Part shown: one piece after another, positions 1 through 64,000 of the stretch | Position numbering within the stretch: the stretch's first letter is position 1 | Layout of the letters: each line of letters opens with the position of its first letter | Assembly (NCBI GenBank): GCA_036252695.1 | Contig: GCA_036252695.1_4122.1 | Length of the DNA: 64,000 nucleotides | DNA from: a phage | Strand: one strand, 5' to 3' | The notes under the pieces: model-generated | Databases searched by the model: none | The model's input: only the letters and a program-made list of their open reading frames with translations | Told to the model about the DNA's origin: nothing | Made by a program: the position numbers and the translations under genes

Positions 1-46
1 ACTGTATCATGTACTGTACCTAGCTTTCGTGTACTAAGAGAACAAT

Positions 47-232
47 ATGCATAAAGAATTCTACTTAAGCCATCTGGAACTAAACTCCCAAATGCTTATA
101 CCACTAAAACCAATAGATATCAAGGATAAGAAAAATACCAAACAATTCCACTACCACACACTATGTGCTATCAACCCAGATTATAATACATATAAACTGT
201 ACTACATTCTCGCCCTAATATATAGGTACTGA
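47..232 (+). CDS. small Tyr-rich protein, KE(F/Y)Y...LIYR tandem paralog 1
   Basis: ORF track; N-term MHKEFY, C-term LIYRY; no clear RBS. Confidence 0.3.
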   Translation: MHKEFYLSHLELNSQMLIPLKPIDIKDKKNTKQFHYHTLCAINPDYNTYKLYYILALIYRY

Positions 233-233
233 T

Positions 234-419
234 ATGCATAGAGAATACTATATACAATTTGTTAAAGGGAACTACAAACACGCCGTCCCCGTAAACCCCT
301 TAAATTCTAATGACCCAAGTACTATATTCTTGTTCCATGACGCAATACGTACAGTACTCAATACTAAAGATGAACAGGTGCAGTACGTATTCTTACTATT
401 ACTTATATACAGACACTAA
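234..419 (+). CDS. small Tyr-rich protein, tandem paralog 2
   Basis: MHREYY...LIYRH; paralog of neighbours. Confidence 0.3.
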   Translation: MHREYYIQFVKGNYKHAVPVNPLNSNDPSTIFLFHDAIRTVLNTKDEQVQYVFLLLLIYRH

Positions 420-424
420 CTAAT

Positions 425-634
425 ATGAATAAAGAACATAAAGAATTCTACTCCAAACACCTCAGCCCCTCAGAACAAATGTTTCTAAGGACTACAGCAC
501 CTTTAAGTACTGATACATATTTCGGCAGAGTATGCTACAATAATTGTATTCAAATGACTTTAAACGCAAACGCCAATAATAACAGTACTAATATGTACTC
601 CGGCATCATAGGTATACTATTTCTATATGAATAA
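425..634 (+). CDS. small Tyr-rich protein, tandem paralog 3
   Basis: MNKEHKEFY...; paralog. Confidence 0.3.
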   Translation: MNKEHKEFYSKHLSPSEQMFLRTTAPLSTDTYFGRVCYNNCIQMTLNANANNNSTNMYSGIIGILFLYE

Positions 635-809
635 AGAACATAAAGACTTCTACATAAGAAAACTAACATTCGTCCCCGTAAAAATATATAAAGAATGCGA
701 CCCAAGATTATACCTATGGCACTTCAATGAGTGCATAAAAGATTCTATATACCCTAAGAACTATAAAGAACAATTGTGCTCAGTACTAACACTAGTACTA
801 TCATATTAA
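627..809 (+). CDS. small Tyr-rich protein, tandem paralog 4
   Basis: MNKEHKDFY...LVLSY. Confidence 0.3.
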   Translation: MNKEHKDFYIRKLTFVPVKIYKECDPRLYLWHFNECIKDSIYPKNYKEQLCSVLTLVLSY

Positions 810-822
810 TAGAGATAATACT

Positions 823-1014
823 ATGCATAAAGACTATAAAGAGTACTATATAAGTAAACTAAAAGAAAACGAACAAGCATGGATTAACAATTTAATCCCC
901 CTGGCAATGACTCAATACGAATTTAATATGTGTACAAAGATTGTTTTAACTAGTAATGATATCTCTAATACGTACTACTTCCTATTAAGAGTACTATATG
1001 GTACTTTGAAATAA
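823..1014 (+). CDS. small Tyr-rich protein, tandem paralog 5
   Basis: MHKDYKEYYISKL...; shares EQAWI with paralog 6. Confidence 0.3.
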   Translation: MHKDYKEYYISKLKENEQAWINNLIPLAMTQYEFNMCTKIVLTSNDISNTYYFLLRVLYGTLK

Positions 1015-1025
1015 TAAGGTATACT

Positions 1026-1232
1026 ATGCAGAACATAAAAAACTATAAAGAGTACTATATAAGTAAACTACCACCGACTGACCAAGCATGGATTAGATCT
1101 ATAATAGTACTGGCATTTAATAGATATGCATTTAACAGATGCACAGAGATTGCTATAGACCCTTGTCCTATTAAAGAGAAGGCACAGTACAATCAGTACT
1201 ACTATATGTTAATGCTTATATATAGGAAGTAA
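1026..1232 (+). CDS. small Tyr-rich protein, tandem paralog 6
   Basis: KEYYISKLPPTDQAWI...LIYRK. Confidence 0.3.
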   Translation: MQNIKNYKEYYISKLPPTDQAWIRSIIVLAFNRYAFNRCTEIAIDPCPIKEKAQYNQYYYMLMLIYRK

Positions 1233-1299
1233 TTCAACATATAGACAGGGGAAGCTCCGTAGGGAAAGCATTGGACAGGCTTTAACATATGTTATATAT

Positions 1300-1346
1300 G
1301 TTAAAATTCAGCCTGCTCGACGTCTGAATTGTTAAAATTCAGCCTG
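1300..1346. repeat. direct repeat gttaaaattcagcctg x2
   Basis: Identical 16-mers at 1300-1315 and 1331-1346. Confidence 0.8.
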
Positions 1347-2359
1347 GACAAATGCGATCACTAGGATTCTCCCCAGGCTAAACCCCGTAATCATATGTAG
1401 TCATAAGTAATCATATATAAACATTTATATTAGCACCGTAGAATCACAGAATGATTATATATGATTCAGTACTGATTAGTATAGACAAGATTGCTCAAGA
1501 TTGCTCAAGAATGCTAGGGAAGGATTCAGTACTGCCCCAAAAGTATTCAGTACTGAAGGTGTCGATATCCCACTAAGTAGGCAGAGGAAGTCTGCCGTAC
1601 TTTGTAGTTTCCAAGCTCCTTTTCCATTTTGCAAATTACATCAAATGTAATCAAAAGTAATCACGCAATGATTAGTACTGAATTATTACTTTCACCTTAA
1701 TTACAATTACCCTTTTACCAGTCGGGGTAAAATTCAATTACCCCTTGAGGCTCCAGCAAAAAGTTGGTTAGTACTCCATCCTAAATCTCGATCCTAAAAA
1801 TTTTGGAGTACCTATGAAATAAAAGTTGGATCTTCGAAAGTTGAAATTTACGTTGGGACGTTTATGATTTGTGGGATATAATGATGTTTGTAGTCGGGTA
1901 GTTCTCAAGAATATCAGTACTGAAAGATGAAAGAAAGTTATTGACTTTATGATTCAGTACTGTATAATGTTCTACATAGCTTCAAGGGGTGATGAGTTGC
2001 TGCGAACAATTCATTTACTCTACCTACTGTCGTGAGACAGTACAGAAAAGATAGTTCCTCCTATTGGTGGTACATCTTTTTGAACCTCATATGAAAATCG
2101 TAATAACAGTACTGATATTAACAGAATGGTATCAGTACTGATTTTAATCTAAAGCATTATGCCACCAGCACAAGCTGGTGGATTCCCTCTAACAGTATTC
2201 AGTACTACATGATAGTCTTCATCCTCCTAGGGTAACATAGTGAGGGCTATGATGGCAGTACTGAATACTCCCTTTCAAAAGATAGATCTATGGTATAGTA
2301 CTGACGGATTTTGGGTGTAGTTACCCTGGGTGGATTTTGGACGTAGATATGTCTAGCCC

Positions 2360-2490
2360 TCCAGAAGTCTGGAAGTAAAGATGGCTATCCATCTAGACGG
2401 CTAAACGGCTAGATTTCTGGATGGCTAGACGTTTGGACGGCTAAACGGCTAGATGGTTACACGTCTGGAAGTATAGACGGCTAAATCAAA
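2360..2490. repeat. iteron-like interleaved direct repeats
   Basis: gacggctaaacggctagat at 2396-2414 and 2436-2454; agacggctaaatc 2475-2487; gtctggaagta 2367 and 2463. Confidence 0.7.
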
Positions 2491-3188
2491 ATTTTATTTT
2501 GTTTTTTCCAATAGTTCCCCTACCGCGTGGGGATAGTTTCCCCGCAGTATCTGGAGTTAGATTTTTCTGAATCTGGAATCATTATCTTATAAACTGGGGG
2601 CAATGTCAACGGCCTGGACGGATATTTTTAAAAATTTTTTTCAGTACTGAATTTTGGGCGTAACTATGCACCCGGTGGGCTTGAGTCTTTCTCGACTTGA
2701 TGGAACTATTATACAGTACTGAAAAAAATAAAGCAATACCCTGGAAGCAAAAAAGTTTTAATTAATTTGCTTGCTATCCTGGGCCGGACTATGGTACTAT
2801 ATTTCAGTACTGAGAAAGTGCGTTTACCTGCTAGGGTGCGGGAGTGTATCCTTTTTTTATATCTTGAATTTTGGGCGTAATTCCGCACCCTCTGGGGTTT
2901 CCGCTTTCTCGCGTCTATGTAGTAATTATACGCTTTTTCAGGATCAAGTCAATACCTAAAAACAAAATAATTGAAAATAATTTAACGCGTTTAAACGGCC
3001 CGTAAAGCCCTGGAATGATTGGAATGGTGCAAATGTATAGCTTAGGTGTATTAATGCGTTAGAATGCGTCTGAGGCCGTTTTATGGGGTGTAGTAGTGAT
3101 TTGGTTGATTCAGTACTGAATGATAGTACTGAATAATAGTTCCCCTATATAGAAAGAAAACTATTTTAAAAGTACATGTAGAAAGTAC

Positions 3189-3247
3189 TTGCAAACTATG
3201 TTTAAAGGCGTATAATGTTTTACATCGAGAGCGGGAACACTTCCCGC
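3189..3247 (+). promoter_or_regulatory. sigma70 promoter + 5' stem-loop cassette
   Basis: -35 TTGCAA 3189-3194, -10 TATAAT 3211-3216, hairpin gcgggaacacttcccgc 3231-3247. Confidence 0.75.
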
Positions 3248-3271
3248 TACACTTTAAAAGAGATTAATACG

Positions 3272-3634
3272 ATGGCGACCCAAATCAATAAAATTATTGC
3301 TAACCTGGTCAACTTCCGTGAAGAGATGAAAGGTCTTCCGGCTGAAACGGTAAAAATTCACATTTCAGCTTATCGGGAACTTATTACAATGTTGCCGCTT
3401 AAGCGTGAACAATACGCCGCTACCGTGATGCTTGATGCGATGATCCATAAGATGATCGCCAGTGATTTAACGATGGTTTATCAGTATATGGGCGAAAATT
3501 TCGCGGTGTATAGTAAACCAGTACCAGGAATGGAAAGTACAGAAGTATTACACGGTTTAAATTTAAAACAAGATGCATGGGATAATATGCCTCGTTTCCT
3601 GGTATGGGCTGACAGTGGCAAAATTTACGAATAA
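3272..3634 (+). CDS. hypothetical early protein
   Basis: ATG at 3272 downstream of promoter/hairpin; ORF track frame of 3215..3634. Confidence 0.65.
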   Translation: MATQINKIIANLVNFREEMKGLPAETVKIHISAYRELITMLPLKREQYAATVMLDAMIHKMIASDLTMVYQYMGENFAVYSKPVPGMESTEVLHGLNLKQDAWDNMPRFLVWADSGKIYE

Positions 3635-3648
3635 GTTTAATAAAGTAC

Positions 3649-3707
3649 TTGCAAACTAAGTTTAAAAGCGTATAATGTTTTACATCAGGTGGGGAATAGT
3701 TCCCCAC
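3649..3707 (+). promoter_or_regulatory. sigma70 promoter + 5' stem-loop cassette
   Basis: -35 TTGCAA 3649-3654, -10 TATAAT 3671-3676, hairpin gtggggaatagttccccac 3689-3707. Confidence 0.75.
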
Positions 3708-3727
3708 TATATAAGAGGATTAAAAAA

Positions 3728-3967
3728 ATGGCTAAATCAAAAATGTTCTTAGGTCACAAAAACAAAACTCATTGGAATGTAAGCCTTTGGATTAATAACG
3801 ATGAGGCATTGTATCGGCTGGCCCAGGACTTTATTGCCGCCAATACTAATCGTAATGATGCGGCCCGTCATATGATGCTATTTTTAGAACAGACTGGGCA
3901 AGATAAAACTCCAGACGGCTTTAAGTATAGCACTACTGCGATCCGTGCGGCGATGGTTGGAATGTAA
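3728..3967 (+). CDS. hypothetical early protein (paralog of 5770..6009)
   Basis: RBS aagagga; shares GHKNKTHWNVSLWINN and TPDGFKYSTTAIRAAMVGM with 5770 gene. Confidence 0.7.
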   Translation: MAKSKMFLGHKNKTHWNVSLWINNDEALYRLAQDFIAANTNRNDAARHMMLFLEQTGQDKTPDGFKYSTTAIRAAMVGM

Positions 3968-4055
3968 TAGAATAGAATTTATTTAAAGTACTATTGCACG
4001 GTGATAGTACTTTATAATAGTGTTTTATTCATACACCAACGATAAGGGCAACAGC

Positions 4056-4322
4056 ATGAATATTAAGTATTTTGCGACGCGTGAACAAGCTCGGATCGCC
4101 GCACGCCAGGACGGGGCAACGTTTAAAGATATGGGCGTACAATCGGAACGTGGTAAACGTTGGGCCATTGTAAAGCGTAGTACCGCCAGATCATTACAGT
4201 ACTGGTTAGCGGCCTTAAAAAGTCCCGATAGTGTATCGCGACGAGTGGTAGAAATAAAGCTCGACCGAAAGGGCAACCGCGTGACCGTGTACCGTACTAA
4301 AAAGATTGCAGTACTTGAATAA
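4056..4322 (+). CDS. hypothetical early protein (paralog of 17098..17493)
   Basis: FATREQARI...RKGNRVTVY shared with 17098 gene; upstream promoter has a 13-nt spacer (weak). Confidence 0.6.
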   Translation: MNIKYFATREQARIAARQDGATFKDMGVQSERGKRWAIVKRSTARSLQYWLAALKSPDSVSRRVVEIKLDRKGNRVTVYRTKKIAVLE

Positions 4323-4329
4323 AAAGTAC

Positions 4330-4388
4330 TTGCAAACTATGTTTAATGGCGTATAATGTTTTACATCGAGAGCGGGAACACTTCCCGC
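4330..4388 (+). promoter_or_regulatory. sigma70 promoter + 5' stem-loop cassette
   Basis: -35 TTGCAA 4330-4335, -10 TATAAT 4352-4357, hairpin gcgggaacacttcccgc. Confidence 0.75.
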
Positions 4389-4409
4389 CTATAACCTGGA
4401 GTAATAAAA

Positions 4410-4640
4410 ATGACTAATATGTATATGACTGAAGTTAAAACTGTAAAAGATACTACCACGAATAAAACTACTTACTTACAGCGGATCTGCGGTGTATGGC
4501 AACGTATCAGCAAATCAAAGTACTATAAATTAACATCATATGCAAACCGTTCGGATTCATTCAGTACTGAAATAAAAGGTAATAAAGTACACCAATACGG
4601 CACTTATTATTATTATAGCCTGGACGCGATTGCAGTATAA
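4410..4640 (+). CDS. hypothetical early protein
   Basis: RBS ctggagt; ORF track. Confidence 0.6.
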   Translation: MTNMYMTEVKTVKDTTTNKTTYLQRICGVWQRISKSKYYKLTSYANRSDSFSTEIKGNKVHQYGTYYYYSLDAIAV

Positions 4641-4887
4641 GCAGTTTACAAATCTTTACAATTGCCGGTATTGACTTATTTTGTCAGTACTGGCATAATG
4701 TATTCATTGGCAGATAAGCCGTAGCCCATAGGGTGCGGGAGTGTATCTATAGAAAAAGTAGTTTAGTATAGTTACAATTGTGCACCCGGTGGGTTAGCTG
4801 TTGTCATGGGGTATATTATGCCAGTACTTGATAATGCTGTCAATACTTTTTTAATATTCAGTACTGAAAACTATTTTTAAAAAGTAC

Positions 4888-4915
4888 TTGCAAACTATGT
4901 TTAAAGGCGTATAAT
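4888..4915 (+). promoter_or_regulatory. sigma70 promoter (upstream of conserved 80-nt leader)
   Basis: -35 TTGCAA 4888-4893, -10 TATAAT 4910-4915. Confidence 0.65.
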
Positions 4916-4921
4916 GTTTTA

Positions 4922-5000
4922 CATCAGGACGGGGAACGAAATAAGTAACTTCCCGTTAAGTAGCCCAGGAGTAAGGCACACGAAAAACTCCCCTGATAAA
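4922..5000 (+). ncRNA. candidate small RNA / structured leader, copy 1
   Basis: ~80 nt between two tandem promoters; near-identical copy at 15897-15976; no ORF. Confidence 0.25.
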
Positions 5001-5005
5001 ATAGT

Positions 5006-5035
5006 TTGACAAATGTTTTTTTAAAAGCGTATAAT
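5006..5035 (+). promoter_or_regulatory. sigma70 promoter
   Basis: -35 TTGACA 5006-5011, -10 TATAAT 5030-5035. Confidence 0.65.
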
Positions 5036-5067
5036 ACTTACATCAACTACTGAATGAGGGTTACAAA

Positions 5068-5679
5068 ATGAAAACTATCACTACTACTACTTATGTTATG
5101 GATTTTTCTGAATTGAACGCAGAACAAAAAACGTCAGCTATCGAACTGGTTCGGGATCGTGAGCGTTCATGCGGTGATTATTTCTTTTCTGAGGGCGTAT
5201 ACGAATACTATAAAGAAACAATTTTGCCGGAGTATGGCATTGATGACGCTGATTTGCAATTCAGTGGTTTTTGGTCGCAAGGTGACGGTGCATCAATTAG
5301 TACTGACCACGTTGACGCAGTGAAGTTTTTACGTAAGGTAAGAGCATTAACTAAGTATCGCTCAATCCGGCACCTGCTGAATGAAGATGATTTGGCGATG
5401 AGTGTAAAGCGTTATCACTACCACTACTCGCATGAGAATACTGTAAGCGGGTACATTGAATCGGCTTACACTGATTTAACCGCAAAACAAGAAACGTTAG
5501 TTAATGAGCTTGAGGAACTACTCACTGACACTATTCGTGAATTGTCCCGCAAGTTGTACCGTGATTTAGAGAATGCATATGAGGATCAATTCACTACTGA
5601 AAACATTACGGCACTGATTGAGGGTAACGAATATCAATTCAATGTTATTGATGGCGTAGTAGAATCAATCGAATATTAA
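5068..5679 (+). CDS. hypothetical acidic protein (203 aa)
   Basis: RBS gaggg; ORF track. Confidence 0.7.
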   Translation: MKTITTTTYVMDFSELNAEQKTSAIELVRDRERSCGDYFFSEGVYEYYKETILPEYGIDDADLQFSGFWSQGDGASISTDHVDAVKFLRKVRALTKYRSIRHLLNEDDLAMSVKRYHYHYSHENTVSGYIESAYTDLTAKQETLVNELEELLTDTIRELSRKLYRDLENAYEDQFTTENITALIEGNEYQFNVIDGVVESIEY

Positions 5680-5691
5680 TTTAAAAAGTAC

Positions 5692-5751
5692 TTGCAAACT
5701 AAGTTTAAAAGCGTATAATACTTTATATCGAGGCGGGGAGTGGTTCCCCGC
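5692..5751 (+). promoter_or_regulatory. sigma70 promoter + 5' stem-loop cassette
   Basis: -35 TTGCAA 5692-5697, -10 TATAAT 5714-5719, hairpin gcggggagtggttccccgc 5733-5751. Confidence 0.75.
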
Positions 5752-5769
5752 TCAAACGAGGATTTAAAA

Positions 5770-6009
5770 ATGGCTAGTACTAAAACTTACAACGGACACA
5801 AAAACAAAACTCATTGGAATGTAAGCCTTTGGATTAATAACGGTGAGTCATTGTATCGGCTTGCTCAAAGTTGCATCGCACAAAGTAGAACTAAAGATAT
5901 TGCAGCGGAATGTATGTACCGCAGATTAAAAGCCAACGGTACTACTACAACGCCGGACGGCTTTAAGTATAGCACTACTGCGATCCGTGCTGCAATGGTT
6001 GGAATGTAA
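5770..6009 (+). CDS. hypothetical early protein (paralog of 3728..3967)
   Basis: RBS gagga; identical C-terminal 19 aa to 3728 gene. Confidence 0.7.
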   Translation: MASTKTYNGHKNKTHWNVSLWINNGESLYRLAQSCIAQSRTKDIAAECMYRRLKANGTTTTPDGFKYSTTAIRAAMVGM

Positions 6010-6067
6010 TATTCAGTACTGTAACAATGGCGGGGAATGGTTCCCGCCTTTATTGAGGGTTTATCTA

Positions 6068-6328
6068 ATGAGTAAAGTAATTAACTATACAGTACTAAGC
6101 AAGTCATTATCTATCAGTCATTGCACCGATGGTTATTGGCTATTTGATGAAACGCGTGGCATGAATTTAGCTATGCGTGCAAAAACTGCTGAGGCGGCGT
6201 ATATTCAAGCACTGGAATACTACCAGGAACGTTTAAAGGAAGTAGAAGAAGATTATAAAAGCCTCAAAGCGAAAGTAGATCATTTCGTCGGTCAATTCAT
6301 CGAGGAAGACGACGACAAACAATATTGA
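6068..6328 (+). CDS. hypothetical early protein
   Basis: RBS tgagggt before ATG 6068; hairpin ggcggggaatggttcccgcc 6029-6048 upstream. Confidence 0.55.
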   Translation: MSKVINYTVLSKSLSISHCTDGYWLFDETRGMNLAMRAKTAEAAYIQALEYYQERLKEVEEDYKSLKAKVDHFVGQFIEEDDDKQY

Positions 6329-6336
6329 AAAAGTAC

Positions 6337-6396
6337 TTGCAATTAGTTTCAAGTACTGTATAATGGTTTACATCAAAGGGGGAAATGGTTCTCCCT
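6337..6396 (+). promoter_or_regulatory. sigma70 promoter + 5' stem-loop cassette
   Basis: -35 TTGCAA 6337-6342, -10 TATAAT 6359-6364, hairpin agggggaaatggttctccct. Confidence 0.75.
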
Positions 6397-6414
6397 GGTA
6401 ATGAGGAAAATAAA

Positions 6415-6636
6415 ATGGCTAATATCACTACTCTTTCCCAACTGGAAGCACTGGTTAAATCTATGCGGGAACATGCCGACAAAATCGGCGTACAAGATCC
6501 AGCCGTTTGCTTCTGCGACGAATTGAATGATGATACACTGGTAATAGCAGAAGTCCAGGACGTTTCTAACTATTCCTCGCGTTACACTGGCGGCGTAGCA
6601 AATAAAGGTGACTTCTGTTTATACCTTACAAAATAA
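6415..6636 (+). CDS. hypothetical early protein
   Basis: RBS gagga; ORF track frame. Confidence 0.65.
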   Translation: MANITTLSQLEALVKSMREHADKIGVQDPAVCFCDELNDDTLVIAEVQDVSNYSSRYTGGVANKGDFCLYLTK

Positions 6637-6640
6637 CAAC

Positions 6641-6671
6641 GCGGGGAGATAATAACTCCCCGTTACTTTTT
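6641..6671 (+). terminator. intrinsic terminator
   Basis: cggggag...ctccccg stem followed by ttacttttt. Confidence 0.55.
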
Positions 6672-6804
6672 CAGTACTGAATCATTTAATAGACGGATCT
6701 ATGCACCCGGTGGGTTAGTGACTGTTTCGTCTTGATGTAGTAATTATGCCAGTACTGGATGCACTTGTCAACAATTATTTTTCAAATACTTTTTATTAAA
6801 ATAC

Positions 6805-6859
6805 TTGCAATTAGTTTTTAAACGCGTATAATGTTTTGCATAGGGGGAGCGGTTCCCCT
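6805..6859 (+). promoter_or_regulatory. sigma70 promoter + 5' stem-loop cassette
   Basis: -35 TTGCAA 6805-6810, -10 TATAAT 6827-6832, hairpin gggggagcggttcccc. Confidence 0.75.
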
Positions 6860-6879
6860 GGTAACTAAGGAATAATAAA

Positions 6880-7137
6880 ATGCTTGAACAAATCAAATCA
6901 ACGTCTGCGAATGTAACGGGAACGGTAGCACACTTTACTAGTGATGAATCGCGGGGCGTTCCCTATTGTGCTGTACATGTAAACACTGAGGGTAACTACT
7001 GGTTTACGGTTTACGGATCATATTCATTTGGACGGCCAGGGCATCAAAAAATTCTGGATAAAGTACAACCAACGGGTAAAAATATCACTGCCGAAATGTT
7101 TTATAAAAATCATAAAGTACTTGATAATAGTTTTTAG
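6880..7137 (+). CDS. hypothetical early protein
   Basis: RBS aaggaa; ORF track. Confidence 0.65.
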   Translation: MLEQIKSTSANVTGTVAHFTSDESRGVPYCAVHVNTEGNYWFTVYGSYSFGRPGHQKILDKVQPTGKNITAEMFYKNHKVLDNSF

Positions 7138-7180
7138 TACTGTATAATATTTTACATCGCAAGGGGGAGCGGTTCCCCCT
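7121..7180 (+). promoter_or_regulatory. sigma70 promoter + 5' stem-loop cassette
   Basis: -35 TTGATA 7121-7126, -10 TATAAT 7143-7148, hairpin agggggagcggttccccct. Confidence 0.7.
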
Positions 7181-7199
7181 GGTAACTAAGGATAATCAA

Positions 7200-7499
7200 A
7201 TGAAAATTGCAATCATCGCCCTGGCTTTATCTGTTTCCTCTTTCGCTGTTAATGCGTCATTAGATGTAAGTAGTGAAAAATTCATTCAGTGCACTGTTGC
7301 AATGACCGATGAAAGAACTGGCGAGATTGTATTAAAGGATTTAGAGATCCAGCCAGAAGCATTTAAAAACGGGCCGTTCCATGAAGAAGACGAAAAAGGT
7401 AGCACGACAATTTATTACGATGCAAGTACTAAACGCGGTTCGGTCACTGTTATGGATACTGAGAAAGTAACTCATACTGGCGTTATTAATTGCCGTTGA
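7200..7499 (+). CDS. putative secreted/periplasmic protein with N-terminal signal peptide
   Basis: N-term MKIAIIALALSVSSFAVNA is signal-peptide-like (hydrophobic core, AxA-type cleavage site). Confidence 0.65.
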   Translation: MKIAIIALALSVSSFAVNASLDVSSEKFIQCTVAMTDERTGEIVLKDLEIQPEAFKNGPFHEEDEKGSTTIYYDASTKRGSVTVMDTEKVTHTGVINCR

Positions 7500-7520
7500 T
7501 AGATACTACGGGGTAACATC

Positions 7521-7751
7521 ATGACTAAGCGAATTGTTTTACTTAACGAAAGCAGTACTACACAACTACTTAACGCCGTGCATTATGATATTGAAACGAG
7601 CGTTAATCTTATCAGTACTGTAGTACTATTGGACACTGGAAAGGTCGCCAATGATAAAGCGATTGCAGGTATATTAACGGATCTTGAGCCTGGTAGCAGT
7701 GCACCAATAACGTTAAATGGTAAAGTGTTTAATATTTTACTCACTGATTAA
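7521..7751 (+). CDS. hypothetical early protein
   Basis: RBS gggg; ORF track. Confidence 0.55.
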   Translation: MTKRIVLLNESSTTQLLNAVHYDIETSVNLISTVVLLDTGKVANDKAIAGILTDLEPGSSAPITLNGKVFNILLTD

Positions 7752-7757
7752 GTACAT

Positions 7758-7786
7758 AGCCCACCTGGTGGGCTTTTTTGTTTTTG
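7758..7786 (+). terminator. intrinsic terminator
   Basis: agcccacctggtgggc hairpin + ttttttgtttttg. Confidence 0.8.
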
Positions 7787-7833
7787 TAGTATCGTAGTAC
7801 TGAGATACTTTAAAAATAGTTTTAAAAAAGTAG

Positions 7834-7861
7834 TTGACATTACCACAAAAAGGCGTAGAAT
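7834..7861 (+). promoter_or_regulatory. sigma70 promoter with ~120-nt leader
   Basis: -35 TTGACA 7834-7839, -10 TAGAAT 7856-7861; leader resembles the 4922 leader family. Confidence 0.65.
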
Positions 7862-7984
7862 GTATTACATCAAGACGGGGAGCACTAAGTAGACCGCCAG
7901 TAAGTCGAACGAAAAACTGGACACGTCGAGAAAACTTTGATACACTAATAAACGTAAACTAAACTTTAATTGAGGATTTATAAA

Positions 7985-8467
7985 ATGGCTAATGTAAAAT
8001 CATTCATCAAAGCACTGGTAGCAAATGAAACTAACGTAGCGGCAGAGATCCTGGCTGAACTGGATAACGATACCATGAAAGCGGTACGCAATAATTTTAA
8101 CATCGCTTACAGTACTGCGAAAGAACTACAAGCAAATAAAGCGGCAGAAATTGAAGCGGCAAAGGCGGCCCGTGAAGCAGAACTACAAGCAACAATTGAA
8201 AGTATCCAGGCGGCAGTAGTTGGATTGGATCTGGAAGTAGTTACAGAGATGGCACAAAAAGCCCTGGCGGTTAAGTATGGGGAAGACAAGCCAGAAGTAA
8301 AAGCCAAAAAATGGATTCAGGAACGCGTAGCGGTAGTACTGGACAACGGGGAAGAATATCTGATTCCGGTGCGTGGTAACTGCATTGCGGTAGTACTGGA
8401 TGCGATTAACTCCAGTGGTATGACTCGCGAGGAATGGATCGAAGCTCATCGCAAAGTGGAAGCATAA
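7985..8467 (+). CDS. hypothetical Ala/Glu-rich protein (160 aa, coiled-coil-like)
   Basis: RBS gagga; KAAEIEAAKAAREAELQA segment. Confidence 0.7.
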   Translation: MANVKSFIKALVANETNVAAEILAELDNDTMKAVRNNFNIAYSTAKELQANKAAEIEAAKAAREAELQATIESIQAAVVGLDLEVVTEMAQKALAVKYGEDKPEVKAKKWIQERVAVVLDNGEEYLIPVRGNCIAVVLDAINSSGMTREEWIEAHRKVEA

Positions 8468-8488
8468 CAATTAAAGTACTGAATCACT

Positions 8489-8516
8489 AGCCCACTGCAT
8501 AAGTGGGCTTTTTTGT
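8489..8516 (+). terminator. intrinsic terminator
   Basis: gcccact...agtgggc hairpin + tttttt. Confidence 0.8.
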
Positions 8517-8668
8517 GTTTATCGTTTACCAGGCCACCAGCACCGCCTAGAATCGATTCTAACGCATTAAACTGATTATCTGATGCATCGCCCTAGCTGG
8601 TGGCGTTAAGGTCGTTAGAATGCGATTGAGAGCGTTTAAAGTATTTTGCAAAAAGTAATAAAAAGTAC

Positions 8669-8727
8669 TTGCACGATTAAGAGATTAGCGTATAATGTTT
8701 TACATCGAGAGGGGGAAACGGTTCTCC
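8669..8727 (+). promoter_or_regulatory. sigma70 promoter + 5' stem-loop cassette
   Basis: -35 TTGCAC 8669-8674, -10 TATAAT 8691-8696, GC hairpin. Confidence 0.7.
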
Positions 8728-8751
8728 TTCCAAATCAAAGGAATTAAAACA

Positions 8752-8979
8752 ATGGCTATCGTAATCACTCGCGTAACTGGTACTACTGGCAATTCTTCTA
8801 CTGTTGCTGTAATTACTAATAAGAAAGGTGCGGAACTACATTTTGCAATGTATAACTGGTCAGTTGATGAGTTTGGTCAGTACGCTAGTGTAGAATACAT
8901 TGAAACCTATCAAGTGCCGTCGATTAGTTTAACTGATTTGGGCGTTGAGCGTATCCTTTGCCTGGATGAATTAAATTAA
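8752..8979 (+). CDS. hypothetical early protein
   Basis: RBS aaagga; ORF track frame. Confidence 0.65.
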   Translation: MAIVITRVTGTTGNSSTVAVITNKKGAELHFAMYNWSVDEFGQYASVEYIETYQVPSISLTDLGVERILCLDELN

Positions 8980-8987
8980 AAAAGTAC

Positions 8988-9047
8988 TTGCAAAGTAAAT
9001 CGAATAAAGTATAATACATTACATCAAGGGGAGAAATGGTTCTCCCT
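8988..9047 (+). promoter_or_regulatory. sigma70 promoter + 5' stem-loop cassette
   Basis: -35 TTGCAA 8988-8993, -10 TATAAT 9010-9015, hairpin ggggagaaatggttctccc. Confidence 0.75.
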
Positions 9048-9065
9048 GATAATGAGGAAACTAAT

Positions 9066-9209
9066 ATGAAAACTTGTCAATGTGGTAAAAAATCTATTAC
9101 TGGTTTAAAGCGGGGCGTTGCTCTTTGTCAGTACCATTATAATTTACAAGTATGGGGTAAAGAATGGGCCGACCAGGTGGAAGCAGCAAAGAAAGCAAAA
9201 AGTAAGTAA
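9066..9209 (+). CDS. small Cys-rich protein (47 aa; not in ORF track)
   Basis: RBS gagga; MKTCQCGKK...LCQYHYN; own promoter cassette. Confidence 0.5.
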   Translation: MKTCQCGKKSITGLKRGVALCQYHYNLQVWGKEWADQVEAAKKAKSK

Positions 9210-9288
9210 AAATATTATCACAGTACTATTGACATAGTTTGATAGTACTGACATAATAGATTTTATCAAGACAACTGAGGAAAATAAA
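9208..9288 (+). repeat. duplicated ~80-bp promoter module (copies at 9502-9590 and 12580-12662)
   Basis: aaatattatcacagtactattgacatagtttgatagtactg(a/g)cataata in all three copies. Confidence 0.85.
9229..9257 (+). promoter_or_regulatory. sigma70 promoter
   Basis: -35 TTGACA 9229-9234, 17-nt spacer, -10 CATAAT 9252-9257. Confidence 0.7.
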
Positions 9289-9501
9289 ATGGCTATCATC
9301 ACTAAAATCAAAGTAAGTAAAACCCTGGTTAAACTTGAACAAGTGAAAGCAGGTTATAAAGTATCTTGGTGCGGTATGTATCGGATGTTCGCAGATATTG
9401 ATGAAGCAATCAATTATTACAGCGACACGGTTAAAAACTTTGTTCGTGCTGATGTGGTTATGGCAGTGGCAACGCACAAAGCAGCGAAAGAAAGTAAGTA
9501 A
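9289..9501 (+). CDS. hypothetical early protein (MAII family; paralog of 12663..12842)
   Basis: RBS gagga; ORF track. Confidence 0.65.
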   Translation: MAIITKIKVSKTLVKLEQVKAGYKVSWCGMYRMFADIDEAINYYSDTVKNFVRADVVMAVATHKAAKESK

Positions 9502-9520
9502 AAATATTATCACAGTACTA

Positions 9521-9549
9521 TTGACATAGTTTGATAGTACTGGCATAAT
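9521..9549 (+). promoter_or_regulatory. sigma70 promoter
   Basis: -35 TTGACA 9521-9526, -10 CATAAT 9544-9549. Confidence 0.7.
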
Positions 9550-9590
9550 AGATTTTATCAAGACAACATATTAATTTAAGGAATACAAAA

Positions 9591-9914
9591 ATGGCTAAAA
9601 CTATCATTAACACCGTTTCCCTGGCTGCAATCCGTGCAATCAATGTTGACGGTAAACGTTGGACTGATTCATATGGCAATACTTATCATTCTTGTCATGT
9701 AAGCGTCGAACTGGATAACGGTTTGAATGATCTGGCGGTTGAATCATTTACTTATGGCTATGAAGATGCATATCAACAAACGGCGTTAGATCTATTAAAG
9801 GAATCAGTAGACGGGCTTAATACTGATGAAACCTCCCTTACTCGTTTGTGCAATGATCTTAATATCCCGTTGCATTGTACTGTACAGAATGTTAAACGCA
9901 AAAAAGATCTTTAA
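9591..9914 (+). CDS. hypothetical early protein (paralog of 16675..16998)
   Basis: Shares RWTDSxGNTYHSC...ETFTYGY...KRKKD with 16675 gene. Confidence 0.7.
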   Translation: MAKTIINTVSLAAIRAINVDGKRWTDSYGNTYHSCHVSVELDNGLNDLAVESFTYGYEDAYQQTALDLLKESVDGLNTDETSLTRLCNDLNIPLHCTVQNVKRKKDL

Positions 9915-9994
9915 TTAGCTTTACTTTATGCAGATACTTTGATATAGTGTCTGCATAGGGGAAAGAAATTAAATTAACTTAAGAGGAACGTATA

Positions 9995-10264
9995 ATGAAA
10001 AATATCAGTACTTTAATCGATGCAGGTACTCATGTTCGTCGGTCTATGGTTGCAACCAGTACTACAAAACAAGTAGCGAGCGGTTATCTTGTATTTGTGC
10101 ACGATGGTAAACTCCTGGAACGTTCAATCAATTTTGATGTTAAAAACAATTGCCGTTTTATTATCTTTAAGCGTGAACAATATAAAATTGATTTACCAGC
10201 GAAGCCCATAAGCGGGGCGTACAACGTGCAATCATTGTTTGAACGTCAACCATACACCTATTAA
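9995..10264 (+). CDS. hypothetical early protein
   Basis: RBS aagagga; ORF track. Confidence 0.6.
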   Translation: MKNISTLIDAGTHVRRSMVATSTTKQVASGYLVFVHDGKLLERSINFDVKNNCRFIIFKREQYKIDLPAKPISGAYNVQSLFERQPYTY

Positions 10265-10315
10265 TCAAAACATCGTTAGCGGTCGATTTAGGCCGCTTGT
10301 ATTGGGGATTATACC

Positions 10316-10486
10316 ATGAACGTTAATCAAGTACTGAATGAGATCGAAAGCATCATTAAACCAATGAAACGCATTGATGCTATGTTAACACCGGAAGAAT
10401 GCCGCCTTTATGAGCGTTACAGTGTGGAACAAGCCCAGGAAATGGCCCGTATCCGTCCGGTTGCCAGTACTGATAAGGCGGCGTAA
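10316..10486 (+). CDS. small hypothetical protein (56 aa; not in ORF track)
   Basis: RBS tggggatt; stop overlaps next start (TAATATG). Confidence 0.45.
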   Translation: MNVNQVLNEIESIIKPMKRIDAMLTPEECRLYERYSVEQAQEMARIRPVASTDKAA

Positions 10487-10487
10487 T

Positions 10488-10697
10488 ATGCTTACTGTAC
10501 AGGATAAGATCGACATCTTAAAGGTTAATATGTATGTGATTGATGCCGTACCTGGTAAAGTATTTGCATACGATGATTCTAATCGCAGTCCGTTTTATTG
10601 CAGTCATGTAGTTGGATACGTGCCGTTGGCGTATGTTATAGAAAGAGTGGTTGATGCAGCATACAAACATTTTTTAGAAAATAATACTTGCAATTAG
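10488..10697 (+). CDS. hypothetical early protein
   Basis: In-frame ATG at 10488 within ORF 10410..10697; coupled to upstream ORF. Confidence 0.5.
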   Translation: MLTVQDKIDILKVNMYVIDAVPGKVFAYDDSNRSPFYCSHVVGYVPLAYVIERVVDAAYKHFLENNTCN

Positions 10698-10746
10698 TTT
10701 TCAGTACTGTATAATGATTTACATCGAGAGCGGGAATAGTTCCCGC
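10688..10746 (+). promoter_or_regulatory. sigma70 promoter + 5' stem-loop cassette
   Basis: -35 TTGCAA 10688-10693, -10 TATAAT 10710-10715, hairpin gcgggaatagttcccgc. Confidence 0.75.
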
Positions 10747-10767
10747 CTCACTTTTAAGGAATATGAA

Positions 10768-10914
10768 ATGAAAGCATCAAAAAAGAGTAATACTAAGAAA
10801 GCATGTTCACCTTTCGCTGGGGTATTCCCTTTACGTTTTGTTGATGAAGTAGTTTCCTACCCGCCGGGCCTTACTCCTGAGATGGTAGAAAGTTTGCGTA
10901 AATCTAAAAAATAG
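10768..10914 (+). CDS. small hypothetical protein
   Basis: RBS aagga; ATG 10768. Confidence 0.55.
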   Translation: MKASKKSNTKKACSPFAGVFPLRFVDEVVSYPPGLTPEMVESLRKSKK

Positions 10915-10917
10915 TAC

Positions 10918-10974
10918 TTGCAATTAGTTTTTAGTACTGTATAATAGTTTACATGAAGGGGAAAACGTTCCCCT
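10918..10974 (+). promoter_or_regulatory. sigma70 promoter + 5' stem-loop cassette
   Basis: -35 TTGCAA 10918-10923, -10 TATAAT 10940-10945, hairpin aggggaaaacgttcccct. Confidence 0.75.
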
Positions 10975-10996
10975 TACACCTAACGAGGAAAGTATA

Positions 10997-11248
10997 ATGG
11001 AAACAATTTTAATCAAAGACACTGCTACTACTGTAACTTATGATAATGATTGCATTATCCCAGGGACTGAGTACGGCGAACGTGTACCCGTTCAAGTAGA
11101 GATTGATACCACATACATCGACAAGGCTGACCAGTGTATCACTATTGTAATTGGTGAATATCGTTTTCTACCAGAAGAGATCCAAAAATGGCAGAATATG
11201 ATTGACCGTGCGAAATTAGTCGCACAAAGTTTAAAATACAAAGTTTAA
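10997..11248 (+). CDS. hypothetical early protein
   Basis: RBS gaggaa; ORF track. Confidence 0.65.
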   Translation: METILIKDTATTVTYDNDCIIPGTEYGERVPVQVEIDTTYIDKADQCITIVIGEYRFLPEEIQKWQNMIDRAKLVAQSLKYKV

Positions 11249-11256
11249 AATAATAC

Positions 11257-11316
11257 TTGCAATTAGTTTTTAAACGCGTATAATGTTTTACATGAAGGGG
11301 AGAAATGATTCTCCCC
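11257..11316 (+). promoter_or_regulatory. sigma70 promoter + 5' stem-loop cassette
   Basis: -35 TTGCAA 11257-11262, -10 TATAAT 11279-11284, hairpin ggggagaaatgattctcccc. Confidence 0.75.
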
Positions 11317-11334
11317 AATAACAGGAGAAACAAA

Positions 11335-11487
11335 ATGAAACAATACAACGCTCGGTTTGATGTTACTATCGGTAACGGCAAAGGTCAATTCTCTTTCAGT
11401 ACTCGCAAAAGTTATACAGAAAACTTCCTGCGTAATTGTGCACTGACCGCCGCACAAATTAAACATTACTTTCAGGCTAAAAAATGA
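11335..11487 (+). CDS. small hypothetical protein
   Basis: RBS caggag; ATG 11335. Confidence 0.55.
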   Translation: MKQYNARFDVTIGNGKGQFSFSTRKSYTENFLRNCALTAAQIKHYFQAKK

Positions 11488-11573
11488 AATCATTAGCTTA
11501 TTACAGTTCGGCCCTGGTCGGTGCATTGATCGCGGCGTTGTTAGTAACCTATCTATTCTTTATGGTGATTTAA
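11484..11573 (+). CDS. 29-aa hydrophobic micropeptide (putative single transmembrane helix)
   Basis: ATGA overlap with upstream stop; MKSLAYYSSALVGALIAALLVTYLFFMVI. Confidence 0.35.
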   Translation: MKSLAYYSSALVGALIAALLVTYLFFMVI

Positions 11574-11717
11574 ATGAATCCAACAGGTTTAAACTATAAA
11601 AGTTGTTCGGCGTTTACGAAAGCAAATAAAGCGAATGCACGTAAAGCGAAAGTAAAGGAGTACATCAAGCAAGGCATGACGCGAAAGGCGGCGATTCTAA
11701 AAGCTAAAAATAAATGA
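11574..11717 (+). CDS. 47-aa basic micropeptide
   Basis: Starts immediately after stop of preceding micropeptide; Lys-rich. Confidence 0.3.
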   Translation: MNPTGLNYKSCSAFTKANKANARKAKVKEYIKQGMTRKAAILKAKNK

Positions 11718-11910
11718 AAAAAGTGGTTGACTCCGGTCAGCCATTTTGCTATTATATATTCATTGAGAGATAGCTCACTAGCCCACAGGGTGCATAAGTG
11801 TATCTATTATATAAGTATTGAGTACTGAAAACTATTTTAAAAAAGTACTTGCAAACTATCTCAATAAGCGTATAATGTTTTACATCGAAAGGGGAAACGG
11901 TTTCCCCTGG
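11717..11910 (+). repeat. dispersed ~190-bp intergenic module (hairpin/promoter + AGCCCAC box + promoter cassette)
   Basis: Near-identical to 19012-19205; contains TTGACT 11727-11732 / TATTAT 11750-11755 inside a hairpin, and agcccacagggtgc. Confidence 0.85.
11849..11908 (+). promoter_or_regulatory. sigma70 promoter + 5' stem-loop cassette
   Basis: -35 TTGCAA 11849-11854, -10 TATAAT 11871-11876, hairpin aggggaaacggtttcccct. Confidence 0.75.
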
Positions 11911-11927
11911 TAATAAGGAAACAAATC

Positions 11928-12269
11928 ATGACTATCTCAATTGCTCAATCTAACTTTGAAAACGAAATCATCGCCCAGGCACTGCGTTTAAATGATGGTC
12001 GGGCCGAAATTAATTACGGTTTCAATTCAGGCGGTTGTGAAAAATATCAGTACTTTGTAACGGCTGATGGCGGTGTCCTGGGTATCAATACAGTTATTGT
12101 AAACATCCAAAAAATTAATTTCAATGATCCAGACGATAGCCAGTTTTACATCACTGGCGTAGACGTGAACTATGAGGATGACTCACTAACTGATGATCAC
12201 ACTGGCGAGCGGTTAGAAAGTGCATACGGTGAAGATGATTATCAGTCCGGTCCAGAAGATTTCGAATAA
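11928..12269 (+). CDS. hypothetical acidic protein
   Basis: RBS aaggaa; ORF track. Confidence 0.65.
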   Translation: MTISIAQSNFENEIIAQALRLNDGRAEINYGFNSGGCEKYQYFVTADGGVLGINTVIVNIQKINFNDPDDSQFYITGVDVNYEDDSLTDDHTGERLESAYGEDDYQSGPEDFE

Positions 12270-12284
12270 TATAAAAAAAATAGT

Positions 12285-12344
12285 TTGACAATAGATTATA
12301 GTACTGTATAATAGTTTACATCAAGGGGAGAAAAACTTCTCCCC
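12285..12344 (+). promoter_or_regulatory. sigma70 promoter + 5' stem-loop cassette
   Basis: -35 TTGACA 12285-12290, -10 TATAAT 12307-12312, hairpin ggggagaaaaacttctcccc. Confidence 0.75.
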
Positions 12345-12366
12345 ACTAACAGAGAGAGAAAACAAA

Positions 12367-12579
12367 ATGGCTAATATCCGGTCGAAATTAAAAAATGCAA
12401 AACAAGTTTTATTTTCAGATCATGAATACTTTAATAAAGATATTACAGGAGTTACAAGTATCAAGGAAGTAAAAGAAAAAACCGGCGTTTTGTGTGATGT
12501 GCGATTAGTTGGGACATTTGGGAATAACGTGCTATATCGCTGCGGTGATTACAATTTTACACTGACTATCATTAACTAA
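12367..12579 (+). CDS. hypothetical early protein
   Basis: RBS agagaga; ORF track. Confidence 0.6.
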   Translation: MANIRSKLKNAKQVLFSDHEYFNKDITGVTSIKEVKEKTGVLCDVRLVGTFGNNVLYRCGDYNFTLTIIN

Positions 12580-12598
12580 AAATATTATCACAGTACTA

Positions 12599-12627
12599 TT
12601 GACATAGTTTGATAGTACTGACATAAT
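12599..12627 (+). promoter_or_regulatory. sigma70 promoter
   Basis: -35 TTGACA 12599-12604, -10 CATAAT 12622-12627 (third copy of the 9208 module). Confidence 0.7.
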
Positions 12628-12662
12628 AACTTTTATCAACTACACTACTAAGGAATTAAAAA

Positions 12663-12842
12663 ATGGCTATCATCGCAAAAACTGAAATCGTTGGTCTGGA
12701 TTCTATCATCATGACGTTTGAAGATCAAAAAGGTATGTATGTAGTTTCCTATGGTGATTATGTTCGGGAGTATGAAACGGTAGACGAAGCCTTTGAAAGT
12801 TATATTCGCCAGGTGAATAAAGCATACGACGACTACCGCTAA
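12663..12842 (+). CDS. small protein (59 aa; MAII family; not in ORF track)
   Basis: RBS aaggaa; MAIIAKTEIV... resembles 9289 gene N-terminus. Confidence 0.5.
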   Translation: MAIIAKTEIVGLDSIIMTFEDQKGMYVVSYGDYVREYETVDEAFESYIRQVNKAYDDYR

Positions 12843-12869
12843 AATATATTACCAGTACTATTAAATCTA

Positions 12870-12897
12870 TTGACAACGTTTGATAGTACTGTATAAT
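12870..12897 (+). promoter_or_regulatory. sigma70 promoter
   Basis: -35 TTGACA 12870-12875, -10 TATAAT 12892-12897. Confidence 0.7.
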
Positions 12898-12941
12898 AAG
12901 TTTTATAAACAGTAGTTAACTTAACCTAAGAGAGAAATAAA

Positions 12942-13085
12942 ATGATCGCACTGGATTCATTCATCGACGCAGTACTGGCAAAAACTGGCGAGGATCTGAC
13001 CGCAGAACAATACGCGATGATCGAGCAATGTCAGCAAAACGGTAAATCGGTGAAAGATACTGTTAAGATTATCCGCAAGATGTAA
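12942..13085 (+). CDS. small hypothetical protein (47 aa; not in ORF track)
   Basis: RBS aagagaga; terminator-like hairpin follows. Confidence 0.45.
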   Translation: MIALDSFIDAVLAKTGEDLTAEQYAMIEQCQQNGKSVKDTVKIIRKM

Positions 13086-13091
13086 GATTAT

Positions 13092-13125
13092 AGCCCACTG
13101 GTTAACGCTGGTGGGCTTTAATCAT
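13092..13125 (+). terminator. possible intrinsic terminator
   Basis: agcccactgg...ctggtgggct hairpin; weak T tract. Confidence 0.4.
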
Positions 13126-13190
13126 TTACCCTATACAATGCCAGTACTAAACCGTTTATCTCGTTAGAATGCGTTACAGGACGTTTAACA

Positions 13191-13388
13191 ATGATTAGCA
13201 TGAAATCAGTACAAAAACAAATAGAAACATTATCAAAAATTAAACGTAAACAATACTCCTTAGAATATACAATCAATGGTAACTATCATCTAATGAAAGA
13301 AAATAATTTTATAGTCATTGATGAATCATTGCAAATTATTAGTATAGTACTGAAAGCATTAATCAATGACAGAAAAAAATTAAAATAA
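13191..13388 (+). CDS. hypothetical AT-rich small protein
   Basis: ORF track; weak RBS; composition differs from neighbours. Confidence 0.35.
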   Translation: MISMKSVQKQIETLSKIKRKQYSLEYTINGNYHLMKENNFIVIDESLQIISIVLKALINDRKKLK

Positions 13389-13392
13389 TCTA

Positions 13393-13421
13393 TTGACAAT
13401 ATCCTCCAGTACTGGCATAAT
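13393..13421 (+). promoter_or_regulatory. sigma70 promoter with ~300-nt leader
   Basis: -35 TTGACA 13393-13398, -10 CATAAT 13416-13421. Confidence 0.6.
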
Positions 13422-13481
13422 ACTTACATCAAGACGAGAACGTCACTAACCCATAGGGTGCACAAATGTAACTATATAATA

Positions 13482-13558
13482 TCGATCAATAAATGATCAA
13501 AAAAGTACTGGATCAATTTAGCATAAGGAGTATAATTCTGATCAATTCTTGATCAAAG
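13482..13558. repeat. cluster of five GATCAA motifs (Dam-site cluster)
   Basis: GATCAA at 13484, 13495, 13511, 13540, 13551. Confidence 0.7.
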
Positions 13559-13717
13559 GCAATAAACGCAGTTGAATTTATATAGACAATACGAAGGCGT
13601 TACTATCCGTGGTAATGCTGGTGGATATGTAGTATCATGTGGTTTGAATAAGATTAGCACTAGTAGTATTATTGTAGCATTACAGTACTATAGTATTTTT
13701 ATAATGAGGTTAAAATA

Positions 13718-13975
13718 ATGGCTGTAGGATTTGCGAAGGACGGGGCCGAACAAGACGAGATTAACGCAGTGATTCAGGCCGCCGTAAACCACGCTAGAAA
13801 GCAAATTAACGCACAAATAGAATCACTGATACATTGCCTCGACTGTGGCGATAAAATCCCTGAGAATCGCCGCCAGGCTGTTAAGGGATGTAAGTACTGC
13901 ATAACTTGCCAGGAGGATCATGATAGTACTTTTAAAAGAGATCCGCGTAATTGTTGGCATAGATCTATGAGATAA
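13718..13975 (+). CDS. DksA/TraR-family C4 zinc-finger protein
   Basis: CLDCGDKIPENRRQAVKGCKYCITCQ fits the C-x2-C-x17-C-x2-C TraR/DksA zinc-finger pattern. Confidence 0.6.
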   Translation: MAVGFAKDGAEQDEINAVIQAAVNHARKQINAQIESLIHCLDCGDKIPENRRQAVKGCKYCITCQEDHDSTFKRDPRNCWHRSMR

Positions 13976-13981
13976 AAAGTA

Positions 13982-14009
13982 TTGACAGTACTGAAAGATA
14001 GTGTATAAT
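13982..14009 (+). promoter_or_regulatory. sigma70 promoter
   Basis: -35 TTGACA 13982-13987, -10 TATAAT 14004-14009. Confidence 0.7.
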
Positions 14010-14038
14010 ATTTTATATCTTAACTGAGGATAGTAATC

Positions 14039-14395
14039 ATGGGAATACAACATATCACGCGTACTACTGACAATGGTGAGATCACTGGCTATCAAGTACA
14101 GGGCAAAGTAGCACAATTGCAGTACTGGTTTGAAAAACGTGGAATCATTGCACCGGATCTTGATTATGACCGTGTAGCGTTTATTGATTCTCTTTATGTT
14201 GATCCTGATAGTCGGGGCAATGGTGAAGGTAACGAATTAATGAATGCCTTTATCGATGCCGCCGATGATTCAGATTGTATCATCTTAGAATGCGATACGG
14301 GAGAAGATAACGCCTTTAATCTTAAAGAATGGTACGAAGGTTTTGGATTCGAGGTACTGATCGATAGTGAATATCCTATCATGATTTTATCATAG
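14039..14395 (+). CDS. putative small GNAT-family acetyltransferase
   Basis: RGNGEGNELM (motif A-like R-G-x-G-x-G) and NAFNLKEWYEGFGF (motif B-like); 118 aa. Confidence 0.45.
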   Translation: MGIQHITRTTDNGEITGYQVQGKVAQLQYWFEKRGIIAPDLDYDRVAFIDSLYVDPDSRGNGEGNELMNAFIDAADDSDCIILECDTGEDNAFNLKEWYEGFGFEVLIDSEYPIMILS

Positions 14396-14398
14396 TAC

Positions 14399-14466
14399 TT
14401 GCATTTAGTTTTCAGTACTGTTATAGTACTTACATCAAGGGGAAACGTCTTCCCCTACTAAGAGGA
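14399..14466 (+). promoter_or_regulatory. sigma70 promoter + 5' stem-loop cassette
   Basis: -35 TTGCAT 14399-14404, -10 TTATAG 14421-14426, hairpin aggggaaacgtcttcccct. Confidence 0.6.
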
Positions 14467-14473
14467 AATGAAA

Positions 14474-14662
14474 ATGGAAAACTTATCAAGTATTTTAGTA
14501 CAAGATGATTTCGGTAATCCTGGAAGTGCTATCATAGTTCGGGGCAATAAAGCAACGTTTGTTCTTGCTGGTGGGCCAGTACAGCGTAGCATTAAAAATA
14601 ATGCTGTTACCATTAATAATGTACGCTATCGCTTAGATAAAGAATTAATTAAAAATATGTAA
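14474..14662 (+). CDS. small hypothetical protein
   Basis: RBS aagagga 8 nt upstream of ATG 14474. Confidence 0.55.
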   Translation: MENLSSILVQDDFGNPGSAIIVRGNKATFVLAGGPVQRSIKNNAVTINNVRYRLDKELIKNM

Positions 14663-14687
14663 TATTAACTCAATAGGAAAACGATAA

Positions 14688-15011
14688 ATGTATATTCACA
14701 CTACTATCACAAAAGAAGTCCGTTGTCAATTCGAAAGTATCCCAGGTGTATGTTTCATTACAGGCACTTTCTCACCTGGTGACCGTGATAATCCAGTACT
14801 GTTACAATTACGCCATCCATCATGGGATAAAGCATTTGATCTACCGTTGAATGAATTCGCAACTACTGCTGAAAAGTACATTAAAAATATTCGCGAGAAT
14901 GATCGACTATTCATTAATGCTTTCAGTGATTCCGCGTTAAGCGAGATTCATGCGGTACTAGTTGCAATCATGGAATCAATGCAGAAAACTAAATTCAAAC
15001 AAGGTGAATAA
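14688..15011 (+). CDS. hypothetical early protein
   Basis: RBS aggaaaa; ORF track. Confidence 0.6.
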   Translation: MYIHTTITKEVRCQFESIPGVCFITGTFSPGDRDNPVLLQLRHPSWDKAFDLPLNEFATTAEKYIKNIRENDRLFINAFSDSALSEIHAVLVAIMESMQKTKFKQGE

Positions 15012-15017
15012 AAACTA

Positions 15018-15076
15018 TTGACAATGCAATCCAGTACTGTATAATAAGTTACATGAAGGGGAGAAATGATTCTCCC
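15018..15076 (+). promoter_or_regulatory. sigma70 promoter + 5' stem-loop cassette
   Basis: -35 TTGACA 15018-15023, -10 TATAAT 15040-15045, hairpin ggggagaaatgattctcccc. Confidence 0.75.
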
Positions 15077-15095
15077 CAGTACTGAGGAAAGAAAA

Positions 15096-15308
15096 ATGCA
15101 AGGTCAACTAATCGTTCGTAAATGGTCTGATACTAACGCTAAACCGTGGGATGTACAATACATCGCCCCCAATGGTGAATCCAGATATCAACCAGGTGTA
15201 ACGCATAGTACTGAGCAATTTGCCGCCGCTCACCGTGAACGACTGTTACAATCCATGCAGCAAGGCTTCGGTGAAAAATTCATTCAGGATCATTGGCTGA
15301 AAGATTAA
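15096..15308 (+). CDS. hypothetical early protein
   Basis: RBS gaggaaa; ATG 15096. Confidence 0.6.
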   Translation: MQGQLIVRKWSDTNAKPWDVQYIAPNGESRYQPGVTHSTEQFAAAHRERLLQSMQQGFGEKFIQDHWLKD

Positions 15309-15315
15309 AAAGTAC

Positions 15316-15374
15316 TTGCACAGTACTGAATAAAGTGTATAATGTTTTATATCGAGAGGGGAACTATTCCCCTC
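15316..15374 (+). promoter_or_regulatory. sigma70 promoter + 5' stem-loop cassette
   Basis: -35 TTGCAC 15316-15321, -10 TATAAT 15338-15343, hairpin gaggggaactattcccctc. Confidence 0.7.
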
Positions 15375-15394
15375 CTAACAAAAAGGAAAGTATA

Positions 15395-15568
15395 ATGATC
15401 CAAGTAGAATTATCAGTACTGAAAGATCTATTTTATCGGTTAGGTACTAATGGCGAGTATCCTAAAAGTGATACCGCAAAACTTTTTGTATCACTCGACT
15501 TATGGCAACGCGAACAATTAGTAATGTCGTGGCGTAAAGGTAAAGCAGATCGCGAGGTGAAAGCATGA
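15395..15568 (+). CDS. small hypothetical protein
   Basis: RBS aaggaaa; ATG 15395. Confidence 0.55.
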   Translation: MIQVELSVLKDLFYRLGTNGEYPKSDTAKLFVSLDLWQREQLVMSWRKGKADREVKA

Positions 15569-15714
15569 AAGAATTCTTATTCGAAGTAGTGTTTCAAGGT
15601 GTCGGTAGTAACCAACTGATTCGCTCAAGTGGTTATAATGTTAACCAGGCATGGAATAACATTAAACAAATGTACCCGAACGCTATCACATATCGCAACC
15701 CGAAAGAAGTTTAA
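15565..15714 (+). CDS. small hypothetical protein (49 aa; not in ORF track)
   Basis: ATGA overlap with upstream stop; MKEFLFEVVFQGV... Confidence 0.35.
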   Translation: MKEFLFEVVFQGVGSNQLIRSSGYNVNQAWNNIKQMYPNAITYRNPKEV

Positions 15715-15724
15715 AAATAATTGA

Positions 15725-15900
15725 AAAAGGGATTGACTCCGGTCAATCCCTTTGCTATTATATACGCATAGAAACAAATTAGCCCACCGGGTGCATAAAT
15801 GTATCTATTGTTTGCTGGTGGCTAGTACTATCAAGTACTGAAAACTATTTTTAAAAAAGTACTTGCATTGTACTTAGAATCAAGTATAATGTTTTACATC
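15725..15900 (+). repeat. dispersed ~175-bp intergenic module (copy similar to 20941-21105)
   Basis: Perfect hairpin gggattgactccggtcaatccc with embedded TTGACT/TATTAT; agcccaccgggtgc box. Confidence 0.85.
15864..15890 (+). promoter_or_regulatory. sigma70 promoter (upstream of conserved leader copy 2)
   Basis: -35 TTGCAT 15864-15869, -10 TATAAT 15885-15890. Confidence 0.65.
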
Positions 15901-15976
15901 AGGACGGGGAACGAAATAAGTAACTTCCCGTTAAGTAGTCCAGGAGTAAGACATACGAAAAACTCCCCTGATAAAA
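15897..15976 (+). ncRNA. candidate small RNA / structured leader, copy 2
   Basis: Near-identical to 4922-5000 with a few substitutions; between tandem promoters. Confidence 0.25.
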
Positions 15977-15980
15977 TAGT

Positions 15981-16008
15981 TTGACAATAGAAATTAAACG
16001 AGTATAAT
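15981..16008 (+). promoter_or_regulatory. sigma70 promoter
   Basis: -35 TTGACA 15981-15986, -10 TATAAT 16003-16008. Confidence 0.7.
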
Positions 16009-16040
16009 ACTTACATCAACCACTGATAAGGAAACATAAA

Positions 16041-16316
16041 ATGCGGATTCTACTGACAGCTAACGAAATCGAACAAGTACTGACTACTAACCTGGAAGAC
16101 TGGAAACGTGAAGCAGATATCCAGTCGGTTCAATGGCTTAACGATAAGTTAACGCCGGATGACTTAAGCAAGATTGTAGATCCTCAATTCTACGAAGATA
16201 TCCACGACACCGCGTTAAGCGTCGAGGATGTACTAGATAAGCACTTTATTGATACAGATTTGCAGGTTTACGGTCGTAAAAACTTTATCACTATTCACGA
16301 CATTTACAATACTTAA
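16041..16316 (+). CDS. hypothetical acidic protein
   Basis: RBS aaggaaa; ORF track. Confidence 0.65.
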   Translation: MRILLTANEIEQVLTTNLEDWKREADIQSVQWLNDKLTPDDLSKIVDPQFYEDIHDTALSVEDVLDKHFIDTDLQVYGRKNFITIHDIYNT

Positions 16317-16319
16317 GTA

Positions 16320-16382
16320 TTGACAAAGTATCTTAGTACTGTATAATAGTTTACATCAAGTGAGGGGAAACGGTTCCCCTCC
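16320..16382 (+). promoter_or_regulatory. sigma70 promoter + 5' stem-loop cassette
   Basis: -35 TTGACA 16320-16325, -10 TATAAT 16342-16347, hairpin gaggggaaacggttcccctc; duplicated at 16591. Confidence 0.75.
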
Positions 16383-16404
16383 TAACAAAGAGAGAGAAAT
16401 AAAA

Positions 16405-16587
16405 ATGGCTAAGTGCACTATCTGCAAGAAAGAAATAGTATTAGTTCCAAGTGCCCGTGAACGTGCCGCTCGGTTTGGTGGCAAAGCGTCAGACTATACA
16501 AAAATGTTTACTGCCCATACAGCTTGCCAGGTAGCAAAACGTTCACAAGAAAGCGTAGAATTAATGCGTAAACTTTCCAAAAAATAA
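16405..16587 (+). CDS. small Cys-containing protein (possible zinc ribbon)
   Basis: MAKCTICKKE...HTACQ; RBS agagagaga. Confidence 0.55.
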   Translation: MAKCTICKKEIVLVPSARERAARFGGKASDYTKMFTAHTACQVAKRSQESVELMRKLSKK

Positions 16588-16590
16588 GTA

Positions 16591-16652
16591 TTGACAAAGT
16601 ATCTTAGTACTGTATAATAGTTTACATCAAGTGAGGGGAATGGTTCCCCTCC
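16591..16652 (+). promoter_or_regulatory. sigma70 promoter + 5' stem-loop cassette
   Basis: -35 TTGACA 16591-16596, -10 TATAAT 16613-16618, hairpin gaggggaatggttcccctc. Confidence 0.75.
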
Positions 16653-16674
16653 TAACAAAAAGAGAGAAATTAAA

Positions 16675-16998
16675 ATGACTATGATCCTTACCCAGAAAGT
16701 AGAAATGAAAATTGTAACTTCCTTTGACATTAAAGTTAATCGGTGGACTGATAGCCACGGCAATACTTACCACTCATGCTACGTGTCTGCATTGATTGGT
16801 GACCGCTGGGAAGACCTGGGACATGAAACCTTTACTTACGGTTACGGTACACAAGGCGAATACACGGGCTTGGAGATCATTAAAGAAACCGTTATAGGTT
16901 TCAACCCGAAAGAAAAAGTTATTCACCGCATCGAGGAAGAGATCAACAAAGAAATTACAGTTCGTTACTACGATGTAAAACGTAAGAAAGACATGTAA
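16675..16998 (+). CDS. hypothetical early protein (paralog of 9591..9914)
   Basis: NRWTDSHGNTYHSC...ETFTYGYG...VKRKKDM. Confidence 0.7.
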   Translation: MTMILTQKVEMKIVTSFDIKVNRWTDSHGNTYHSCYVSALIGDRWEDLGHETFTYGYGTQGEYTGLEIIKETVIGFNPKEKVIHRIEEEINKEITVRYYDVKRKKDM

Positions 16999-17020
16999 TA
17001 GAATCCATTTAAAGTACTAT

Positions 17021-17049
17021 TTGACATTGCCCAGATAGTACTTTATAAT
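17021..17049 (+). promoter_or_regulatory. sigma70 promoter
   Basis: -35 TTGACA 17021-17026, 17-nt spacer, -10 TATAAT 17044-17049. Confidence 0.7.
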
Positions 17050-17097
17050 AGACTCTAACTTGTAGTACTAATTAACTTAACTAATAGGATGTACACC

Positions 17098-17493
17098 ATG
17101 ATTACTAAATTCTTCGCTACCCGTGAACAAGCTCGCATCGTTGCCCGTGAAGAAGGTGAAACATTTAAAGACATGGGCAAAGATGCACCGAAAGGACAAC
17201 GCTGGGCGGTACAGTTCAAAGAGATCTCTGATATTGTGAATTCACCTGAACCAGTACTTACTGAAGCAGAACTGAAGAAAGCTCAAGAACTGGCTGAAGT
17301 ACTGAACGCTCAAGATGACTTCTTGAAAGGTTCTGATATTCAAGTACAAGTGAATAGTAATGCATGGACTCACGCGGATCACCTGGCAAACCTTAAGCGT
17401 CCAAGTGAACTGATTCGTAACCAGAAAGAGATTCGTCATGACCGTAAAGGAAACCGTGTAACAGTATACAGTAAACGCCGCCAGGTTATCTAA
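17098..17493 (+). CDS. hypothetical early protein (paralog of 4056..4322)
   Basis: FATREQARIVAREEGETFKDMG...RKGNRVTVY. Confidence 0.65.
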   Translation: MITKFFATREQARIVAREEGETFKDMGKDAPKGQRWAVQFKEISDIVNSPEPVLTEAELKKAQELAEVLNAQDDFLKGSDIQVQVNSNAWTHADHLANLKRPSELIRNQKEIRHDRKGNRVTVYSKRRQVI

Positions 17494-17516
17494 TAACTTT
17501 GCAGTACTAACAACAC

Positions 17517-17542
17517 GGCGGGAACTATTCCCGCCTTTTTTA
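17517..17542 (+). terminator. intrinsic terminator
   Basis: ggcgggaactattcccgcc + ttttttat. Confidence 0.7.
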
Positions 17543-17555
17543 TAGGATAAACAAA

Positions 17556-17810
17556 ATGATTAAGGTTCAACTATCAAACGATAATGTATTACGGGTACAC
17601 TATAAAGCCCCACAGAGAATCATCACAAAGGCCGTACAGCTTGCTAATGAGTTTATTAATGGTAGTCTATTGCCTAGGAAGTTAAGCAACGGGAAACTAC
17701 GTGTTATCGATGTAGACACTAACAATAGAATAGTGATCGAGAGTACTGGAAAAATTAATCTATATGAACACCAACAATACAATAAAAAAATAAAACTAAT
17801 ATCACGTTGA
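17556..17810 (+). CDS. hypothetical protein
   Basis: RBS aggataa; ORF track. Confidence 0.55.
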   Translation: MIKVQLSNDNVLRVHYKAPQRIITKAVQLANEFINGSLLPRKLSNGKLRVIDVDTNNRIVIESTGKINLYEHQQYNKKIKLISR

Positions 17811-17835
17811 CAGTACTCAAATGTTTTAGTATTAT
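17807..17835 (+). promoter_or_regulatory. sigma70 promoter
   Basis: -35 TTGACA 17807-17812, -10 TATTAT 17830-17835; module duplicated at 18088. Confidence 0.65.
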
Positions 17836-17868
17836 GTATCTATACCAACACAGAGAGAGAGAAACAAA

Positions 17869-18087
17869 ATGAAATTATCTAAAATCGAAAAGAAAACTAT
17901 TGATGAAGCAGTGAAGCACGGTTATACCTTTCGTAATGATTCACACTTCACTAGTTTTCAACAGGGAAACCGTACCATCAAAAAACTCATTGATAAAGGT
18001 TTACTCACTAAGGTTGATAACGGGAACGGTGTAGAATATCAACCGACAGAAGACGCATTATCACTAAAGAAATATTCTATTATCTAA
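17869..18087 (+). CDS. hypothetical protein
   Basis: RBS agagagaga; ORF track. Confidence 0.6.
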   Translation: MKLSKIEKKTIDEAVKHGYTFRNDSHFTSFQQGNRTIKKLIDKGLLTKVDNGNGVEYQPTEDALSLKKYSII

Positions 18088-18116
18088 TTGACAGTACTCA
18101 AATGTTTTAGTACTAT
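18088..18116 (+). promoter_or_regulatory. sigma70 promoter
   Basis: -35 TTGACA 18088-18093, -10 TACTAT 18111-18116. Confidence 0.6.
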
Positions 18117-18144
18117 GTACGCATACCAACACGGGGAAAACAAA

Positions 18145-18387
18145 ATGATTACTTTAGAAAAACGTATCAAAGAGACTACAACGCTGGTGGAACTGTTAAC
18201 CGTTCTTAAATGCCGGGTAACTCCATTCAGTACACCGGACTTTATCAACATGGTGGACGTTAACGGTCGATATCGTATTGCGGTCGAACAAGGTACGGCA
18301 AAAGTATTCAGTACTAAAAATACGCGTGAAGTATTCCACGCAGTTCAAGTAAAAAAAGTAGTTGCCATTGATAGTAAAGTACTGTAA
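18145..18387 (+). CDS. hypothetical protein
   Basis: ATG 18145 after acggggaaaacaaa RBS region. Confidence 0.55.
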   Translation: MITLEKRIKETTTLVELLTVLKCRVTPFSTPDFINMVDVNGRYRIAVEQGTAKVFSTKNTREVFHAVQVKKVVAIDSKVL

Positions 18388-18418
18388 TATAGTTTCATTA
18401 ACTCAAGGAGTCAACACA

Positions 18419-19003
18419 ATGCGTAACTATACTAAATTCATCCGTTCACTTCATGCAATGGAAACCAACAAAGAGATCCTTTCAGCTTGTCGGTTAGCTG
18501 GACTGGAGATCGTCGGTGCGGGTTCTTCCCGTATTGTATTCGCTTTAAATGATCGGTTAGTGATTAAGGTCGCGAATTGTGATGCGGGTGTAGAACAAAA
18601 TGAAACTGAATGTAAGGTATGGAATTTTTTAGATTATGACCGTCCGCACCTTAAACAGTACTTTGCTAAAGTGCATATGCATTTATGCGATCCTGATAAT
18701 CTGTTTATTGTTATGGATCGTTTGAGTACTGCAAGCAAAGGCAGTGTAAAGCATGTAAACGCGTGCAATGAGTTAAAGTACAATATTAAACGTAATACGG
18801 TAGAACGCCATCACCATTTCGCTGATGCTCTCAATCACGTTGATGATACATTATCCACACTAACGATAAGAGATATCAGAAAACAGAATATCGGCCAGGA
18901 TCGCAACGGCTTGATTAAAGTACTTGATTACGGTTTAACCCGCAATATCTGGAATCAGTACTATAAAAAACGTGATGTTAACGCGATAACTATAACACGA
19001 TAA
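18419..19003 (+). CDS. putative minimal Ser/Thr protein-kinase-like protein
   Basis: Gly-rich loop GAGSSRIVF, VIKV lysine, catalytic-loop-like IRDIRKQNI, DFG-like LDYG; RBS aaggag. Confidence 0.45.
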   Translation: MRNYTKFIRSLHAMETNKEILSACRLAGLEIVGAGSSRIVFALNDRLVIKVANCDAGVEQNETECKVWNFLDYDRPHLKQYFAKVHMHLCDPDNLFIVMDRLSTASKGSVKHVNACNELKYNIKRNTVERHHHFADALNHVDDTLSTLTIRDIRKQNIGQDRNGLIKVLDYGLTRNIWNQYYKKRDVNAITITR

Positions 19004-19011
19004 AAAAGATT

Positions 19012-19205
19012 AAAAAAGGGATTGACTCCAGTCAGTCCCTTTGCTATTATATATTCATTGAGAGATAACTCACTGACCCATAGGGTGCGGAAGTGTATCT
19101 ATTATATAAGTATTCAGTACTGAAAACTATTTTATAAAAAGTACTTGCAAACTATCTCAATGAGCGTATAATGTTTTATATCGAGAGGGGGAAATGGTTC
19201 TCCCT
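19012..19205 (+). repeat. dispersed ~190-bp intergenic module (near-identical to 11717-11910)
   Basis: Same hairpin/promoter, acccatagggtgcgg box and promoter cassette. Confidence 0.85.
19145..19205 (+). promoter_or_regulatory. sigma70 promoter + 5' stem-loop cassette
   Basis: -35 TTGCAA 19145-19150, -10 TATAAT 19167-19172, hairpin agggggaaatggttctccct. Confidence 0.75.
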
Positions 19206-19227
19206 GGTACTAAAAGGAATCAAGACG

Positions 19228-19449
19228 ATGACTACTATGACATGCGTTCACGCTTCAAATCTTCTGAATGATGCAGCATTTAAAGCAGGTGAAGAATATC
19301 AATGCTATCGGGATGAAAATAAAAAAGTTTTCGTCGTTGATGCTAACGGTTTCCATATTGAATTACAATCCGGCTTCACTGGTGTTGATGGTAAATCAGT
19401 ATGGGGCGTACAGGATGATAACGGTACATATCATTTTAAACGTAATTAA
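19228..19449 (+). CDS. hypothetical early protein
   Basis: RBS aaaagga; ATG 19228. Confidence 0.6.
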   Translation: MTTMTCVHASNLLNDAAFKAGEEYQCYRDENKKVFVVDANGFHIELQSGFTGVDGKSVWGVQDDNGTYHFKRN

Positions 19450-19452
19450 GTA

Positions 19453-19511
19453 TTGACAAAGTATATCAGTACTGTATAATAGTTTACATCAAGGGGAGAA
19501 TAGCTCTCCCC
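19453..19511 (+). promoter_or_regulatory. sigma70 promoter + 5' stem-loop cassette
   Basis: -35 TTGACA 19453-19458, -10 TATAAT 19475-19480, hairpin ggggagaatagctctcccc. Confidence 0.75.
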
Positions 19512-19533
19512 ACCAATAAAAGGAAACAAAATT

Positions 19534-19806
19534 ATGTCCAGCTACTCCGCTACTATGATTATTAAAGATATGAACGGTAATCCTACTTCTGCTGGTGGAT
19601 CATTTGGTAACATTAATTTAGATGGGCGGTTATCAATTGAATCAGCCATCAATGCAGCGAAAGAAGTTTTTAAGAATGAATGTACTGTAAGCAAACTGGA
19701 TTATATGGGCTTCGCTATCGAGAAAACTAATCGTTTTGTGGACTACAAAAAACCACTGATGATTGATACTAACCTGAAAGCAAACGAAGTGGAATACTTA
19801 TTATGA
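19534..19806 (+). CDS. hypothetical early protein
   Basis: RBS aaaggaaa; ORF track. Confidence 0.65.
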   Translation: MSSYSATMIIKDMNGNPTSAGGSFGNINLDGRLSIESAINAAKEVFKNECTVSKLDYMGFAIEKTNRFVDYKKPLMIDTNLKANEVEYLL

Positions 19807-19994
19807 CAGTAGAAGAAGTTAAAAAAGTACTGGCAGTACTACGCTATCATAATCATTGTAAGGTGAAGAATGATCCTGATTATCTTGATTCATCGCTGGA
19901 AGAGGATACACTACAAGCAATAAGCCATATGCAAAAAATGCTTAAGCGTATGACCGAAAAGAACAGGCCGGACTATATCGGAAATAAAATTTAA
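19803..19994 (+). CDS. hypothetical protein
   Basis: ATGA start/stop overlap with upstream gene. Confidence 0.5.
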   Translation: MTVEEVKKVLAVLRYHNHCKVKNDPDYLDSSLEEDTLQAISHMQKMLKRMTEKNRPDYIGNKI

Positions 19995-20001
19995 AAAGTA
20001 C

Positions 20002-20058
20002 TTGCATTGTAAGTAAAACAAAGTATAATGTTTTACATAGGGGGAGATATCCTCCCCC
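20002..20058 (+). promoter_or_regulatory. sigma70 promoter + 5' stem-loop cassette
   Basis: -35 TTGCAT 20002-20007, -10 TATAAT 20024-20029, hairpin gggggagatatcctccccc. Confidence 0.75.
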
Positions 20059-20077
20059 ACTAATAAGGAGTACTAAA

Positions 20078-20302
20078 ATGGCTAACTTTGATGAACTGAT
20101 GCGGGAAGTAGCTACCCTGGCAGAAGAGAAGAAATCATTTGATTCTATCTATAACACCGCTTACAGTGATTCAGTACTGGCATGTACTCAGGATCAAAAA
20201 GATGAACTGATCGCCACCTATCATGAAGCATGGAAGTATTACCGCCAATGGGAGAAAGAAGAAAGCGAGTCTACCATCAACGGCATCAATAATCTAATCT
20301 AA
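20078..20302 (+). CDS. hypothetical acidic protein
   Basis: RBS aaggag; ORF track. Confidence 0.65.
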   Translation: MANFDELMREVATLAEEKKSFDSIYNTAYSDSVLACTQDQKDELIATYHEAWKYYRQWEKEESESTINGINNLI

Positions 20303-20320
20303 AGTTTTATTTCAGTACTA

Positions 20321-20349
20321 TTGACAATGCGTGATAGTACTGATGTAAT
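20321..20349 (+). promoter_or_regulatory. sigma70 promoter
   Basis: -35 TTGACA 20321-20326, -10 TGTAAT 20344-20349. Confidence 0.55.
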
Positions 20350-20377
20350 AACTTTACTAACTACAAGGGGAAACATA

Positions 20378-20635
20378 ATGGAACAGTTCACACAATATCG
20401 GGTAAATCCTCAAGCTATGGCCTACGTAGAAGACCATAAAACATTACCAGTACAGACACCAATCAAAGGCCGTATCTATCGTGCTATGCAGTGGAATAAC
20501 GCCTATAATGGCTATAAAGCGGTAGCGGCTGCAATGTACTTAGGGGATGGCGAATGGTTTGATCCAAATAATCCTGGTGCACTAGATAGTACTGAACAAA
20601 TGACATGGGCCGACTATATCGAAGATATTTCATAA
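20378..20635 (+). CDS. hypothetical protein
   Basis: RBS aagggga; ATG 20378. Confidence 0.6.
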   Translation: MEQFTQYRVNPQAMAYVEDHKTLPVQTPIKGRIYRAMQWNNAYNGYKAVAAAMYLGDGEWFDPNNPGALDSTEQMTWADYIEDIS

Positions 20636-20642
20636 AAACTAT

Positions 20643-20703
20643 TTGACAGTACTACAAGATAATGTATAATGTTTTACATAGAGCGGGGGAATAGTTCTCC
20701 CGC
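20643..20703 (+). promoter_or_regulatory. sigma70 promoter + 5' stem-loop cassette
   Basis: -35 TTGACA 20643-20648, -10 TATAAT 20665-20670, hairpin gcgggggaatagttctcccgc. Confidence 0.75.
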
Positions 20704-20723
20704 ACCTTTAGGAGTAAAACATT

Positions 20724-20924
20724 ATGTCAATCGCTAACGAATTGGTTGCAGTACTGAATGAAGCAAAAGCCAACTGCATCGATGTACAGATCAAAGAGCT
20801 TGGCAATGGCTTGATCGGCTGTACTTGTACAGTGCAAACGGCTACCGATTATCGGGAAGTGGAATCACTCGAATCACTGGTACGGTATATTAAAATCCTG
20901 GTAGAAGATTGGAGAATCATCTAA
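20724..20924 (+). CDS. hypothetical protein
   Basis: RBS taggagt; ORF track. Confidence 0.6.
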   Translation: MSIANELVAVLNEAKANCIDVQIKELGNGLIGCTCTVQTATDYREVESLESLVRYIKILVEDWRII

Positions 20925-20940
20925 CAAAAAAGAATAAAAA

Positions 20941-21105
20941 AAAGGGATTGACTCCGGTCAGTCCCTTTGCTATTATATACGCATAGACAAAAACTAGCCC
21001 ACAGGGTGCAGAGAAGTATCTATAAGATAGTTAATAACGGTGAGTAACTATCTGCTGGTGGATGTAATGCCAGTACTCAAAACTATTTCAAAAAAAGTAT
21101 TGACA
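20941..21105 (+). repeat. dispersed intergenic module (copy similar to 15725-15900)
   Basis: aaagggattgactccggtcagtccctttgctattatatacgcatag + agcccacagggtgc. Confidence 0.85.
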
Positions 21106-21127
21106 AAGTATATCAGTACTGAGATAA
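21100..21127 (+). promoter_or_regulatory. sigma70 promoter
   Basis: -35 TTGACA 21100-21105, -10 GATAAT 21122-21127; module duplicated at 21417. Confidence 0.65.
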
Positions 21128-21182
21128 TGTATCTCGTAGGGCGGCAATAGTGCAGCCCACCTCCAAAAGAGCGAGATATAAA

Positions 21183-21398
21183 ATGGCGTTAACCAAACAA
21201 GAAATTATCGACCGTATCAAAGAGTCAACTGGCTGGTATGTTGGGGACCGTTTAATTGTTAAAGTTCTCGATTATTCAAATAATCCTCTTGCACCGGAAC
21301 CAGTGGCATACAAATTATCCTGGATATCTGCGTTTAGCGGTAAGCGTGAAAGATGTGTGTACTATCCGAACACAGTCGGGCTACAGTTCTGTAAATAA
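21183..21398 (+). CDS. hypothetical protein
   Basis: ATG 21183; ORF track frame. Confidence 0.55.
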   Translation: MALTKQEIIDRIKESTGWYVGDRLIVKVLDYSNNPLAPEPVAYKLSWISAFSGKRERCVYYPNTVGLQFCK

Positions 21399-21416
21399 AT
21401 TTTAATAGAAAAAGTA

Positions 21417-21445
21417 TTGACAAAGTATATCAGTACTGCAATAAT
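21417..21445 (+). promoter_or_regulatory. sigma70 promoter
   Basis: -35 TTGACA 21417-21422, -10 AATAAT 21440-21445. Confidence 0.6.
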
Positions 21446-21498
21446 GTATCTCGTAGGGCGGCAATGGTGCGACGGCCCACAAAGTTAGGAGATTCACC

Positions 21499-21825
21499 AT
21501 GAGTACTTCAATCGCTATCGTTAAAGCTTTCATCCGTACCAATTTCGACCGCATTACTGTTGATGGTAATGATCGGGAAGTAGAATACTCTTTCATTGTT
21601 GCACAAACCGCAAACGGTGCACGCTATATCTTAAACGATAGTGAAGCTAACCACTACTTCTATAATAAAGGATTACACTACATCCCTAGCGAAGTAGTCT
21701 ACAGTAAGATGAATAAGCTGGTAGACAAGATTAACGCTAAAGGTACTATCGATTTACAGTACTGGACCGAAACCGATCCAGAATACGGATCACATCGTTA
21801 CCTGAATCCAGGAATTAAAATGTAA
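21499..21825 (+). CDS. hypothetical protein
   Basis: RBS taggaga; ORF track. Confidence 0.65.
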   Translation: MSTSIAIVKAFIRTNFDRITVDGNDREVEYSFIVAQTANGARYILNDSEANHYFYNKGLHYIPSEVVYSKMNKLVDKINAKGTIDLQYWTETDPEYGSHRYLNPGIKM

Positions 21826-21833
21826 AAAGTACT

Positions 21834-21894
21834 TGCATTGTACTTAGAATCAAGTATAATGTTTTACATAGAGAGGGGGAAATGGTTCTCCCTC
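21834..21894 (+). promoter_or_regulatory. sigma70 promoter + 5' stem-loop cassette
   Basis: -35 TTGCAT 21834-21839, -10 TATAAT 21855-21860, hairpin gagggggaaatggttctccctc; same promoter sequence as 15864. Confidence 0.75.
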
Positions 21895-21914
21895 CTAAAT
21901 TAAGGAGTTTTATC

Positions 21915-22316
21915 ATGACCTTCTCAATCACTTCCTTCGCTGACGTTTTAGTACTGGCTCGGACTTTTGGTAAAGATGCACTGGAGTACGCTGTAAGTAA
22001 TGGCACTCTCCAACCGGAACAATGCCGCATCATTGGAAACTGCAAACGTTGGGCGGTATCCAATACTATTGCACTAGAAAACTTCAACGATGGTAACAAT
22101 GAGTATTCAGTTGATGCAGTATTCGAAGCCGTTGATCTTGGCGGTATCTATAACACTAACCTAAATGATGTGCGTATCGTTCGCACGGGGTTCGGTGCTT
22201 ATGATGTATCTATCCGTGAAGCTATGAACACCGGATACATTAGTAAGGACTTACTTGCTCACATCATGCAGCTATGGACGGAACGTAACGAAGCACGCAC
22301 TATCTTAGGGCTGTAA
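21915..22316 (+). CDS. hypothetical protein (133 aa)
   Basis: RBS taaggag; ATG 21915. Confidence 0.65.
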   Translation: MTFSITSFADVLVLARTFGKDALEYAVSNGTLQPEQCRIIGNCKRWAVSNTIALENFNDGNNEYSVDAVFEAVDLGGIYNTNLNDVRIVRTGFGAYDVSIREAMNTGYISKDLLAHIMQLWTERNEARTILGL

Positions 22317-22340
22317 GCATTACACATCACCAAACATCAT

Positions 22341-22360
22341 AGGCCGCTCTCTAGCGGCCT
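22341..22360 (+). terminator. hairpin, possible weak terminator
   Basis: aggccgctctctagcggcct; no T tract. Confidence 0.3.
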
Positions 22361-22384
22361 TAACTATATCAGGAGGGCATACAT

Positions 22385-22594
22385 ATGTTCTATACAGTAT
22401 ACAGCGTTCTAGGTACTATTGCTGGCGTACATGATAACGTCAGTGATGCTATGCGTACAGTACTGCAACAGGTTCCACTAAAGCCTAAGACTGTTAAGCA
22501 GATGACAGCACGACTAACCAGGGCGACGGATGGCGTGGAAGTATGGCAGGACTACGGGGATACACAGATAATCGTTAGCGTAACGAAGGATTAA
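22385..22594 (+). CDS. hypothetical protein
   Basis: RBS aggaggg; ORF track. Confidence 0.6.
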   Translation: MFYTVYSVLGTIAGVHDNVSDAMRTVLQQVPLKPKTVKQMTARLTRATDGVEVWQDYGDTQIIVSVTKD

Positions 22595-22625
22595 TGCGTA
22601 AAGGGATCTAGTACTGATTCAGAAA

Positions 22626-22690
22626 AAAGTCAAGGCGTTTTTAAAATAATGCGTTAAAAAAATGCATAGGTAATCCCTTGACTTTTTTAA
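22626..22690. repeat. inverted repeat at the compositional boundary
   Basis: aaaaagtcaagg 22626.. and reverse complement ccttgacttttt ..22690, ~35-nt loop. Confidence 0.6.
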
Positions 22691-22785
22691 AATAAAAGGG
22701 ATTGGACTATGGCAAAATGCGTAGGGGGCTAAAGGGCGGGTAACCTTAGCGACTTCGATAAAGGGGTATTACGAATAAAATGTTA

Positions 22786-22813
22786 TTGACTTTTTATACA
22801 ATTCATATATTAT
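22786..22813 (+). promoter_or_regulatory. sigma70 promoter at head of the LGTNYQ-family array
   Basis: -35 TTGACT 22786-22791, -10 TATTAT 22808-22813. Confidence 0.55.
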
Positions 22814-22843
22814 ATGATTGATATTATTTTCAAGGGAGTCCCT

Positions 22844-23041
22844 ATGCGTATTTTAACTCAAGCAGAACACCACGAAAGACTTATCAATAACATGGCTATG
22901 ATAATGTATAAGTCACATGACCGTGGTATTGCCTATAAGCGTGAATTAATTATGGCACTATTCATTGGGACTAACTATCAGGAAAGGTATGTCAAGGATT
23001 GGATTTGGTATTTAATTGAAGATGTAACGAGTAAACTATGA
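22844..23041 (+). CDS. LGTNYQ-family small protein (A1)
   Basis: RBS caaggga; motif FIGTNYQERYV. Confidence 0.6.
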   Translation: MRILTQAEHHERLINNMAMIMYKSHDRGIAYKRELIMALFIGTNYQERYVKDWIWYLIEDVTSKL

Positions 23042-23238
23042 AAATGCGTAAATTAACCGAAAAAGAATATCAAGCACTGTTACGTAAAAACTTCACAAAG
23101 ATTTATAATACAGACTCACACGTAGAACGAATGGAGTTATACCTTTTGATTACATTGGGAACTAACTATCAGGATGCATGGGTAACGAAATATGTGGATA
23201 CATTGAAAAATGAAATTTTGTCCACGAGGAAACAATGA
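23038..23238 (+). CDS. LGTNYQ-family small protein (A2)
   Basis: ATGA coupling; TLGTNYQDAWV. Confidence 0.6.
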   Translation: MKMRKLTEKEYQALLRKNFTKIYNTDSHVERMELYLLITLGTNYQDAWVTKYVDTLKNEILSTRKQ

Positions 23239-23444
23239 AAACTATAACACGAACCCAATCATACGGTCTTATCTTGAAATACATGGACTTAATGGTGGAT
23301 ATCAGCAAAGACCTTCCTAAAACTGAAATTGAAGTTGCAAGAGCAGAGATCCGTATGTTGGCTGTACTGAACACAAACCATCAGGAAGAGTATGTTCAAG
23401 ATTGGATTCGATTTTTAATAGAAGATATTAAGAGTAAACTATGA
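23235..23444 (+). CDS. LGTNYQ-family small protein (A3)
   Basis: ATGA coupling; VLNTNHQEEYV. Confidence 0.6.
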   Translation: MKTITRTQSYGLILKYMDLMVDISKDLPKTEIEVARAEIRMLAVLNTNHQEEYVQDWIRFLIEDIKSKL

Positions 23445-23653
23445 TTATATTAACACCTGAAGAATATAAGAAACGTTTTAAATCTGTCCAGGCTGAAATA
23501 TTACTTATATACCTTTCAAATGCAGATCTTAACTTATCAAGGGTAATGGAGAAGGATTTACTTATGGGTGCATTTTTGGATACAGACTTTCAGGAGTATT
23601 ATGTAGGAGAATACTTTATTGCACTTCAGAACCACATTAAGAGTAAACTATGA
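23441..23653 (+). CDS. LGTNYQ-family small protein (A4)
   Basis: ATGA coupling; FLDTDFQEYYV. Confidence 0.6.
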   Translation: MIILTPEEYKKRFKSVQAEILLIYLSNADLNLSRVMEKDLLMGAFLDTDFQEYYVGEYFIALQNHIKSKL

Positions 23654-23865
23654 TTATTCTAGAAAAATCATATCAATATACTGAACGCATCGCTGCCAGA
23701 CAACTTGAAATCCTCATAATATACGAAGAGACTTCTGATTTAAACTTAGCCGAGGTATTGGAAAATGAAATACTTTTGGGTGCATTCTTGGGAACAGACT
23801 ATCAGGAGTATTATGAGGAAAAGTATTTGTCATCTCTTGAGAAATACGTCAGGAGCAAACTATGA
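23650..23865 (+). CDS. LGTNYQ-family small protein (A5)
   Basis: ATGA coupling; FLGTDYQEYYE. Confidence 0.6.
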   Translation: MIILEKSYQYTERIAARQLEILIIYEETSDLNLAEVLENEILLGAFLGTDYQEYYEEKYLSSLEKYVRSKL

Positions 23866-24089
23866 AACATTTAAGTAATATAGAGAAGAATAAAATTATC
23901 ATTGCTGTAATAAACAAATATTTTACACTTCCACAAAAAGAATGTTTATCTATAAGGGAACACAGGATAAACACCACCGAGATTCGCATGTTGGCTGTAC
24001 TGGGGACTAACTTCCAAGAAGGCTATGTTCATGAGCACATCGTTGCACTCACTAATTACATAATGGACAAATGTAATGAACATCATTAA
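23862..24089 (+). CDS. LGTNYQ-family small protein (A6)
   Basis: ATGA coupling; VLGTNFQEGYV. Confidence 0.6.
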   Translation: MKHLSNIEKNKIIIAVINKYFTLPQKECLSIREHRINTTEIRMLAVLGTNFQEGYVHEHIVALTNYIMDKCNEHH

Positions 24090-24300
24090 TAACTTTGAAT
24101 ACGAGGCCCGTGCTAAGAGTGCCAGAAAAAAAGAGAACACCATTTACTTCACTATGATGTACTTACAATGGACTGAAATTGAAGAAAAGGTTGCTGAAGT
24201 ATGGATGTTGGAATTCATGGGGACGCAGTATCAGAATAGGTTTGCGGGTGAGTATATCAATGTTCTTATGAAACAAATAGAAAGAAAGGAAAAGAACTAA
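24076..24300 (+). CDS. LGTNYQ-family small protein (A7)
   Basis: FMGTQYQNRFA. Confidence 0.55.
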   Translation: MNIINNFEYEARAKSARKKENTIYFTMMYLQWTEIEEKVAEVWMLEFMGTQYQNRFAGEYINVLMKQIERKEKN

Positions 24301-24458
24301 TGGTTTTCATTAACATATCTGACCAACTCGATACTAAACTAAAAGTCGAGCAGAGTGAGGGATGGATGCTGTACTTTCTTGGAACTTCTCATCAGAATTT
24401 TTATGTCCATGAACACATAGTTGCACTCACAAATCTAATAAGGGATAAATGTAAATGA
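24300..24458 (+). CDS. LGTNYQ-family small protein (A8, 52 aa; not in ORF track)
   Basis: TAATG overlap; FLGTSHQNFYVHEHIVALTNLI. Confidence 0.5.
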   Translation: MVFINISDQLDTKLKVEQSEGWMLYFLGTSHQNFYVHEHIVALTNLIRDKCK

Positions 24459-24712
24459 AACACTTGACGAACGATGAATATTCACTTAGAATTCGAAAGC
24501 TCACCCCAGAAGCAAGACTAATCTACGATGACGGTGAACTTTCATGGAACGAGATGAAAGTTAAAGTTCATGAGCTATGGTTGCTGTACTTTGTGGGAAC
24601 CCAATATCAAGAGAAATATTGTACCGATTATCTTGAACAACTAATGGATCTTATACAGATAAAACTAAATGAACGAATTGTGGAAAAATATGAAGACTTT
24701 ATCAAGCACTGA
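24455..24712 (+). CDS. LGTNYQ-family small protein (A9)
   Basis: ATGA coupling; FVGTQYQEKYC. Confidence 0.55.
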   Translation: MKHLTNDEYSLRIRKLTPEARLIYDDGELSWNEMKVKVHELWLLYFVGTQYQEKYCTDYLEQLMDLIQIKLNERIVEKYEDFIKH

Positions 24713-24941
24713 GTATCAGACTGCCCTCTTCTCTCTTCTTAACACCCTTAGAAAAAACTATGCATTACATGGTGCACCTGAATTGGATGTTATCAACGGT
24801 GATGTTTATCTTATGAAATTCATTGGAACAAACTATCAAGAACTGTTCACTCAACGATATATCTCTGCACTGAGAAACGAAATATCAGATAAAACCCGCC
24901 AAGCCCAAAGAGAATGGAAGAGACAATGCAACAAAGACTAA
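24690..24941 (+). CDS. LGTNYQ-family small protein (A10)
   Basis: FIGTNYQELFT; start uncertain (24669 or 24690). Confidence 0.5.
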   Translation: MKTLSSTEYQTALFSLLNTLRKNYALHGAPELDVINGDVYLMKFIGTNYQELFTQRYISALRNEISDKTRQAQREWKRQCNKD

Positions 24942-25177
24942 ATCACAAAATGTATTTTAAACTATTACAGAATCTAGGACAAAAACACTATGATACAGTA
25001 TCTGAAATATTACCCTATGATATCATGCGTTTAATTCATAGTGAGGCAGAGATGCTTGTACTGATGACAGGCACTGATAAAACAGCAATTACCAAATCTA
25101 TAGATATGTTCATCGATGCACACTGCCAACACATTAGAACCGAGATATGGAGACGTGAGAATGAAAATCCTGACTGA
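24926..25177 (+). CDS. divergent member of the small-protein array (A11)
   Basis: LMTGTDKTAIT degenerate motif; start uncertain. Confidence 0.4.
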   Translation: MQQRLNHKMYFKLLQNLGQKHYDTVSEILPYDIMRLIHSEAEMLVLMTGTDKTAITKSIDMFIDAHCQHIRTEIWRRENENPD

Positions 25178-25376
25178 GCATGAGTATTACAATAGGTTAA
25201 GAACTATACAAGGAAAAGTCTCGTGGACTTTTTTAGATAATTCTATTGCAGAAGCGGACCGATGTGTTATAATAGCTGAAATGAAGCTATTACTCTTCAT
25301 TGGGACAAACTATCAAAGTATCTACATAGACGCATGGTTAAGCAGCTTACGTCTGAAGTCGGTGAGTTTAAAATGA
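25161..25376 (+). CDS. LGTNYQ-family small protein (A12)
   Basis: RBS ggagacg; FIGTNYQSIYI. Confidence 0.55.
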   Translation: MKILTEHEYYNRLRTIQGKVSWTFLDNSIAEADRCVIIAEMKLLLFIGTNYQSIYIDAWLSSLRLKSVSLK

Positions 25377-25591
25377 GAAAATTAATAGGTTTCGAATATG
25401 TTAAGCTTCTACAAACCTGTGGAATCAGAAGGAGAATGATTCAAAAGGATAAAAGAATTGCCGAAGAACGAAAGTATATAATGATAACTGAACTTTATGT
25501 CTTAACACTCTTAGGCACAAACTATCAACACACTTATGTAGACCTATGGATCGATGCACTACAGAAAGAGGTTAAAAGTAAATGCAAATGA
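25373..25591 (+). CDS. LGTNYQ-family small protein (A13)
   Basis: ATGA coupling; LLGTNYQHTYV. Confidence 0.6.
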   Translation: MRKLIGFEYVKLLQTCGIRRRMIQKDKRIAEERKYIMITELYVLTLLGTNYQHTYVDLWIDALQKEVKSKCK

Positions 25592-25800
25592 TTAATTTAA
25601 GTAAAGACGAATTTTATGTTATACTGGCGAAAACTTATCCAGCACGTAAGGCCGTTTATGATAGTCACATTATTGAACCCTCAAAGAAGTTGATTTTAGT
25701 AAATGAGATAAAGATGCTTTCAGTCTTAGGAACAAACTATCAAGAGAATGCTGTACTGTTGTTAATTGATGCCCTCAAGAGAGAGATACAAAGTAAATGA
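25582..25800 (+). CDS. LGTNYQ-family small protein (A14)
   Basis: VLGTNYQENAV. Confidence 0.6.
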   Translation: MQMINLSKDEFYVILAKTYPARKAVYDSHIIEPSKKLILVNEIKMLSVLGTNYQENAVLLLIDALKREIQSK

Positions 25801-26021
25801 TTAATTTAACTTACCATGAATATCAAAAACGTTTAAATGCATCCAGAGATATAAGGATTCAAATATTCAATAACAAAAGATTGAAGCCTGATATCAGGAA
25901 AATCAAAATCATAGAAGCAGAGTTGTGCAACTTTCTAGGGACGAACTATCAGGCAGGTAAGGTAAAAAACTATCTTAAAGAACTCATGAATAGTATTGAA
26001 AATAAATGTAAGGGTAATTAA
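25797..26021 (+). CDS. LGTNYQ-family small protein (A15)
   Basis: ATGA coupling; FLGTNYQAGKV. Confidence 0.6.
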   Translation: MINLTYHEYQKRLNASRDIRIQIFNNKRLKPDIRKIKIIEAELCNFLGTNYQAGKVKNYLKELMNSIENKCKGN

Positions 26022-26022
26022 C

Positions 26023-26289
26023 ATGAAAATGATCAATTTAAGTAAAGATGAATATAACGAGCGACGTGCAAAAATCTCAACTAAACGCACCGAAATCTAT
26101 TACAGCGAAGAAATCAAACACGACAAGAAGATGATTATGATACGTGAGTTGATAATGGGTGCTATGCTAGGAACTAACTATCAAGAACAAGAGGTACAAC
26201 TCGTATTAAATGAATTACTAATGGAAATCAGAGGTAAGCTGTACTTTCATCAAATGACCCGCCCACTAAGGTGTACTAGGAATGATTAA
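26023..26289 (+). CDS. LGTNYQ-family small protein (A16)
   Basis: MLGTNYQEQEV. Confidence 0.55.
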   Translation: MKMINLSKDEYNERRAKISTKRTEIYYSEEIKHDKKMIMIRELIMGAMLGTNYQEQEVQLVLNELLMEIRGKLYFHQMTRPLRCTRND

Positions 26290-26497
26290 CATCACATTAC
26301 AAGAAAGGTTCATACGCATCAACTATGCAATTTCCAAATTAGATGCTACAATAGGATTTCAAAGTCTACCATACAAAACCAGATTGTTATTAGAGTGTGA
26401 AGCTAAGTTGGGTGTACTGTTAGGGACGCAACACCAACAACGATATGTGGAAATCTGGATTGACCTTTTAACCCAAAATATATATGAGAGAATGTAA
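26282..26497 (+). CDS. LGTNYQ-family small protein (A17)
   Basis: LLGTQHQQRYV. Confidence 0.55.
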   Translation: MINITLQERFIRINYAISKLDATIGFQSLPYKTRLLLECEAKLGVLLGTQHQQRYVEIWIDLLTQNIYERM

Positions 26498-26728
26498 ATG
26501 CAAAATGAAATGATATACATAACGAATGAAGAATTTCAAGAGAAGATGTTAAAAACAAAAAACATTAATCTTAAGTTCGTTCCAAATCAATCAATATATG
26601 AAGTATCTGCAAATGTATTGTTTCAGAAGTTACCATACGTTCTTGGAACTGATAAACAAGAATTTATGGTTCAAAATATGATTGAACATCTTATGATGAG
26701 TATTAAGGAAAAAGTAAATGCAAAATGA
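26498..26728 (+). CDS. LGT..Q-family small protein (A18)
   Basis: YVLGTDKQEFMV; N-term MQNEMIY shared with A19. Confidence 0.55.
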   Translation: MQNEMIYITNEEFQEKMLKTKNINLKFVPNQSIYEVSANVLFQKLPYVLGTDKQEFMVQNMIEHLMMSIKEKVNAK

Positions 26729-26963
26729 AATGATATACTTAACATATAATGAATACGTCGAGAGATTAGTTAGTGCCAAGAGATATACAAATCAACTTCC
26801 TCACAACCCAAACCAAACCCCAGAGGAAAAGAATGCGGAAGCTCTATTCCAAGCACTACCATACCTTCTTGGAACTGATAGGCAGGAGTATCACGTTGAA
26901 CGTATAATTAAATCTCTTAAAATCACTATTAAGGAAAAGATACATGAAACACTTGACAGATGA
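26718..26963 (+). CDS. LGT..Q-family small protein (A19)
   Basis: YLLGTDRQEYHV. Confidence 0.55.
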   Translation: MQNEMIYLTYNEYVERLVSAKRYTNQLPHNPNQTPEEKNAEALFQALPYLLGTDRQEYHVERIIKSLKITIKEKIHETLDR

Positions 26964-27174
26964 TGAACATGGGCTTATAGTAATGGATGTAATCAACATC
27001 GAATACAAAAAGTTGATACGCTATCGTTGTTATGAAGATAAGCAACTAGTTCTAGCAGAACAGAAGTTGTTTCGACTCTTAAACACAAACTACCAAGCAC
27101 AATACGAAGAATCGTATATGTACCTTTTGGCGAGGAAAGCAAAAAGAGATTATGAAAATTTTAAGCAAAGGTGA
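26944..27174 (+). CDS. LGTNYQ-family small protein (A20)
   Basis: LLNTNYQAQYE. Confidence 0.55.
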   Translation: MKHLTDDEHGLIVMDVINIEYKKLIRYRCYEDKQLVLAEQKLFRLLNTNYQAQYEESYMYLLARKAKRDYENFKQR

Positions 27175-27373
27175 TTCAGTAATATTACTTATAGAGAGTT
27201 CAAGTAAATTCTTAAACATAACACTGTCTGATATAGATGAAGATGATAAAGAAGTACTGAGAGCAGATTTAAGAGTACTGTTACATCTCGGAACAAACCT
27301 ACAAGAAGAATATGTAGAGTACTACATTGATGAACTTAAAGAATCAGTACTGAGAAGATGCAAATGCGAATGA
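27152..27373 (+). CDS. LGTNYQ-family small protein (A21)
   Basis: HLGTNLQEEYV. Confidence 0.55.
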   Translation: MKILSKGDSVILLIESSSKFLNITLSDIDEDDKEVLRADLRVLLHLGTNLQEEYVEYYIDELKESVLRRCKCE

Positions 27374-27585
27374 TTACCGACGAAGAATACCTAACAATTA
27401 TAAATGGATTGTTTTTGAAGTTGTTTGTTATTAACACATCAGATATACCAGATATGGATAAAATTATTAAGAGAAATGAAATCTATGTTCAAGCTACACT
27501 AGGGACTAACTATCAAGAATGCAATATTAATGATTATATTAATACACTTAAACGAGCGATTGAACTAAAATGCCAAAACCACTAG
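27358..27585 (+). CDS. LGTNYQ-family small protein (A22)
   Basis: TLGTNYQECNI. Confidence 0.55.
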   Translation: MQMRMITDEEYLTIINGLFLKLFVINTSDIPDMDKIIKRNEIYVQATLGTNYQECNINDYINTLKRAIELKCQNH

Positions 27586-27785
27586 GAACAGCAGAATACA
27601 TTGAACTCATGGGATTACACTTCTCATCCTTTCAGAAACTTATGCGAGAATCAAAGAATGATTTAGAATATACCATCAGAGGTTCAGAATTAAGAATGCT
27701 TCTCACCCTAGACACAGATTCCCAAGAGAGATTTGTCAATGAGCATATTAGAGCACTTTTAATGGAAATTCAAAGTAAACTATGA
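27570..27785 (+). CDS. LGTNYQ-family small protein (A23)
   Basis: TLDTDSQERFV. Confidence 0.55.
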   Translation: MPKPLGTAEYIELMGLHFSSFQKLMRESKNDLEYTIRGSELRMLLTLDTDSQERFVNEHIRALLMEIQSKL

Positions 27786-27997
27786 AGATAATATCAAATC
27801 AAGAGTACTTGGCACTATTCAGGAAGAATAATCACAAATATATGGCACTTGATTCAAGAACTGATATAAGTGAACTTGAAAAAAATCTTTTGCGTTCAGA
27901 GATGATAGTACTGACACTCTTAGGAACACAGCATCAAGAAAGAACTGTTAATTCACACATAGAAATACTTAAGAAGCTTATACAGGAAAAGTTATGA
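27782..27997 (+). CDS. LGTNYQ-family small protein (A24)
   Basis: ATGA coupling; LLGTQHQERTV. Confidence 0.6.
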   Translation: MKIISNQEYLALFRKNNHKYMALDSRTDISELEKNLLRSEMIVLTLLGTQHQERTVNSHIEILKKLIQEKL

Positions 27998-28215
27998 GAA
28001 TCATAACACAACAAGATATGTTTAAGTTCACAAGGGATTATGCATCTGAATTTGATGCTATATTATCAAAAAGTTACAACAACCCTTATACAGAAGATGT
28101 ACACTACAATGAATTATGGGTGTATATACTTTTAGGTACAGATCATCAAGAGCAAGCCGTACAGAGGTATTTGAGTGCTTTAAGTACTGCTACTGCTAAT
28201 GGAGTATGTGTTTAA
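27994..28215 (+). CDS. LGTNYQ-family small protein (A25)
   Basis: ATGA coupling; LLGTDHQEQAV. Confidence 0.6.
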   Translation: MRIITQQDMFKFTRDYASEFDAILSKSYNNPYTEDVHYNELWVYILLGTDHQEQAVQRYLSALSTATANGVCV

Positions 28216-28216
28216 T

Positions 28217-28459
28217 ATGAAAGTACTGACAGAATTAGAAATGTATCATAGATTTAATAAGTACTATCATTTACTTAAACCTATACAGAGGATTAAGTGT
28301 CCCTTTGTAGTGAAACAGGTATTAATTTATGAGCATAAGTTATTTGTATCATTAGGTACGAATGAACAAGATTATTATTTGAAGTTGTACTTAATTACTT
28401 TAATTGAATTGATTAATTCCAAAACTCAGAAAGCGAAGAAATATAAAAATGAAAACTAA
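28217..28459 (+). CDS. LGTNYQ-family small protein (A26)
   Basis: RBS ggag; SLGTNEQDYYL. Confidence 0.55.
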   Translation: MKVLTELEMYHRFNKYYHLLKPIQRIKCPFVVKQVLIYEHKLFVSLGTNEQDYYLKLYLITLIELINSKTQKAKKYKNEN

Positions 28460-28790
28460 AATTCAACTCAGGGTATACATATCGTATGAAAATATATACG
28501 TTAAAAGTAGTCTATGTAAAGATGTAATGGACTACAAAGGTAAACCATTCACAGTTACTTACAGTTTAACAGGAGGTTTATATATCTCTTTTGCTAATTA
28601 CGAAAATAATATGTACGAACACATTGACATTGAAGATTTAAGTACTTTATCACCAGAGGAATACTTCCAGGAATCATTAGTATGGGATTTAGAGTTCCCT
28701 ATGCCATTAGTACATAAGATGATAGTACTAATGAAAGAATCTAAACAGGAGCCTAATGGTGATTATGAAGAACACATTATTGAGTATTAA
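28449..28790 (+). CDS. FQ-motif family protein (B)
   Basis: motif PEEYFQESLVWD. Confidence 0.55.
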   Translation: MKTKIQLRVYISYENIYVKSSLCKDVMDYKGKPFTVTYSLTGGLYISFANYENNMYEHIDIEDLSTLSPEEYFQESLVWDLEFPMPLVHKMIVLMKESKQEPNGDYEEHIIEY

Positions 28791-28880
28791 GAGTTCTGAT
28801 AGTACTGAGAGTACAAATGTTCTTGACAGTACTTTTCATTACTGATATAGTGCACCAACGTTAATCATAGGGTACAGATT

Positions 28881-29126
28881 ATGTTGAATTTTTTAAATTT
28901 CCTTATCGTCTTGTGTATTGTTCTTGGGATTGCACCATTTGTATTGTATTTCATGGATTCAGATGAAATGCAGAAGATGAATTGCACAAGGACAGGACAG
29001 AGTAGAGTAGAGACGATTCTTATGCCTGTTACGGTTATTGTTAACAACATGCCAATTACGAACATGGTCCCTACCCTAACGACAACGTACCAGTACTCTT
29101 GTACAGACGGAGTGAGGTGGAGATAA
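28881..29126 (+). CDS. hypothetical hydrophobic protein (possible membrane protein)
   Basis: N-term MLNFLNFLIVLCIVLGIAPFVLYF; promoter-like TTGACA at ~28825. Confidence 0.4.
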   Translation: MLNFLNFLIVLCIVLGIAPFVLYFMDSDEMQKMNCTRTGQSRVETILMPVTVIVNNMPITNMVPTLTTTYQYSCTDGVRWR

Positions 29127-29449
29127 TGCGTAAATTCAATTGTATTGTACGTAAGAATTCATGTTACATTGTAGTAGCTGATTTTAATACGGGTTCTGGG
29201 TTGAAGATATTTGAGTACAGAAAATGTAATAATTCTTTTCATTGGAAATTAGGTGCAAGAAAAACAAATACAATTTCAGTACCGAATTTATGTTCTATCT
29301 CTGAAGAAGAAGAGTTTCAGTACATGTTAGTACACGATGATTCTTTAGGTTTTACATTAGAAGATATGAAGAAAGTGCAACAGCAGATGATTGCACATTG
29401 TCATCTTCCAAAGAATTTTGTTCAACACGTATGTGAATTCCACATATAA
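29126..29449 (+). CDS. FQ-motif family protein (B)
   Basis: RBS ggaggtggag; motif EEEEFQYMLVHD. Confidence 0.55.
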   Translation: MRKFNCIVRKNSCYIVVADFNTGSGLKIFEYRKCNNSFHWKLGARKTNTISVPNLCSISEEEEFQYMLVHDDSLGFTLEDMKKVQQQMIAHCHLPKNFVQHVCEFHI

Positions 29450-29557
29450 GAGAAGAATATGAAATTTAATATTCACAGAATGAAGATCAATGTTGACACT
29501 CCATTTGAATAGTGTTAACATGTTTACCTATTCAATTTTAAGATAAGGTACAATGAT

Positions 29558-30367
29558 ATGAAATTTTTAACAGAATCTGAAGCAACCAATTTGATTATGA
29601 AAAAATTTAGTTCTGGTGATTTAAAGAAATCAGCATCTTACAAAGGTTCAGTTGCCTTGAGTTTATATCTTGGTACAAATTATCAGGAAGCAGCACAAGA
29701 GCAATATATTAATGCATTAAAGGAAGAGATTCGAGAAAAAATTAAAATTAATAAAGATTGCAGTACTGATTTTTCAATTGAAAAGTTATTGAATATGTTT
29801 GTCAATACAACAGAGACACCAAGAAAAGAAGATGTTGGTTTAGGTCATGTAAGTGATTTTATGTACGCAGCATATGAATCTTTAGTACAGACTGGGATTG
29901 CTAAATCTGTAATTGAAGTGCATCGTAAATTTGAAGAAGGTGATGAAATTAGACAATTAGTTAAAGATAAAGAAAATAAGATTGGTCGTTTATTTGTTAT
30001 TAAGGACAATGATAGTTCTTCATATATTTTGATTAATACAGATAAGACATTCAATTATTACAAGGATTTACATTATTATATGATTACCAATTACGGAATA
30101 TCCTATTTAAGAAGTAATTGGGAAGTTGAATATGTATTTTATTTTAACAAACATTCGCATGGTTCAACAAGAACAAAAGATTTATATGAGCAAGCATTAA
30201 TGATTGCTACGCCTAATGAAAATGGCATTTTCAGTAAAGATTACGATAAGGTATTGGAACGTTTAAAACACAGAGCTTCGTGCGGGACAATGCCGTGTGA
30301 TTATAGTATTACACAATACAATAAAAATTATCATTGTGGTGTTTTTAAGGAACAATATAAATCATGA
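29558..30367 (+). CDS. two-domain protein: N-terminal LGTNYQ module + ~200-aa C-terminal domain
   Basis: SLYLGTNYQEAAQEQYINALKEEIREKIK at residues ~35-65; 269 aa. Confidence 0.65.
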   Translation: MKFLTESEATNLIMKKFSSGDLKKSASYKGSVALSLYLGTNYQEAAQEQYINALKEEIREKIKINKDCSTDFSIEKLLNMFVNTTETPRKEDVGLGHVSDFMYAAYESLVQTGIAKSVIEVHRKFEEGDEIRQLVKDKENKIGRLFVIKDNDSSSYILINTDKTFNYYKDLHYYMITNYGISYLRSNWEVEYVFYFNKHSHGSTRTKDLYEQALMIATPNENGIFSKDYDKVLERLKHRASCGTMPCDYSITQYNKNYHCGVFKEQYKS

Positions 30368-30684
30368 AATTTAATATAGCAAAAACATCTAATGTATGTA
30401 TATTTGGTTATGCTGATGAGTTAGGTGATCTTGACATTCTATTGTACAAAAAGGATGGTGTTATGCATTTCAAGTACCAGGATGAAGAGGCAGACAATTA
30501 TCCTTTACCTAATTTAGTACAAATGCAGGAAGATGAATTATTCCAGTACAGCTTAGTATATGACATTGATATTTGCACGATGCCAGTACTAATTAATATT
30601 CAAAAAGTGATGCTCGATGTGTTTGATAGGCTAATACAAGGCACACAAGGAAGAACCATATATGTCAATGTACAAGACAATTAA
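30364..30684 (+). CDS. FQ-motif family protein (B)
   Basis: ATGA coupling; EDELFQYSLVYD. Confidence 0.55.
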   Translation: MKFNIAKTSNVCIFGYADELGDLDILLYKKDGVMHFKYQDEEADNYPLPNLVQMQEDELFQYSLVYDIDICTMPVLINIQKVMLDVFDRLIQGTQGRTIYVNVQDN

Positions 30685-30877
30685 TCAAGAATGGAAGACC
30701 CAAAAGTACAGGGAATTCAGTACTAGTTTAACAAAAGATGCATTGAATTTAAAAAGAACAGAGTTTGATATGTTTATTTTTCTTGGAACACGTTCACAGG
30801 AACAATACATTCATTATTATATAAGTTCATTGCGAACGGAGATCGTATGCAAAACACAGGGTATTATAAAAAAGTAA
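30662..30877 (+). CDS. LGT..Q-family small protein (A-like)
   Basis: FLGTRSQEQYI. Confidence 0.5.
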   Translation: MSMYKTINQEWKTQKYREFSTSLTKDALNLKRTEFDMFIFLGTRSQEQYIHYYISSLRTEIVCKTQGIIKK

Positions 30878-31113
30878 ACCAATATTTGTACGCTACAAAG
30901 TACAGGGATTTTTGTTTAAAGGGTGGTGATGAAGATTTTTCTTTGCGATTATCAGAATTTAATCTGTTATTTTATCTTGGTACATCGGAACAAGAAGAAA
31001 TGGCACAGAAATTTATCAAGCACCTTGAACAAAAAATTCATATGCAAATTTTGATGCTTAAGGTACATAATGAGATAAACAAATATGAACCCAACAATAG
31101 TACAGGATCTTAA
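30847..31113 (+). CDS. LGT..Q-family small protein (A-like)
   Basis: YLGTSEQEEMA. Confidence 0.5.
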   Translation: MQNTGYYKKVNQYLYATKYRDFCLKGGDEDFSLRLSEFNLLFYLGTSEQEEMAQKFIKHLEQKIHMQILMLKVHNEINKYEPNNSTGS

Positions 31114-31471
31114 ACAAGTAATATTCCTTTTGAATACAAGAAGTGAAATGTATACAGAGTTTAAAGAGATTAATGCATTTTATCAGAATTTTGTAATTCA
31201 AGAGTTCAGTGATTTAATTACAGATGCATTATTTGAATTATCGGAAAAATACAAAGGATCAGAGTTCAGTGTTAAGAATGTTATTCGTCCAATTACAAGG
31301 AAAATTATATTATCACATTTTACATTTGACAATAAAGATTTATTCAGTCATAATCCAAGTACAGCTTTATATTTTATTCCTGATTCAGACAAAAATCATC
31401 CTATTCATTACGGATGGATTTTGTCGTACATAGTACAAGGAAAGGAGTATCCTATTAAATGGAACGATTAG
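31085..31471 (+). CDS. hypothetical protein
   Basis: ORF track; no family motif. Confidence 0.45.
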   Translation: MNPTIVQDLKQVIFLLNTRSEMYTEFKEINAFYQNFVIQEFSDLITDALFELSEKYKGSEFSVKNVIRPITRKIILSHFTFDNKDLFSHNPSTALYFIPDSDKNHPIHYGWILSYIVQGKEYPIKWND

Positions 31472-31819
31472 GGCGATTAGATTATTACACAATTAATACA
31501 AATTATTTGTTGCGTAATATAAAATCCGATTACAAAATATGGATAAAGAACAGAGATAGTATGTGTTATGAATTTTATTTAGATTATGCCATCAAACGCT
31601 TTTTAAGAGAAGAACATTAATGCACACACCGCACAAAGAGCACAAAAATACAAAAACGATAAATGTTTTAAATGATTCTTTATTGGTGAGTATAAATTTA
31701 TATTATAAAATTCATTTAAATGGTGGTATTGAAAATTTTAGTTATTATTTGAGTACAATATCGCAAGAGCATTTAATATACCAAGATCATTTATTGCACC
31801 CGAATCCATAAGGCGAATT

Positions 31820-32365
31820 ATGAATGAGATAGAATTATTAGCACACAAGATTAGTACAATAATGCTTATCCTAAATAACAACCATCCTATATCGCAGATA
31901 GATGGAATCCTGAGTCAGAGGACAGGTGGTAGTTTATATTTGACATTAACAGAGGTTATCGCAAGGAATTACATTGATATTGAAATCGAGAACAGTGATG
32001 CATCAGGAAAGGTTGATGTAGGTGCATTAATCAGTTCAAATCCAGTATCAGCATCCCCATTGACCAAAGGTGTTAGTACAGGATTCGAAGGGTATTTGTG
32101 GTACAATACCAATGATGATTATTTTATATATCAGCATTCCAATACAAATTATGATGAAGACAAATTTCAGTTCATAGACCCTTATGATGAAGCTGAAGTA
32201 TTTCAAAAATCATTAATCACAAAACCGCATGAGATGATGTATCTAATGTTATTCAGTACAATGCATTTGAATCCATTAATTAAAGGTTTAAAATTTTATA
32301 TTCAATTGAATTTAGTCCATGTAGTTTATGATTTATTAATGCAAGGATATAGTTATGAAGTATAA
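31820..32365 (+). CDS. FQ-motif family protein (B-like)
   Basis: EAEVFQKSLITK. Confidence 0.5.
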   Translation: MNEIELLAHKISTIMLILNNNHPISQIDGILSQRTGGSLYLTLTEVIARNYIDIEIENSDASGKVDVGALISSNPVSASPLTKGVSTGFEGYLWYNTNDDYFIYQHSNTNYDEDKFQFIDPYDEAEVFQKSLITKPHEMMYLMLFSTMHLNPLIKGLKFYIQLNLVHVVYDLLMQGYSYEV

Positions 32366-32672
32366 AATGCTTAATACAGTATCAGGGGTATATGTAGAAT
32401 TAGAATCCGATTATTCAGATGGATGGAATTTTATTAAACGACACGATAGAAATACATGGTACATGGCACATTTGGATAATGACGTAATAATAGATAATTT
32501 TGTCGATTTTAATACATTATCAGAAGAAGAATTTTTCCAAATGCAATTTGTGCTTGATACAAATGGATTTGATTTGCTATTATTAAGGAATATTCAGAAA
32601 GCGGTTAATGAATTCATAATCCAAAATAATTCAGGTAAAATGGGGATGTTCCATGATCTGGAAGTACAATGA
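32355..32672 (+). CDS. FQ-motif family protein (B)
   Basis: EEEFFQMQFVLD. Confidence 0.55.
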   Translation: MKYKMLNTVSGVYVELESDYSDGWNFIKRHDRNTWYMAHLDNDVIIDNFVDFNTLSEEEFFQMQFVLDTNGFDLLLLRNIQKAVNEFIIQNNSGKMGMFHDLEVQ

Positions 32673-33210
32673 AATTCAGTACACCTACGCTAATGCAATC
32701 CTTATGGGACAAAAGTTAGCTTGTATTGTTGCAGCCTTATATAATGCACAGAAAGATTACAAGCGTCATATTCACAAATATATTGGTATTATTCCATCGA
32801 AGTACAATACATATATTGCGTGCACGAGTCATTTTGATAAACGATTCAATACACCTGATACCCCAAATGCCAGTAGTGTTATTGGTCTTTTGGATTTCGC
32901 ACCTGGTGCTGTTATTGGAAAGAATGATTTAGAGTACACATGGTATAATAAAAATGCCCCGTTAGTAATGGTAAAATATGATACAGAAACGAATAAAACA
33001 ATAGAGTACAATACATATAAATCAGAGGAAGAATTTTTCCAAGGTTCATTGCTTGTGCCAGTGCGTTTGTTGTTTTATAATGTCCTTATTAGTACAGTAC
33101 ACAATAGTCCATTACACAAGAATCACAAAATTAATTTCAATTTTTGTGCTTATGCGATTGATGGTGTGTATGAGTGTTTAATGGAGGTATTGAGTTATGA
33201 AGCTGAATAA
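32653..33210 (+). CDS. FQ-motif family protein (B)
   Basis: EEEFFQGSLLVP. Confidence 0.55.
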   Translation: MIWKYNEIQYTYANAILMGQKLACIVAALYNAQKDYKRHIHKYIGIIPSKYNTYIACTSHFDKRFNTPDTPNASSVIGLLDFAPGAVIGKNDLEYTWYNKNAPLVMVKYDTETNKTIEYNTYKSEEEFFQGSLLVPVRLLFYNVLISTVHNSPLHKNHKINFNFCAYAIDGVYECLMEVLSYEAE

Positions 33211-33538
33211 TACATTTGATATTAATAAGTTAAGAGAATGGTTTTATAGTATTGAAATTGAAGCCATCCCATATCATAGATATGAACAATATAATTTAAC
33301 CAGTATTGATATCAGTGAGTTGTACGCGTATTATCAAAGTGCATTAGAGATGCATAAGTTATTTTTGAGTACAGATTTTGTTCTAAATTACAATTTTGAG
33401 GAATTTAATAATTATAATTTAGTACAGAAATATGTAGTAGCAAAGTATATGTACCTTCAAGGAATTACAAGTAATTTGGAATTCAATACAGTCCTTGCTT
33501 TAGTTGAGGTAATTTTATGCAGTACATGTATGATTTAG
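33197..33538 (+). CDS. hypothetical protein
   Basis: ORF track; no family motif. Confidence 0.45.
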   Translation: MKLNNTFDINKLREWFYSIEIEAIPYHRYEQYNLTSIDISELYAYYQSALEMHKLFLSTDFVLNYNFEEFNNYNLVQKYVVAKYMYLQGITSNLEFNTVLALVEVILCSTCMI

Positions 33539-34023
33539 AGTTCAGCTTAGATGCTGCCTTTAAATTTGTTCACAAGATAGAAACAATATACAGTACATTA
33601 TGTGCAATAAAATCAGTAACAGAAGAGCTTGATGTTGGTGAAAAATATCAGGTATGGAATAATACATTTCTAAACAAAGAACGTTGCTCTACGGGGTTTA
33701 ATATTTTAACATTTAATCCCAGCAATTGTTACCCAGAGAAGCATGAACGTTATCCGAATGACGACATGTGGTTTGATTACACAAAAGATGGTGATATGTC
33801 ATCCCTTGTAGTTCCTGATGATTTTAATGCCGAAGATTTAACGGAAGAGTGGTGGTTTCAACAGAATTTAGTCCATGATGATATTGATTTATTTTTTTAT
33901 GTAGTATTTAAAATGCTTTATCACAACAATATATTAAAAGATAGTGTGTTTTTTTCATGTCTATATATTGATGATTTGTACAATGAAATCCAAATCAACA
34001 TTCCCAGCACGCCTGTATCGTAA
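33517..34023 (+). CDS. FQ-motif family protein (B)
   Basis: EEWWFQQNLVHD. Confidence 0.55.
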   Translation: MQYMYDLEFSLDAAFKFVHKIETIYSTLCAIKSVTEELDVGEKYQVWNNTFLNKERCSTGFNILTFNPSNCYPEKHERYPNDDMWFDYTKDGDMSSLVVPDDFNAEDLTEEWWFQQNLVHDDIDLFFYVVFKMLYHNNILKDSVFFSCLYIDDLYNEIQINIPSTPVS

Positions 34024-34048
34024 GATATGGGCTTTTTTCGTTTTGGTA

Positions 34049-34077
34049 TTGACAAAGAAGTGCAAAGCTGTTATCAT
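34049..34077 (+). promoter_or_regulatory. sigma70 promoter internal to the array
   Basis: -35 TTGACA 34049-34054, 17-nt spacer, -10 TATCAT 34072-34077. Confidence 0.55.
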
Positions 34078-34105
34078 GTGTAATCATTTTAAAGGAGAAC
34101 ATATA

Positions 34106-34618
34106 GTGAGTTTCATAATCCCAAGTACATACGAAGATGCATCAAGTGCAGTTCATAAGATTCATTATATTTTTAATTTAATTATTAGATCTGCAAAAAA
34201 TAAAATGTATGCACCTCTTGTGGAATACGATAAAAATGAGGAAATTTTTGTTAGCACAGACCAAATTATTTTTCCATATTTCAATGAAGATAGATTGTGG
34301 TTCATGCATTTAGCTGCATTACAAAAATATAAAATGTCAATTCGTAATAATTTGGATATACCGTTATATCATCCTGATATTGGAGAGGATGAATATTTTC
34401 AGTACAGTACAGTACACCGCCATGAAGATATCTTTGTTGCTATGCTTATTGCTAAATTGAATACCGTTGATTTGGAGCAGTACAAATACAATAATAAATC
34501 ATGTAAGATCATAATCCCTGCATTCATAGCTCTTTATGATTATGTGGTGCATAACAAAAAAGATGATACATATGCTTTCAATGAAGAGTATTTGAATTTT
34601 TTTAAGGAGAACATATGA
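34106..34618 (+). CDS. FQ-motif family protein (B), GTG start
   Basis: RBS aaaggag 8 nt before GTG 34106; ORF-track ATG 33944 lies upstream of the promoter; EDEYFQYSTVHR. Confidence 0.5.
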   Translation: MSFIIPSTYEDASSAVHKIHYIFNLIIRSAKNKMYAPLVEYDKNEEIFVSTDQIIFPYFNEDRLWFMHLAALQKYKMSIRNNLDIPLYHPDIGEDEYFQYSTVHRHEDIFVAMLIAKLNTVDLEQYKYNNKSCKIIIPAFIALYDYVVHNKKDDTYAFNEEYLNFFKENI

Positions 34619-35142
34619 GCAGTGACGTGCAGAAATCAATGACATTCAATGAAATTGGTGCATTTAAAGATAAGATCATTGATTGTCTTGAATACATGAT
34701 TTGTAGTAATATCGAAAGTATCGAGATATTTAACAAGACAAATCGCTCTTACCATATGATGTACATTGCAAACAATAATGGTATCATTCCATTTATTTCG
34801 GATAGTACAATATGGTACGCATGTGATACGAAAAAAACCACAATAGGTTTACATTTATTTGAGACACATTATGATCTAATTATTCCTGAACATTGTATGC
34901 AAGAAGAAGAATATTTTCAAATGCAATGTATACATTCACCATTAGTGTTGTTTAGTTTATATATTATACCTTATATCACCAAATGTGTTCATGAGAATAA
35001 AGCTCCGTGGAATCATGAATTTGTATCGTTGAAGTTATTGTATAATGTATTAGTAGAATATTATGATTACAGGCACAATGGTACAATCAGTGATGTATGG
35101 GATTTTGAATCGCTAAGGGTGAAAACATACACAGGTGAATGA
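34615..35142 (+). CDS. FQ-motif family protein (B)
   Basis: ATGA coupling; EEEYFQMQCIHS. Confidence 0.55.
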   Translation: MSSDVQKSMTFNEIGAFKDKIIDCLEYMICSNIESIEIFNKTNRSYHMMYIANNNGIIPFISDSTIWYACDTKKTTIGLHLFETHYDLIIPEHCMQEEEYFQMQCIHSPLVLFSLYIIPYITKCVHENKAPWNHEFVSLKLLYNVLVEYYDYRHNGTISDVWDFESLRVKTYTGE

Positions 35143-35758
35143 TATGACCAGAATTAAAATGTATGATTTGATGCAGTACAGTAAAATTGCCATTCCGGTG
35201 CTTAATAAAGTGCTGGATGCATTCATTGCCAAATACCCTGAGAATTCAGTGTTATGTATTCCATTTAGTGTTCCAGATAAAGATGATATATTTCAAGTGA
35301 ATGTCAGTACACGTGGTATTACATTGCAGCAGAAATACATGGATACGGAATATTATGGAATAAAGTTGGATTCAGTACAGGGTTCTAAATCAGCCTATGA
35401 TTTTTTTGTTCCTAATAACATCGAGTCATGGGAAACAAACATTTCAAAGAAAGATGAAAATGATGTTCCTATTAGTGGTGTGTTCAACAATAAAGTTTTT
35501 TATTATTACGAAACCGACAAATTCCCTGAAGAGTTATATTACAATTCAGAAATGAATGAAGATGTAGATGCATTCATGTTTCAATTATCTTTAGTACATG
35601 ATATCATTGATGTTCAAGAGTTAAGAGCAGAAATCAATTTAGCTAAAGAGTTATCGGACATGCTCCCACCGTTTAGTATGCTTTTTTGTGAAGGAGGTTA
35701 TTTTTCAAAAGAAGTGTTTGAACATTTCGTAGATGTTGTAAAAGGGTTGGATATATAG
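35135..35758 (+). CDS. FQ-motif family protein (B)
   Basis: DAFMFQLSLVHD. Confidence 0.55.
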   Translation: MNDMTRIKMYDLMQYSKIAIPVLNKVLDAFIAKYPENSVLCIPFSVPDKDDIFQVNVSTRGITLQQKYMDTEYYGIKLDSVQGSKSAYDFFVPNNIESWETNISKKDENDVPISGVFNNKVFYYYETDKFPEELYYNSEMNEDVDAFMFQLSLVHDIIDVQELRAEINLAKELSDMLPPFSMLFCEGGYFSKEVFEHFVDVVKGLDI

Positions 35759-35759
35759 T

Positions 35760-35954
35760 ATGCTTATAATTGATATTAAACAAAAATACCGTAAGTTTGA
35801 TTGGTTCACCGATAGTTTCCAGCTTGAATTATTACATATGAATATCAGTGAAACATTATGTGCAGAAACACAAGATGAATTTGATGATAGAGTGATGAAC
35901 ATAGTAATGCTTTCTTGCTTTAAACATTTTGGTTATTTTTTCGGACAGAATTGA
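35760..35954 (+). CDS. hypothetical small protein
   Basis: ORF track. Confidence 0.4.
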   Translation: MLIIDIKQKYRKFDWFTDSFQLELLHMNISETLCAETQDEFDDRVMNIVMLSCFKHFGYFFGQN

Positions 35955-35962
35955 GGTAAAAA

Positions 35963-36478
35963 ATGCATCAACACAAGCATCATTCATATGATTTTGCAAT
36001 TAACATTATGAAGTTTATTCGAGCGTTGGAGGATGGGAAGCTTAGTCATAAGTACAGGAAAGAGGGTAACAATTGGTTCAGAAATGATTCCGAGTTCAGT
36101 TGTCATAAAATCGTGTATAGTAATCAGTACAGTGCCAATTACCTACAAGATGTAGTGATGTGTTTTGAATACGTGTTGCAGTTCAGGGGTTCAATCCAAG
36201 ATGAGTTGATGGAGAACATGTACATCCGATACCTTCCAATGCTCAAAGATGAAAATGTATTATTAAATTCAATATACCAACGAGTTCGTGAAATTGAGTG
36301 CAGGGATATATTAGATACAGAAGAATCGTATTTCCAGCAATCCCTGATTTATTCACCTGATTTATTACAGGTACATAATTTGTTTAATACATTACGTCAG
36401 AACATCAGTACAGACATATTTTTGTCATTATCGGATTATGATACATTTGTCAAAGATTTAGAGGAAATAGGTTTATGA
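35963..36478 (+). CDS. FQ-motif family protein (B)
   Basis: RBS gaggtaaaaa; EESYFQQSLIYS. Confidence 0.55.
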   Translation: MHQHKHHSYDFAINIMKFIRALEDGKLSHKYRKEGNNWFRNDSEFSCHKIVYSNQYSANYLQDVVMCFEYVLQFRGSIQDELMENMYIRYLPMLKDENVLLNSIYQRVREIECRDILDTEESYFQQSLIYSPDLLQVHNLFNTLRQNISTDIFLSLSDYDTFVKDLEEIGL

Positions 36479-36816
36479 GTCGATTTTCGGTTTGTGTGGT
36501 AAACATAAAAAGTGATGGTAGTTTAATTGAATTAGATGTATATGATGATGATAATGCATATGGTATTAAAGTACAGGACAATGATGTGCAGTTCAGTTCA
36601 AGAACAAATTTTGAAAATCCAGTCCAAGTTCCTAATTTCATAGAAGATGAAGCAGCACGTTTCCAATACGAAACGGCATATGACAATGTACATATGCATA
36701 TTATTATGCAACAAAGTTTAGTTCAATTAGTTCCTTTGTTCAGACAAAATATATATGTACATGAATTGTCGATCAATGACGTTCGCAGTTCCGTATTGTT
36801 CGATACAAATATGTAA
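36475..36816 (+). CDS. FQ-motif family protein (B-like)
   Basis: ATGA coupling; EAARFQYETAYD. Confidence 0.5.
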   Translation: MSRFSVCVVNIKSDGSLIELDVYDDDNAYGIKVQDNDVQFSSRTNFENPVQVPNFIEDEAARFQYETAYDNVHMHIIMQQSLVQLVPLFRQNIYVHELSINDVRSSVLFDTNM

Positions 36817-36826
36817 GGAAAGTACA

Positions 36827-37378
36827 ATGAGTTCAATGAGTTTATTAGATACATTAGAAAAAGACAGAAGTGCAATTAAGCGTTTAAAAGAGCAAGTACA
36901 AAAGATTGTATACAACGTTGATAAGTTTGAGGTTCCCGGAAGATTTGGTGATATTTCCCATACGGAGATCAAATCCCTTAAGTCAGATTTGTTGATTAAA
37001 AATAAAAATGGGTTGATTTTAGTTTTGAGTTCAGATATGATGGGGGCAACACATAGTTATAATGCAGTATCGGTGCGTTCCGAGTGTGAAGGTATATATC
37101 TATCACAGGGTTTCAATAGCGAGACACAGGTTTGTTTTTGTGATGCAGTACATGACCCTATGAAGTTCACGAGAAGTGAAGCCCAAGCGTTATTAGAGCT
37201 ATCAGACGAGAGTTTGTTTCAGTACAGTACAATGTATGACAATGATAAGCTTCGTTGTATGTACGCTGTAAAGCATTATACACAGGAGTTCTCTGGATTT
37301 GCATACCTTTTAGTTAGAACCAATACCAGATATATTGATATGTTAGAAGATTACATCGATAAAGTTGTTAATGTATGA
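36827..37378 (+). CDS. FQ-motif family protein (B)
   Basis: RBS aaggaaag; DESLFQYSTMYD. Confidence 0.55.
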   Translation: MSSMSLLDTLEKDRSAIKRLKEQVQKIVYNVDKFEVPGRFGDISHTEIKSLKSDLLIKNKNGLILVLSSDMMGATHSYNAVSVRSECEGIYLSQGFNSETQVCFCDAVHDPMKFTRSEAQALLELSDESLFQYSTMYDNDKLRCMYAVKHYTQEFSGFAYLLVRTNTRYIDMLEDYIDKVVNV

Positions 37379-37553
37379 TTTTGTGATGGGATGATGCTAA
37401 TGAAAGAGTTATTTGAAGATCAGTTCAATACATATGTGGATAATATTCTTTATTCCAGTCGTGCCAGTCAACGAGGAAATCGTGCTTACAATATTGATTA
37501 CCTATTGGTGGTGCTGAGTTCACAGTACACCAATGCGGTACAAAGGGTTTATT

Positions 37554-37763
37554 ATGAAAAGTGCAAGTAATAGTGATATTGCAAAGGAGAAGTTTAAGTG
37601 CAGTTTAGATTACGGTTTAAATGATTTTCTTACATGCACAATGTACAGGAATGATGATTATGAACAATCCGTAATTTCGTTGCATCGATATTTCGAAATA
37701 ATTTACGCAAGATATCTTAGAAGGTTAGAGGGAATAGGGGATTGGTATTATGATTACGTTTGA
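37554..37763 (+). CDS. hypothetical small protein
   Basis: ORF track frame; start uncertain. Confidence 0.3.
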   Translation: MKSASNSDIAKEKFKCSLDYGLNDFLTCTMYRNDDYEQSVISLHRYFEIIYARYLRRLEGIGDWYYDYV

Positions 37764-37986
37764 AGAACCAGAAACAATGAGTCCATATACGATGAAAGGT
37801 TTTGAATTCATGATGGATTCGATTTTGAAGAGTTCGTGTTTAGTACACAATCCTGAGCGTGCAACAGTGAGGGAATATCAGGACAATGCATTACAGCGTG
37901 TAATGAATATGTACAGGAATACGAGTCGCAAGCTTTGTGCGTTGAAAAGGATTGAAGAAATCAAGGTTTCTAGGCTGAATAAATAG
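37750..37986 (+). CDS. hypothetical small protein
   Basis: ORF track. Confidence 0.4.
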   Translation: MITFEEPETMSPYTMKGFEFMMDSILKSSCLVHNPERATVREYQDNALQRVMNMYRNTSRKLCALKRIEEIKVSRLNK

Positions 37987-38191
37987 AGACGTTTCATTTT
38001 GACAGGCCGCTGGAGGGGGTCAAAAAAATTTCCGCTGAAAAACATGCTAAGGTATATGTTTAATATAAAGTTTTATATTGTGTTTTTCAGAGTACAGTTC
38101 ATGTTTCCTTAAACAAAAAAATACCCCGCCACCGAACGTGCTCCTTATATTGGAGTTTACCTTATTAATTATAGTAGAGACTACAATTGAA

Positions 38192-38575
38192 ATGAAGATG
38201 CAAATAAAATATAATGAATTTTGTGCAAGGACATGGATGTACACTGGTGAGTTAGTTACGCACTCTAACTTATACAAGGGTGATTTAAACTACGCTAGGG
38301 ACAAGATTTTAAAGTACTGGAATGCTGACTTTTATTTGATGGATTTTAGTACTGGGTTTAGGGGTAAAGCAACCGAGATGTTGGACTATACAGTACTTGA
38401 TGATGCTGCACTGTTTCAGGAGGCATTAGTATTTGATAAGAAGTACATCTGTACATTAGAAGAGATGATTGAATTACAGCGTAGAATTAAATGTATTCAC
38501 AGGGAATGTATAGATATCTGGTGCAGTACTGGTGAAGATGATTTTTGTAATCATTTCAATCTAGGGGAAGTGTGA
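38192..38575 (+). CDS. FQ-motif family protein (subtype C, LFQEALVFDKKY)
   Basis: DYTVLDDAALFQEALVFDKKYICT. Confidence 0.55.
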   Translation: MKMQIKYNEFCARTWMYTGELVTHSNLYKGDLNYARDKILKYWNADFYLMDFSTGFRGKATEMLDYTVLDDAALFQEALVFDKKYICTLEEMIELQRRIKCIHRECIDIWCSTGEDDFCNHFNLGEV

Positions 38576-38799
38576 TGGAATTTGATTTTTTAATATCAGT
38601 ACATACGGTCAAGGGTGCACCTCAGTACCTTTGTAATTTAAACAAAGGTGATTTGATTATGGATACAGATACAGAAGTTGTATACAGTTCTAATGTTCTG
38701 TGCAAGGAATTTCAGAATTCGAAAATGCTTGAGTTATTGTGCATTGCTGATTGTAATATTCTGTACAAATTCAGTACTAATCTGAAGGAGATTTTATGA
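38572..38799 (+). CDS. truncated subtype-C paralog (N-terminal part only)
   Basis: MMEFDFLISVHTVKG...CNLNKGDL matches N-terminus of 39164 gene; no FQ motif. Confidence 0.45.
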   Translation: MMEFDFLISVHTVKGAPQYLCNLNKGDLIMDTDTEVVYSSNVLCKEFQNSKMLELLCIADCNILYKFSTNLKEIL

Positions 38800-39164
38800 A
38801 AAAAGAAATTAGAATCCAATTCGGTATGAGGAAAAAAGAGGTCATCTGTACACTGAATCATGCGGACGTGGAAATGGGTGGTGCATTACAAAAATTCTCA
38901 CATTTTGTTCTTGTACTATATGAAAATGGGTCTTTTAAAATCTTCACATATGATGATTCAAAAAATTACCGTAATGATTTTGTAAATCTTACAGTACTGT
39001 CAGAAGAGGAATTCTTTCAGGAAAGTACTGTCTGGAATTTACAAGGAGCACCAATTGAATACGTCCGTGCTACACAGGTAGAGATGATCAAAACAATGCA
39101 GAACTATCCAGAAGATTATATGACTAAGTTTCCTGAATCTTTTAATGTAGAGGTTGAGTACTGA
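38796..39164 (+). CDS. FQ-motif family protein (B)
   Basis: EEEFFQESTVWN. Confidence 0.55.
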   Translation: MKKEIRIQFGMRKKEVICTLNHADVEMGGALQKFSHFVLVLYENGSFKIFTYDDSKNYRNDFVNLTVLSEEEFFQESTVWNLQGAPIEYVRATQVEMIKTMQNYPEDYMTKFPESFNVEVEY

Positions 39165-39520
39165 TGGAATTTGATTTTTTAATATCAGTACATTCTTTTA
39201 AGCACAGTTTTCAGTACTTTTGTAATTTAAACAAAGGTGATTTAATGCACAGTGCGAATGAGTATATTCATTTTACTGATGGTAAATTCTCATTTATTGA
39301 TTACAGTTCATTAGATTTTCCATACACTGATATGCCGGACTATACATTGATGGATGCTGGTGAACTATTTCAAGCTGCATTAGTATTTGACAAGAAGTAC
39401 ATCTGTACATTTGAAGAAGTAATTACTATACAAAATGAAATGAAGGTGTATGCATCGTTGAATAAACCTAATGAATGTATTAATCAAGAATACAAATTCA
39501 ATATAGGAATTCCAAAATGA
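39164..39520 (+). CDS. FQ-motif family protein (subtype C)
   Basis: DYTLMDAGELFQAALVFDKKYICT. Confidence 0.55.
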   Translation: MEFDFLISVHSFKHSFQYFCNLNKGDLMHSANEYIHFTDGKFSFIDYSSLDFPYTDMPDYTLMDAGELFQAALVFDKKYICTFEEVITIQNEMKVYASLNKPNECINQEYKFNIGIPK

Positions 39521-39876
39521 CATATGATTATTCTATGTATTATTATAAGTTACCTAAAGGATGGGACTTGTGCTGTAATCTTATTAAGGGAGACTCGGAA
39601 CATGAGTTGAGTTTATATATGCACTACAAAGATTCTTGTTTTAAATTTATTCATGTATTACATGATGGCTATGACTATGAATCTGAGAGTCTTATAGATT
39701 ATACAGTACTGGACGATGGTGAACTATTTCAGGAAGCATTAGTGTTTGATAAGAATAAGTACTCCTGTACATTTGAAGAAATGGTTTCTTTGCAAAATGA
39801 AATGAAGAGATTTGAAAAAGAAAACGTATTTAATCCATCCCCATCAAGAACGAATAATTATTATTTCAATATATGA
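39517..39876 (+). CDS. FQ-motif family protein (subtype C)
   Basis: DYTVLDDGELFQEALVFDKNKYSCT. Confidence 0.55.
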   Translation: MTYDYSMYYYKLPKGWDLCCNLIKGDSEHELSLYMHYKDSCFKFIHVLHDGYDYESESLIDYTVLDDGELFQEALVFDKNKYSCTFEEMVSLQNEMKRFEKENVFNPSPSRTNNYYFNI

Positions 39877-39885
39877 GATTATAAA

Positions 39886-40356
39886 ATGACATTACAGAGT
39901 TCATTGGAAAAAGCAAAGAAGATTCATGAGTACATGAATATGGCAAAAGAAGGTTCAGTTTACGGTGTTTTCAAAGACACAAGTACTCAATATTATGTGC
40001 CGGATAACCTCCTTTATAATGACTGCTCAGATACAGAAACGTGCGTACTGGATACCGACCCTAATGATTATGAATGCTTCATTAATATGCATAATGAGTA
40101 CATGGTCTATATTAATGATACAGATACCATCTACAGTACTGATAGCGATTCCGATGACATTATAATTCCGAGTGAAGTACTGGAAGGTCCGTGGGATAGT
40201 GAAGAGTATTACTTCCAACAAAGTACTGTATACGATAATGAAGTACTTGATGTTATTATAATTATGTGGTACTTTAAAAGTATTGGTTCTGGGAACTTCT
40301 ATTTCGATTACAAATACGTAAAGAAAACTGTAGATAACGGTATTAACAGGGGTTAA
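39886..40356 (+). CDS. FQ-motif family protein (subtype D, EEYYFQ...WYFK)
   Basis: VLEGPWDSEEYYFQQSTVYD...IMWYFKS...FYFD. Confidence 0.6.
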   Translation: MTLQSSLEKAKKIHEYMNMAKEGSVYGVFKDTSTQYYVPDNLLYNDCSDTETCVLDTDPNDYECFINMHNEYMVYINDTDTIYSTDSDSDDIIIPSEVLEGPWDSEEYYFQQSTVYDNEVLDVIIIMWYFKSIGSGNFYFDYKYVKKTVDNGINRG

Positions 40357-40357
40357 A

Positions 40358-40828
40358 ATGAGTTTAGAAAGAGCATTAGAGATTGCGAAGTTAATTGATT
40401 TATGCAGCAAAGAAATTGTAGCAAATTGTCTCAATGGATATCTATTCAAGGAAGGTAAATCTTATTGTCGAATGAGATACGATGACAGTAGTGAGTACAT
40501 TCACATGTATGAAGAAAACTTAGATTCTTCTGAAACAACACTCAATGGGTGTGATGTTAATTTGGAAGATAATTACATGTACTTCTGTCGTGATGCTGAT
40601 ATTTTAATACAAGATTCTGACATTATATCTGGTGCAGCAGAGAAACATCTTCCGTATTCAGTACTGGATAATGACTGGGGAAGTGAAGAGTACTACTTCC
40701 AGCAGAATACGATCTACGCAGAAGATGTACTTGACAAGCTTGTCATTCTGTGGTACTTTAATAATACAGATTGTCCTAGCTTCTATTTGGACTTGGATCT
40801 ACTACGAGTTATTAAAGAGGATATATGA
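40358..40828 (+). CDS. FQ-motif family protein (subtype D)
   Basis: VLDNDWGSEEYYFQQNTIYA...LWYFNN. Confidence 0.6.
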   Translation: MSLERALEIAKLIDLCSKEIVANCLNGYLFKEGKSYCRMRYDDSSEYIHMYEENLDSSETTLNGCDVNLEDNYMYFCRDADILIQDSDIISGAAEKHLPYSVLDNDWGSEEYYFQQNTIYAEDVLDKLVILWYFNNTDCPSFYLDLDLLRVIKEDI

Positions 40829-41268
40829 GTTTAGCAAGTGCACTTGAACTAGCACACAGAATACATCACTTCCACGATAACATAAAAAGTGGGTTCTATG
40901 GTGATAAAGTAAGTGCATTTGGTGATGAGTATTATCTATCAGGTATAAAGACATACTCTGATGATATTTTACTTATGGGACAGGATAAAGACAATACTAT
41001 ACAGTACTCTTCATGTAGTCAATATACTAATTTTTTTGTATATATTCCAGGTACTAAGATTACTTTTGACACAACAAATACACCTGTTGACTTCGGGGTA
41101 CTTGATGGCCCGTGGGGTACTGAAGAGTATTACTTCCAACAGAGTCTCATTTTTAACCAAGAAATTCTTGATTCCTTGGTTGTGTTGTGGTACTTTAAGG
41201 AATTGAATTTTGAACCATTCTTTCTTGACTGGGGAGCATGTGAATATTTAAGTACAGGGGATTTGTAA
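40825..41268 (+). CDS. FQ-motif family protein (subtype D)
   Basis: VLDGPWGTEEYYFQQSLIFN...LWYFKE. Confidence 0.6.
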   Translation: MSLASALELAHRIHHFHDNIKSGFYGDKVSAFGDEYYLSGIKTYSDDILLMGQDKDNTIQYSSCSQYTNFFVYIPGTKITFDTTNTPVDFGVLDGPWGTEEYYFQQSLIFNQEILDSLVVLWYFKELNFEPFFLDWGACEYLSTGDL

Positions 41269-41756
41269 TGTCATTACAAAGTGCATTGAAAGAAGCAAAG
41301 AAGATTCATGAGTACATGATTATGGTACAGGAAGGTTCAGTACCAGGTGTATATAAAACATCTGATACTGAATTTTTTGTAAAAGACCGTGACGATTATG
41401 ACGAGTCCGAGATATGTGCAGAAACATTAGTACTGCACACTGATACTGGTGACAGTGATAACTGTGAATATCATATGTACAATCAGTACATTAGTTATTG
41501 TCGTAATGAAGATATTACCATCTACAACACAGATAGTGATGCTGATGACACTATCATTCCTTATTCAGTACTGGAAGGACCGTGGGATAGTGAAGAATAT
41601 TACTTCCAGAATAGTACGTTGTACAATGAAGAAGAATTAGATGTTATTGTAATTATGTGGTATTTCAAAAGTATTGACTCCAGTAGTTTCTATTTTGATT
41701 ATGAATATGTAGAGAATACTGTAGGAGAAGGTAATGTCATTACAAAGTGCTCTTGA
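41268..41756 (+). CDS. FQ-motif family protein (subtype D)
   Basis: VLEGPWDSEEYYFQNSTLYN...IMWYFKS. Confidence 0.6.
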   Translation: MSLQSALKEAKKIHEYMIMVQEGSVPGVYKTSDTEFFVKDRDDYDESEICAETLVLHTDTGDSDNCEYHMYNQYISYCRNEDITIYNTDSDADDTIIPYSVLEGPWDSEEYYFQNSTLYNEEELDVIVIMWYFKSIDSSSFYFDYEYVENTVGEGNVITKCS

Positions 41757-42186
41757 AAAAGCAAAAGAACTACATGGATACTTTGACGATATAAAGGCAG
41801 GAAAGTTCAAAGAAGTGTACAAAGCCGAGAACGGCAACTACTACAAGGATGAAATGTATAATAACTCCGTTGGTGTAAGGGTTATTCTTGGGTTGAATTC
41901 CAATAGTCCTATATCGTTTTCTGAATACAATAGAGATGCAGAATTTATTAGTTATGTTGAAAATGGTAGCATTCGTTTTATTAATCGCAAAAAACCATTA
42001 ATTTTGAATTATGAAGTACTGGAAGGTCCGTGGGATAGTGAAGAGTATTACTTCCAAAACAGTACTGTATACGATGATGAAGTACTTGAAGCATTAGTTA
42101 TTATGTGGTACTTCAAGAGTGTTAGCTGCCCTCGATTTTATTTGGATTTCGAAGAACTTCGTAAAGATCCAGAAGGTATAGAATGA
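41734..42186 (+). CDS. FQ-motif family protein (subtype D)
   Basis: VLEGPWDSEEYYFQNSTVYD...IMWYFKS. Confidence 0.6.
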   Translation: MSLQSALEKAKELHGYFDDIKAGKFKEVYKAENGNYYKDEMYNNSVGVRVILGLNSNSPISFSEYNRDAEFISYVENGSIRFINRKKPLILNYEVLEGPWDSEEYYFQNSTVYDDEVLEALVIMWYFKSVSCPRFYLDFEELRKDPEGIE

Positions 42187-42497
42187 AAAACTTATTCAGT
42201 GTTCAGTACGTTCCTGGTGAAATTGGTTTATTGTATCTATTTGACCATGATAATTCATTATTACTAGTAGTGAAGAAATGCCAAGCTAGTTCGTTTGTTG
42301 AATACATTCACGATAGTGAATACATTCCTGATTTCCTAGAGTGTGATTATCACGATGAACATGAATCATTTATTTTTCAGGAATCACTCGTATGGGATAA
42401 ATCGATCAACTTCTTTACGTTAATTGAATTACAAAAGCAGGTGAAGTATCATTGGGATTACTTAATTACACAGGATTACATTGAGATTGAAACATAA
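42183..42497 (+). CDS. FQ-motif family protein (B)
   Basis: HESFIFQESLVWD. Confidence 0.55.
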   Translation: MKNLFSVQYVPGEIGLLYLFDHDNSLLLVVKKCQASSFVEYIHDSEYIPDFLECDYHDEHESFIFQESLVWDKSINFFTLIELQKQVKYHWDYLITQDYIEIET

Positions 42498-42805
42498 TGA
42501 CAAAAAATGAATTTGATTCACTTTGTACGGTTTATAATTCATTGACAGAAATACCTGACTTTATTAATTACATTTCAGCTTTAAATCAAATTATGCATAG
42601 TTTTGAACAATCGTTTGAAGAGAAATATGCAGGTAGAAAAGTTCTATGTCATATGTCAATGTACTTAGGAGATGGTGAGCCTTACACTACCAGTACTACA
42701 TGTGAAATAAAAAAATATAATATATTATTGGGGACAATAGAATTCAAGGTATCCAATGGTGGTAGTTATATGTACTTTAGAGATGGAGTGGTTGAATTAT
42801 TATGA
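42497..42805 (+). CDS. hypothetical protein
   Basis: ORF track; no family motif. Confidence 0.45.
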   Translation: MTKNEFDSLCTVYNSLTEIPDFINYISALNQIMHSFEQSFEEKYAGRKVLCHMSMYLGDGEPYTTSTTCEIKKYNILLGTIEFKVSNGGSYMYFRDGVVELL

Positions 42806-43251
42806 GTTACGAAAGTGCAATCAAGAAAGCAAATGATATTCTAAAAGTTGTTCAGTTCTTCAAAGAAAATCCTGAATACCTAGATGATGAAAACCATGAT
42901 CACGATGAGAGATTGAGACGAAAAATTGTCGCTTTATTTGACACTAATGCGGATAATTATAGTCTAATTGAGTTAGCATACGATTATATTTCATTGAACC
43001 GAAACGGACATTTAGTTAATATAGAAAGACATGCGACTGAAGAATCTTTTAAAATTTCAGACATTTTATCCCTGAGTACTGAAGAAGGGTACTTCCAGGG
43101 TAGTACTGTTTATGAACAAGGAACGCTTGACAATCTATGCACATTTAGTGTAATATATCAGAAATCAGTACTGGATGTATTTTATCTTGACACTGCTGAA
43201 CTGGATACACTAATCAATTTTGTTACTACTGAAGAGGCCACATTTGAGTGA
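42802..43251 (+). CDS. FQ-motif family protein (D-like)
   Basis: TEEGYFQGSTVYE. Confidence 0.55.
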   Translation: MSYESAIKKANDILKVVQFFKENPEYLDDENHDHDERLRRKIVALFDTNADNYSLIELAYDYISLNRNGHLVNIERHATEESFKISDILSLSTEEGYFQGSTVYEQGTLDNLCTFSVIYQKSVLDVFYLDTAELDTLINFVTTEEATFE

Positions 43252-43784
43252 TGAAAGTTAACATCAATGACTTTGATGCATTACAAGATTTATCAAAAAA
43301 GATTCGTATCATCGTACCAGTACTCAAAAAATGCAGTACTGGTTTAATTGATCCTAGTACTGTTGTTAATGAGAAGTACAATTTTCATCGTGTATTACAG
43401 GGTACAGGTGCATTTCAGAAGTGTGATGTACGTGAGAAACACGTAATTGATACATCATTGTTTTCTATTGGTGCACCTGTGTCGAATAATTCTATTTTCC
43501 TGGATAACGCAGGAAATATTCAACAATTAACATTTAAGAAAAGGAAAAAGAACAATAACATTGGTGTGTACGCGATGAAGTGGGGGCAACCTGATTTGAA
43601 GCGTGAAATTCACATCCCTAAGTACAATTACAATGCATTCGACGAACAGTGTTTTCAACTATCGTGTACTGACCCTGACTATGCAATCATTCAGTTCTAT
43701 ATGGAATTGCAGATAGCATTTAACAGTAATTTGTATATTAACTTATTGGCAATGAACATCGATGAAGTATTCAAAAACATTTAA
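43248..43784 (+). CDS. FQ-motif family protein (B-like)
   Basis: DEQCFQLSCTDP. Confidence 0.45.
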   Translation: MMKVNINDFDALQDLSKKIRIIVPVLKKCSTGLIDPSTVVNEKYNFHRVLQGTGAFQKCDVREKHVIDTSLFSIGAPVSNNSIFLDNAGNIQQLTFKKRKKNNNIGVYAMKWGQPDLKREIHIPKYNYNAFDEQCFQLSCTDPDYAIIQFYMELQIAFNSNLYINLLAMNIDEVFKNI

Positions 43785-43980
43785 TCGAATTGAATACATG
43801 AGAACTGTGAGTGCAGTGTGGGACATATGGTTCACTACTAAACCAAAAATGGATTACCATGACTTTAAGCTCTTGTTCTTCGTTGGCTCTAACAAACAGG
43901 ATGTTGCAATGAAGGGTTATATTCAGCACTTACAGGAACTAATACAGAAGAGGGTTAATGAAAATAATAGACCAAGATGA
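43762..43980 (+). CDS. LGT..Q-family small protein (A-like)
   Basis: FVGSNKQDVAMKGYIQHLQELI. Confidence 0.45.
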   Translation: MKYSKTFNRIEYMRTVSAVWDIWFTTKPKMDYHDFKLLFFVGSNKQDVAMKGYIQHLQELIQKRVNENNRPR

Positions 43981-44149
43981 TATTGCTAAACTATTCAATA
44001 TATATTCTACTAGAATGATGCAAACAGACTCATATAGTACTGAATTCAAAGAGTTGAAAGTACTGATGTACTTGGGAACCCAATATCAGGAACAAGTTAT
44101 TTTGGAATATATTAATTCGTTGAAGAAGGATATCCGTTATGTACGATGA
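43958..44149 (+). CDS. LGTNYQ-family small protein (A)
   Basis: YLGTQYQEQVI. Confidence 0.5.
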   Translation: MKIIDQDDIAKLFNIYSTRMMQTDSYSTEFKELKVLMYLGTQYQEQVILEYINSLKKDIRYVR

Positions 44150-44699
44150 TTTAGATCTTGCGTTTGAACGTATGGTAATTTTAATGCAATGTGCAGAAAT
44201 GCATGAAACAATCCGTCGCACCAAAGGGATTGAATATACAAGTAAACTATTCTCATACGAAAGTCGTCGAGGGATGGATCATTTTTACTGCACTGATTGT
44301 TCAAAGTTTTCAGTACTGAAATATTATCATCCTACTGTTTCCAATAATAGTTTAATATCCACATATGACGGTGATCTGTTTAGTGTAATGTATGACACAT
44401 TACATCCATCAATTTCAATCTATAAAGATTGCGATAGTAGTTTATCGTATATAATTGAAGATTACTTATCTCCTAATACTGAAGAGAATATTTTTCAGAA
44501 CAGTGTGTTGCATGATGAATTAAGTATAAAATGCATCTATATGTTCAATAAGTTAAAACAGTACGCCGATAATAATTACTTAATTGATAAGTTAGCAGTA
44601 TTGTCTGTTTCCGTTTTTAATACAAATGACATTGATATGAAATACTATAATGAGATTTGTAAAGTACATCATATGTATAAGGAACTATTATGTCAATAA
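44139..44699 (+). CDS. FQ-motif family protein (B)
   Basis: EENIFQNSVLHD. Confidence 0.55.
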   Translation: MYDDLDLAFERMVILMQCAEMHETIRRTKGIEYTSKLFSYESRRGMDHFYCTDCSKFSVLKYYHPTVSNNSLISTYDGDLFSVMYDTLHPSISIYKDCDSSLSYIIEDYLSPNTEENIFQNSVLHDELSIKCIYMFNKLKQYADNNYLIDKLAVLSVSVFNTNDIDMKYYNEICKVHHMYKELLCQ

Positions 44700-45292
44700 A
44701 TGCAAATAAATGTTGTAGTGCAGATGTGCATTTGTTTTTTAAGAAATTAGCAAATGATATTATATATATGCAGGAAATGATTTATCACAAACGAGCGGAT
44801 TTAGAAAAAGCATTAGTACAGTTCTCATTTATGCTTGATGGTGATATATTTCTAGAGAGTGATGCATTGCGAATAGTATTAGACAAAAATGCTAAAAGAT
44901 TTTTATTTCATATAGATAATAAATTATGTTCCTCCGTATGTCGTACTTTTTATAATCGTGATTCGGACTTATATCAATTCCTTTATTCCAAAGGTGCAGT
45001 AGAAGCATCATATGGTGATGGTTATGCCCTAGGAAAGAGTATTCCATTTATGAAATCATTTAAAATAGAACACATCAGTACTGATGAAGATGCAATGTTC
45101 ACAAATGATATAACTATGGGACGTGAAGATGCAATGCGATATATTACAAATTCTATGCATACATTCTTTCAACGAACAGAATTTGATAATGTATATATAT
45201 CAAATGTAAATATTTTCAATGACCTGTGTCAGTACTTGAGAAGTGTTTGTGACTTCGATGAAAGTTATTGTAAGCTATACACTGAGGTATAA
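44690..45292 (+). CDS. hypothetical protein (200 aa)
   Basis: ORF track; no clear family motif. Confidence 0.45.
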   Translation: MSINANKCCSADVHLFFKKLANDIIYMQEMIYHKRADLEKALVQFSFMLDGDIFLESDALRIVLDKNAKRFLFHIDNKLCSSVCRTFYNRDSDLYQFLYSKGAVEASYGDGYALGKSIPFMKSFKIEHISTDEDAMFTNDITMGREDAMRYITNSMHTFFQRTEFDNVYISNVNIFNDLCQYLRSVCDFDESYCKLYTEV

Positions 45293-45297
45293 AACAA

Positions 45298-45660
45298 ATG
45301 AACACATTAAGTATTACATACTATACAACTAAAAAATTAGTTACTTGTTTAATATCTTTGAAGACAAACCATGATGATATGTTTGATATGGCTGCATATG
45401 AATTAGAATTATCAGAAGATGGCTTCAAGAGCTATGAAGTATATAGCTATGTCCGTGAAGATGTAATTGACACTACACTAATGCAAGAGGATGAGTTATT
45501 CCAAGAAAGTTTAGTATGGGATAATAAGTACGATTGTAACTTTGATTTCTTATGTTTAATCCAGAAAGAAATGAAAAGAATCTTTGATAATTATCCAATC
45601 AAACGTTTCAGTACTGCACCTGAGCAATATAAAAGGATTATATTCACCTATGAAGATTGA
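45298..45660 (+). CDS. FQ-motif family protein (B)
   Basis: EDELFQESLVWD. Confidence 0.55.
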   Translation: MNTLSITYYTTKKLVTCLISLKTNHDDMFDMAAYELELSEDGFKSYEVYSYVREDVIDTTLMQEDELFQESLVWDNKYDCNFDFLCLIQKEMKRIFDNYPIKRFSTAPEQYKRIIFTYED

Positions 45661-46027
45661 ATTTGAAGTTATTACATATAGTATAGGTGATGGTATCCGT
45701 TGCTATGTACAAGCAAGGCATATGGTTCCTGATGATAAACTGTCACCCAAAAGCTTCTGTATCACACAAGATCTCTTAGATATCAACGGAGAGTACAAGT
45801 ACATATATTATCTTACTAAGGGTTATTGTAGTACACGTGGTTTTAATATTGTAGCTGTTTCTAGAGATGAAATTGATGATTTAACTGAGTACGGGGAAGA
45901 AGAGATGTTCCAGTACAGTACTGTTTTTAATGAACTGGATGTGTTTCTGTTACGAAAAATACAACACATTATGCAAGAATGTTTGCATCATAAGAGAGGT
46001 ATTGTATGCGACGTGAATCTGAATTAG
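45650..46027 (+). CDS. FQ-motif family protein (B)
   Basis: EEEMFQYSTVFN; ATG 45650. Confidence 0.5.
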   Translation: MKIEFEVITYSIGDGIRCYVQARHMVPDDKLSPKSFCITQDLLDINGEYKYIYYLTKGYCSTRGFNIVAVSRDEIDDLTEYGEEEMFQYSTVFNELDVFLLRKIQHIMQECLHHKRGIVCDVNLN

Positions 46028-46347
46028 TTAAAGTAATGTACGCTACTCATATTAAACTACTACTTGTTAAATTTGATTATAATAAAAAACATAATGATTT
46101 CTATACTTTAATTCGTGATGAAAATACATTCTCCTTGCGATGCAACAATATACCCTTGAAGATAAATGATTTTACTTCACTTGACGAGGGGGAATTATTT
46201 CAAGAATCATTAGTTTTTAATAGTAATATAAAAATTGATATAGAAGTTATTAAAAAATACCAGATTCTATTGAACAAAATTATGAATTGTTATCCATGTG
46301 AAATAGGTGGTCATATGCAGTTCAAATCAAAAATGTATGAATTATGA
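46006..46347 (+). CDS. FQ-motif family protein (B)
   Basis: EGELFQESLVFN. Confidence 0.55.
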   Translation: MRRESELVKVMYATHIKLLLVKFDYNKKHNDFYTLIRDENTFSLRCNNIPLKINDFTSLDEGELFQESLVFNSNIKIDIEVIKKYQILLNKIMNCYPCEIGGHMQFKSKMYEL

Positions 46348-46354
46348 GGTTTAT

Positions 46355-46891
46355 ATGTTAGATAAAAAAATGAACTCTGGAACCCAATATAATCATCTTA
46401 AGTTGGATACATTCGAATCAGCTATCAGTACAGCACAAGATATAATTGATATTATCAAGTTCATTAAAGAAGATAAGTTCAAATGTGTGAAAATACTAAA
46501 TCGTTCAATGTACCGTGATAAAAATATTCATGTATCAGTACGTAGACCGAAAGATCAAGAAAGTGGGAGAGATTTCTATAACAACAGTGAGCAGTTCGAA
46601 TGTGAATATGATCCAGAATTTAGAGGTGGTTTCATGTGTTACAGTATGAAGGATACCTCACACATTGAGATACGTTCATCGAAAGGTGGCATACGTACAT
46701 TAGAGTTTATTGATATAGTTTTAAATCAGGAATACTACTTTCAACTATCATTATTGTTTCCTGCATACGATTTAGGAGTTCTATTCATGTATAAGTACTT
46801 TCATGAGCACTGGAATGAAGACTTCTATCTGGACTTAGAAGATTACCAATTAGTTTGGGAAGAAATGGTAGAACTTCGCAACCACTCTTGA
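46355..46891 (+). CDS. FQ-motif family protein (D-like)
   Basis: RBS tgaggt; NQEYYFQLSLLFP...FYLDLEDY. Confidence 0.55.
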   Translation: MLDKKMNSGTQYNHLKLDTFESAISTAQDIIDIIKFIKEDKFKCVKILNRSMYRDKNIHVSVRRPKDQESGRDFYNNSEQFECEYDPEFRGGFMCYSMKDTSHIEIRSSKGGIRTLEFIDIVLNQEYYFQLSLLFPAYDLGVLFMYKYFHEHWNEDFYLDLEDYQLVWEEMVELRNHS

Positions 46892-46917
46892 CACCCACCG
46901 ATTTTTTGTGATATAAT
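46888..46917 (+). promoter_or_regulatory. sigma70 promoter internal to the array
   Basis: -35 TTGACA 46888-46893, 18-nt spacer, -10 TATAAT 46912-46917. Confidence 0.6.
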
Positions 46918-46950
46918 CCCTTTATATTAATTGTAAAGGGTTATAACACA

Positions 46951-47427
46951 ATGTCCAAAGACCTATCATTTAGCAATGCACAAAAAATAGCAAAAGACAT
47001 TATCAGGGTTTATAAATTCCTTGCGAATGTTACTGAAGATTTTTTAATTGATAAAAATAAAGTTATTAAACGAAATGGATATCTTTCCTTTATGGATGGG
47101 TTACTCTATAGCTCAGATGAATCAACTTGTAGTATTAGAGTGCTTGATGAAGTACCAAGTGGTGATTTTATTTCATACCATTTCCCAAGTTCAGATAATT
47201 TCAAATACTACAATCATCTTCTTATAAATGAAGCATTTGATACGATTGTAATTAACACTGAAGAAGAGTTCTTCCAGTACAGTACTGTGTATCCAGAGAG
47301 GATTGTTTTCAGTTCAGTGATTTTAACAGCCCTTAAAAATGAACTAAATTCCGATAGTGATCATTTCTACTTGGACCTGAACAATGTCGATTGTATTATT
47401 GAGTACCTGGAGAAAAATGGTTTATGA
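46951..47427 (+). CDS. FQ-motif family protein (D-like)
   Basis: EEEFFQYSTVYP...FYLDLNNV. Confidence 0.55.
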   Translation: MSKDLSFSNAQKIAKDIIRVYKFLANVTEDFLIDKNKVIKRNGYLSFMDGLLYSSDESTCSIRVLDEVPSGDFISYHFPSSDNFKYYNHLLINEAFDTIVINTEEEFFQYSTVYPERIVFSSVILTALKNELNSDSDHFYLDLNNVDCIIEYLEKNGL

Positions 47428-47909
47428 TTACTACAGAATATGATTACTATGGTGTTTTAGAATTTACAGAAAATATCTATCGCATTGCAAAGGAGTTCAG
47501 AAGTCCTAAGCCTTTTGGTGGAATGCCTTTTGGTGGTATGTTTCAATACGATGAGTTCAGTTCATCTAAAGGAAGACTAGCATTTACTAATGGTAGAGGT
47601 AATCAAATCTACGCGGAGTACTTTGATGATAATGACTTTCATTACAAAGCCGAATACATTTCATATTGCCCTGGGTCTGATTTGAAGATTAATATTGATA
47701 CATTTAGAGAAGCAGTATTTGTTCCGTATAATGATTTAGTCTTCATGTCAGAGGAAATGTACTTTCAGGGTTCTTGTATTCATGATGTAAAAGTACTTAA
47801 TGCTATGTTATTTTATGGTGCACTACTTAATCATTACAAATACAATCAACGATTCTTTTTAGATTTAGCAGTCTACTATAAATGCGTGGATTATTTGAAT
47901 GCAAAATAA
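47424..47909 (+). CDS. FQ-motif family protein (D-like)
   Basis: ATGA coupling; EEMYFQGSCIHD. Confidence 0.55.
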   Translation: MITTEYDYYGVLEFTENIYRIAKEFRSPKPFGGMPFGGMFQYDEFSSSKGRLAFTNGRGNQIYAEYFDDNDFHYKAEYISYCPGSDLKINIDTFREAVFVPYNDLVFMSEEMYFQGSCIHDVKVLNAMLFYGALLNHYKYNQRFFLDLAVYYKCVDYLNAK

Positions 47910-48261
47910 GAAAACAATTCAGTACATGACTGATGGTTCTGAATACTTTGTTTCAAGATATGTAATCAACTACAACCATTATGTAACCTATATTCCAGAG
48001 TACAATCAATTTTATATTCAGATTTATCAAAATAATGGAAAGATAAATGATATATATTCAGAAATAAAAATCCCTGATTATAGTACTTTATCAGAAGAGG
48101 AATTGTTTCAGGAGAACACTATAAGTACTGAAGATGTGTACGAAATAATGGAATACCAAAAGGTACTTAAACATTTTCATGAAGCAAATGATATACAAAT
48201 AGATATTGTTAAACCGTGGTGTTACAATACATATGAGGTAAATTATGTTAGAAATGATTAA
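47899..48261 (+). CDS. FQ-motif family protein (B)
   Basis: EEELFQENTIST. Confidence 0.55.
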   Translation: MQNKKTIQYMTDGSEYFVSRYVINYNHYVTYIPEYNQFYIQIYQNNGKINDIYSEIKIPDYSTLSEEELFQENTISTEDVYEIMEYQKVLKHFHEANDIQIDIVKPWCYNTYEVNYVRND

Positions 48262-48658
48262 AATTATGCAACGCTGTCTTGTTGATCAACACGGGGTATA
48301 TGGATATCGTTTAAGTGCTCCTATTGACAAAAATAAAACAACCTATGTAAGCTATAATGCTGTACATGGATTTGATATATTCATTGATGCCAACAATAAA
48401 ATCAAACAAGCTAAGGATGTGTCTATAATGACCCCTGATGAGTTATTCCAGTACAGCTTAGTTCTTCCTACATGTATCGATTTACAACGTCTAGGAGCGA
48501 TACAGAAGGTTTTACGCGAACATAAAGTACAACCCAATAAAGTCACACACATTCCAGAAACAATCTTCAAAACCATAGAAGTAGAAACTCCTGATTATAT
48601 GTTAAGTGATGATGAGTACTACGAAAAACACTTCCCTGGTAAAGTTTGGAGAGACTAA
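48245..48658 (+). CDS. FQ-motif family protein (B)
   Basis: PDELFQYSLVLP. Confidence 0.55.
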   Translation: MLEMIKIMQRCLVDQHGVYGYRLSAPIDKNKTTYVSYNAVHGFDIFIDANNKIKQAKDVSIMTPDELFQYSLVLPTCIDLQRLGAIQKVLREHKVQPNKVTHIPETIFKTIEVETPDYMLSDDEYYEKHFPGKVWRD

Positions 48659-49149
48659 TGAACCGAAAGTACAGAGAAACTATGAAGTTCGCTAAGGAGT
48701 GTTTAGAAGTGTTTGAGTTCATCAATGCTCATAAAGATTTACTCCATAGATACATTGCAATCAGTGAGACAGATGACCATAGGTACATATGTTCTCGAAT
48801 TCAAGATAAGATATATAAGATTGTGTTCTCGGAAACATACACAGATACATCTAATTCACTATATGATTTTGCACGTACTGATTACGTTTCATACAAATCT
48901 TGGTCTGATAGTATTAAAATTGTGCACAAGCAAAATACATTTTATTCTTTTCTTACGGACATTTCCGAAGAAAGTTACTTTCAAAACAGTTTAATTTATA
49001 CAGAAAAAGAACTCAAAATGTTATATATTATGTCGTACTTTAAAAAGTACTGCAAATTTAATACATTATCTTTTGAGATTTCTGCAATGAAAGTATTCAT
49101 TAAAAATGTAAAAGAATTAAAGAGGGCTTTTAATGTACATAGAAAATGA
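48646..49149 (+). CDS. FQ-motif family protein (D-like)
   Basis: EESYFQNSLIYT. Confidence 0.55.
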   Translation: MERLMNRKYRETMKFAKECLEVFEFINAHKDLLHRYIAISETDDHRYICSRIQDKIYKIVFSETYTDTSNSLYDFARTDYVSYKSWSDSIKIVHKQNTFYSFLTDISEESYFQNSLIYTEKELKMLYIMSYFKKYCKFNTLSFEISAMKVFIKNVKELKRAFNVHRK

Positions 49150-49675
49150 GAATGTAAAATGCATTACTGAAATTTGTATAAAATTAATGAAAATTTTCAT
49201 TAACCCAAAATACAAAAAACGTTCATTACATCATAATATTGATGAGCATTGTACCATTAATATACTAGGTAGTATTCTTGATGTAAAATATGATGGTAGA
49301 ATGTTATTTGGCATAAGAGAAGAGAAAATAGATGATGCATTCTTTTCCTGTAAAGATAAATTTGAACCTTCTGATTATAAAGTAATTATTCGTGATGATA
49401 GCATCTACATTAGTAGTGATTATTCAAATTACTTCGATAAAATATACAATGAAAACGTTGACTACCATTATGAAATGATAGATTTACCAGTAACAGACAT
49501 TGATATGGAGAGAATCAAATTTTCATTATCAGATAATGAGTACTTAGGTATACAAACATATTATTCACTACAAGGAAAGATTCCACCTGCTATGTATATA
49601 AGGATTGAGATTGGTAATGTATTCAATGATAAGGTTATATCTATTGCTGATAAAATATTGAGGGTTGAATTATGA
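49133..49675 (+). CDS. hypothetical protein (180 aa)
   Basis: ORF track; no clear family motif. Confidence 0.45.
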   Translation: MYIENENVKCITEICIKLMKIFINPKYKKRSLHHNIDEHCTINILGSILDVKYDGRMLFGIREEKIDDAFFSCKDKFEPSDYKVIIRDDSIYISSDYSNYFDKIYNENVDYHYEMIDLPVTDIDMERIKFSLSDNEYLGIQTYYSLQGKIPPAMYIRIEIGNVFNDKVISIADKILRVEL

Positions 49676-50235
49676 ATATCAATGATTACCAATTTCATAG
49701 GCTTGAATTTCGTCATTGTGTTGCATTTGCAAAAACATTGATGTGCATCATTGACACTCTTTCATCCAAACAATTTCGTAAGGATAATGATTTATTTCTG
49801 AAAAAAGGTCGTGTAACATCAACCGATATCGGTATTGAACTATTTGTTGATATCAGTGTTGATACCGGAGACAGTACAAGGGTTGGTTGTATAGGTCATA
49901 TTGGTACACATTGCTTCACATGGAATCCAAATACAAGTCAAGTACGAATTGATTATAGAAATTCACGTTGGGTTGATCTTAGTACTGAATCAGATTTAGA
50001 ATCAGCTATGTTCCAGCTAAGTTTAATTCACAATCCTAATGAACTTCTTTACATTATTACTTTCAGTTATCTGTTACAAAACTACGATAATCCATCAGGA
50101 TTTTTCATAGAATCAGATATAGATGAAATTATGGAAGAGATTCCAAGTTTAAAGAATATTCTCGAAGAAAAAGATTTCTATGAAGACTTCAGAGATTTAT
50201 ACGACATGCACTTGGAGTTATTTAAGAATGGATAA
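49672..50235 (+). CDS. FQ-motif family protein
   Basis: ATGA coupling; ESAMFQLSLIHN. Confidence 0.55.
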   Translation: MNINDYQFHRLEFRHCVAFAKTLMCIIDTLSSKQFRKDNDLFLKKGRVTSTDIGIELFVDISVDTGDSTRVGCIGHIGTHCFTWNPNTSQVRIDYRNSRWVDLSTESDLESAMFQLSLIHNPNELLYIITFSYLLQNYDNPSGFFIESDIDEIMEEIPSLKNILEEKDFYEDFRDLYDMHLELFKNG

Positions 50236-50746
50236 AGATGATATTCTAATTAGACTAATTAATAGTTTAATAAAGTTCTCAAATAATGATGTCGATACAT
50301 ACAAAGTGGGGGATATTGAATTTAAATCATTTGGTATGTACGGTGAGGATAAAACATATTATGCGTCAATGAAATTTCAAGATTTTCACGAGATGTTAAT
50401 ATCGTTATCATATGAAGATGTTGATCCAAGATGGAGTTCCAGTATTTCACTATCGAGAATGGTAATTCGTAGTAAGCATCGTTATATTTCGTCAAAGAAT
50501 ACTCCTAACTTGATTAATATTGTGTTGAATGAAAATACAAATCCCCTATCTAAACATGATATCGTACCGTTAACCGATGAAGTTATTTTTCAATTGAGTA
50601 CCATTTGTGATGAAGATGTGATATCATGTATGAAAATTTATGAGAAGGTTGGGAGTGATATTCCCATGAACTATTACCTAACTATAGATGGAACGTACCT
50701 TCGAGATGAGGTTCTAGCGTACATCGACAGTGTTTTACCAAAATAA
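50228..50746 (+). CDS. FQ-motif family protein
   Basis: DEVIFQLSTICD; ATG 50228. Confidence 0.5.
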   Translation: MDKDDILIRLINSLIKFSNNDVDTYKVGDIEFKSFGMYGEDKTYYASMKFQDFHEMLISLSYEDVDPRWSSSISLSRMVIRSKHRYISSKNTPNLINIVLNENTNPLSKHDIVPLTDEVIFQLSTICDEDVISCMKIYEKVGSDIPMNYYLTIDGTYLRDEVLAYIDSVLPK

Positions 50747-50772
50747 AGACCCGTATGGGTCTTTTTGTGTTT
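50747..50772 (+). terminator. intrinsic terminator
   Basis: agacccgtatgggtct hairpin + ttttgtgttt. Confidence 0.8.
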
Positions 50773-50833
50773 ATGGCTTTACAAGAGCATTCAGGTGTGT
50801 TATACTTGATTTTAACTAGAGTTGGAGGAATCT

Positions 50834-51400
50834 ATGAGTACTGAATTAATTAAAGAAGTCACATTACTTCTGAAGCATTGTTTTAAGTTCATTCCTGATA
50901 CTGGCTCACGCCAGTACATTAAAGTTAATGAGAAATATAACATCAATATCCTTGTATCTGAAACTGCGAGCAGTTATGCAAACATTGAGTTGGATTCTGA
51001 AGAAAAATATACAGTATTACAAATCATAGCAGATGTACAACGTAAACAAGATTATCGTTCTTCATTTTACAACGATCATCTGTGTGTTTGCTCAAACTTC
51101 AGTGAGAATAAAATTGTGTATAAGAATTTATACACACATGAAGTGATTGATACATATAATTATAAAATTTCATCTGATGAATACAATGTTCTAATGTTCA
51201 ACGCAAACCTTTTGTATGATGCCAGTACTGTACGCTGTTTAGAGTTAGCATATAAAATTCCAAAGATCATGGAAAGAAAAGATTTGATTCACTTTAAAAC
51301 TATTTTAAAATACAGTACAAAAGAATTAGAGGATTTAGTACAGGCTCTTAAGAATTTCATTAATGAACATGTACCTGTTAAATTCGAGGATGCACAATGA
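50834..51400 (+). CDS. hypothetical protein (189 aa)
   Basis: RBS ggagga before ATG 50834. Confidence 0.55.
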   Translation: MSTELIKEVTLLLKHCFKFIPDTGSRQYIKVNEKYNINILVSETASSYANIELDSEEKYTVLQIIADVQRKQDYRSSFYNDHLCVCSNFSENKIVYKNLYTHEVIDTYNYKISSDEYNVLMFNANLLYDASTVRCLELAYKIPKIMERKDLIHFKTILKYSTKELEDLVQALKNFINEHVPVKFEDAQ

Positions 51401-51981
51401 ACCATATCAGAACTAAAATTTTGAGACTCATGCATGACATTGCAGAACTTTCAGAGATTCATGACATTACAGAAATTGTTGAATTTGATGATTATCGACT
51501 GAAAATTGAAAACAAATCCAAACATCGTTTTGGATCAGTTCAGTTGGATGTATATAAAACTTATGAATTTTCTAAAAAAATTAAAAGTTCATGGGATACG
51601 ATTACTATGTACATTCGCACATCCAGAAATCGTGAACGTATTGGTTCTATTTCTTCTAATATGGTATTTGCGAATGCATTACATGAAAAAATGAATAAAA
51701 TTGTAGAATCTAATTTCAGTGAAGATGATGGATTTATTGGGTTGGATGTTCCACCAGAATTAGACCAAAGTGAAGATATTCGAGATGCATTCATTTTCCA
51801 GAAATCCTTGTTGGACAATTACAAAGAATTCGAGTACTTAATGCTTTGTTACGATACTGCAAAAATTCTTGATTGTGGTGAACTAGTTATGTACAATGAT
51901 TTTATCAATTGCAAGACTGATGTTCTGAATACACTACTTCAAAATATAGAATCTGTTAAGGAAAAATATGAACGCTTATAG
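51397..51981 (+). CDS. FQ-motif family protein (B-like)
   Basis: ATGA coupling; RDAFIFQKSLLD. Confidence 0.5.
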   Translation: MNHIRTKILRLMHDIAELSEIHDITEIVEFDDYRLKIENKSKHRFGSVQLDVYKTYEFSKKIKSSWDTITMYIRTSRNRERIGSISSNMVFANALHEKMNKIVESNFSEDDGFIGLDVPPELDQSEDIRDAFIFQKSLLDNYKEFEYLMLCYDTAKILDCGELVMYNDFINCKTDVLNTLLQNIESVKEKYERL

Positions 51982-52546
51982 TTATATGACAGAACGCCAT
52001 CAGTTATTATATGATATCAGTAAAAAAATGCTATCAATTGTTGGTAGTGCGAAAGAAATTGAAAAACAATATCTCATCCGTGATGTATCAATTTCATCCA
52101 AATGTTGGTCAAATGAATATTACGACCACGGTATTCTTACTATTTCTGGGGCCAGAAATATTTGTATTGTAAAAAATAAAAGTAAAAGTAATGAAGAGTG
52201 TGAGATTAGAACCGATATACAAATTAAGGATGATGGAAGTTTTTCACACCACCCATTCCATATTAGTACTGTTGGTGTTTTATATAATATTAAAGTACTA
52301 TTCGGTGATGAAGAGTATGTGTTAAAATCTATCAATCCAGATTCAAGTACAGTTGAAGAAGAACTGTTCCAGATGAGCACTGTTATACCTGAAGAGGTTC
52401 TTAGTACTATTATTTTTTGTAGTTTAATTTATCATGAATACAAAAAGAACCAGTTCGATTTCCACATGTTAGGAACGTACATCTTCAATAATTTGAATGT
52501 AGATCGTTTAAAAGCATTAAATGCAGCAATGGATAAGGTTATATAA
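51968..52546 (+). CDS. FQ-motif family protein
   Basis: EEELFQMSTVIP. Confidence 0.55.
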   Translation: MNAYSYMTERHQLLYDISKKMLSIVGSAKEIEKQYLIRDVSISSKCWSNEYYDHGILTISGARNICIVKNKSKSNEECEIRTDIQIKDDGSFSHHPFHISTVGVLYNIKVLFGDEEYVLKSINPDSSTVEEELFQMSTVIPEEVLSTIIFCSLIYHEYKKNQFDFHMLGTYIFNNLNVDRLKALNAAMDKVI

Positions 52547-52974
52547 TGACAAGAGATGATTGTTTGTACATATGGGATATAATTGAAACTACACTTTCAA
52601 ATCCAGAAAATTATAAAACAAAAAAAAGACAACGACACAAAATATGGATAGATTTGTTCGTTGAGGGCATACACGCAGTGACTATTTGGGATTCACCGAG
52701 GGCATCAGCATCTACTCTATTGGACAATGAATGCATTGATTGTATTAATTCCACTTTTCATCTCTACGGTACTACATTTTTCGGTACATTTCTGGATATT
52801 GAAAGTAAAGATGATATTGATTCACTTGCGTTACAATACCAAGTACTGTATAATACTAAATTAATTTACGATTTAGTACTAGCTTCTTATGTGTATAAAT
52901 TAATGATGAAATATAATCATATTTCAGTTTCAGTTTATACTAAGGATATTCTTTCATTAAGAGACAAAACATGA
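52546..52974 (+). CDS. hypothetical protein
   Basis: ORF track; TAATG coupling. Confidence 0.45.
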   Translation: MTRDDCLYIWDIIETTLSNPENYKTKKRQRHKIWIDLFVEGIHAVTIWDSPRASASTLLDNECIDCINSTFHLYGTTFFGTFLDIESKDDIDSLALQYQVLYNTKLIYDLVLASYVYKLMMKYNHISVSVYTKDILSLRDKT

Positions 52975-53480
52975 GTTTATTAAATGCACGCGAATTAGTT
53001 GAGATGTATGAGATTTTGTCTTCATATAAAAATTCTCATGGAGATGTGATTCTCGACAAAAAGTTCCATGTCAGTGTTGAACATATATCAAATATAGATA
53101 TGATTTCTTTGGTGGAAAGTAATAAGTCAGGTCTTGAACGCGATATCATGCGTTTGATTTATATTCCCAAACCATCATATACTAATGATAGTTCAATTAG
53201 TAATGAGACATTCATGTATAGTCCTGGTACGGATTCTACTATAGTATCGCTGTCCAATAAATCAATGGGTACTTTCCAATTCATCTATACCAGTACTGAT
53301 AACATTGAAGAAATTGAATTTCAAAACAATACATTAAGTCCATGTAGTAGTGTTATAACCTTTATGTCATATCTATGGTCAACTAAAACAAGTGCTGTTG
53401 TATATAGTTCAAATTATACACAAGATAGTATTGTTGAATCATATAAAGTTCTAAAGGAATACTATGAAAATAACAAATGA
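52971..53480 (+). CDS. FQ-motif family protein (divergent)
   Basis: ATGA coupling; EEIEFQNNTLSP. Confidence 0.5.
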   Translation: MSLLNARELVEMYEILSSYKNSHGDVILDKKFHVSVEHISNIDMISLVESNKSGLERDIMRLIYIPKPSYTNDSSISNETFMYSPGTDSTIVSLSNKSMGTFQFIYTSTDNIEEIEFQNNTLSPCSSVITFMSYLWSTKTSAVVYSSNYTQDSIVESYKVLKEYYENNK

Positions 53481-54045
53481 TTTTATTAAAAGTGTAGTAC
53501 ACCCTATGCTTAGTATTATGAAAAAAATACAGAATCTACCGGAAGATAACGATTACAAGTTTAATCGTTTTGATTCAGATGTGTTTTGTATTGAAATTGA
53601 AATTAATAACAATCGCAATTTACATTTAAAATTCAAAGAATCGTCAAGTCCGTACTACAACTTTGATATGAATTTTAAAATAGATACTGACATTGAAGAA
53701 AACGTAATATCAAATCATACTAGCAAAAATGGTTTTATGCATAGAACTACTATGTACAATAATAAAAATAGTATTATATCTAAATGGAATCATCAATTCA
53801 CTAAAATTTGTGAAATTGAATATAGTGATTTTGGTGAAGAGCATTACTTTCAGTTAAGTACAATTCATGAACTTCCACCGTATGATTATGTTAAAACATG
53901 GTTTGATATTCATAATATAATTGATGATGCAATCAAACTTCCATTTGGTGTGTCAATATCATATACTGCTCCTAAAACATTTGTTTTTACTGAAGATATG
54001 ATTATGAAAAAGATATGGGCAATTATCCCACTTATGACGGATTAA
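53464..54045 (+). CDS. FQ-motif family protein
   Basis: EEHYFQLSTIHE. Confidence 0.55.
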   Translation: MKITNDFIKSVVHPMLSIMKKIQNLPEDNDYKFNRFDSDVFCIEIEINNNRNLHLKFKESSSPYYNFDMNFKIDTDIEENVISNHTSKNGFMHRTTMYNNKNSIISKWNHQFTKICEIEYSDFGEEHYFQLSTIHELPPYDYVKTWFDIHNIIDDAIKLPFGVSISYTAPKTFVFTEDMIMKKIWAIIPLMTD

Positions 54046-54050
54046 ATTCG

Positions 54051-54077
54051 TACCAGGGGTTGACTCTGGTATTTTTG
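54051..54077 (+). terminator. intrinsic terminator
   Basis: taccag...ctggta hairpin + tttttgt. Confidence 0.55.
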
Positions 54078-54106
54078 TATGATACATTGTCCTAAAGGAG
54101 AATTTT

Positions 54107-54658
54107 ATGAACTACAATCATGATCTTTTTACATTATGTGCATCCAAATGTGTTGATGGATGGACAGATAAAATCAATACCATAATTCATCGATATCTGG
54201 TCTTTAGTTCTCGTGCACGAAGTGAGGGGGCTATGGATTTCAAATATACACTATCTATTGATGGTGTAACTATCCATGCAGACGAAGAACGTCTGAGCAT
54301 TAATTTGTATGATTCCTGTGTATTTGCTATTCACCAAAAGATGGGGAAAGGATGGGGTTGTAATAACATTAACTCAAAAGCTATCTTTTGGGTTGGTCAC
54401 CACCAGACAGTACTTGATCCTTCAATCAAATCTAATCTTTTATCCGATAATATGGTTTATGATTTATTGTACTCCGAAGAACAACATTTTCAGTTAAGTA
54501 CATTACATGATCTGGCACAGTACGAGGATTGTTACAAAACATTAGAACTATGCCATTCCCTTGAACTTAAAGATAAATTGATACAAGTTTACCCTTCATT
54601 CTTTCATGAAGAAGTACAAAGTACACTAGATCATATTTTATATGGATACGATAAATGA
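54107..54658 (+). CDS. FQ-motif family protein
   Basis: RBS aaggagaa; EEQHFQLSTLHD. Confidence 0.55.
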   Translation: MNYNHDLFTLCASKCVDGWTDKINTIIHRYLVFSSRARSEGAMDFKYTLSIDGVTIHADEERLSINLYDSCVFAIHQKMGKGWGCNNINSKAIFWVGHHQTVLDPSIKSNLLSDNMVYDLLYSEEQHFQLSTLHDLAQYEDCYKTLELCHSLELKDKLIQVYPSFFHEEVQSTLDHILYGYDK

Positions 54659-55257
54659 GAAAAAGTTATCAAGAAGCTATTGACTTAATTCGTGAAGTTA
54701 TCAAGGTGGCTCCTGCTGCTATTGAGTTCAAGAAGTCCATATACAAGAAGTATGGTTCAATGTCGAGTATGTGCTTTCAAAAGAAACGTAGAGCATTCAC
54801 TACCCAGTACTGGAATGATTCTATCATCCTGAGCAATGAGACTCAGCGTATTTTAACACTAGAATCTGAACCTAATGAGTACGGGGAAGGGAACATTTGT
54901 GTACCTGATTATGATGAAATTAACTTCAACTGCGGTGATTTTGAAACAACATTATTACTTCATGAGGGTTATCCAGAAGGTGATGTATTAGCTGAGTACA
55001 ATCCAAAAACTAAAATTCTCAAAAGAGGAATCCAGTTCACTATTAATAACAAAGATGATGTTCAAGCAGCACTGATGCAACTGAGTACAAGTGAACCTAT
55101 CACTATTAGTGTAGAAGAGTTATGGGGAATTATTTCAGTACTCAATGAGTGCTACAAAGTAAAATCATTGCGTAAACACAGCATTATATTACATACCAAT
55201 ATGGCAAATATAAAATGTAAGCACATTCAAGAAATGGTGGTTCCAGATGGACTTTAA
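54655..55257 (+). CDS. FQ-motif family protein (divergent, MQ variant)
   Basis: ATGA coupling; QAALMQLSTSEP. Confidence 0.45.
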   Translation: MRKSYQEAIDLIREVIKVAPAAIEFKKSIYKKYGSMSSMCFQKKRRAFTTQYWNDSIILSNETQRILTLESEPNEYGEGNICVPDYDEINFNCGDFETTLLLHEGYPEGDVLAEYNPKTKILKRGIQFTINNKDDVQAALMQLSTSEPITISVEELWGIISVLNECYKVKSLRKHSIILHTNMANIKCKHIQEMVVPDGL

Positions 55258-55831
55258 AGAAATTGAAAGTAAATTAAAGTACTTCAAAGATATCAAACTT
55301 CTTTGGAAAAAGTATAAAGTTGATTACAATTTCAGTGATGATGAGACAATAAAATACATTGAGATTAATATCAAAATCAAGTTCAAGAATAATAATTATG
55401 GTGAAGTAAGCTTAAATCATACTGGTATATCACTCAAGGACTATGATGGTACAACACTCGCATATTTCGACTTCACACCAGAACCAGGTGAAACACTACT
55501 TAGTGAGATAAATTCCTATGACATGGAAGTGTTCGGCGGGAATCCGTTACTGTTCCGACTTTCTGAAGAGTGGAGTGAAGAGTACTACACTTACAAAGAT
55601 GGTGTAGTACTTGACATTCATGGAGAAGTTGTGAATGACTTGGAAGAACGTTTGTTCCAAGAATTGTGTGTTTCAAATACTTCATATGCATACAATCATA
55701 TCCTTGACATGTTTGATTTATATAATAAAATAGATGCTGAAATGAATGCACATGGTATTCATTACCTTACAATTAACGACTATGCTCAACTCGAAACCGC
55801 TGTGAAAGCATTGACTAAAGTACTGAAATAG
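55247..55831 (+). CDS. FQ-motif family protein (divergent)
   Basis: EERLFQELCVSN. Confidence 0.45.
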   Translation: MDFKEIESKLKYFKDIKLLWKKYKVDYNFSDDETIKYIEINIKIKFKNNNYGEVSLNHTGISLKDYDGTTLAYFDFTPEPGETLLSEINSYDMEVFGGNPLLFRLSEEWSEEYYTYKDGVVLDIHGEVVNDLEERLFQELCVSNTSYAYNHILDMFDLYNKIDAEMNAHGIHYLTINDYAQLETAVKALTKVLK

Positions 55832-55840
55832 GAATGAAAT

Positions 55841-56254
55841 ATGAAACTGTATCATGCGAGTACTGTAAAAATTGATAACTTTTATATCCCGTATGGTGGT
55901 CTTCATATGGGAGGTAAACACAGTGCTTTGGAAGCTGCATTACGCAAGCTGAGAAGCCCACTGAACGTAGTAGACGCATGTACAGTATACTTGCATACCT
56001 TAGAAGTTGATGTTGATAACGTGCTTCTGTGTGAAGATTTAGGTAGTGATGATGAGTGGCGTGCACTAATTGAACATTGTATTTCGAAAGGTTACGATGC
56101 TGTTCAGTACAAAAATGACTACGAGCCTGATAATGTTCCTAGTTATATGATTTGGGATGCATCTAAAGTTCGCATCATTGAAGTTGATGCTATGCATATG
56201 GATGAAGCTGAAATGATTATCGAAGATTTTCTTGATGAATATGAAGGTGTATAA
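55841..56254 (+). CDS. hypothetical protein (137 aa)
   Basis: RBS aggaatgaaat; ORF track. Confidence 0.5.
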   Translation: MKLYHASTVKIDNFYIPYGGLHMGGKHSALEAALRKLRSPLNVVDACTVYLHTLEVDVDNVLLCEDLGSDDEWRALIEHCISKGYDAVQYKNDYEPDNVPSYMIWDASKVRIIEVDAMHMDEAEMIIEDFLDEYEGV

Positions 56255-56790
56255 TGACTGACCCGATGGTAGCACTGGCACGTACAAAATTACTATTAAA
56301 GATTGGTGAGATTTTTACGGTTCTTCTGTCCAATAATATTGATATCACTGAGCTAGATATTAGGCAACCGTGGGAAGTGACTATGTTCTCGGCGTTCCAC
56401 CGATTGTCATATAAAGGTGAAAGTGTTCTTGATTTTAACCCTAAAGCAAAATTCATAGATTATGCTGCGTTGTACAGAGAGTTGCACCGAAATATTTATT
56501 CCGGTTGTATAACCAATAACTTTGACCGAATTCAAGTTCAAACTGCATCACATGAGTTCAATGATTTACTTTATCCAGAATTTAATCTAACTGAAGAATT
56601 ACTCTTTCAGTACTCGTTAATTCTCACAAATCTCGAAACGCTAGAGTACTACAAAGAGTTAGTAGATATTTTTATGAATACACGACTTTCAAAAGATATT
56701 GTGATATTCTGGTATACAGAGCATGTTACGGAGGAATTGCTTACTGAATTTCTTCTAAATATGACAGCTATAAAGGAGAAGTTATGTTAG
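56254..56790 (+). CDS. FQ-motif family protein
   Basis: TAATG coupling; EELLFQYSLILT. Confidence 0.55.
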   Translation: MTDPMVALARTKLLLKIGEIFTVLLSNNIDITELDIRQPWEVTMFSAFHRLSYKGESVLDFNPKAKFIDYAALYRELHRNIYSGCITNNFDRIQVQTASHEFNDLLYPEFNLTEELLFQYSLILTNLETLEYYKELVDIFMNTRLSKDIVIFWYTEHVTEELLTEFLLNMTAIKEKLC

Positions 56791-57257
56791 ATATTTTAGG
56801 AAACATCGATACTGCAAATTATTTTATCCAGGACGCACTGTTCAATACAGTTCAACAAGGATTAGAAGTTCGTCATAACGTTTACCAAGGTGATGGTTAT
56901 TTCGTTGATATTGTTGAGGCACGAAAGAATACGTTTAATGTTAACATTACAACACTGGGTAGACAGAACATTGCACGAATTTTAGTAAGTAAAGATGAAA
57001 TTGTATTGAGATACAGTGCTAAGTTTATGTTGACTTATAAGAAAAAAACTGATATGTTCAGTACTAATTTATTTGATGAACCATTTGACCTTGATGATAT
57101 TGAAGCTACTTTCTTTACTCAAAGTACTATGGTAAAATACACTGATGTTCAATTTTCTGCTGATGTAATGTCAGAAACATTACAAATGATCAAGGTATTA
57201 TTTTATGCATTTGAGCAATTTAGAGAAGAAAGAAACAAGGTTAACAACCACAGATGA
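56784..57257 (+). CDS. FQ-motif family protein (divergent)
   Basis: EATFFTQSTMVK. Confidence 0.45.
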   Translation: MLDILGNIDTANYFIQDALFNTVQQGLEVRHNVYQGDGYFVDIVEARKNTFNVNITTLGRQNIARILVSKDEIVLRYSAKFMLTYKKKTDMFSTNLFDEPFDLDDIEATFFTQSTMVKYTDVQFSADVMSETLQMIKVLFYAFEQFREERNKVNNHR

Positions 57258-57618
57258 ACTAATAGAGGCGATCACTAAGGAGTCAAAATACCACAAAGGG
57301 ATTCGTCTATATTTTATAGATATTGGTTCAATGGAAGGCATATACATTTATGGTTCACAATCTTTATCTTATGATGTAATGCCAAAAAAACACGTAAAAA
57401 TCTTTTTAGGTTCAGATAAAAAAACTTTCTTGACAATTAATGATAAAAACGTTATTATGAATTCGTTGGGTCATGATAAGGTGGAAATTGATCTAAACAC
57501 GCTTGAGGATATTGATTTTTTTCAATACGAGTGTTTAGGTGTTGACTTACATGGCATTAGTAGCGATAAGATAAAATCATTAATCAAATATTTCGAAGGT
57601 GTTCATAAATGTATCTAA
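57205..57618 (+). CDS. FQ-motif family protein (divergent)
   Basis: DIDFFQYECLGV; start uncertain. Confidence 0.4.
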   Translation: MHLSNLEKKETRLTTTDELIEAITKESKYHKGIRLYFIDIGSMEGIYIYGSQSLSYDVMPKKHVKIFLGSDKKTFLTINDKNVIMNSLGHDKVEIDLNTLEDIDFFQYECLGVDLHGISSDKIKSLIKYFEGVHKCI

Positions 57619-58106
57619 CTAAATCAATGAAAAATTCATTTGATAAAATCAAGAGTTGTCTTGATGGGGAAAATATTACAAGTGTTACACAAACTGCTGA
57701 CCAAATTCAAAGCAGTTCAAGTGATTGTACTGTTATTTTAGGTTTACATAGTCTACGTTTATCAATAGTAAATAATATTGACAACACTGCTATTGTAATC
57801 ACACCATGCAATATTCAAAATGAGAATGGTGTATATCTTCATCACATGGGAACAGTATTTCATATTTTCAATACAAACGAAAACATTGTTAAGGAATACA
57901 AATCTCTTAATATTGATTCAGGTGAATTATTTCAAATGAGTACTTTGTACTCATGTAATTTCACAGATACTTCATGCATTTTGCCATTTTTCTTGGAAAT
58001 TATTAAGAAAATGGAAAATTTAAAACGTGAATACAATAAAGAAATGGTTCCTGAAGCTATATTAAATATTACTAATGCTATAGAGAAGTATAATGCAGTG
58101 ACTTAA
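57609..58106 (+). CDS. FQ-motif family protein
   Basis: SGELFQMSTLYS. Confidence 0.55.
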   Translation: MYLTKSMKNSFDKIKSCLDGENITSVTQTADQIQSSSSDCTVILGLHSLRLSIVNNIDNTAIVITPCNIQNENGVYLHHMGTVFHIFNTNENIVKEYKSLNIDSGELFQMSTLYSCNFTDTSCILPFFLEIIKKMENLKREYNKEMVPEAILNITNAIEKYNAVT

Positions 58107-58148
58107 TAAAAACGCACATGGAGTGCATTAGAAGATCAAGGATAGATC

Positions 58149-58622
58149 ATGGAGATTAAAACTGTTGAAAATGGGAAAATTGATGACATTTTAGAGTTGG
58201 ACGCATTCAAAGTTCATGATATAATGTTTAATGTGAAGGACATTATTCAATGTCTATTTTTGTGTAGCAAGACAATGCATGATTTTTTTCACAACCCAAA
58301 TACTAACGTTTTTATACTAACAATCAGTACTGAAAACTCGTTTATCATGGGTATGCCTATGAGTACAAATGAACAATATATTGATTGTGTTATTCGTAAT
58401 AACGATAGTATTACGCCACAATCTGAAGTACGTAAAAAGAAAAACACCTACACAATCAAAGATGATAAAATTATGATGTGCTGTAGTAAAGGGTTTATAT
58501 TAGATAATTTTATCGTCAAAGACAGTTATCACGACTTTAAAGTGTCTGAAAATCAATCCAATGTAGTTCTTTATGCGAGTGACATAGAAAGTCTAACAGT
58601 TAAAGATCCCAGTTTGGAGTAA
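58149..58622 (+). CDS. hypothetical protein (157 aa)
   Basis: ORF track; RBS aaggatagatc. Confidence 0.5.
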   Translation: MEIKTVENGKIDDILELDAFKVHDIMFNVKDIIQCLFLCSKTMHDFFHNPNTNVFILTISTENSFIMGMPMSTNEQYIDCVIRNNDSITPQSEVRKKKNTYTIKDDKIMMCCSKGFILDNFIVKDSYHDFKVSENQSNVVLYASDIESLTVKDPSLE

Positions 58623-58624
58623 GT

Positions 58625-58756
58625 ATGGCTAAGAAAGTAAACAATTTCGTACAGAAACACATGAATGAGTTTAACAAGCCTCAGACACATGTGGATCGTA
58701 AAAAAGAAATGAAAAATGGTAAAGTAAAACACAAGTCGAGATTTATTCTCGACTAA
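58625..58756 (+). CDS. 43-aa basic micropeptide (not in ORF track)
   Basis: RBS ggagtaagt; MAKKVNNFVQKHMNEF... Confidence 0.3.
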   Translation: MAKKVNNFVQKHMNEFNKPQTHVDRKKEMKNGKVKHKSRFILD

Positions 58757-58785
58757 TTTTTTGTCTAAATTTATGAGGATTGTAT

Positions 58786-59634
58786 ATGTTAGATATTTCA
58801 GATTTTCTTAATTTTAAAAAGTATTCAGTACTTGAACATATCAACGAATTTCTGAATTCTACTACACCATTTGGTATCAGTACATCAGATGCATACGATG
58901 GATATACAATCTTCCCATACAATGACTTTCAAATTTCCGTCAAAAAAGGTTTTACAAAAGAAGTTGCAATTCGTGATGTAGTAATGTATAGCGATTCTTC
59001 TATTTCTTACTGTCATGACGTGAACAAGTTTGAATCTCTTTCAACACCTAATTGTTCATACTACAAATCCCATGACACGATGATGTATAAAGAACAACAT
59101 ATTAATGGTGTTTCGTTCTATAAAACTAGCAGTGATAAATCATATACATCTAGAGATGATTTTGGAAAATACACATGTACTATGCACACGGATAATGAAA
59201 AAACAAATTACACTCATTCATTCGAGTCCAAATTCCAAGAGAGTGAAGTTTCAAATATCACTATACAAGAACAGGTTTCAGAAGGCATTGTATATCGTAG
59301 TACTGCATTCTTTCGCATGAAAGATATTGCCACAGGCAGACCAATGATGTACAATATTGACATATACATGAAAGGTGATATATCCGAAGTAGTGATTAGT
59401 ACTGGTTATCGTGAAAAATATACAGTTACAATGGAATCACCAGATGCATCATTAGTTCACCTCTTTAACAATTTATATACATTCCAATTCGAACTTAGTT
59501 TCGATCCAAATGAATATCAAATATTTGATATATTAAAAAGTAATATTATTAATAAGTTAGAATATTACTACAAGTTAGGTGGTAAGATGTGCATAGTTAA
59601 TACTATGTTACATAACATAAAAGAAACATTATAA
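58786..59634 (+). CDS. hypothetical protein (282 aa)
   Basis: RBS gagga before ATG 58786. Confidence 0.6.
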   Translation: MLDISDFLNFKKYSVLEHINEFLNSTTPFGISTSDAYDGYTIFPYNDFQISVKKGFTKEVAIRDVVMYSDSSISYCHDVNKFESLSTPNCSYYKSHDTMMYKEQHINGVSFYKTSSDKSYTSRDDFGKYTCTMHTDNEKTNYTHSFESKFQESEVSNITIQEQVSEGIVYRSTAFFRMKDIATGRPMMYNIDIYMKGDISEVVISTGYREKYTVTMESPDASLVHLFNNLYTFQFELSFDPNEYQIFDILKSNIINKLEYYYKLGGKMCIVNTMLHNIKETL

Positions 59635-59650
59635 ATCTGGAGGATTTGGT

Positions 59651-59944
59651 ATGGATACTAAATTCAAAATTATTTTTAAAACTAAGCCGTATATTCCACA
59701 TACAGCAGAACGTTTTATACCACATGGTGCTGAGGAAATTATTCACCAAGATGGTACTAAGTTATACCTTGTTCCTTGTTCTTATGAACGTGCAGTAGAA
59801 ATGTTACTAATGAATGCTAGACTATGCAAAAACAAGTACATTAGTTACCTATACAATGAACATATTTTAGATTTCAATGATGAAAATATGTTCATTCTAG
59901 CAATTGAGGATTTTGATAACTGGTACAATATTATTAAAATCTAA
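59651..59944 (+). CDS. hypothetical protein
   Basis: RBS tggagga; ORF track. Confidence 0.6.
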   Translation: MDTKFKIIFKTKPYIPHTAERFIPHGAEEIIHQDGTKLYLVPCSYERAVEMLLMNARLCKNKYISYLYNEHILDFNDENMFILAIEDFDNWYNIIKI

Positions 59945-59953
59945 TGAAAATAA

Positions 59954-60000
59954 TGTGAACATATTAGATTCTTGTGATATAATGTTCACATCTTTTTTTT
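59954..60000 (+). terminator. terminator hairpin overlapping a -10-like element
   Basis: tgtgaacat...atgttcaca stem + tctttttttt; loop contains tgtgatataat. Confidence 0.55.
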
Positions 60001-60016
60001 GATAACGGAGATATAG

Positions 60017-60403
60017 ATGAATACAAGTTCAGTCCTAAAAGCAATTGGTGGTGTTTTACTCATTGAAGTAAAAGGTGAGCCAAAGCTATGCTGTTTAGAA
60101 GATATGAAGAATACAAAACACTTCAGTACTGGTCAGATTTTCAATGCCATTCGTATTCTAAATGACAAATCCATTGCTGATTATGGAAAAGTTTGGCCTG
60201 TATATCAAAATGCTGATGGTGATATCAGTACTGATTGGAAAACAATTGAGGCGGTACGACAAAGTTGTGAGAGTGATTGGGACTTCATTGTTGAAGTTTG
60301 TGATCAACTACAAGAAGATGTTCCAGAAATTGTTGAACGAAAAGAAGTTCTAGCACGACTTGAAAAATTCCGTCACGGAACACTACAGTATGACACAATC
60401 TAA
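60017..60403 (+). CDS. hypothetical protein (128 aa)
   Basis: RBS acggaga; ORF track. Confidence 0.6.
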   Translation: MNTSSVLKAIGGVLLIEVKGEPKLCCLEDMKNTKHFSTGQIFNAIRILNDKSIADYGKVWPVYQNADGDISTDWKTIEAVRQSCESDWDFIVEVCDQLQEDVPEIVERKEVLARLEKFRHGTLQYDTI

Positions 60404-60452
60404 TCTGCTTATTAAAAATATCTAATTAACATTATATAAAAGGAATTTAAAA

Positions 60453-60758
60453 ATGGAAGACAATGGAATGAAATTTGATATGTTTGAAGGTGTACCAGAG
60501 TTCGATTTCAACAAACTTGAAGAAGGTGAGGAATCAGAACTAGTTAGTGTTACACTTAAAGCAGATTCTAAAAAGAAATATTCATCATCAGTACGTTCAC
60601 GTTCACAAGAAGAATACGAAACATTTATTGAAAGTATTCATTATGAAACATTCCATCACGCAGATGGAACTCCATATGAAGTACGTGTAACAGTACTGAA
60701 GCCTGAAGTAAATCCAATGGAAAATCTACGTCCTGTTTACTGCTGGGCAAGTCACTAA
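60453..60758 (+). CDS. hypothetical acidic protein
   Basis: RBS aaaaggaa; ORF track. Confidence 0.6.
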   Translation: MEDNGMKFDMFEGVPEFDFNKLEEGEESELVSVTLKADSKKKYSSSVRSRSQEEYETFIESIHYETFHHADGTPYEVRVTVLKPEVNPMENLRPVYCWASH

Positions 60759-60766
60759 TAAACCAA

Positions 60767-60798
60767 AGGACGGGATTTGTTATCTCGTCCTTTTTTTT
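60767..60798 (+). terminator. intrinsic terminator
   Basis: aggacgggat...atctcgtcct hairpin + tttttttt. Confidence 0.8.
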
Positions 60799-60810
60799 GT
60801 CTGGAGATGT

Positions 60811-61665
60811 ATGAAACTTTATCTAATCGTTGACTACAATAAGGATTATGCTGGTAACTTCACCGAAGATTCGGATGGATATTGCACATCGACTAATGTC
60901 AATGTACGTAGCAGTAGTGCTCATGAACATGAATCTTGTAAAAATCTAAAAGATTTTATCGCATACCGAGCATTTGAAAAGAACTTCTGCCGCAGTAGAT
61001 ATTCGAAGTTTGAGTACCCGTTAATTGATGTTCCTGATGATTTAATGTTCCAGTTAATGCTGACTGGAGTTCAAGATTATGATTACATAGCGTATAATCA
61101 TATTACTAAGAAAATTTATATTGGTACATCATCACATGACACTTCTATGTATGCATCATGCCCAGATGATCGAATGAATGATAGAAAATCATACTATAGT
61201 GGGTCAGTTGGTTTAAATGATTCATTAAATAAAAATTCATTCTTTGAGTATGTTTATGATTACCATCATGAGAAAAAAGAACGTGAAGATTACTGTATAG
61301 CAATTGATAGTACTAATGGTTATGAAGACGTGAAAGAAGCACTTATGCCTTACATTATTGAAAAGTACTACAAAGATTTTCAGTACTGTAGTAATTTTCT
61401 AATCAGAAATTCTATTATAATCGGTCGCCAATCTAGTGCATACTCTCAGTACTACAACGATTCACCAGTAGCATCGGCAAATGAAATGTGTGATATTTTA
61501 CAAATTCCACGTGAAGATATGACATTTATTTTTACGTCTTTTATTGAAGATGATGAGTTGTATATTAAAAATAAACATCGTTTCATGCCAAGCAGGATTG
61601 AGGTTATTCGAAGTTTTAGTGTTGATATACTAACAAATTTCACAGAAAAAACCGAATATAACTGA
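60811..61665 (+). CDS. hypothetical protein (284 aa), possible distant FQ-family relative
   Basis: RBS tctggaga; contains PDDLMFQLMLTG. Confidence 0.6.
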   Translation: MKLYLIVDYNKDYAGNFTEDSDGYCTSTNVNVRSSSAHEHESCKNLKDFIAYRAFEKNFCRSRYSKFEYPLIDVPDDLMFQLMLTGVQDYDYIAYNHITKKIYIGTSSHDTSMYASCPDDRMNDRKSYYSGSVGLNDSLNKNSFFEYVYDYHHEKKEREDYCIAIDSTNGYEDVKEALMPYIIEKYYKDFQYCSNFLIRNSIIIGRQSSAYSQYYNDSPVASANEMCDILQIPREDMTFIFTSFIEDDELYIKNKHRFMPSRIEVIRSFSVDILTNFTEKTEYN

Positions 61666-61694
61666 GACAAATGATAAGTTAATGATATAATATA

Positions 61695-61729
61695 AGGTGA
61701 CAACATAATATGTTAGTCACCTTTTTTTA
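61695..61729 (+). terminator. intrinsic terminator
   Basis: aggtgac...gtcacct hairpin + ttttttt. Confidence 0.8.
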
Positions 61730-62270
61730 ATCCTGAAAGGTTCCCATAAGGAAATGATTAAAAGCCTAATCCACTCGAAAATGTAGAGGGTAGATGAGTA
61801 GTCCTTTCAGTACGAACAGCAGATGAAACCCGTTAGATGATGGCATAGTTTGAACCACTCACGGCAATGCGGCTGTATAAAGAACTCCAATAGGATAAAG
61901 AGAGTTCCTCGATAGACATATAAGGATCGCACCTTACCAATTATCTAAGGGAGATTTCATAAGAAATATGCGGTCGGAATTATACAATATAGTTGCGTCC
62001 AAATTTTGTGAAATCAAATACAAGTACTGGTCATATGGTATTTGTATTATGTGTCGGGATGTTTAAGACCGACGACCGTTGCTACAAGAACCGCGATAGA
62101 GAGAAACAGAGCAACCCGCTTTCGTCTCGTAAGAGAATTCGTGATATGAACTATGTGAAGGCCACCAGCGTCAAATTTTTTTGTTCTTTCCCCTGCGGGG
62201 GGATGAAATATGCTCAAGCAAACCCCGTCAATATTAATTAAAAGAAAATAGTACTTGTGTAGAATTAGAC
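61730..62270. other. GC-richer ORF-poor island with multiple hairpins (function unknown)
   Basis: No RBS-supported ORF; hairpins gtcgggatgtttaagaccgac, cccctgcgggggg, ctgaaagg...cctttcag; composition unlike flanks. Confidence 0.4.
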
Positions 62271-62345
62271 ATGCGTAGCATGATAATTCTACTGATGTTG
62301 ATGCAATCAACGTCACGTATATTCATTGATGTTTCCATAGGAATA

Positions 62346-62891
62346 ATGATGGCATTTATTAGAAAAGAAAAAACTGTTACTTATAAAACTTTGAATTTTG
62401 ATGATTGCATTAATCAATCACAAGACGAAGATATCTTTACTGGATATGTGGTTATTAAAGAAAAAGGATGCATTTCTTATATAAAGGAATTACAAAATGG
62501 AATTGAAGTAACTTCAGTTAAATTACTTCCTACTCAAAAACCAACAATATCAAAAGCCCAGTATGGTAATTATTTTGAAGAAAGATATAGTAATAATTCA
62601 ATAAGTGTTAAGGCTCATATTATTAAAGGAGAACTAGAAGGAGAATATAGAAAATACAACCCACAAGGAAAATGTGTTTGGGTTAAATACTTCAATTCAG
62701 GATATGATGTAACATCTGAAATTATAGAGTTCTTGGGTTTAAAATGTACCCCTGAGACTATTCATGATTACAAGTTCAATACTGAAGAAGAGTTTAATCT
62801 GATGATGCGTTACGGTTCACATTTTAAATTTTTATATGAATATAACATTGACAGTAGTACTTTTGATAAGATAGTACACAACTGTCTCTAA
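62346..62891 (+). CDS. hypothetical protein
   Basis: ORF-track ATG at 62271 lacks an RBS; ATG 62346 has agga upstream; start uncertain. Confidence 0.4.
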   Translation: MMAFIRKEKTVTYKTLNFDDCINQSQDEDIFTGYVVIKEKGCISYIKELQNGIEVTSVKLLPTQKPTISKAQYGNYFEERYSNNSISVKAHIIKGELEGEYRKYNPQGKCVWVKYFNSGYDVTSEIIEFLGLKCTPETIHDYKFNTEEEFNLMMRYGSHFKFLYEYNIDSSTFDKIVHNCL

Positions 62892-62907
62892 CAAAAGGAA
62901 TTATATA

Positions 62908-63429
62908 ATGTCGAAGAAGGATGCTTCGAAAAAACATTCAGTACATTTCAGTACTGGAAAAGATAACTGGACAACTCCCAAAGATTTCTTTGAAGATTTG
63001 GATGAGTTATGGGGATTTACACTTGATGCTGCTTGTGTTGATGAGACTGCATTGTGTGATAATTTTTTCACTCCAGAAGATGATTCACTATCACAGGATT
63101 GGGGAAATAATATAGTTTGGTTGAATCCACCATACAGTGACTTGAAAACTTGGTTATCTAAAGCAGTAGATGCATATAATAACGGGGCAACTGTAGTTAT
63201 TCTTGTACCCTCAAGAACCGACACAATTGCTTTTCAGGATTATGCTGCTAAAATATGTGATTGTATTTGTTTTATTAAGGGAAGATTACGATTTGGTATA
63301 CCAGAAGAACCCGATAAGAAAACAGATTCAGCACCATTTCCTTCGTGTCTGATAGTACTGGATAAGTACTTAACCACTGCTAAAATCAATTATCTTAAAT
63401 CTCTTGGGTTGGTGATGAAGAATTTATGA
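62908..63429 (+). CDS. DNA N6-adenine methyltransferase (small phage Dam-like, NPPY motif)
   Basis: WTTPKDFFEDL...WLNPPYS; (D/N)PPY is catalytic motif IV of amino-methyltransferases; 173 aa. Confidence 0.65.
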   Translation: MSKKDASKKHSVHFSTGKDNWTTPKDFFEDLDELWGFTLDAACVDETALCDNFFTPEDDSLSQDWGNNIVWLNPPYSDLKTWLSKAVDAYNNGATVVILVPSRTDTIAFQDYAAKICDCICFIKGRLRFGIPEEPDKKTDSAPFPSCLIVLDKYLTTAKINYLKSLGLVMKNL

Positions 63430-63959
63430 AAGAAACATGTGTATTAACGTTTGGTCGTATTAATCCTGTACATCGTGGACATGGTTTAGTTTTTGAAAAG
63501 GCCAAAACATTACAAGAACAGTACAATGCTGATTTAAAAATATATCTAAGCACCAGTACTGACAATATAAAAAACCCACTCCCACCTGAACTAAAAATGT
63601 ATTATACAGAGGGATTCTATCCTTCAGTGCAAGAGAACATCTACACAGAAGACAATCTATTTGATATAATGAGAGAACTGGATGGAAAGTACTTAGATGT
63701 TCTTTTCATTTGTGGTTCTGACCGTATTGATTCTTTTCAAAAAACTCTTGACATGTACAATGGTAAGTTGTATAATTTTTGTAGTATAAAAGCAATTCAG
63801 GCAGGTATTGACCGTAATGTAAGTCAATATAGCTCAACACAAATGCGTAACTTCGCAAAAAATGAAGATTTTGATAGTTTTCGTGAGTTTTTACCTGGAA
63901 ATGACGAGGACTTAAAAATACAATTATTTGAAGACGTTATAAAATACATGAGGAAATAA
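63426..63959 (+). CDS. HxGH-type nucleotidyltransferase (NMN adenylyltransferase-like)
   Basis: FGRINPVHRGH (GxxxPxHxGH) and YSSTQMR (SxTxxR); ATGA coupling to the methyltransferase. Confidence 0.6.
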   Translation: MKETCVLTFGRINPVHRGHGLVFEKAKTLQEQYNADLKIYLSTSTDNIKNPLPPELKMYYTEGFYPSVQENIYTEDNLFDIMRELDGKYLDVLFICGSDRIDSFQKTLDMYNGKLYNFCSIKAIQAGIDRNVSQYSSTQMRNFAKNEDFDSFREFLPGNDEDLKIQLFEDVIKYMRK

Positions 63960-63961
63960 TT

Positions 63962-64000
63962 ATGTCAGTACTGTTCAAAACCAATCCAGTACTTTGGGAT
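63962..64000 (+). CDS. hypothetical protein, 5' end only (runs off window)
   Basis: ATG 63962 directly after upstream stop; MSVLFKTNPVLWD... Confidence 0.3.
   Translation, partial: MSVLFKTNPVLWD

Follow-up and report, generated by a model that had tools for sequence, protein, structure and literature searches.

AGTACT, an over-represented palindrome of Rak2-like jumbo phages, as a candidate dispersed site for a symmetric DNA-binding protein

The terminal repeat, its promoters and two unusual gene blocks

The window considered here, a stretch of 64,000 nucleotides analysed over its whole length, belongs to an Asteriusvirus-type E. coli jumbo phage and includes the left physical end of the genome. 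This end lies at position 1,576, where a 20-mer from the start of the direct terminal repeat (DTR) of the congener fEgEco12 maps and where the G17 record end aligns. With the right boundary taken from the DTR length, which is 20,993 bp in fEgEco12 (PMC13070987), the terminal repeat and early region extends over 1,576–22,570 on the plus strand. The small genes that make it up all have a sigma70-type promoter and a terminator of their own. The region carries nine true Chi sites together with 132 copies of the palindrome AGTACT, the highest density of this hexamer (6.3/kb). An ORF-free region across the genome end (1,233–3,214; no strand) holds 18 copies, mostly in the form (T)TCAGTACTGA(A), along with other short repeats; the 15 copies that a preliminary description had placed between 1468 and 2812 agree with the exact count.

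On the sigma70-type early promoters AGTACT sits in several registers, overlapping the -35 element, the spacer/-10 junction or the upstream region, and copies also flank terminators. At 6,332–6,364 (plus strand), an early promoter contains two copies 20 bp apart, with AGTAC running directly into TTGCAA (-35), followed by the spacer and by AGTACTG abutting TATAAT (-10). This architecture recurs at 7116, 10913 and 14394, while related registers take the form AGTACTATTGACA...AGTACTG at 9222, 12592 and 20314, and that of TTGAC immediately followed by AGTACT at 13987, 17812, 18093 and 20648. A further promoter module, ttcAGTACTgaaaactatttttaaaaAGTACTtgcaa-N16-tataat, exemplified by the copy at 4,860–4,925 (plus strand), is present in 8-24 copies per Asteriusvirus genome. 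At least 36 AGTACT copies (~36/255 in the window) occupy the two most stringently defined promoter registers, at the -35 or the -10, and the contexts quoted previously, namely a TTGACA spacer and adjacency to -35 elements, are present in the sequence.

The earlier picture of a motif recurring throughout the window missed two blocks that are devoid of it (22,611–27,252 and 30,725–38,312). The first (22,611–27,252, plus strand) lacks even AGTAC and is a tandem array of ~20 paralogous genes of ~70 aa, with 10 TGTACT words at apparently homologous positions, as judged without an alignment; it is likely the result of the duplication of a motif-poor founder gene. The second coincides with a 7.5 kb ACT-free tract (30,723–38,179, plus strand) of 17 mostly unrelated ORFan genes, whose coding strand has no ACT against ~117 expected (48/40/29 by frame). 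None of its 107 threonine codons is ACT, the trinucleotide is absent in all three frames through synonymous choice, and the ban is conserved at 76-80% identity. The depletion begins near 28,841, where four of the six remaining ACT lie inside AGTACT. Within the tract AGTACT is replaced by 41 copies of AGTACA (5.5/kb), with AGTAC followed by A in 41 of 41 cases and never by C or G. Substitution at this density suggests that the function of the motif is still needed in the tract and that A is tolerated at the outer position. One-orientation variants of AGTACT are limited to these two special blocks.

AGTACT is selected at the DNA level and enriched in four phage genera

By exact count, the window contains 255 copies of AGTACT (158 inside ORFs, 93 fully non-coding and four across ORF ends), where base composition predicts 21.4 and an order-1 Markov model 17.5. 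Dinucleotide shuffles (n=100) give 17.1 ± 3.7 copies with a maximum of 29, none of the 100 reaching the observed number. The resulting 12-15-fold excess under these three nulls falls short of the ~20-fold initially put forward, while leaving the ratio of observed to expected far from 1. It drops to 5.6-fold and 2.6-fold under order-2 and order-3 models, respectively, which already take up the hexamer's own sub-words; GTAC, AGTAC and GTACT are likewise over-represented. AGTACT is by far the top hexamer of the window, and 68 of its copies extend to CAGTACTG, for which only 0.7 are expected. In contrast, 26 of the 64 palindromic hexamers do not occur even once, consistent with the earlier supposition that such genomes otherwise purge palindromes. 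The mean spacing is one copy per 251 bp, so that the spacing of 100-150 bp given previously was overstated window-wide; the first 22 kb alone show ~160 bp. Nor is the motif limited to a single repeat family, as judged by comparing 40-nt flanks at 254 window sites: these are unique at 206 of them, and collapsing the repeats leaves 219 non-redundant contexts and a 12.5-fold excess. The sites show no helical phasing and no peak at a spacing of 14 or 18.

The density of AGTACT is 8.8/kb in fully non-coding DNA and 2.96/kb inside ORFs. The in-ORF copies are distributed over all reading frames (65/37/56), as had been proposed, and number 158 as against 41-51 after synonymous-codon shuffling and 21 after codon-order shuffling. 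Since this excess survives codon-aware shuffles and all frames are used, the enrichment is selected at the level of DNA.

Across 290 kb of mostly coding DNA, the flank preferences of AGTACT are mirror-symmetric over ~24 bp, with C(-1)/G(+6) (p about 1e-82) accompanied by further symmetric positions at T(-3,-4)/A(+8,+9) and A(-8,-9)/T(+13,+14). The outer positions favour C/G or A/T; G is avoided at -1, as is C at +6. The full palindrome is 10.5-fold enriched and half-palindromes 1.35-2.4-fold, the latter without consistent coding-strand bias (AGTACA 2.2 vs TGTACT 1.35; AGTACC 1.5 vs GGTACT 2.4). The extended symmetry and the lack of strand bias together favour a dimeric reader of double-stranded DNA.

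The whole genome of phAPEC6 has 913 copies against 101 expected (mean spacing ~380 bp), every 5-kb bin being enriched except for the two special blocks. AGTACT is also the top word in Alcyoneusvirus (62 vs 7.6 expected), Mimasvirus (253 vs 13.8) and Eneladusvirus (188 vs 11.4), and the enrichment of an invariant hexamer is thus common to four genera including Asteriusvirus. It is absent from the E. coli control (3 vs 4.8) and from Justusliebigvirus, an unrelated coliphage of the same host with similar GC (2 vs 8.3), and the phages carry the motif at ~40-65 times the density seen in the sampled host DNA. When genera are compared, at 74% nucleotide identity, the position is conserved for 38% of the sites against a background of 19%, with equal totals of 39 and 40, indicating that the density is kept despite the turnover of sites. 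This clade-wide excess in giant enterobacterial phages, roughly 10-15-fold over chance, has not been described before. Of the roles initially offered for it, a packaging or replication signal is at odds with a distribution over all 350 kb; the core of that proposal, a positive function, is supported by the codon-aware nulls, the four-genus conservation with turnover, and the absence from the host and the unrelated coliphage.

A putative reader and competing explanations

We propose, tentatively and as the best of several readings, that AGTACT is a dispersed double-stranded DNA site for a clade-specific symmetric reader, which would serve early promoters as an operator and might also be a self tag. 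A dimeric, sequence-specific protein of the Rak2-like jumbo phages would recognise AGTACT, and selection would hold a high site density genome-wide (~2.6/kb overall, 6/kb in the terminal repeat) as single sites turn over. The overlap with promoter elements in several registers points to an operator that would compete with RNA polymerase, and the reader, once accumulated, would probably shut off or gate early transcription. Such timing has to be assumed, for the early promoters would be blocked if the repressor were already there at injection. Given its density relative to host DNA, AGTACT could also mark phage DNA as self. We infer that the reader is a protein and phage-encoded, and likewise what its binding does. 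No HTH, RHH or AbrB domain was found among the 124 window ORFs and 10 ORFs around the phage sigma gene; ~83% of the proteins are of unknown function in phAPEC6 (PMC7247149). This negative search speaks against our reading, as do the small share of copies in the strictest promoter registers (only ~36 of 255), the ~160 in-gene copies, for which the reading offers no purpose, and the lack of helical phasing.

The main rival, which we regard as unlikely though well ahead of the remaining ones, is that the phage encodes a sequence-specific DNA modification (methylation or a bulkier adduct) with AGTACT as its target. Modifiable sites would then be multiplied by selection, either for protection or so that promoters could sense replicated as opposed to injected DNA. 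AGTACT is a classical type II palindrome, identical to the recognition site of ScaI, and symmetric reading would equally be expected of a modifying enzyme. A C5 methyltransferase is encoded in the clade, as is a Dam-like (PF05869) DNA adenine methyltransferase, whose gene in the window (62,908–63,429, plus strand) is followed by a cytidylyltransferase-like gene (63,426–63,959). The two genes lie in synteny in each of the four genera that carry the motif, and the Dam-like enzyme is the only visible candidate writer, should AGTACT be a modification target. Further, RaK2 DNA reportedly resists methylation-sensitive enzymes (PMC3622015), and an orphan methyltransferase with AGTACT as its target occurs in a giant virus (PMC7253447). 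However, the C5 methylation reported for RaK2 is at a CpG site (PMC3622015), which AGTACT does not contain; no enzyme of established AGTACT specificity was found; and symmetric flanks out to ±9 bp would be unusual for a methyltransferase. The extreme avoidance of 23-29 other palindromes shows that these phages rely on site avoidance rather than blanket modification, and the normal cutting of fEgEco12 virion DNA by ten restriction enzymes (PMC13070987) shows this DNA to be free of global hypermodification. Unless AGTACT is modified, digestion with ScaI should yield fragments of a few hundred bp, and the literature searched holds no report of such a digestion. AGTACT does not behave as a restriction target under avoidance: such targets are normally depleted in phages, whereas it is enriched.

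Considerably less probable is a phage enzyme that nicks or cleaves at AGTACT, for clamp loading in replication or late transcription, or to start recombination-dependent replication. Site-specific nicks occur in other phages, the palindrome would offer the same site on both strands at a genome-wide density, and the gene set of these phages includes a gp55-like late sigma along with replication and recombination functions of the T4 type. Yet AGTACT is densest in the early-promoter region and not near late genes, its fixed promoter registers would be left unexplained, and the restriction patterns of fEgEco12 match the prediction for intact DNA (PMC13070987).

We give no more credence to the excess being a by-product of mutational or repair bias, such as a very-short-patch-repair-like conversion or a polymerase bias, a footprint that the preliminary description had also offered. 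Biases of this kind can raise the frequency of a palindrome, CCWGG in E. coli being an example, and the excess of the GTAC and AGTAC or GTACT sub-words would fit one. But strong depletion is seen in none of the nine classes of one-mismatch neighbours, the precursor words, whose O/E is 1.0-3.2 except for AGGACT/AGTCCT at 0.6, which would need a transversion. Such a bias is also disfavoured by the positional conservation of sites at twice the background, their placement in specific promoter registers, their substitution by the single variant AGTACA in the ACT-free tract, and the symmetric signal in their flanks.

Marginally less plausible still is a host factor conserved in Enterobacterales, such as SlmA, recruited or titrated by the phage. 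The clade has its hosts exclusively in the Enterobacterales, and its hexamer does not vary from genus to genus; the SlmA consensus, GTGAGTACTCAC, contains AGTACT (PMC3020112). The absence of enrichment in Justusliebigvirus argues against this, and SlmA itself is largely refuted as the reader. Its site (SBS) is a 12-bp palindrome, GTRAGYRCTYAC, with essential G1, T2, A4 and G5, and lies outside promoters (PMC3020112). In the phages, GTRAGYRCTYAC is matched by none of the 913 (phAPEC6) and 255 (window) copies, the half-site flanks are depleted 2-3.5 times (12 vs 23.4; 8 vs 27.8), G1/T2 are not favoured, and promoters are occupied. TrpR recognises the half-sites GTACT-N8-AGTAC, a geometry found once in the window and three times in phAPEC6, and LexA CTGT-N8-ACAG, found in neither more than once (0 and 1, respectively); the AGTACT copies are sites of neither protein.

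Least probable of all is RNA as the functional unit, where transcripts would use AGUACU as a signal for processing, pairing or protein binding. In its favour, one strand bears nearly all genes, pairing is possible between any two copies, copies flank terminators and the ACT-free tract betrays a strand-specific, possibly RNA-level, constraint. Against it, half-palindromic words have no consistent coding-strand excess, the flanks are mirror-symmetric, promoters contain copies located upstream of the transcription start, and no Rfam family matched.

The ACT-free tract and likeness to known systems

From the ACT-free tract it is evident that this genome is under some constraint that is strand-specific and may act on RNA. 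mRNAs without toxin sites, namely ACA-less or GCU-less genes, are immune to MazF or MqsR, and the coding strand of the tract similarly lacks one trinucleotide in all frames through synonymous choice. Unlike these mRNAs, it embraces 17 genes over 7.5 kb in a putative transcription unit. We found no phage precedent for such a module, which points to a trinucleotide-specific activity. To our knowledge, no ACU-specific ribonuclease has been described, and none was found in this analysis; a ParE/RelE-like domain match is present among the window ORFs, not assigned to a particular one. The absence of ACT may instead be caused at the level of the DNA strand. An ambitious synthesis, which we consider improbable as a whole, would have the Rak2-like phages carry a self tag of ~900 AGTACT copies, through which a putative clade-specific reader protein would tell phage from host DNA and gate early promoters; telling them apart would serve protection, the allocation of RNA polymerase or the control of silencing. 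Independently, the 17-gene ACU/ACT-free module would be immune to a putative strand-specific trinucleotide nuclease, most simply an ACU-cutting endoribonuclease.

In the Rak2/121Q-group jumbo phages, most genes lack an assigned function and regulation is almost unstudied, and AGTACT provides a concrete and cheap experimental handle on it. It could lead to a global DNA-reading system, possibly one that discriminates self from host without base modification.

Over-represented oligomers such as Chi, KOPS and the uptake sequences USS/DUS identify DNA as self to some molecular machine. AGTACT is like them in its strong excess in coding and non-coding DNA, in all frames, and in its turnover at a kept density. 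However, those elements are bacterial 8-12-mers, strand-polar (Chi, KOPS) or uptake-linked. Polarity of the Chi/KOPS type is impossible for a palindrome, and AGTACT is not the Chi of this phage because true Chi sites are carried separately in the terminal repeat.

The dispersed operators of phages, such as the stoperators of Cluster A mycobacteriophages and the C1 operators of phage P1, allow one phage protein to control transcription globally. AGTACT similarly constitutes one short site repeated many times genome-wide, at promoters and in and between genes. Those operators, however, lack symmetry and have a preferred orientation; they occur in a few dozen copies (~0.2-0.6/kb) and belong to temperate phages with identified repressors. 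In contrast, AGTACT is a 6-8-bp palindrome at 2.6-6/kb (~900 copies), mostly in coding sequence, in phages described as virulent; the stoperator-type orientation bias does not apply to it, the half-palindromic variants being without consistent strand bias.

The SBS of SlmA, the NBS of Noc, parS of ParB and matS of MatP are also palindromes dispersed along a replicon, and they work by being occupied rather than by regulating genes one by one, as would AGTACT in our reading. The SBS even shares the AGTACT core (PMC3020112), but it needs the outer GT..AC, is present ~50 times per 4.6 Mb and lies outside promoters, whereas the phage sites lack these outer positions (0/913), have a ~200-fold higher density and form part of promoters.

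AGTACT enrichment and palindrome avoidance

The palindromic hexamer AGTACT occurs 255 times in the window, whereas base composition predicts 21.4 copies, an order-1 Markov model 17.5 and dinucleotide shuffles 17.1 ± 3.7 (maximum 29). The Markov-based k-mer count is thus far from an observed/expected ratio of 1, and the enrichment reported in the preliminary description stands, although its estimate of 20-fold should read 12-15-fold. Its tally of 15 copies in 1468-2812 proved exact on recounting, and its remark that the motif occupies every reading frame is borne out by the 158 copies within ORFs (65/37/56 by frame). No other hexamer comes close to AGTACT in over-representation, and next in rank are the overlapping words CAGTAC and GTACTG; CAGTACTG is present in 68 copies against 0.7 expected. 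At the same time, 26 of the 64 palindromic hexamers, with 105 copies expected in sum, are entirely missing from the window, and 23 are missing from the entire 350-kb genome of the related phage phAPEC6. This absence is extreme restriction-site avoidance, and the genome therefore generally purges palindromes yet hoards AGTACT. GATC and GGCC are likewise under-represented, and palindrome avoidance was noted in the window, phAPEC6, KP13-7, GAP32 and Yen9-04.

A repeat-family artefact is ruled out, as the 40-nt flanks are unique at 206 of 254 sites, and counting one site per repeat cluster leaves 219 copies, a 12.5-fold excess. Codon or dipeptide usage is equally ruled out by shuffles in all frames: the 158 ORF-internal copies compare with 41-51 under synonymous-codon shuffling and 21 under codon-order shuffling, which argues that codon choice in context has been bent toward AGTACT, and amino-acid order as well. 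Its density is threefold higher in non-coding (8.8 per kb) than in coding DNA (3.0 per kb).

By megablast, the window falls within the Asteriusvirus group of Escherichia coli jumbo myophages (PBECO4, 121Q, G17 and phAPEC6); top-match identities are 91-99%, varying by segment (e.g., 98.9% to 121Q across 30.7-38.2 kb), and no record matched it identically end to end. In complete phAPEC6 there are 913 AGTACT copies against 101 expected; all 5-kb bins are enriched, including those with capsid, tail, polymerase and nucleotide-metabolism genes, with a peak of 6-7.6/kb in the early/DTR-equivalent region. The hexamer is also the top word in sampled regions of three further genera, represented by Klebsiella phage KP13-7 (Alcyoneusvirus; 62 vs 7.6 expected), Cronobacter phage GAP32 (Mimasvirus; 253 vs 13.8) and Yersinia phage fHe-Yen9-04 (Eneladusvirus; 188 vs 11.4). 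A host-imposed bias is ruled out by two controls showing no excess, namely 50 kb sampled from E. coli K-12 (3 vs 4.8 expected) and a Justusliebigvirus (2 vs 8.3), which infects the same host, is comparable in GC and palindrome avoidance, and holds one horizontally shared early-promoter copy. The enrichment is therefore a property of the Rak2-like jumbo clade and not of the host. In aligned genes of phAPEC6 and KP13-7 (74% nucleotide identity), 15 of 39 AGTACT sites are kept in place (38% vs 19% for all hexamers), and the totals are equal at 39 and 40; individual sites turn over while density is held.

The terminal repeat and its early promoters

The congener fEgEco12 has an experimentally supported direct terminal repeat (DTR) of 20,993 bp (PMC13070987). 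The 20-mer opening this repeat maps to window position 1,576, the base at which the G17 record's end also aligns; hence, the window comprises the final unique genes (1-1,575), the DTR (about 1,576-22,570), whose small early genes are individually equipped with a promoter and a terminator, and small, densely packed genes, almost all of them on the + strand (22.6-64 kb). An ORF-free region at 1,233-3,214, across the physical genome end at 1,576, is a candidate terminase-recognition site or location of replication signals. Beyond AGTACT, it contains short repeats: TGTTAAAATTCAGCCTG twice, GGCTAAACGGCTAGA-like units, and GAATTTTGGGCGTAA four times. The E. coli Chi octamer GCTGGTGG occurs nine times on the + strand, against 0.2 expected, with all copies within the DTR (2,174; 8,596; 13,107; 13,617; 14,567; 15,814; 18,183; 19,591; 21,054); three more lie on the opposite strand, one of them at 2,162, close to the genome end. 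This set suggests that the DNA ends are shielded from RecBCD.

No RNA families or tRNAs were found within the window. Pfam assigns domains or families to several of its small ORFs, among them a ParE/RelE-like toxin domain, a DksA/TraR zinc finger, a GNAT acetyltransferase (14,039-14,395), DUF7247 (14,688-15,011) and two DUF7249 proteins; the ORF with the ParE-like domain was not among the 30 window ORFs tested singly. GTC and GAC trinucleotides are consistently scarce, as at 51,001-53,000, with GTC reaching 1 vs 15 expected in one 2-kb segment.

Within the DTR, AGTACT is embedded in sigma70-type early promoters in several registers: adjoining the -35 element (AGTAC before TTGCAA, or AGTACTA before TTGACA), across its 3' end (TTGAC before AGTACT), adjoining the -10 element (AGTACTG before TATAAT), as an extra copy ~23 bp upstream, and beside terminator hairpins. 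By strict pattern match, the two main registers hold 36 copies, and a promoter-only motif is ruled out, with ~36 copies in strict promoter registers and 62% of all copies within ORFs. The only peak in AGTACT spacing, at 20-23 bp, is due to promoter pairs, and the spacing shows no helical phasing. Varying registers that always lie across polymerase-contact regions typify operators rather than fixed-position activator sites; on this general ground, the varied registers at the early promoters are suggestive of an operator-like layout. One early-promoter module (AAAAAGTACTTGCAAACTA...TATAATG) at 4,872-4,924 is 96% identical over 53 nt to a module in unrelated ~145-kb coliphages (locus L014 of one such phage, 20,001-20,053), which implies horizontal transfer of a promoter-plus-gene cassette. 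These coliphages are Justusliebigvirus and relatives, which have no genome-wide AGTACT excess.

A tract free of ACT and an array free of AGTAC

Between 30,722 and 38,180, the + (coding) strand contains no ACT over 7,458 bp, against a mean ACT spacing of 52 bp. The 17 genes of this tract are mostly unrelated ORFans, whose products match no Pfam family and, among PHROG families, only ones with no known function. Under normal genome codon usage the same proteins would be encoded with ~117 ACT, split 48/40/29 by frame and never fewer than 94 in 200 resamplings, and ACT accounts for 0 of 107 Thr codons, compared with 45% elsewhere. AGTAC persists in 41 copies, with A as the next base in 41/41 and never C or G, which argues that motif function is retained via AGTACA while a second, independent constraint bars ACT. 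The depletion sets in near 28,841, and 4 of the 6 ACT remaining ahead of the tract sit inside AGTACT.

The ban is shared by phAPEC6, where the opposite strand shows it as a ban on AGT and where it forms the only such tract in 350 kb. It also recurs in Ecwhy_1 (7,839 bp) and Turkey3 (8,790 bp), whose tracts are just 76-80% identical to the window, and has decayed in ph0011 (2-6 ACT/kb). Sampled regions of GAP32, KP13-7, Yen9-04, JLBYU50 and E. coli contain no similar tract, their largest trinucleotide gap being at most about 23 times the mean, compared with 143 times in the tract. Its right edge coincides with a mosaic boundary (window 37,987; loci L009 and L010 in relatives), where identity to Ecwhy_1 and Turkey3 is ~76% inside the ACT-free module vs 93-94% directly to its right; the module therefore appears to have been exchanged between lineages as a unit. 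An element at this edge was considered as specially conserved and dropped, since the downstream flank has the same identity, and the element thus marks the mosaic boundary.

ACA-less and GCU-less mRNAs are known analogues of transcript immunity to an endoribonuclease. By this analogy, the simplest reading is that the tract transcripts would be immune to a putative ACU-specific endoribonuclease; a cause at the level of the DNA strand is possible. No ACU-specific endoribonuclease was identified.

A second block, at 22,611-27,252, has zero AGTAC. It consists of some 20 paralogous ~70-aa genes in tandem, starting just past the DTR, with ten TGTACT that, judged without alignment, apparently lie at homologous paralog positions. 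Duplication of a motif-poor founder gene probably suffices here, and we have downgraded this block from a second ban to a paralog-array effect.

Candidate readers of AGTACT and known dispersed sites

Across 290 kb of mostly coding phAPEC6 DNA, the flanks of 653 AGTACT sites are mirror-symmetric, with C at -1 in 47% and G at +6 in 43% (p about 1e-82); G at -1 is avoided (5%), and, further out, T at -3/-4 is mirrored by A at +8/+9 and A at -8/-9 by T at +13/+14. On the coding strand the full palindrome is enriched 10.5-fold and half-palindromic words just 1.35-2.4-fold, with no consistent strand preference. This is as expected from a symmetric dimer on double-stranded DNA.

AGTACT is selected, symmetric, DNA-level, clade-specific and promoter-embedded. 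Going beyond these properties, we tentatively favour a reading in which a symmetric dsDNA-binding protein, specific to the clade, would recognise AGTACT as its dispersed site. The motif is 40-65 times as dense as in sampled host DNA, so bound sites could label phage DNA as self, and those at early promoters would serve as operators. Pfam detected no DNA-binding domain in 124 ORFs of the window or in the neighbourhood of the phage's sigma gene.

The main rival, in which AGTACT is the target of a sequence-specific modification, is less probable, though it has candidate genes. Two methyltransferases are encoded in the clade, one of the C5 type and one Dam-like (PF05869; window 62,908-63,429; identical to phAPEC6 gp394c), the latter followed by a cytidylyltransferase-like gene in an order kept in all four genera; this pair is the sole visible candidate for such a role. 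For these phages, the literature searched yielded neither ScaI nor methylome data, and no paper connecting AGTACT with them; ten enzymes other than ScaI cut fEgEco12 DNA as predicted (PMC13070987).

Nicking at AGTACT is very unlikely, and so is its reading by a host factor. SlmA, which mediates nucleoid occlusion in E. coli, binds GTGAGTACTCAC, with G1, T2, A4 and G5 required (PMC3020112); SlmA sites are ruled out, with GTRAGYRCTYAC fitted by 0/913 and 0/255 phage sites and SlmA-type flanks depleted 2-3.5 times around AGTACT. TrpR and LexA operators are ruled out as their geometries are absent. A mutational drive, including one resembling VSP repair, is disfavoured to a similar degree, since one-mismatch neighbours of AGTACT are not depleted. 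An RNA-level signal is scarcely credible given the symmetric flanks and the weak half-palindromes without strand bias.

For the density, mostly intragenic placement, four-genus invariance and promoter embedding of AGTACT, we found no match in the literature searched. As a site bound by a dedicated protein, AGTACT would be of a known kind, as Chi, USS, stoperators and SBS/NBS are likewise over-represented dispersed sites with a reading protein of their own. It differs from them in being a 6-bp palindrome at 2.6-6/kb that is mostly intragenic, and further in being invariant over four lytic jumbo-phage genera and part of their early promoters.

Follow-up and report, generated by a model that had tools for sequence, protein, structure and literature searches.

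Coding status, turnover and possible role of a tandem array of small Tyr-rich genes next to the terminal repeat of Asteriusvirus jumbo phages

Short open reading frames repeated side by side in a phage genome raise the question of whether they are genes at all and, if so, of what such a series of related proteins could be used for. This question is posed by the beginning of a stretch of 64,000 nucleotides of phage DNA (GCA_036252695.1, contig GCA_036252695.1_4122.1), referred to here as the window. Its positions 47-1232 hold six head-to-tail ORFs on the + strand, each beginning with ATG and 60-69 aa long, with start-to-start distances of 187-203 bp (a period of about 196 bp). This confirms the six tandem units of about 195 bp, each with an ORF of some 60 aa, that had been described in a first-pass annotation made from the letters alone. 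The features of this region are as follows.

2..37, + strand: partial seventh member, of which the 3' end is present (11 codons and a stop, LYHVLYLAFVY*), the 5' part being cut by the window start
47..232, + strand: unit 1, 61-aa family protein (PHROG 11711, E=3.3e-12; pN/pS about 0.70)
234..419, + strand: unit 2, 61-aa family protein (PHROG 11711, E=2.1e-9; pN/pS about 0.39)
425..634, + strand: unit 3, 69-aa family protein (PHROG 11711, E=1.6e-9; pN/pS about 0.54)
627..809, + strand: unit 4, 60-aa family protein (PHROG 11711, E=2.5e-6; pN/pS about 0.12)
823..1014, + strand: unit 5, 63-aa family protein (PHROG 11711, E=5.3e-14; pN/pS about 0.20)
1026..1232, + strand: unit 6, 68-aa family protein and last gene of the array (PHROG 11711, E=1e-18; pN/pS about 0.49)
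1233..1575, no strand: non-coding spacer from unit 6 to the counterpart of the left physical end of phage fEgEco12, at which the direct terminal repeat starts

The divergence of the units at the DNA level, also pointed out in the first-pass annotation, is indeed considerable, with an identity between units of 57% per column in DNA and of 25-49% in protein. Units 5 and 6 are 47% identical (BLASTP E=1e-18), while units 1 and 4, when compared pairwise, are alike in the N-terminal motif only. With units this diverged, Tandem Repeats Finder did not report an array of about 195-bp period. At their N-termini, units 1 to 6 have HKEFY, HREYY, HKEFY, HKDFY, YKEYY and YKEYY, so that the proposed KE(F/Y)Y motif holds in all six in the wider form [KR][ED][FY]Y. 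The C-termini read LIYRY, LIYRH, LFLYE, LVLSY, VLYGTLK and LIYRK; the proposed ending (L/V)(I/L)Y(R/G) was thus retained for four units but not for the other two. The suspicion that the array continues upstream of position 1 was correct: the peptide encoded at 2-37 matches the C-terminus of the gene directly upstream of unit 1 in phages WPEC3 and 121Q (...YHTLYLAFVY), and relatives carry 12-15 more copies upstream. Unit 1 has orthologues in six other phages, and both units 1 and 2 show 99.5-100% DNA identity to WPEC3 genes. An orthologue of unit 2 is found even in the distant phage JNE01 (75% nucleotide identity, dN/dS 0.31), and unit 4 is missing in WPEC3, UE-S1 and A4.

The window comes from an Asteriusvirus jumbo coliphage of the PBECO4/121Q/phAPEC6 group, whose relatives also include WPEC3 and vB_Ec-M-J. 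Among phage records, 42 match its first 3 kb at 80-99% identity and 36 match its 30-50 kb part. With the exception of one Erwinia record, the matched records are Asteriusvirus jumbo phages of Escherichia or Salmonella (320-386 kb). PHROG 11711, an entry catalogued as a phage protein family without assigned function, is matched along its length by each of the six units (E between 1e-18 and 2.5e-6; start at profile position 1-2 and end at 58-62 of 62). By these matches, the family of the units is the one already catalogued as PHROG 11711 and, in GenBank, as Asteriusvirus "hypothetical proteins", for example 121Q gp250-265, WPEC3 CDS077-095 and fEgEco12 g597-g613. The array itself, in terms of its size, variability, selection or position, was not found described in the literature searched. 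Paralogue arrays are well known in jumbo phages, and the present one is thus of an ordinary kind; its use lies in annotation and as a candidate locus.

The extent of the family was determined by running an HMM, iterated from the six units, against all + strand ORFs of the window and of eight related loci. This census retrieved 131 members, 13-21 per complete array and 59-70 aa long after trimming of N-terminal read-through, which tile each block with no unit-sized gap besides one embedded unrelated gene. We considered this embedded gene of 219-224 aa as a possible family member with an insertion, and rejected it: its match is to PHROG 29152, and it scores below significance against the HMM of the array family. 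The 75-aa gene with which the array begins is, at most, a marginal relative (E=0.0024 in a four-sequence search). One WPEC3 copy (L001 3269-3457) has an aberrant C-terminus and is possibly frameshifted. Beyond these loci, a word-indexed search of 5.8 billion proteins returned 27 relatives, and an exhaustive HMMER run over 1.84 billion representative proteins added few to these: it returned 30 clusters, of which about 27 are of the 59-69-aa type. Three long HMMER hits (P0040, P0043 and P0049) were treated as spurious, since several short stretches of them match and P0040 and P0049 are visibly repetitive. A tblastn search with a divergent JNE01 member matched 33 records, all from Asteriusvirus, with Escherichia and Salmonella as the only hosts represented. 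As far as sequence methods reach, the family is confined to Asteriusvirus jumbo coliphages.

The position of the array in the genome can be read from two relatives. PhageTerm analysis, with confirmation by restriction digests, determined the termini of fEgEco12, whose direct terminal repeat measures 20,993 bp (PMC13070987). Bases 1-400 of fEgEco12 align to window positions 1576-1975 at 99% identity, and the last base of its repeat corresponds to window position 22,750 or so. In vB_Ec-M-J, for which a terminal repeat of 21,525 bp is stated, the boundary lies 275 bp past the last array gene. No genes of the unique part of the genome thus come after the array, which by the fEgEco12 boundary ends 344 bp short of the terminal repeat and is transcribed towards it. 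In annotated records the array is a block of small "hypothetical protein" genes, all in one direction, flanked by divergently transcribed RCC1-like genes on one side and by a gene-free stretch of about 2 kb on the other.

The six units are real protein-coding genes under moderate purifying selection. That frame preservation through divergence reflects selection on a protein product, as previously argued for these units, was indeed borne out by orthologues from eight related phages, which display a synonymous excess specific to the annotated frame. Substitution events were counted along minimum spanning trees in codon alignments of 25 orthologue clusters, giving 285 synonymous and 460 non-synonymous events. 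The in-frame pN/pS was 0.39 (pS=0.318, pN=0.123; binomial P=7e-33 for the synonymous excess), versus 1.03 and 1.26 when the same alignments were read in the shifted +1 and +2 frames. Equal substitution rates at all codon positions, named in the first-pass annotation as the mark of non-coding repeats, were not what we observed: substitutions at codon positions 1, 2 and 3 numbered 220, 171 and 354 (chi-square P=2e-16), the third position changing most. pN/pS was below 1 in the cluster of each window unit (0.12-0.70), in agreement with pairwise Nei-Gojobori dN/dS values, mostly 0.1-0.8. By segment, it was 0.28 in the N-terminal quarter, 0.46 in the middle and 0.31 in the last 14 codons; no segment exceeded 1 in this crude three-segment test, and an arms-race signature was thus not seen.

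Other evidence is in line with these counts. After training on 59 long ORFs from the window, a codon-usage model favours the annotated frame in all six units. All 131 family ORFs, from nine genomes, are open, with the chance of an open 60-codon frame at the composition of the region being about 0.01. Open stretches of at least 59 codons on the + strand cover 96% of the bases of the region, versus a mean of 7% and a maximum of 57% in 2000 first-order Markov simulations, which never contained more than three such stretches. The codons of the K-E-[FY]-Y motif vary between units (GAA TTC TAC, GAA TAC TAT, GAC TTC TAC, GAG TAC TAT), and a motif written with differing codons indicates conservation at the protein level. 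We also considered whether the EYY/QYY motifs could be a by-product of an over-represented AGTACT/CAGTACTG DNA motif; this was rejected, as AGTACT is missing from the motif codons of most units and CAGTACTG from the entire array.

The opposite reading would make the units non-coding repeats tied to the genome terminus, serving as packaging, replication or recombination signals, with fortuitous ORFs. The array does end 344 bp from the terminal-repeat boundary, its units are AT-rich with weak Shine-Dalgarno sites, and several GenBank records annotate just some of them. No Rfam match was found in window 1-3300. However, the frame-specific substitution counts (0.39 versus 1.03 and 1.26, P=7e-33) largely refute this reading. 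The open frame of 131 units out of 131, versus about 1% expected by chance, the preference of the codon model, the confident predicted fold (see below) and the motif conserved in differing codons all argue against it too. The last 14 codons have a synonymous divergence (0.28) similar to the middle segment (0.30), if below the first quarter (0.44), so that no strong DNA-level constraint is visible at the 3' end. We consequently consider it hardly credible that the ORFs are fortuitous, and are close to certain that the units belong to a protein-coding family. A doubtful gene call is thereby settled: short, G-poor ORFs with weak ribosome-binding sites are here real genes. The public records of PBECO4, phAPEC6, ph0011 and vB_Ec-M-J leave at least half of the array genes unannotated.

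The array varies strongly in gene content and copy number among phages that are otherwise alike. The 131 proteins of the nine genomes fall into 46 clusters at 60% amino-acid identity, with an order and a content of clusters that differ in every genome and with a copy number of 13-21 in complete arrays. The gene content of JNE01 is almost wholly different: no more than 18% of the window's array can be aligned with it, at 72% identity, versus 87% identity in the adjacent non-coding stretch and 95% in the downstream genes. No other part of this otherwise conserved region is as variable as the block. Gene fusions are also found: WPEC3 lacks unit 4, the start of which is fused in frame to unit 5, and the last array gene of 121Q is a mosaic of units 5 and 6. 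Such in-frame chimeras suggest that neighbouring units recombined unequally through their conserved 5' parts. Birth and death is the mode by which the array evolves.

Such turnover could mean that the copies are dispensable products of tandem duplication, which mainly add genome length and have little or no function individually. Growth of jumbo-phage genomes by tandem duplication has been proposed by Hua et al. (PMC5646251) and in the phAPEC6 paper. In line with this, copy number varies freely (13-21) and the pN/pS of some units, at 0.4-0.7, is fairly relaxed. Yet all copies are intact, and purifying selection acts on the family taken together. Paralogues at 20-35% identity moreover still keep their length, motifs and predicted fold, and such divergence indicates long-term maintenance rather than decay. 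We thus regard dispensability as unlikely.

Expression signals were examined at the head of the block and between its genes. The block head carries TTGACA, a 17-nt spacer and TAC(T/A)AT, followed by AAGGAG before the start codon; these elements are invariant in eight phages, including the divergent JNE01, and the 100 nt that separate the RCC1-like gene from the first gene of the array show 90% identity among eight phages. The call of a sigma-70-type promoter at this place, a candidate lying outside the window, is made on its invariance and position only. Sigma-70-like matches are not enriched in the region (26 found versus 31 expected from shuffles), and no internal promoters are claimed. The spacer of the putative head promoter carries the palindrome CAGTACTG, or CTGGACTG in JNE01. 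CAGTACTG is also present in the spacers of clear TTGACA...TATAAT promoters within the terminal repeat, for example at window positions 1955, 10702, 13407, 15032, 19467, 21114 and 21431; it occurs 68 times versus 0.85 expected, with its highest density immediately downstream of the array. In phage CBB, a relative, RpoD-like promoters are clustered before short ORFs regarded as early genes, including in the terminal repeat, and the late promoter type is ATAAATA (PMC5259590).

As for translation, the ribosome-binding sites of the units had been described as weak, which proved to be true in part. A Shine-Dalgarno match of at least 4 nt precedes 48% of the 131 family genes, fewer than the 69% of the other genes of the window, but far more than the 10% of random positions. 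Spacers between array genes are mostly 1, 8 or -8 nt: the last 8 nt of unit 3 overlap the start of unit 4, and an overlap of this size is found 12 times in the loci. Genes so close together, 1-10 nt apart or overlapping by 8 nt, suggest translational coupling. The codon of the conserved C-terminal Arg or Gly doubles, in part, as the AGGT Shine-Dalgarno of the next gene (TAT AGG TAC TGA TATG). The literature searched yielded no transcriptome or other expression data for Asteriusvirus. From the arrangement of these signals, we consider it rather probable that the array is an early operon.

The encoded proteins contain much Tyr (10.6% versus 6.5% for the window's remaining genes) and little Gly, Asp, Glu or Val, with a pI from 4.4 to 10 (median 8.0). 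The possibility that they are small membrane proteins of the holin, spanin or exclusion type was discarded: no membrane-spanning segment was found in 45 representatives, the top 19-residue Kyte-Doolittle mean being 0.97 and thus never above 1.0. The hydrophobic C-terminus is short, at about 10 residues, and takes the form of a packed helix in the model. AlphaFold2 gave for unit 2, from a 47-sequence alignment, a model with a pLDDT of 87.7 and a pTM of 0.70, with helices at residues 3-7, 12-17, 28-43 and 47-58, and for unit 6 a helical model with a pLDDT of 73. The family proteins are accordingly predicted to be soluble, compact four-helix domains. The Tyr of the N-terminal [KR][ED][FY]Y and the Y-x-x-L-x-L-I pattern of the last helix are the conserved aromatic and hydrophobic positions of the core, the surface and the central loop being variable. 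Pfam, PADLOC and PDB-sequence searches with the family gave no match, structural matches were generic with no informative structural or sequence relative among them, and no sequence or structural likeness to characterised anti-defence or defence proteins was detected.

These observations can be combined into one account. Host RNA polymerase would start at the conserved sigma-70-type promoter of the block head and may read the 13-21 genes, together with the embedded unrelated 219-aa gene, as one polycistronic unit; ribosomes would load at the strong AAGGAG of the first gene and move down the array by translational coupling. Copies turn over by birth and death, with each retained copy under moderate purifying selection (pN/pS of about 0.4). 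The proteins may then be diversified accessory binders or inhibitors of host factors inside the cell, acting in host takeover or anti-defence, with different members serving on different host strains. As a whole, this account, comprising a coding family, an early operon, birth and death and accessory binders of host factors, is the best explanation that we can offer, and we incline to it slightly more than we doubt it. Its last part is tentative when taken separately: a role as accessory binders of host factors is possible, because the scaffold is conserved and the surfaces variable, the promoter looks early, turnover is extreme and retained copies are under purifying selection. More speculatively still, the array might be a recombination-shuffled library of small four-helix binders, from which each phage would co-express 13-21 variants at the start of infection and neutralise different defence or strain-specific factors. 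If this were true, it would be the phage equivalent of the poxvirus and African swine fever virus (ASFV) terminal multigene families, and a new anti-defence fold family. The array is a natural first place to seek host-range or anti-defence determinants in phages isolated for E. coli therapy.

Two other roles deserve consideration. The proteins could be virion-associated or packaged, either as internal or ejected proteins or as partners of the neighbouring RCC1-like proteins. Indeed, the RCC1-like neighbours gp549 and gp551 belong to the phAPEC6 virion proteome, the array adjoins the physical end of the DNA, and the internal proteins of other phages are small and variable. On the other hand, the annotated array genes gp540c-548c are absent from the phAPEC6 virion table, in which a 4.7-kDa protein is present; this comparison covers eight annotated family members, the 75-aa first gene and the 219-aa-type gene, i.e., about half of the units, and its outcome counts weakly against a structural role. 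The head promoter, moreover, appears to be of the sigma-70 type with a CAGTACTG spacer, as in the terminal-repeat promoters, and not of the late ATAAATA type, and gene content is too variable for a fixed structural role. We consider a place in the virion improbable, somewhat more so than dispensability. The last possibility, small nucleic-acid-binding or regulatory proteins, perhaps acting on CAGTACTG or on the terminus region, would fit the median pI of 8.0 (up to 10 in some members), the excess of CAGTACTG (68 versus 0.85 expected) with its maximum density just downstream of the array, and the location beside the terminal-repeat boundary. However, with pI values from 4.4 to 10 the basic character is inconsistent, no helix-turn-helix or other DNA-binding family was detected, structural matches are generic, and the CAGTACTG motif is invariant while the proteins are hypervariable. 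This makes nucleic-acid binding the least probable of the roles considered for the proteins. The reading as accessory binders of host factors, tentative as it is, remains the one that we prefer.

Comparison with known systems helps to situate this preferred reading. Bacillus phage SPO1 has a host-takeover module, made up of small early genes that cluster in the terminal redundancy, which serves as a model for early accessory functions. As in SPO1, many small genes lie here near a genome terminus, behind what appears to be a promoter of the host-sigma type. However, the SPO1 genes are inside the terminal repeat and do not form one paralogous family, whereas the present array is outside the repeat (it ends at 1232 and the repeat begins at about 1576), has only paralogues as members and shares no sequence similarity with the SPO1 module. 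The MGF families of ASFV and the gene "accordions" of poxviruses are terminal tandem blocks of paralogues, with a strain-variable copy number and an accessory role in host interaction. They resemble the array in being paralogue blocks near the ends of linear genomes, with copy numbers that shift by unequal recombination; they differ in that the viruses and the proteins are unrelated, and the role of the phage array in host interaction is inferred here, with positive selection not detected.

Closer to the present phage, Hua et al. (2017; PMC5646251) put forward the idea of duplication for jumbo phages, which was repeated in the phAPEC6 paper. Judging from ORF sizes, the array that they described probably corresponds to the paralogues of 140-200 aa at window positions 39,886-58,622. 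It shares with the array studied here the phage group, an origin by tandem duplication and co-directional, tightly packed genes without assigned function, but its proteins belong to another family and are two to three times as long.

The 8-bp palindrome CAGTACTG was strongly over-represented in the window, with 68 copies observed against 0.85 expected, the highest count in any of the shuffled control sequences being 3. Copies spanned positions 1467-63973 and were densest between 1467 and 22465, the ~21 kb equivalent to the terminal repeat holding 41 of them; the array itself (47-1232) contained none in this count across the window. This terminal-repeat equivalent was placed with reference to the relative fEgEco12, whose termini had been determined by PhageTerm and restriction digests: its left physical genome end maps to window position 1576, and its terminal repeat, which is 20,993 bp long, ends at the equivalent of approximately 22,750.

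At 38-64 kb, many copies of the palindrome lay within coding regions. Some copies occupied promoter spacers, in a recurrent promoter-like pattern where TTGAC(A/T) is followed after 7-8 nt by CAGTACTG and then immediately by TATAAT or a near variant. Every example of this pattern fell within the terminal-repeat equivalent, and the spacer of the putative promoter at the array head, conserved in related phages, also carries a CAGTACTG element (WPEC3 locus, 2580-2608). Eleven copies were located in the ~2 kb that follow the array (1233-3214), where no convincing gene was found and no family match was obtained in Rfam; this stretch is 81-93% conserved between phages and dense in short tandem repeats. 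It also includes a hairpin at the genome end, detected as well by the terminator scan, which could serve to terminate the array operon, belong to the terminase site, or do both.

Features of the terminal-repeat equivalent and of the region following the array (window coordinates)
1387-1415: tandem repeat GTAATCATAA, three copies
1486-1515: tandem repeat CAAGATTGCT, three copies
Within 1576-1596: hairpin GGCAGAGGAAGTCTGCC, bases 5-21 of the genome end
2394-2485: 16-, 32- and 40-bp repeats
1955, 4685, 10702, 13407, 14413, 15032, 19467, 21114 and 21431: promoter-like pattern with CAGTACTG in the spacer

Base composition set the array apart. Its GC skew is negative (C 19%, G 13%), opposite to the positive skew of the remainder of the window, and its codons carry less G at position 1 (17% vs 28% in other plus-strand genes) and more C at position 3 (24% vs 14%). 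This unusual composition is probably the reason why gene callers skip many array units. Family genes are annotated only in part in the public records of PBECO4 (~5 of 16), vB_Ec-M-J (11 of 21), phAPEC6 and ph0011, in all of which every unit is open and matches the family profile. Among the 131 copies counted in nine genomes, a single one was visibly damaged: this WPEC3 member (3269-3457) ends in ...GVPGTSTLT, its vB_Ec-M-J and A4 orthologues in ...GVPGTEYFNIIRLITLP, and it is probably frameshifted.

Every complete array also harbors, embedded among the small genes at mid-array, a conserved gene of 219-224 aa (PHROG 29152; WPEC3 locus, 4632-5291, and equivalents), which was rejected as a family member. 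In one possible reading, the small gene that follows overlaps the 3' end of this larger gene.

A long plus-strand series of back-to-back ORFs of 140-200 aa each occupies window positions 39,886-58,622, and is probably the counterpart of the array of ">30 very similar genes" noted in 121Q (Hua et al., PMC5646251). Upstream of the array, three to four RCC1-like ("DNA condensation") paralogues stand in tandem on the minus strand in related phages (WPEC3, 1-2549; L002, another related locus, 1-3875), transcribed divergently from the array and, like it, variable in number between phages. Two of these paralogues are among the virion proteins of phAPEC6.

Follow-up and report, generated by a model that had tools for sequence, protein, structure and literature searches.

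An ORF-free region ahead of the early genes

Judged by its sequence, the window analysed here, a stretch of 64,000 nucleotides of phage DNA, is Asteriusvirus, that is, a PBECO4/G17-like jumbo coliphage with E. coli as its host. One ORF ends at 1232 and the first early gene starts at 3215, leaving a gap of 1,982 bp (1233-3214) in which the longest ORF has 62 aa. The seven ORFs of 41-62 aa in this region found no match at E<=0.1 in searches of PHROGs and Pfam, so that the two kilobases given as ORF-free in the preliminary description were correctly read. The region is blank in the manual annotations of G17, PBECO4, 121Q, BF17 and fEgEco12; pipeline annotations place 5-8 tiny ORFs in it. A tRNA search of the region found none, and the sole match in an Rfam covariance-model scan was a chance-level miRNA (E = 0.83).

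Positions 1233-3214 match 42 Asteriusvirus records at 90-98% identity, and the identity of the leader to seven other aligned Asteriusvirus genomes is 97.4-98.7%. The leader is more constrained than the neighbouring genes: within Asteriusvirus, 5.0% of its columns are variable versus 11-15% in the next two genes. A non-coding leader of 1.3-1.8 kb with the same order of modules is present in five other genera, and in the homologous leaders of Muenster, fENko-Kae01, BF, CBB and XbC2 the distances between modules and end agree. Comparison of these leaders shows that module content, order and end distance are conserved across six genera. Such conservation is hard to square with the idea that the region consists of decayed or frameshifted genes, or of remnants of early-gene cassettes, without any function. 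Cassette-like fragments do occur in it, for example AATAGTTCCCCTA at 2510 and 3135, and the small ORFs called by automatic pipelines could be taken for the debris of genes. However, the region is better conserved than the genes beside it, is ORF-free in six genera with module order and spacing kept, and its ORFs match no family. We therefore give decay almost no credence.

The genome end and its cut motif

Seven deposited genomes with terminal repeats start/end exactly at the base that corresponds to window position 1576; the left limit of the direct terminal repeat (DTR) therefore falls within the region. Transferred to the present genome by homology, these records show that the physical genome end lies at 1575|1576. 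The termini of fEgEco12, G17 and Sharanji come from experiment or reads (read coverage for G17, PhageTerm for Sharanji), and a terminal repeat is annotated in the record of Ec-M-J. By the same transfer, the DTR is 21.2 kb long and occupies window positions 1576-22746. In G17, the repeat measures 20,668 bp (1-20,668 is identical to 350,150-370,817, with 0 mismatches), and its other end falls at window position 22746. Of the non-coding junction and leader (1233-3214), 343 bp thus lie outside the repeat and 1,639 bp within it.

The left cut site, CCACTA|AG on the plus strand (1570-1577), places the end between 1575 and 1576. The other boundary, GTAACCT|TAGCGAC (22740-22753, minus strand, cut at 22746|22747), reads TCGCTA|AGGTTAC on the bottom strand and therefore has the same cut motif, inverted. 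In four genera, represented by Asteriusvirus, Muenster, fENko-Kae01 and CBB, 5'-RCTA|AG-3' is found at both boundaries on opposite strands; by a rough estimate, the chance of such a match between left and right is ~0.005. The left cut site is the sole RCTAAG of 1233-3214. The whole window has 45 of them, so this short motif cannot by itself define a cut site. The first 26 nt of the repeat (1576-1601, plus strand) form a terminal inverted repeat, a 10-bp hairpin that begins at nucleotide 1 (-6.9 kcal/mol, z -4.4). The fENko-Kae01 genome also starts with a hairpin, a perfect 8-bp one of unrelated sequence, and GAAGTC at +12 from the end is common to G17, BF, CBB and the present genome. Terminus analysis thus puts the left end inside the region, which favours its reading as a terminus. 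Of the earlier suggestion that it might be a replication origin or a packaging region, the packaging half has been borne out by the end at 1575|1576; the origin half gained nothing specific in its support. Terminal repeats of ~20 kb have already been reported for such jumbo phages, and no description of their end-defining sequences was found in the literature searched.

The 343 bp of unique sequence beside the cut (1233-1575) are rich in repeats. A direct repeat, given earlier as 16 bp within 1300-1346, is indeed there, its two copies (1299-1315 and 1330-1346) being 17 nt long. The reiterated gattgctcaa and gtaatca motifs noticed at the outset are likewise present. Three copies of CAAGATTGCT lie at 1486-1515, GTAATCA-type 10-bp repeats at 1387-1415 and, across the boundary, at 1640-1663, and three TTCAGTACTG sites (1468, 1528 and 1549) just ahead of the cut. 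Clusters of AGTACT palindromes ahead of the cut are found in Muenster, fENko-Kae01, CBB and G17 as well. The density of AGTACT singled out in the preliminary description is real, with 18 sites in 1233-3214 or 9.1 per kb, but its specificity to the region is not. The window as a whole has 255 sites against 17.1 +/- 3.7 expected, a 15-fold excess. Outside the region, each kilobase has 8.9 sites in 1-1232 and 6.0 in 3215-22746; most of the window is therefore dense in AGTACT, the segments 22747-27200 and 30801-38300 being free of it. AGTACT was accordingly rejected as a region-specific signal. The extended palindrome CAGTACTG is commoner here, at 12 of the 18 AGTACT sites versus 56 of 237 elsewhere. 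To our knowledge, no host factor is known to bind ATTCAGTACTGAAT.

These features can be accommodated in a model of packaging. In replicating DNA, the region would join unique sequence, to the left of 1575, to a single copy of the 21.2-kb repeat (1576-22746), and in the virion molecule the first base would be 1576. At the left site, the packaging nuclease may nick the top strand and, at the right one, the bottom strand, the palindromic AGTACT sites beside the cut and the terminal hairpin serving to mark the cut site. Both 3'-OH ends would then point into the repeat, and strand-displacement synthesis from them would duplicate it, so that each packaged genome would have a copy at both ends. Such a duplication corresponds to the Watson/T7-type scheme.

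Leader modules and the 8-bp array

Read inward from the end, the leader has, after the terminal hairpin, an inverted repeat, GTACTCCA...TGGAGTAC, around CCTAAATC repeats (1771-1811), of which near-identical blocks exist in fENko-Kae01, Munch, 7t3, CBB and XbC2. It is followed by P1, a sigma-70-like promoter (TTGACT-16-TATAAT, 1941-1968, plus strand) that scores 11/12, lies 366 nt from the end and points inward. By eye, BF, CBB, XbC2, fENko-Kae01 and Muenster have strong equivalents of P1 at 268-366 nt. A 20-aa micro-ORF, also seen by eye only, lies downstream of P1 and is unconserved in BF and Muenster. The hairpin CCACCAGC-ACAA-GCTGGTGG (2162-2181, plus strand, z -4.0) would terminate a non-coding P1 transcript of ~200 nt; the G17 annotation lists it as an ARNOLD terminator, and fENko-Kae01 has its stem with another loop. 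Just ahead of the array described below are two copies of GGATTTTGG(G/A)YGTAG (2306-2349, plus strand), with two related copies, GAATTTTGGGCGTAA, at 2649 and 2866; BF and CBB have a motif of the GGATTTTGG type ahead of their arrays, and XbC2 has only GACGGATTT there.

On the far side, the array adjoins a 27-bp AT-rich tract (2483-2509) containing the sole IHF-like site of the region (2484-2496). Module E (2504-2551) consists of TTTTCCAATAG...CCGCG, a hairpin at 2528-2544 and then GCAGTATC. Its flanks are conserved and the sequence of its stem varies between genera, yet stem positions 2-5 pair in six of six lineages, with 2-3 pair types each; by this count, made by script, the hairpin covaries. 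In five genomes with leaders read from the terminus, module E is 813-930 nt from the end. Beyond it, a minus-strand promoter (TTGACA-17-GATAAT, 2609-2581, 11/12) reads leftward, in the direction of module E, the AT-rich tract, the array and the genome end; by eye, it has counterparts in fENko-Kae01 and CBB.

An 80-nt element follows in two copies (2635-2714 and 2852-2931) that are 71% identical, with a minus-strand -10 box at the end of each. A weak plus-strand promoter (2767-2800) lies between the copies, the minus-strand promoter at 2952-2925 scores 11/12, and a long inverted repeat pairs AGGGTGCGG (2833-2841) with CCGCACCCT (2883-2891). Only in this part, 2635-2931, does conservation of the DNA extend to the Klebsiella phages RaK2, K64-1 and Muenster. 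RNAalifold applied to seven homologues of 2790-2935 returned an invariant core stem with a weak covariation term (-1.1), and we therefore make no claim of a structured RNA there. An IMG/VR scan with CCGCACCCTCTRGGGT gave 30 loci, of which only those in fHe-Yen9-04 and BF were real, the others being chance matches. Among relatives, the spot most prone to indels is a tandem 13-bp repeat, AGTACTGAATAAT, in 2.2 copies (3112-3140, plus strand). Next comes the first early promoter cassette, AAAGTACTTGCAAACT...TATAAT (3182-3216, plus strand), predicted to drive the first gene of the terminal repeat. Several promoter-like elements had been noted before: three sites do score 11/12, but the total of 14 is not above that in shuffles (10.8 +/- 2.7). 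The many hairpins noted alongside them stood up better, several of them beating shuffles with z of -4.0 to -5.0.

The array itself (2347-2482) has an 8-bp periodicity. Thirteen contiguous in-phase units occupy 2379-2482, and two further strong units in the same phase start upstream, at 2347 and 2363. TRF reports periods of 8, 16, 32 and 40 over 2393-2485, and GACGGCTAAACGGCTAGAT recurs at 2396-2414 and 2436-2454; the shortest of these periods is the basic one, and matches at the 40-bp super-period amount to only 76%. One phase holds through all 13 units, and in relatives the array is 138, 146, 154 or 162 bp long, lengths that differ by multiples of 8 bp. The repeats at 2360-2490 taken for iterons in the preliminary description are thus genuine; met-box-like array is a more fitting name for them.

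We scanned the array with the published MetJ matrix under the criteria of PMC3228920 and a site threshold of 12.58 bits. A site is there defined by at least two adjacent 8-bp boxes, each with at least one quarter of the consensus bits and together with at least those of the consensus (PMC3228920). By this definition the 13 units form a site totalling 97.0 bits, compared in the same scan with 31.2 bits for the E. coli metJ/metB operator and 24.9 bits for metF (four boxes each). The mean per unit is 7.5 bits in the array versus ~7.8 in metJ/metB and ~6.2 in metF, and runs in the rest of the window and in shuffles do not exceed 2-3 units. Like the MetJ operators of Enterobacterales, Vibrionales and Aeromonadales, which are tandem met-boxes with the consensus AGACGTCT (PMC3228920), the array keeps an 8-bp register and T|A junctions between units. 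It differs from them in having 13-15 units rather than four, as in metJ/metB and metF of E. coli. Position 6 is G in 8 of the 13 units versus ~10% of natural met-boxes. The array overlaps no met-gene promoter, no met gene is nearby, and the nearest promoter (2609-2581, minus strand) starts ~90 nt away. On these grounds, the array looks like a very long putative MetJ binding site.

The distribution of such arrays is consistent with this assignment. MetJ is limited to five gammaproteobacterial orders, metJ is present in E. coli K-12, and 95 of the 96 array-bearing phage records come from three of the MetJ-bearing host orders. The exception is XbC2, listed on Xanthomonas, which is without MetJ. 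The arrays of other phages comprise 9-28 boxes. In the T7-like phages PGT2 and KPV811, met-box-like arrays lie within ~40-150 bp of a record end. In T5-like phages, they adjoin DRD repeats of the T5 type (Pontus and AhSzq-1) or lie at 9.6 kb (the Providencia phage PR1). Klebsiella relatives have Fur-box-like arrays in the slot of the present array, and Fur-like boxes occur in Muenster and fENko-Kae01. Literature searches found no description of MetJ boxes in phage genomes.

Possible roles of the leader and their meaning

Overall, we consider it probable that the region is a non-coding junction and leader at the Asteriusvirus genome end, a view that includes the packaging, early-event and MetJ-array readings. 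The 1.6 kb beyond the cut-site signals would organise early events at the DNA end by supplying a strong inward host-type promoter ~370 nt from the end, outward promoters and a structured hairpin module. The 13-unit array most likely loads a cooperative filament of the host MetJ-SAM repressor, which could act as a barrier, an anchor or a repressor sink. More tentatively, and with the odds somewhat against us, we propose that the former iterons are a 13-unit MetJ operator and that arrays of sites for host metabolite sensors are an interchangeable module beside terminal-repeat boundaries in at least three unrelated phage families. On such a reading, the met-box module would be shared by Asteriusvirus, Mimasvirus, Eneladusvirus, T5-like phages of Vibrio, Aeromonas and Providencia and some T7-like phages, and would be exchanged for Fur-like boxes in Klebsiella jumbo phages and for DnaA boxes in T5. 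By means of this module, the phage would put a cooperative host-protein filament on its genome end as a barrier, anchor, entry ratchet or sink.

Phage T5 offers the closest parallel. Its Repeat Region 3, at the inner end of the left terminal repeat, is 1.2 kb of untranslated DNA, located mostly inside the repeat and reaching 270 bp into unique DNA (bioRxiv 10.1101/866236; AY587007). The two regions are alike in being untranslated on a kilobase scale and dense in palindromes and in direct and inverted repeats, in lying mostly within a long terminal repeat and overrunning its boundary by ~300 bp, and in having dispersed short repeats on either side of the boundary together with sites for host DNA-binding proteins (putative here). 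T5-like phages of Vibrio, Aeromonas and Providencia have a met-box-like array as here; T5 itself has none. Unlike Repeat Region 3, the present region is without DnaA boxes, DRD repeats and IRC/IRD pairs and lies upstream of the genes of the repeat. The RCTA| motif is not shared either, as T5 is cut at an inverted motif of its own, |TGTCCAC and |GATCCAC.

In T7, the similarity is one of layout. The T7 left end and concatemer junction, as Dunn and Studier are said to have described it in 1983, has CCTAAAG arrays, A0 pointing leftward, A1-A3 rightward and gene 0.3. The T7 genome (NC_001604) resembles the present one in its precise end, arrays of short repeats, leftward and then strong rightward host promoters, and a first early gene that reads inward. 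The scale is different, with a repeat of 160 bp versus 21 kb here and a leader of 0.9 kb versus 1.6 kb. The irregularly spaced CCTAAAG arrays were rejected as met-boxes, having no met-box score. PA5oct, a distant jumbo relative, has a 39-kb terminal repeat with genes that are highly transcribed early, and two abundant non-coding RNAs map in it (PMC7318152). As in our case, a long terminal repeat there is an early region with ORF-free stretches, transcribed in PA5oct and known here from sequence; the two share no sequence similarity.

The T5 parallel suggests an injection-stop or anchor of the T5 type, in which a host protein bound to the repeats would halt DNA entry at a defined point and the genes of the terminal repeat are expressed first. 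The position agrees, with 1,639 bp of the region in the repeat and 343 bp beyond it; T5-like phages have met-box arrays by their DRD repeats (Pontus and AhSzq-1) or, in PR1, at 9.6 kb; and host-protein sites recur in the form of DnaA boxes in T5, Fur-like boxes in Muenster and fENko-Kae01 and met-boxes here. Yet the T5 signal is itself a hypothesis, and no two-step DNA transfer was found for these jumbo phages in the literature searched. Allowing up to three mismatches, DRD-type repeats (GTGCAAATCCGACA) number 0 in the region and 3 in the whole window versus 4.45 expected, so that they, like DnaA boxes, are absent here. Moreover, the early genes point away from the region, so that, unless the opposite end enters first, it would be upstream of them and not at the distal limit of the segment that enters first. 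An arrest of entry thus seems to us rather unlikely.

We regard as improbable a replication origin at which an initiator would bind the array and the AT-rich tract would melt, while a transcript from the leftward promoter 2609-2581 primes or activates synthesis in a T7/T4-like fashion. The arrangement is suggestive, since the array directly adjoins the 27-bp AT-rich tract with its IHF-like site, a promoter of 11/12 reads into that tract, and a hairpin conserved in structure stands between the two. GC skew changes from negative (1-2000) to positive, but the switch coincides with the Tyr-rich ORF block, and as the window reaches just 1.2 kb beyond the region on that side, the skew tells us nothing. 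No DnaA box (TTWTNCACA) occurs in 1233-3214, no initiator-like gene is adjacent, and the units are of 8 bp and not the 17-22 bp of iterons. The same type of array also occurs near T7-like record ends and T5-like repeat boundaries, and Fur-box-like arrays fill the slot in Klebsiella relatives. In T5, origins have been mapped near the genome centre (Davison, bioRxiv 10.1101/866236).

A further possibility is a sink for the repressor. The array would soak up MetJ, its position near the end being incidental, and two copies per genome in many genomes per cell would de-repress host methionine and SAM synthesis. The 13 boxes, with per-box scores equal to those of real operators, and the long arrays of other phages speak for it, and the Fur-box-like arrays of Klebsiella phages would in parallel de-repress iron uptake. 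A sink leaves unexplained, however, why arrays lie near ends or repeat boundaries in three or more families and why the present one has a fixed place just upstream of module E; it is, in our opinion, quite doubtful.

Returning to the reading of the region as a junction and leader at the genome end, the analysis supplies the exact cut positions and the common inverted cut motif, which fits a specific model of repeat duplication, as well as a map of conserved non-coding modules that are open to deletion and swapping and the proposal that phage genome ends are loaded with the host repressor MetJ. True ends and cis elements are needed to engineer these phages, which are therapeutic candidates. If MetJ binds the array, one principle would link the "injection-stop" region of T5, the end arrays of T7-like phages and the leaders of jumbo phages, and these phages would read or manipulate the methionine/SAM state of their hosts.

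A genome end within the ORF-free region

The ORF-free region (1233-3214; 1,982 bp) separates a 68-aa ORF, whose last base is 1232, from the first early gene (3215). Database comparison gave 42 phage records with 90-98% identity to the region, every one a jumbo phage of about 350 kb from the PBECO4/121Q/G17 group (genus Asteriusvirus). In records of 366-384 kb it is present twice. The offset between the two G17 copies is 350,149 bp; that record opens and closes with the same 20,668 bp (zero mismatches), the inner edge of the repeat falling inside the ORF-free gap. Six records (BF17, fEgEco12, ELP-22, E9.1, CRJP21 and Ec-M-J) share a start base that is the reverse-complemented G17 end, and this common base corresponds to 1576 in the window (AGTAGGCAGAGGAAGTCTGCC...). 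The G17 ends derive from read coverage (PMC6563267), whereas PhageTerm gave repeats of 20,668 bp for Sharanji (PMC11895373) and 20,993 bp for fEgEco12, the end fragments of the latter being confirmed by restriction digests (PMC13070987); in Ec-M-J the repeat is annotated in the record. Since the ends of relatives converge on 1576 and the repeat edge lies in the gap, sequence comparison identifies the region as a junction: its 343 bp at 1233-1575 are unique DNA, and the remaining 1,639 bp open a 21.2-kb direct terminal repeat (DTR, 1576-22746), whose other boundary lies between 22746 and 22747. GenBank records and publications already give this terminal repeat with its coordinates. The rest of the DTR is packed with small early genes, many with their own upstream sigma-70-type promoter cassette.

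The preliminary description had proposed an origin or packaging region without a credible ORF. The packaging proposal and the lack of an ORF agree with our results: Asteriusvirus genome ends and the left DTR boundary map inside, the longest ORF has 62 aa, and seven ORFs of 41-62 aa had no match in PHROGs or Pfam at E≤0.1. The repeats that it named were all found: GACGGCTAAACGGCTAGAT (two copies spaced 40 bp), a direct repeat that proved to be 17 nt long (1299-1315 and 1330-1346), CAAGATTGCT (three copies) and GTAATCA-type 10-bp repeats in two blocks. AGTACT is dense as described, at 9.1 sites per kb, but this is not specific to the region. The density is similar in neighbouring DNA (8.9 upstream, 6.0 in the next 19.5 kb), so that the enrichment (255 sites versus 17 expected in the 64-kb window, 15-fold) spans most of the window, except for 22747-27200 and 30801-38300, which have no sites. 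Enrichment in the region is limited to the longer palindrome CAGTACTG, which occupies 12 of the 18 AGTACT sites there versus 56 of 237 elsewhere. Across the window (for example, at 3184, 4883, 6352, 7136, 10703 and 14414) AGTACT occurs in two promoter-tied contexts, as AAAGTACTTGCAA immediately upstream of the -35 box and as CAGTACTGTATAAT or CAGTACTGGCATAAT in the spacer beside the -10 box, and an unknown regulator may recognise it. Many other sites fall within genes. In the tandem Tyr-rich small ORFs at 47-1232, some are encoded by the Glu-Tyr-Tyr codons (GAG TAC TAT) of the repeated motif KEYYISK, and part of the local excess is therefore coding.

Cut sites at the repeat boundaries

Junctions of genomes with independently determined ends were compared (the slash marks the cut). 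At the left boundary, the top strand reads CCCACTA/AGTAGG in the window, GCCACTA/AGT in G17 and Muenster, and CCGCTA/TATC in fENko-Kae01 and CBB. At the right boundary, it is the bottom strand that carries the motif: TCGCTA/AGG in the window, TGGCTA/AGG in fENko-Kae01, GTGCTA/AGC in Muenster and TCGCTA/AGC in CBB. Thus, RCTA directly precedes the cut at all boundaries examined. Such inverted geometry is as expected if one nuclease nicks both boundaries with the 3′-OH pointing into the repeat. In the classical Watson scheme, as in T7, copying from inward 3′-OH ends duplicates the terminal repeat. By analogy, the terminase complex would recognise the junction and nick RCTA/AG on opposite strands, and displacement synthesis would then duplicate the repeat.

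The motif is short, and the window has 45 RCTAAG sites, one of them in the region; other determinants must therefore contribute. Candidates are the (ATT)CAGTACT(G) palindrome clusters, present 12-21 nt ahead of the left cut in all genera examined, and an inverted repeat at the terminus whose fold begins at nucleotide 1 of the genome end (z -4.4). The fENko-Kae01 end has a perfect terminal inverted repeat of unrelated sequence. The last 70 bp before the right boundary (22678-22746; TTGACTTTTTT...GGACTATGGCAAAATG...) are recognisably conserved in fENko-Kae01 and CBB, and sigma-70 promoter spacing does not fit this block. T5 (AY587007) follows the same inverted logic but with a different motif, lying immediately within the repeat. 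Where the repeat starts (111613/111614), the top strand has /TGTCCAC; where it ends (10139/10140), the bottom strand has /GATCCAC. We encountered no published description of this T5 arrangement, and the papers searched described neither the cut motif nor the non-coding leader discussed below.

A conserved non-coding leader

Records of Muenster (Alcyoneusvirus), fENko-Kae01, BF (Eneladusvirus), and CBB and XbC2 (Mimasvirus) begin at the homologous end, each with a leader of 1.3-1.8 kb holding no convincing gene. Across genera nucleotide similarity is mostly gone, but modules keep their order and similar distances from the end, some being undetectable in some genomes. The series comprises GAAGTC (+12), CCTTTTTTCA (+43 to +49), an inverted repeat ...TTTTGGAGTAC, a strong inward promoter (+268 to +366; P1, 1941-1968 in the window, TTGACT-16-TATAAT, 11/12), a hairpin CCACCAGC-N4-GCTGGTGG, GAATTTTGGGTGTA followed by a repeat array, hairpin module E (+813 to +930; 2504-2551), an outward-facing promoter (2609-2581, scoring 11/12) and, at +1001 to +1280, the long inverted repeat AGGGTGC...GCACCCT with a promoter ahead of it. 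This inverted repeat is present in all, with an invariant core, so that its covariation carries little information. The stem of module E, set between conserved flanks, differs in every genus examined (only BF and fHe-Yen9-04, which are congeners, have an identical one), but pairing is always retained, positions 2-5 being paired in six of six lineages with two to three pair types each, which points to selection for structure.

Within Asteriusvirus, variable columns make up 5.0% of the leader (1576-3075) versus 14.8% and 11.3% of the next two genes, and pairwise identity is 97.4-98.7% versus 94.0-97.7%. Such conservation excludes decayed genes as the origin of the leader and identifies it, by comparative evidence, as functional non-coding DNA. 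Length variation is concentrated in three blocks and mostly involves whole units: 10-bp GTAATCA units (1626-1675), the 8-bp array units (2376-2425) and AGTACTGAATAAT units of about 13 bp (3076-3175). Downstream of P1 lies a 20-codon ORF, MSCCEQFIYSTYCRETVQKR (1991-2053), with a Shine-Dalgarno-like AAGGGG; no counterpart was seen in BF or Muenster. Fragments of an 80-nt element (two copies, 2635-2714 and 2852-2931) and of the inverted repeat recur between DTR early genes at 4730, 6673-6760 and 19082 (e.g. AGGGTGCGG; TTCAGTACTGAA...GCACCCGGTGGG...GTAGTAATTAT).

A met-box-like array and its possible role

The array (2347-2482) had been described as iterons. Its repeats are real; however, their base period is 8 bp (TRF), lengths of 138, 146, 154 or 162 bp among close relatives differ by whole units, and the units, phased AGACGGCT/AAACGGCT/AGATTTCT/GGATGGCT/AGACGTTT/..., resemble the met-box AGACGTCT, the 8-bp element to whose tandem copies the MetJ repressor binds (PMC3228920). 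Scored with the published matrix and thresholds (PMC3228920), the array forms a single run of 13 in-phase boxes (2379-2482; 97.0 bits, mean 7.46 bits per box, a value reached by just 0.095% of all 8-mers), with two more strong in-phase boxes upstream (2347 and 2363). No run in the rest of the 64 kb exceeds two boxes, and shuffled windows reach at most two to three. The identical script recovered the E. coli metJ/metB (four boxes, 31.2 bits) and metF (four boxes, 24.9 bits) operators. G at position 6 is far commoner than in natural boxes, and the array overlaps no met-gene promoter.

BLAST with the array alone or an Aeromonas phage array retrieved 79-96 records, which fall into three groups: RaK2-like jumbo phages, T5-like phages of Vibrio, Aeromonas and Providencia, and a few T7-like phages (42-46 kb). 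Other phages carry 7-28 same-phase boxes (28 boxes and 221 bits in AhSzq-1). In the T5-like group the array adjoins T5-type DRD repeats, in PR1 at 9.6 kb, close to the end of the left repeat in T5-like phages (about 10 kb); in the T7-like PGT2 and KPV811 it begins about 40-70 bp from a record end. MetJ is confined to Enterobacterales, Pasteurellales, Vibrionales, Aeromonadales and Alteromonadales (PMC3228920), and the hosts of 95 of the 96 records belong to three of these five orders. The sole exception is XbC2, a close CBB relative listed on Xanthomonas, which lacks MetJ; its 1-1725 begins at the end homologous to CBB and BF and includes a 14-unit met-box-like array. Either its natural hosts include Enterobacterales or its array is MetJ-independent. 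We predict from the box scores that MetJ binds the array. None of the papers searched described the cross-family array or its met-box character.

The Klebsiella jumbo phages Muenster and fENko-Kae01 lack a met-box array; their slot directly upstream of module E instead has Fur-box-like arrays (at most five mismatches to GATAATGATAATCATTATC): six matches versus 0.17 expected in Muenster, most in the slot (787-837) with additional ones at 1073-1097 and 1306, and three versus 0.12 in fENko-Kae01 (711-800). BF and fHe-Yen9-04 have one match each, inside the long inverted repeat loop, and the corresponding region of T5 contains DnaA boxes. On the simplest reading, the slot holds a site array for an abundant host DNA-binding protein, whose identity appears exchangeable.

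A replication origin in the region is possible, as an AT-rich tract, an IHF-like site, a promoter reading into them and a structured hairpin would fit one. However, the region has no DnaA boxes, no initiator gene adjoins it, its repeats are not iteron-sized, and the array is associated with ends and repeat boundaries in phages with origins elsewhere. The host-protein idea has two variants, a T5-like entry stop and a pure repressor sink.

We group the region with those at the terminal-repeat boundaries of T5 and T7, its closest kin. With an inward promoter about 370 nt from the end and cassette promoters after it, the leader is similar to the left end of T7, where repeat arrays precede the leftward A0 and rightward A1-A3 promoters. 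In T7, transcription helps draw the DNA into the cell. The leader may act at the DNA end during infection, where a MetJ filament on the array might work as a barrier separating the end from the outward promoters, as an anchor or a stop during entry like that proposed for T5, as an entry ratchet, or as a repressor sink.
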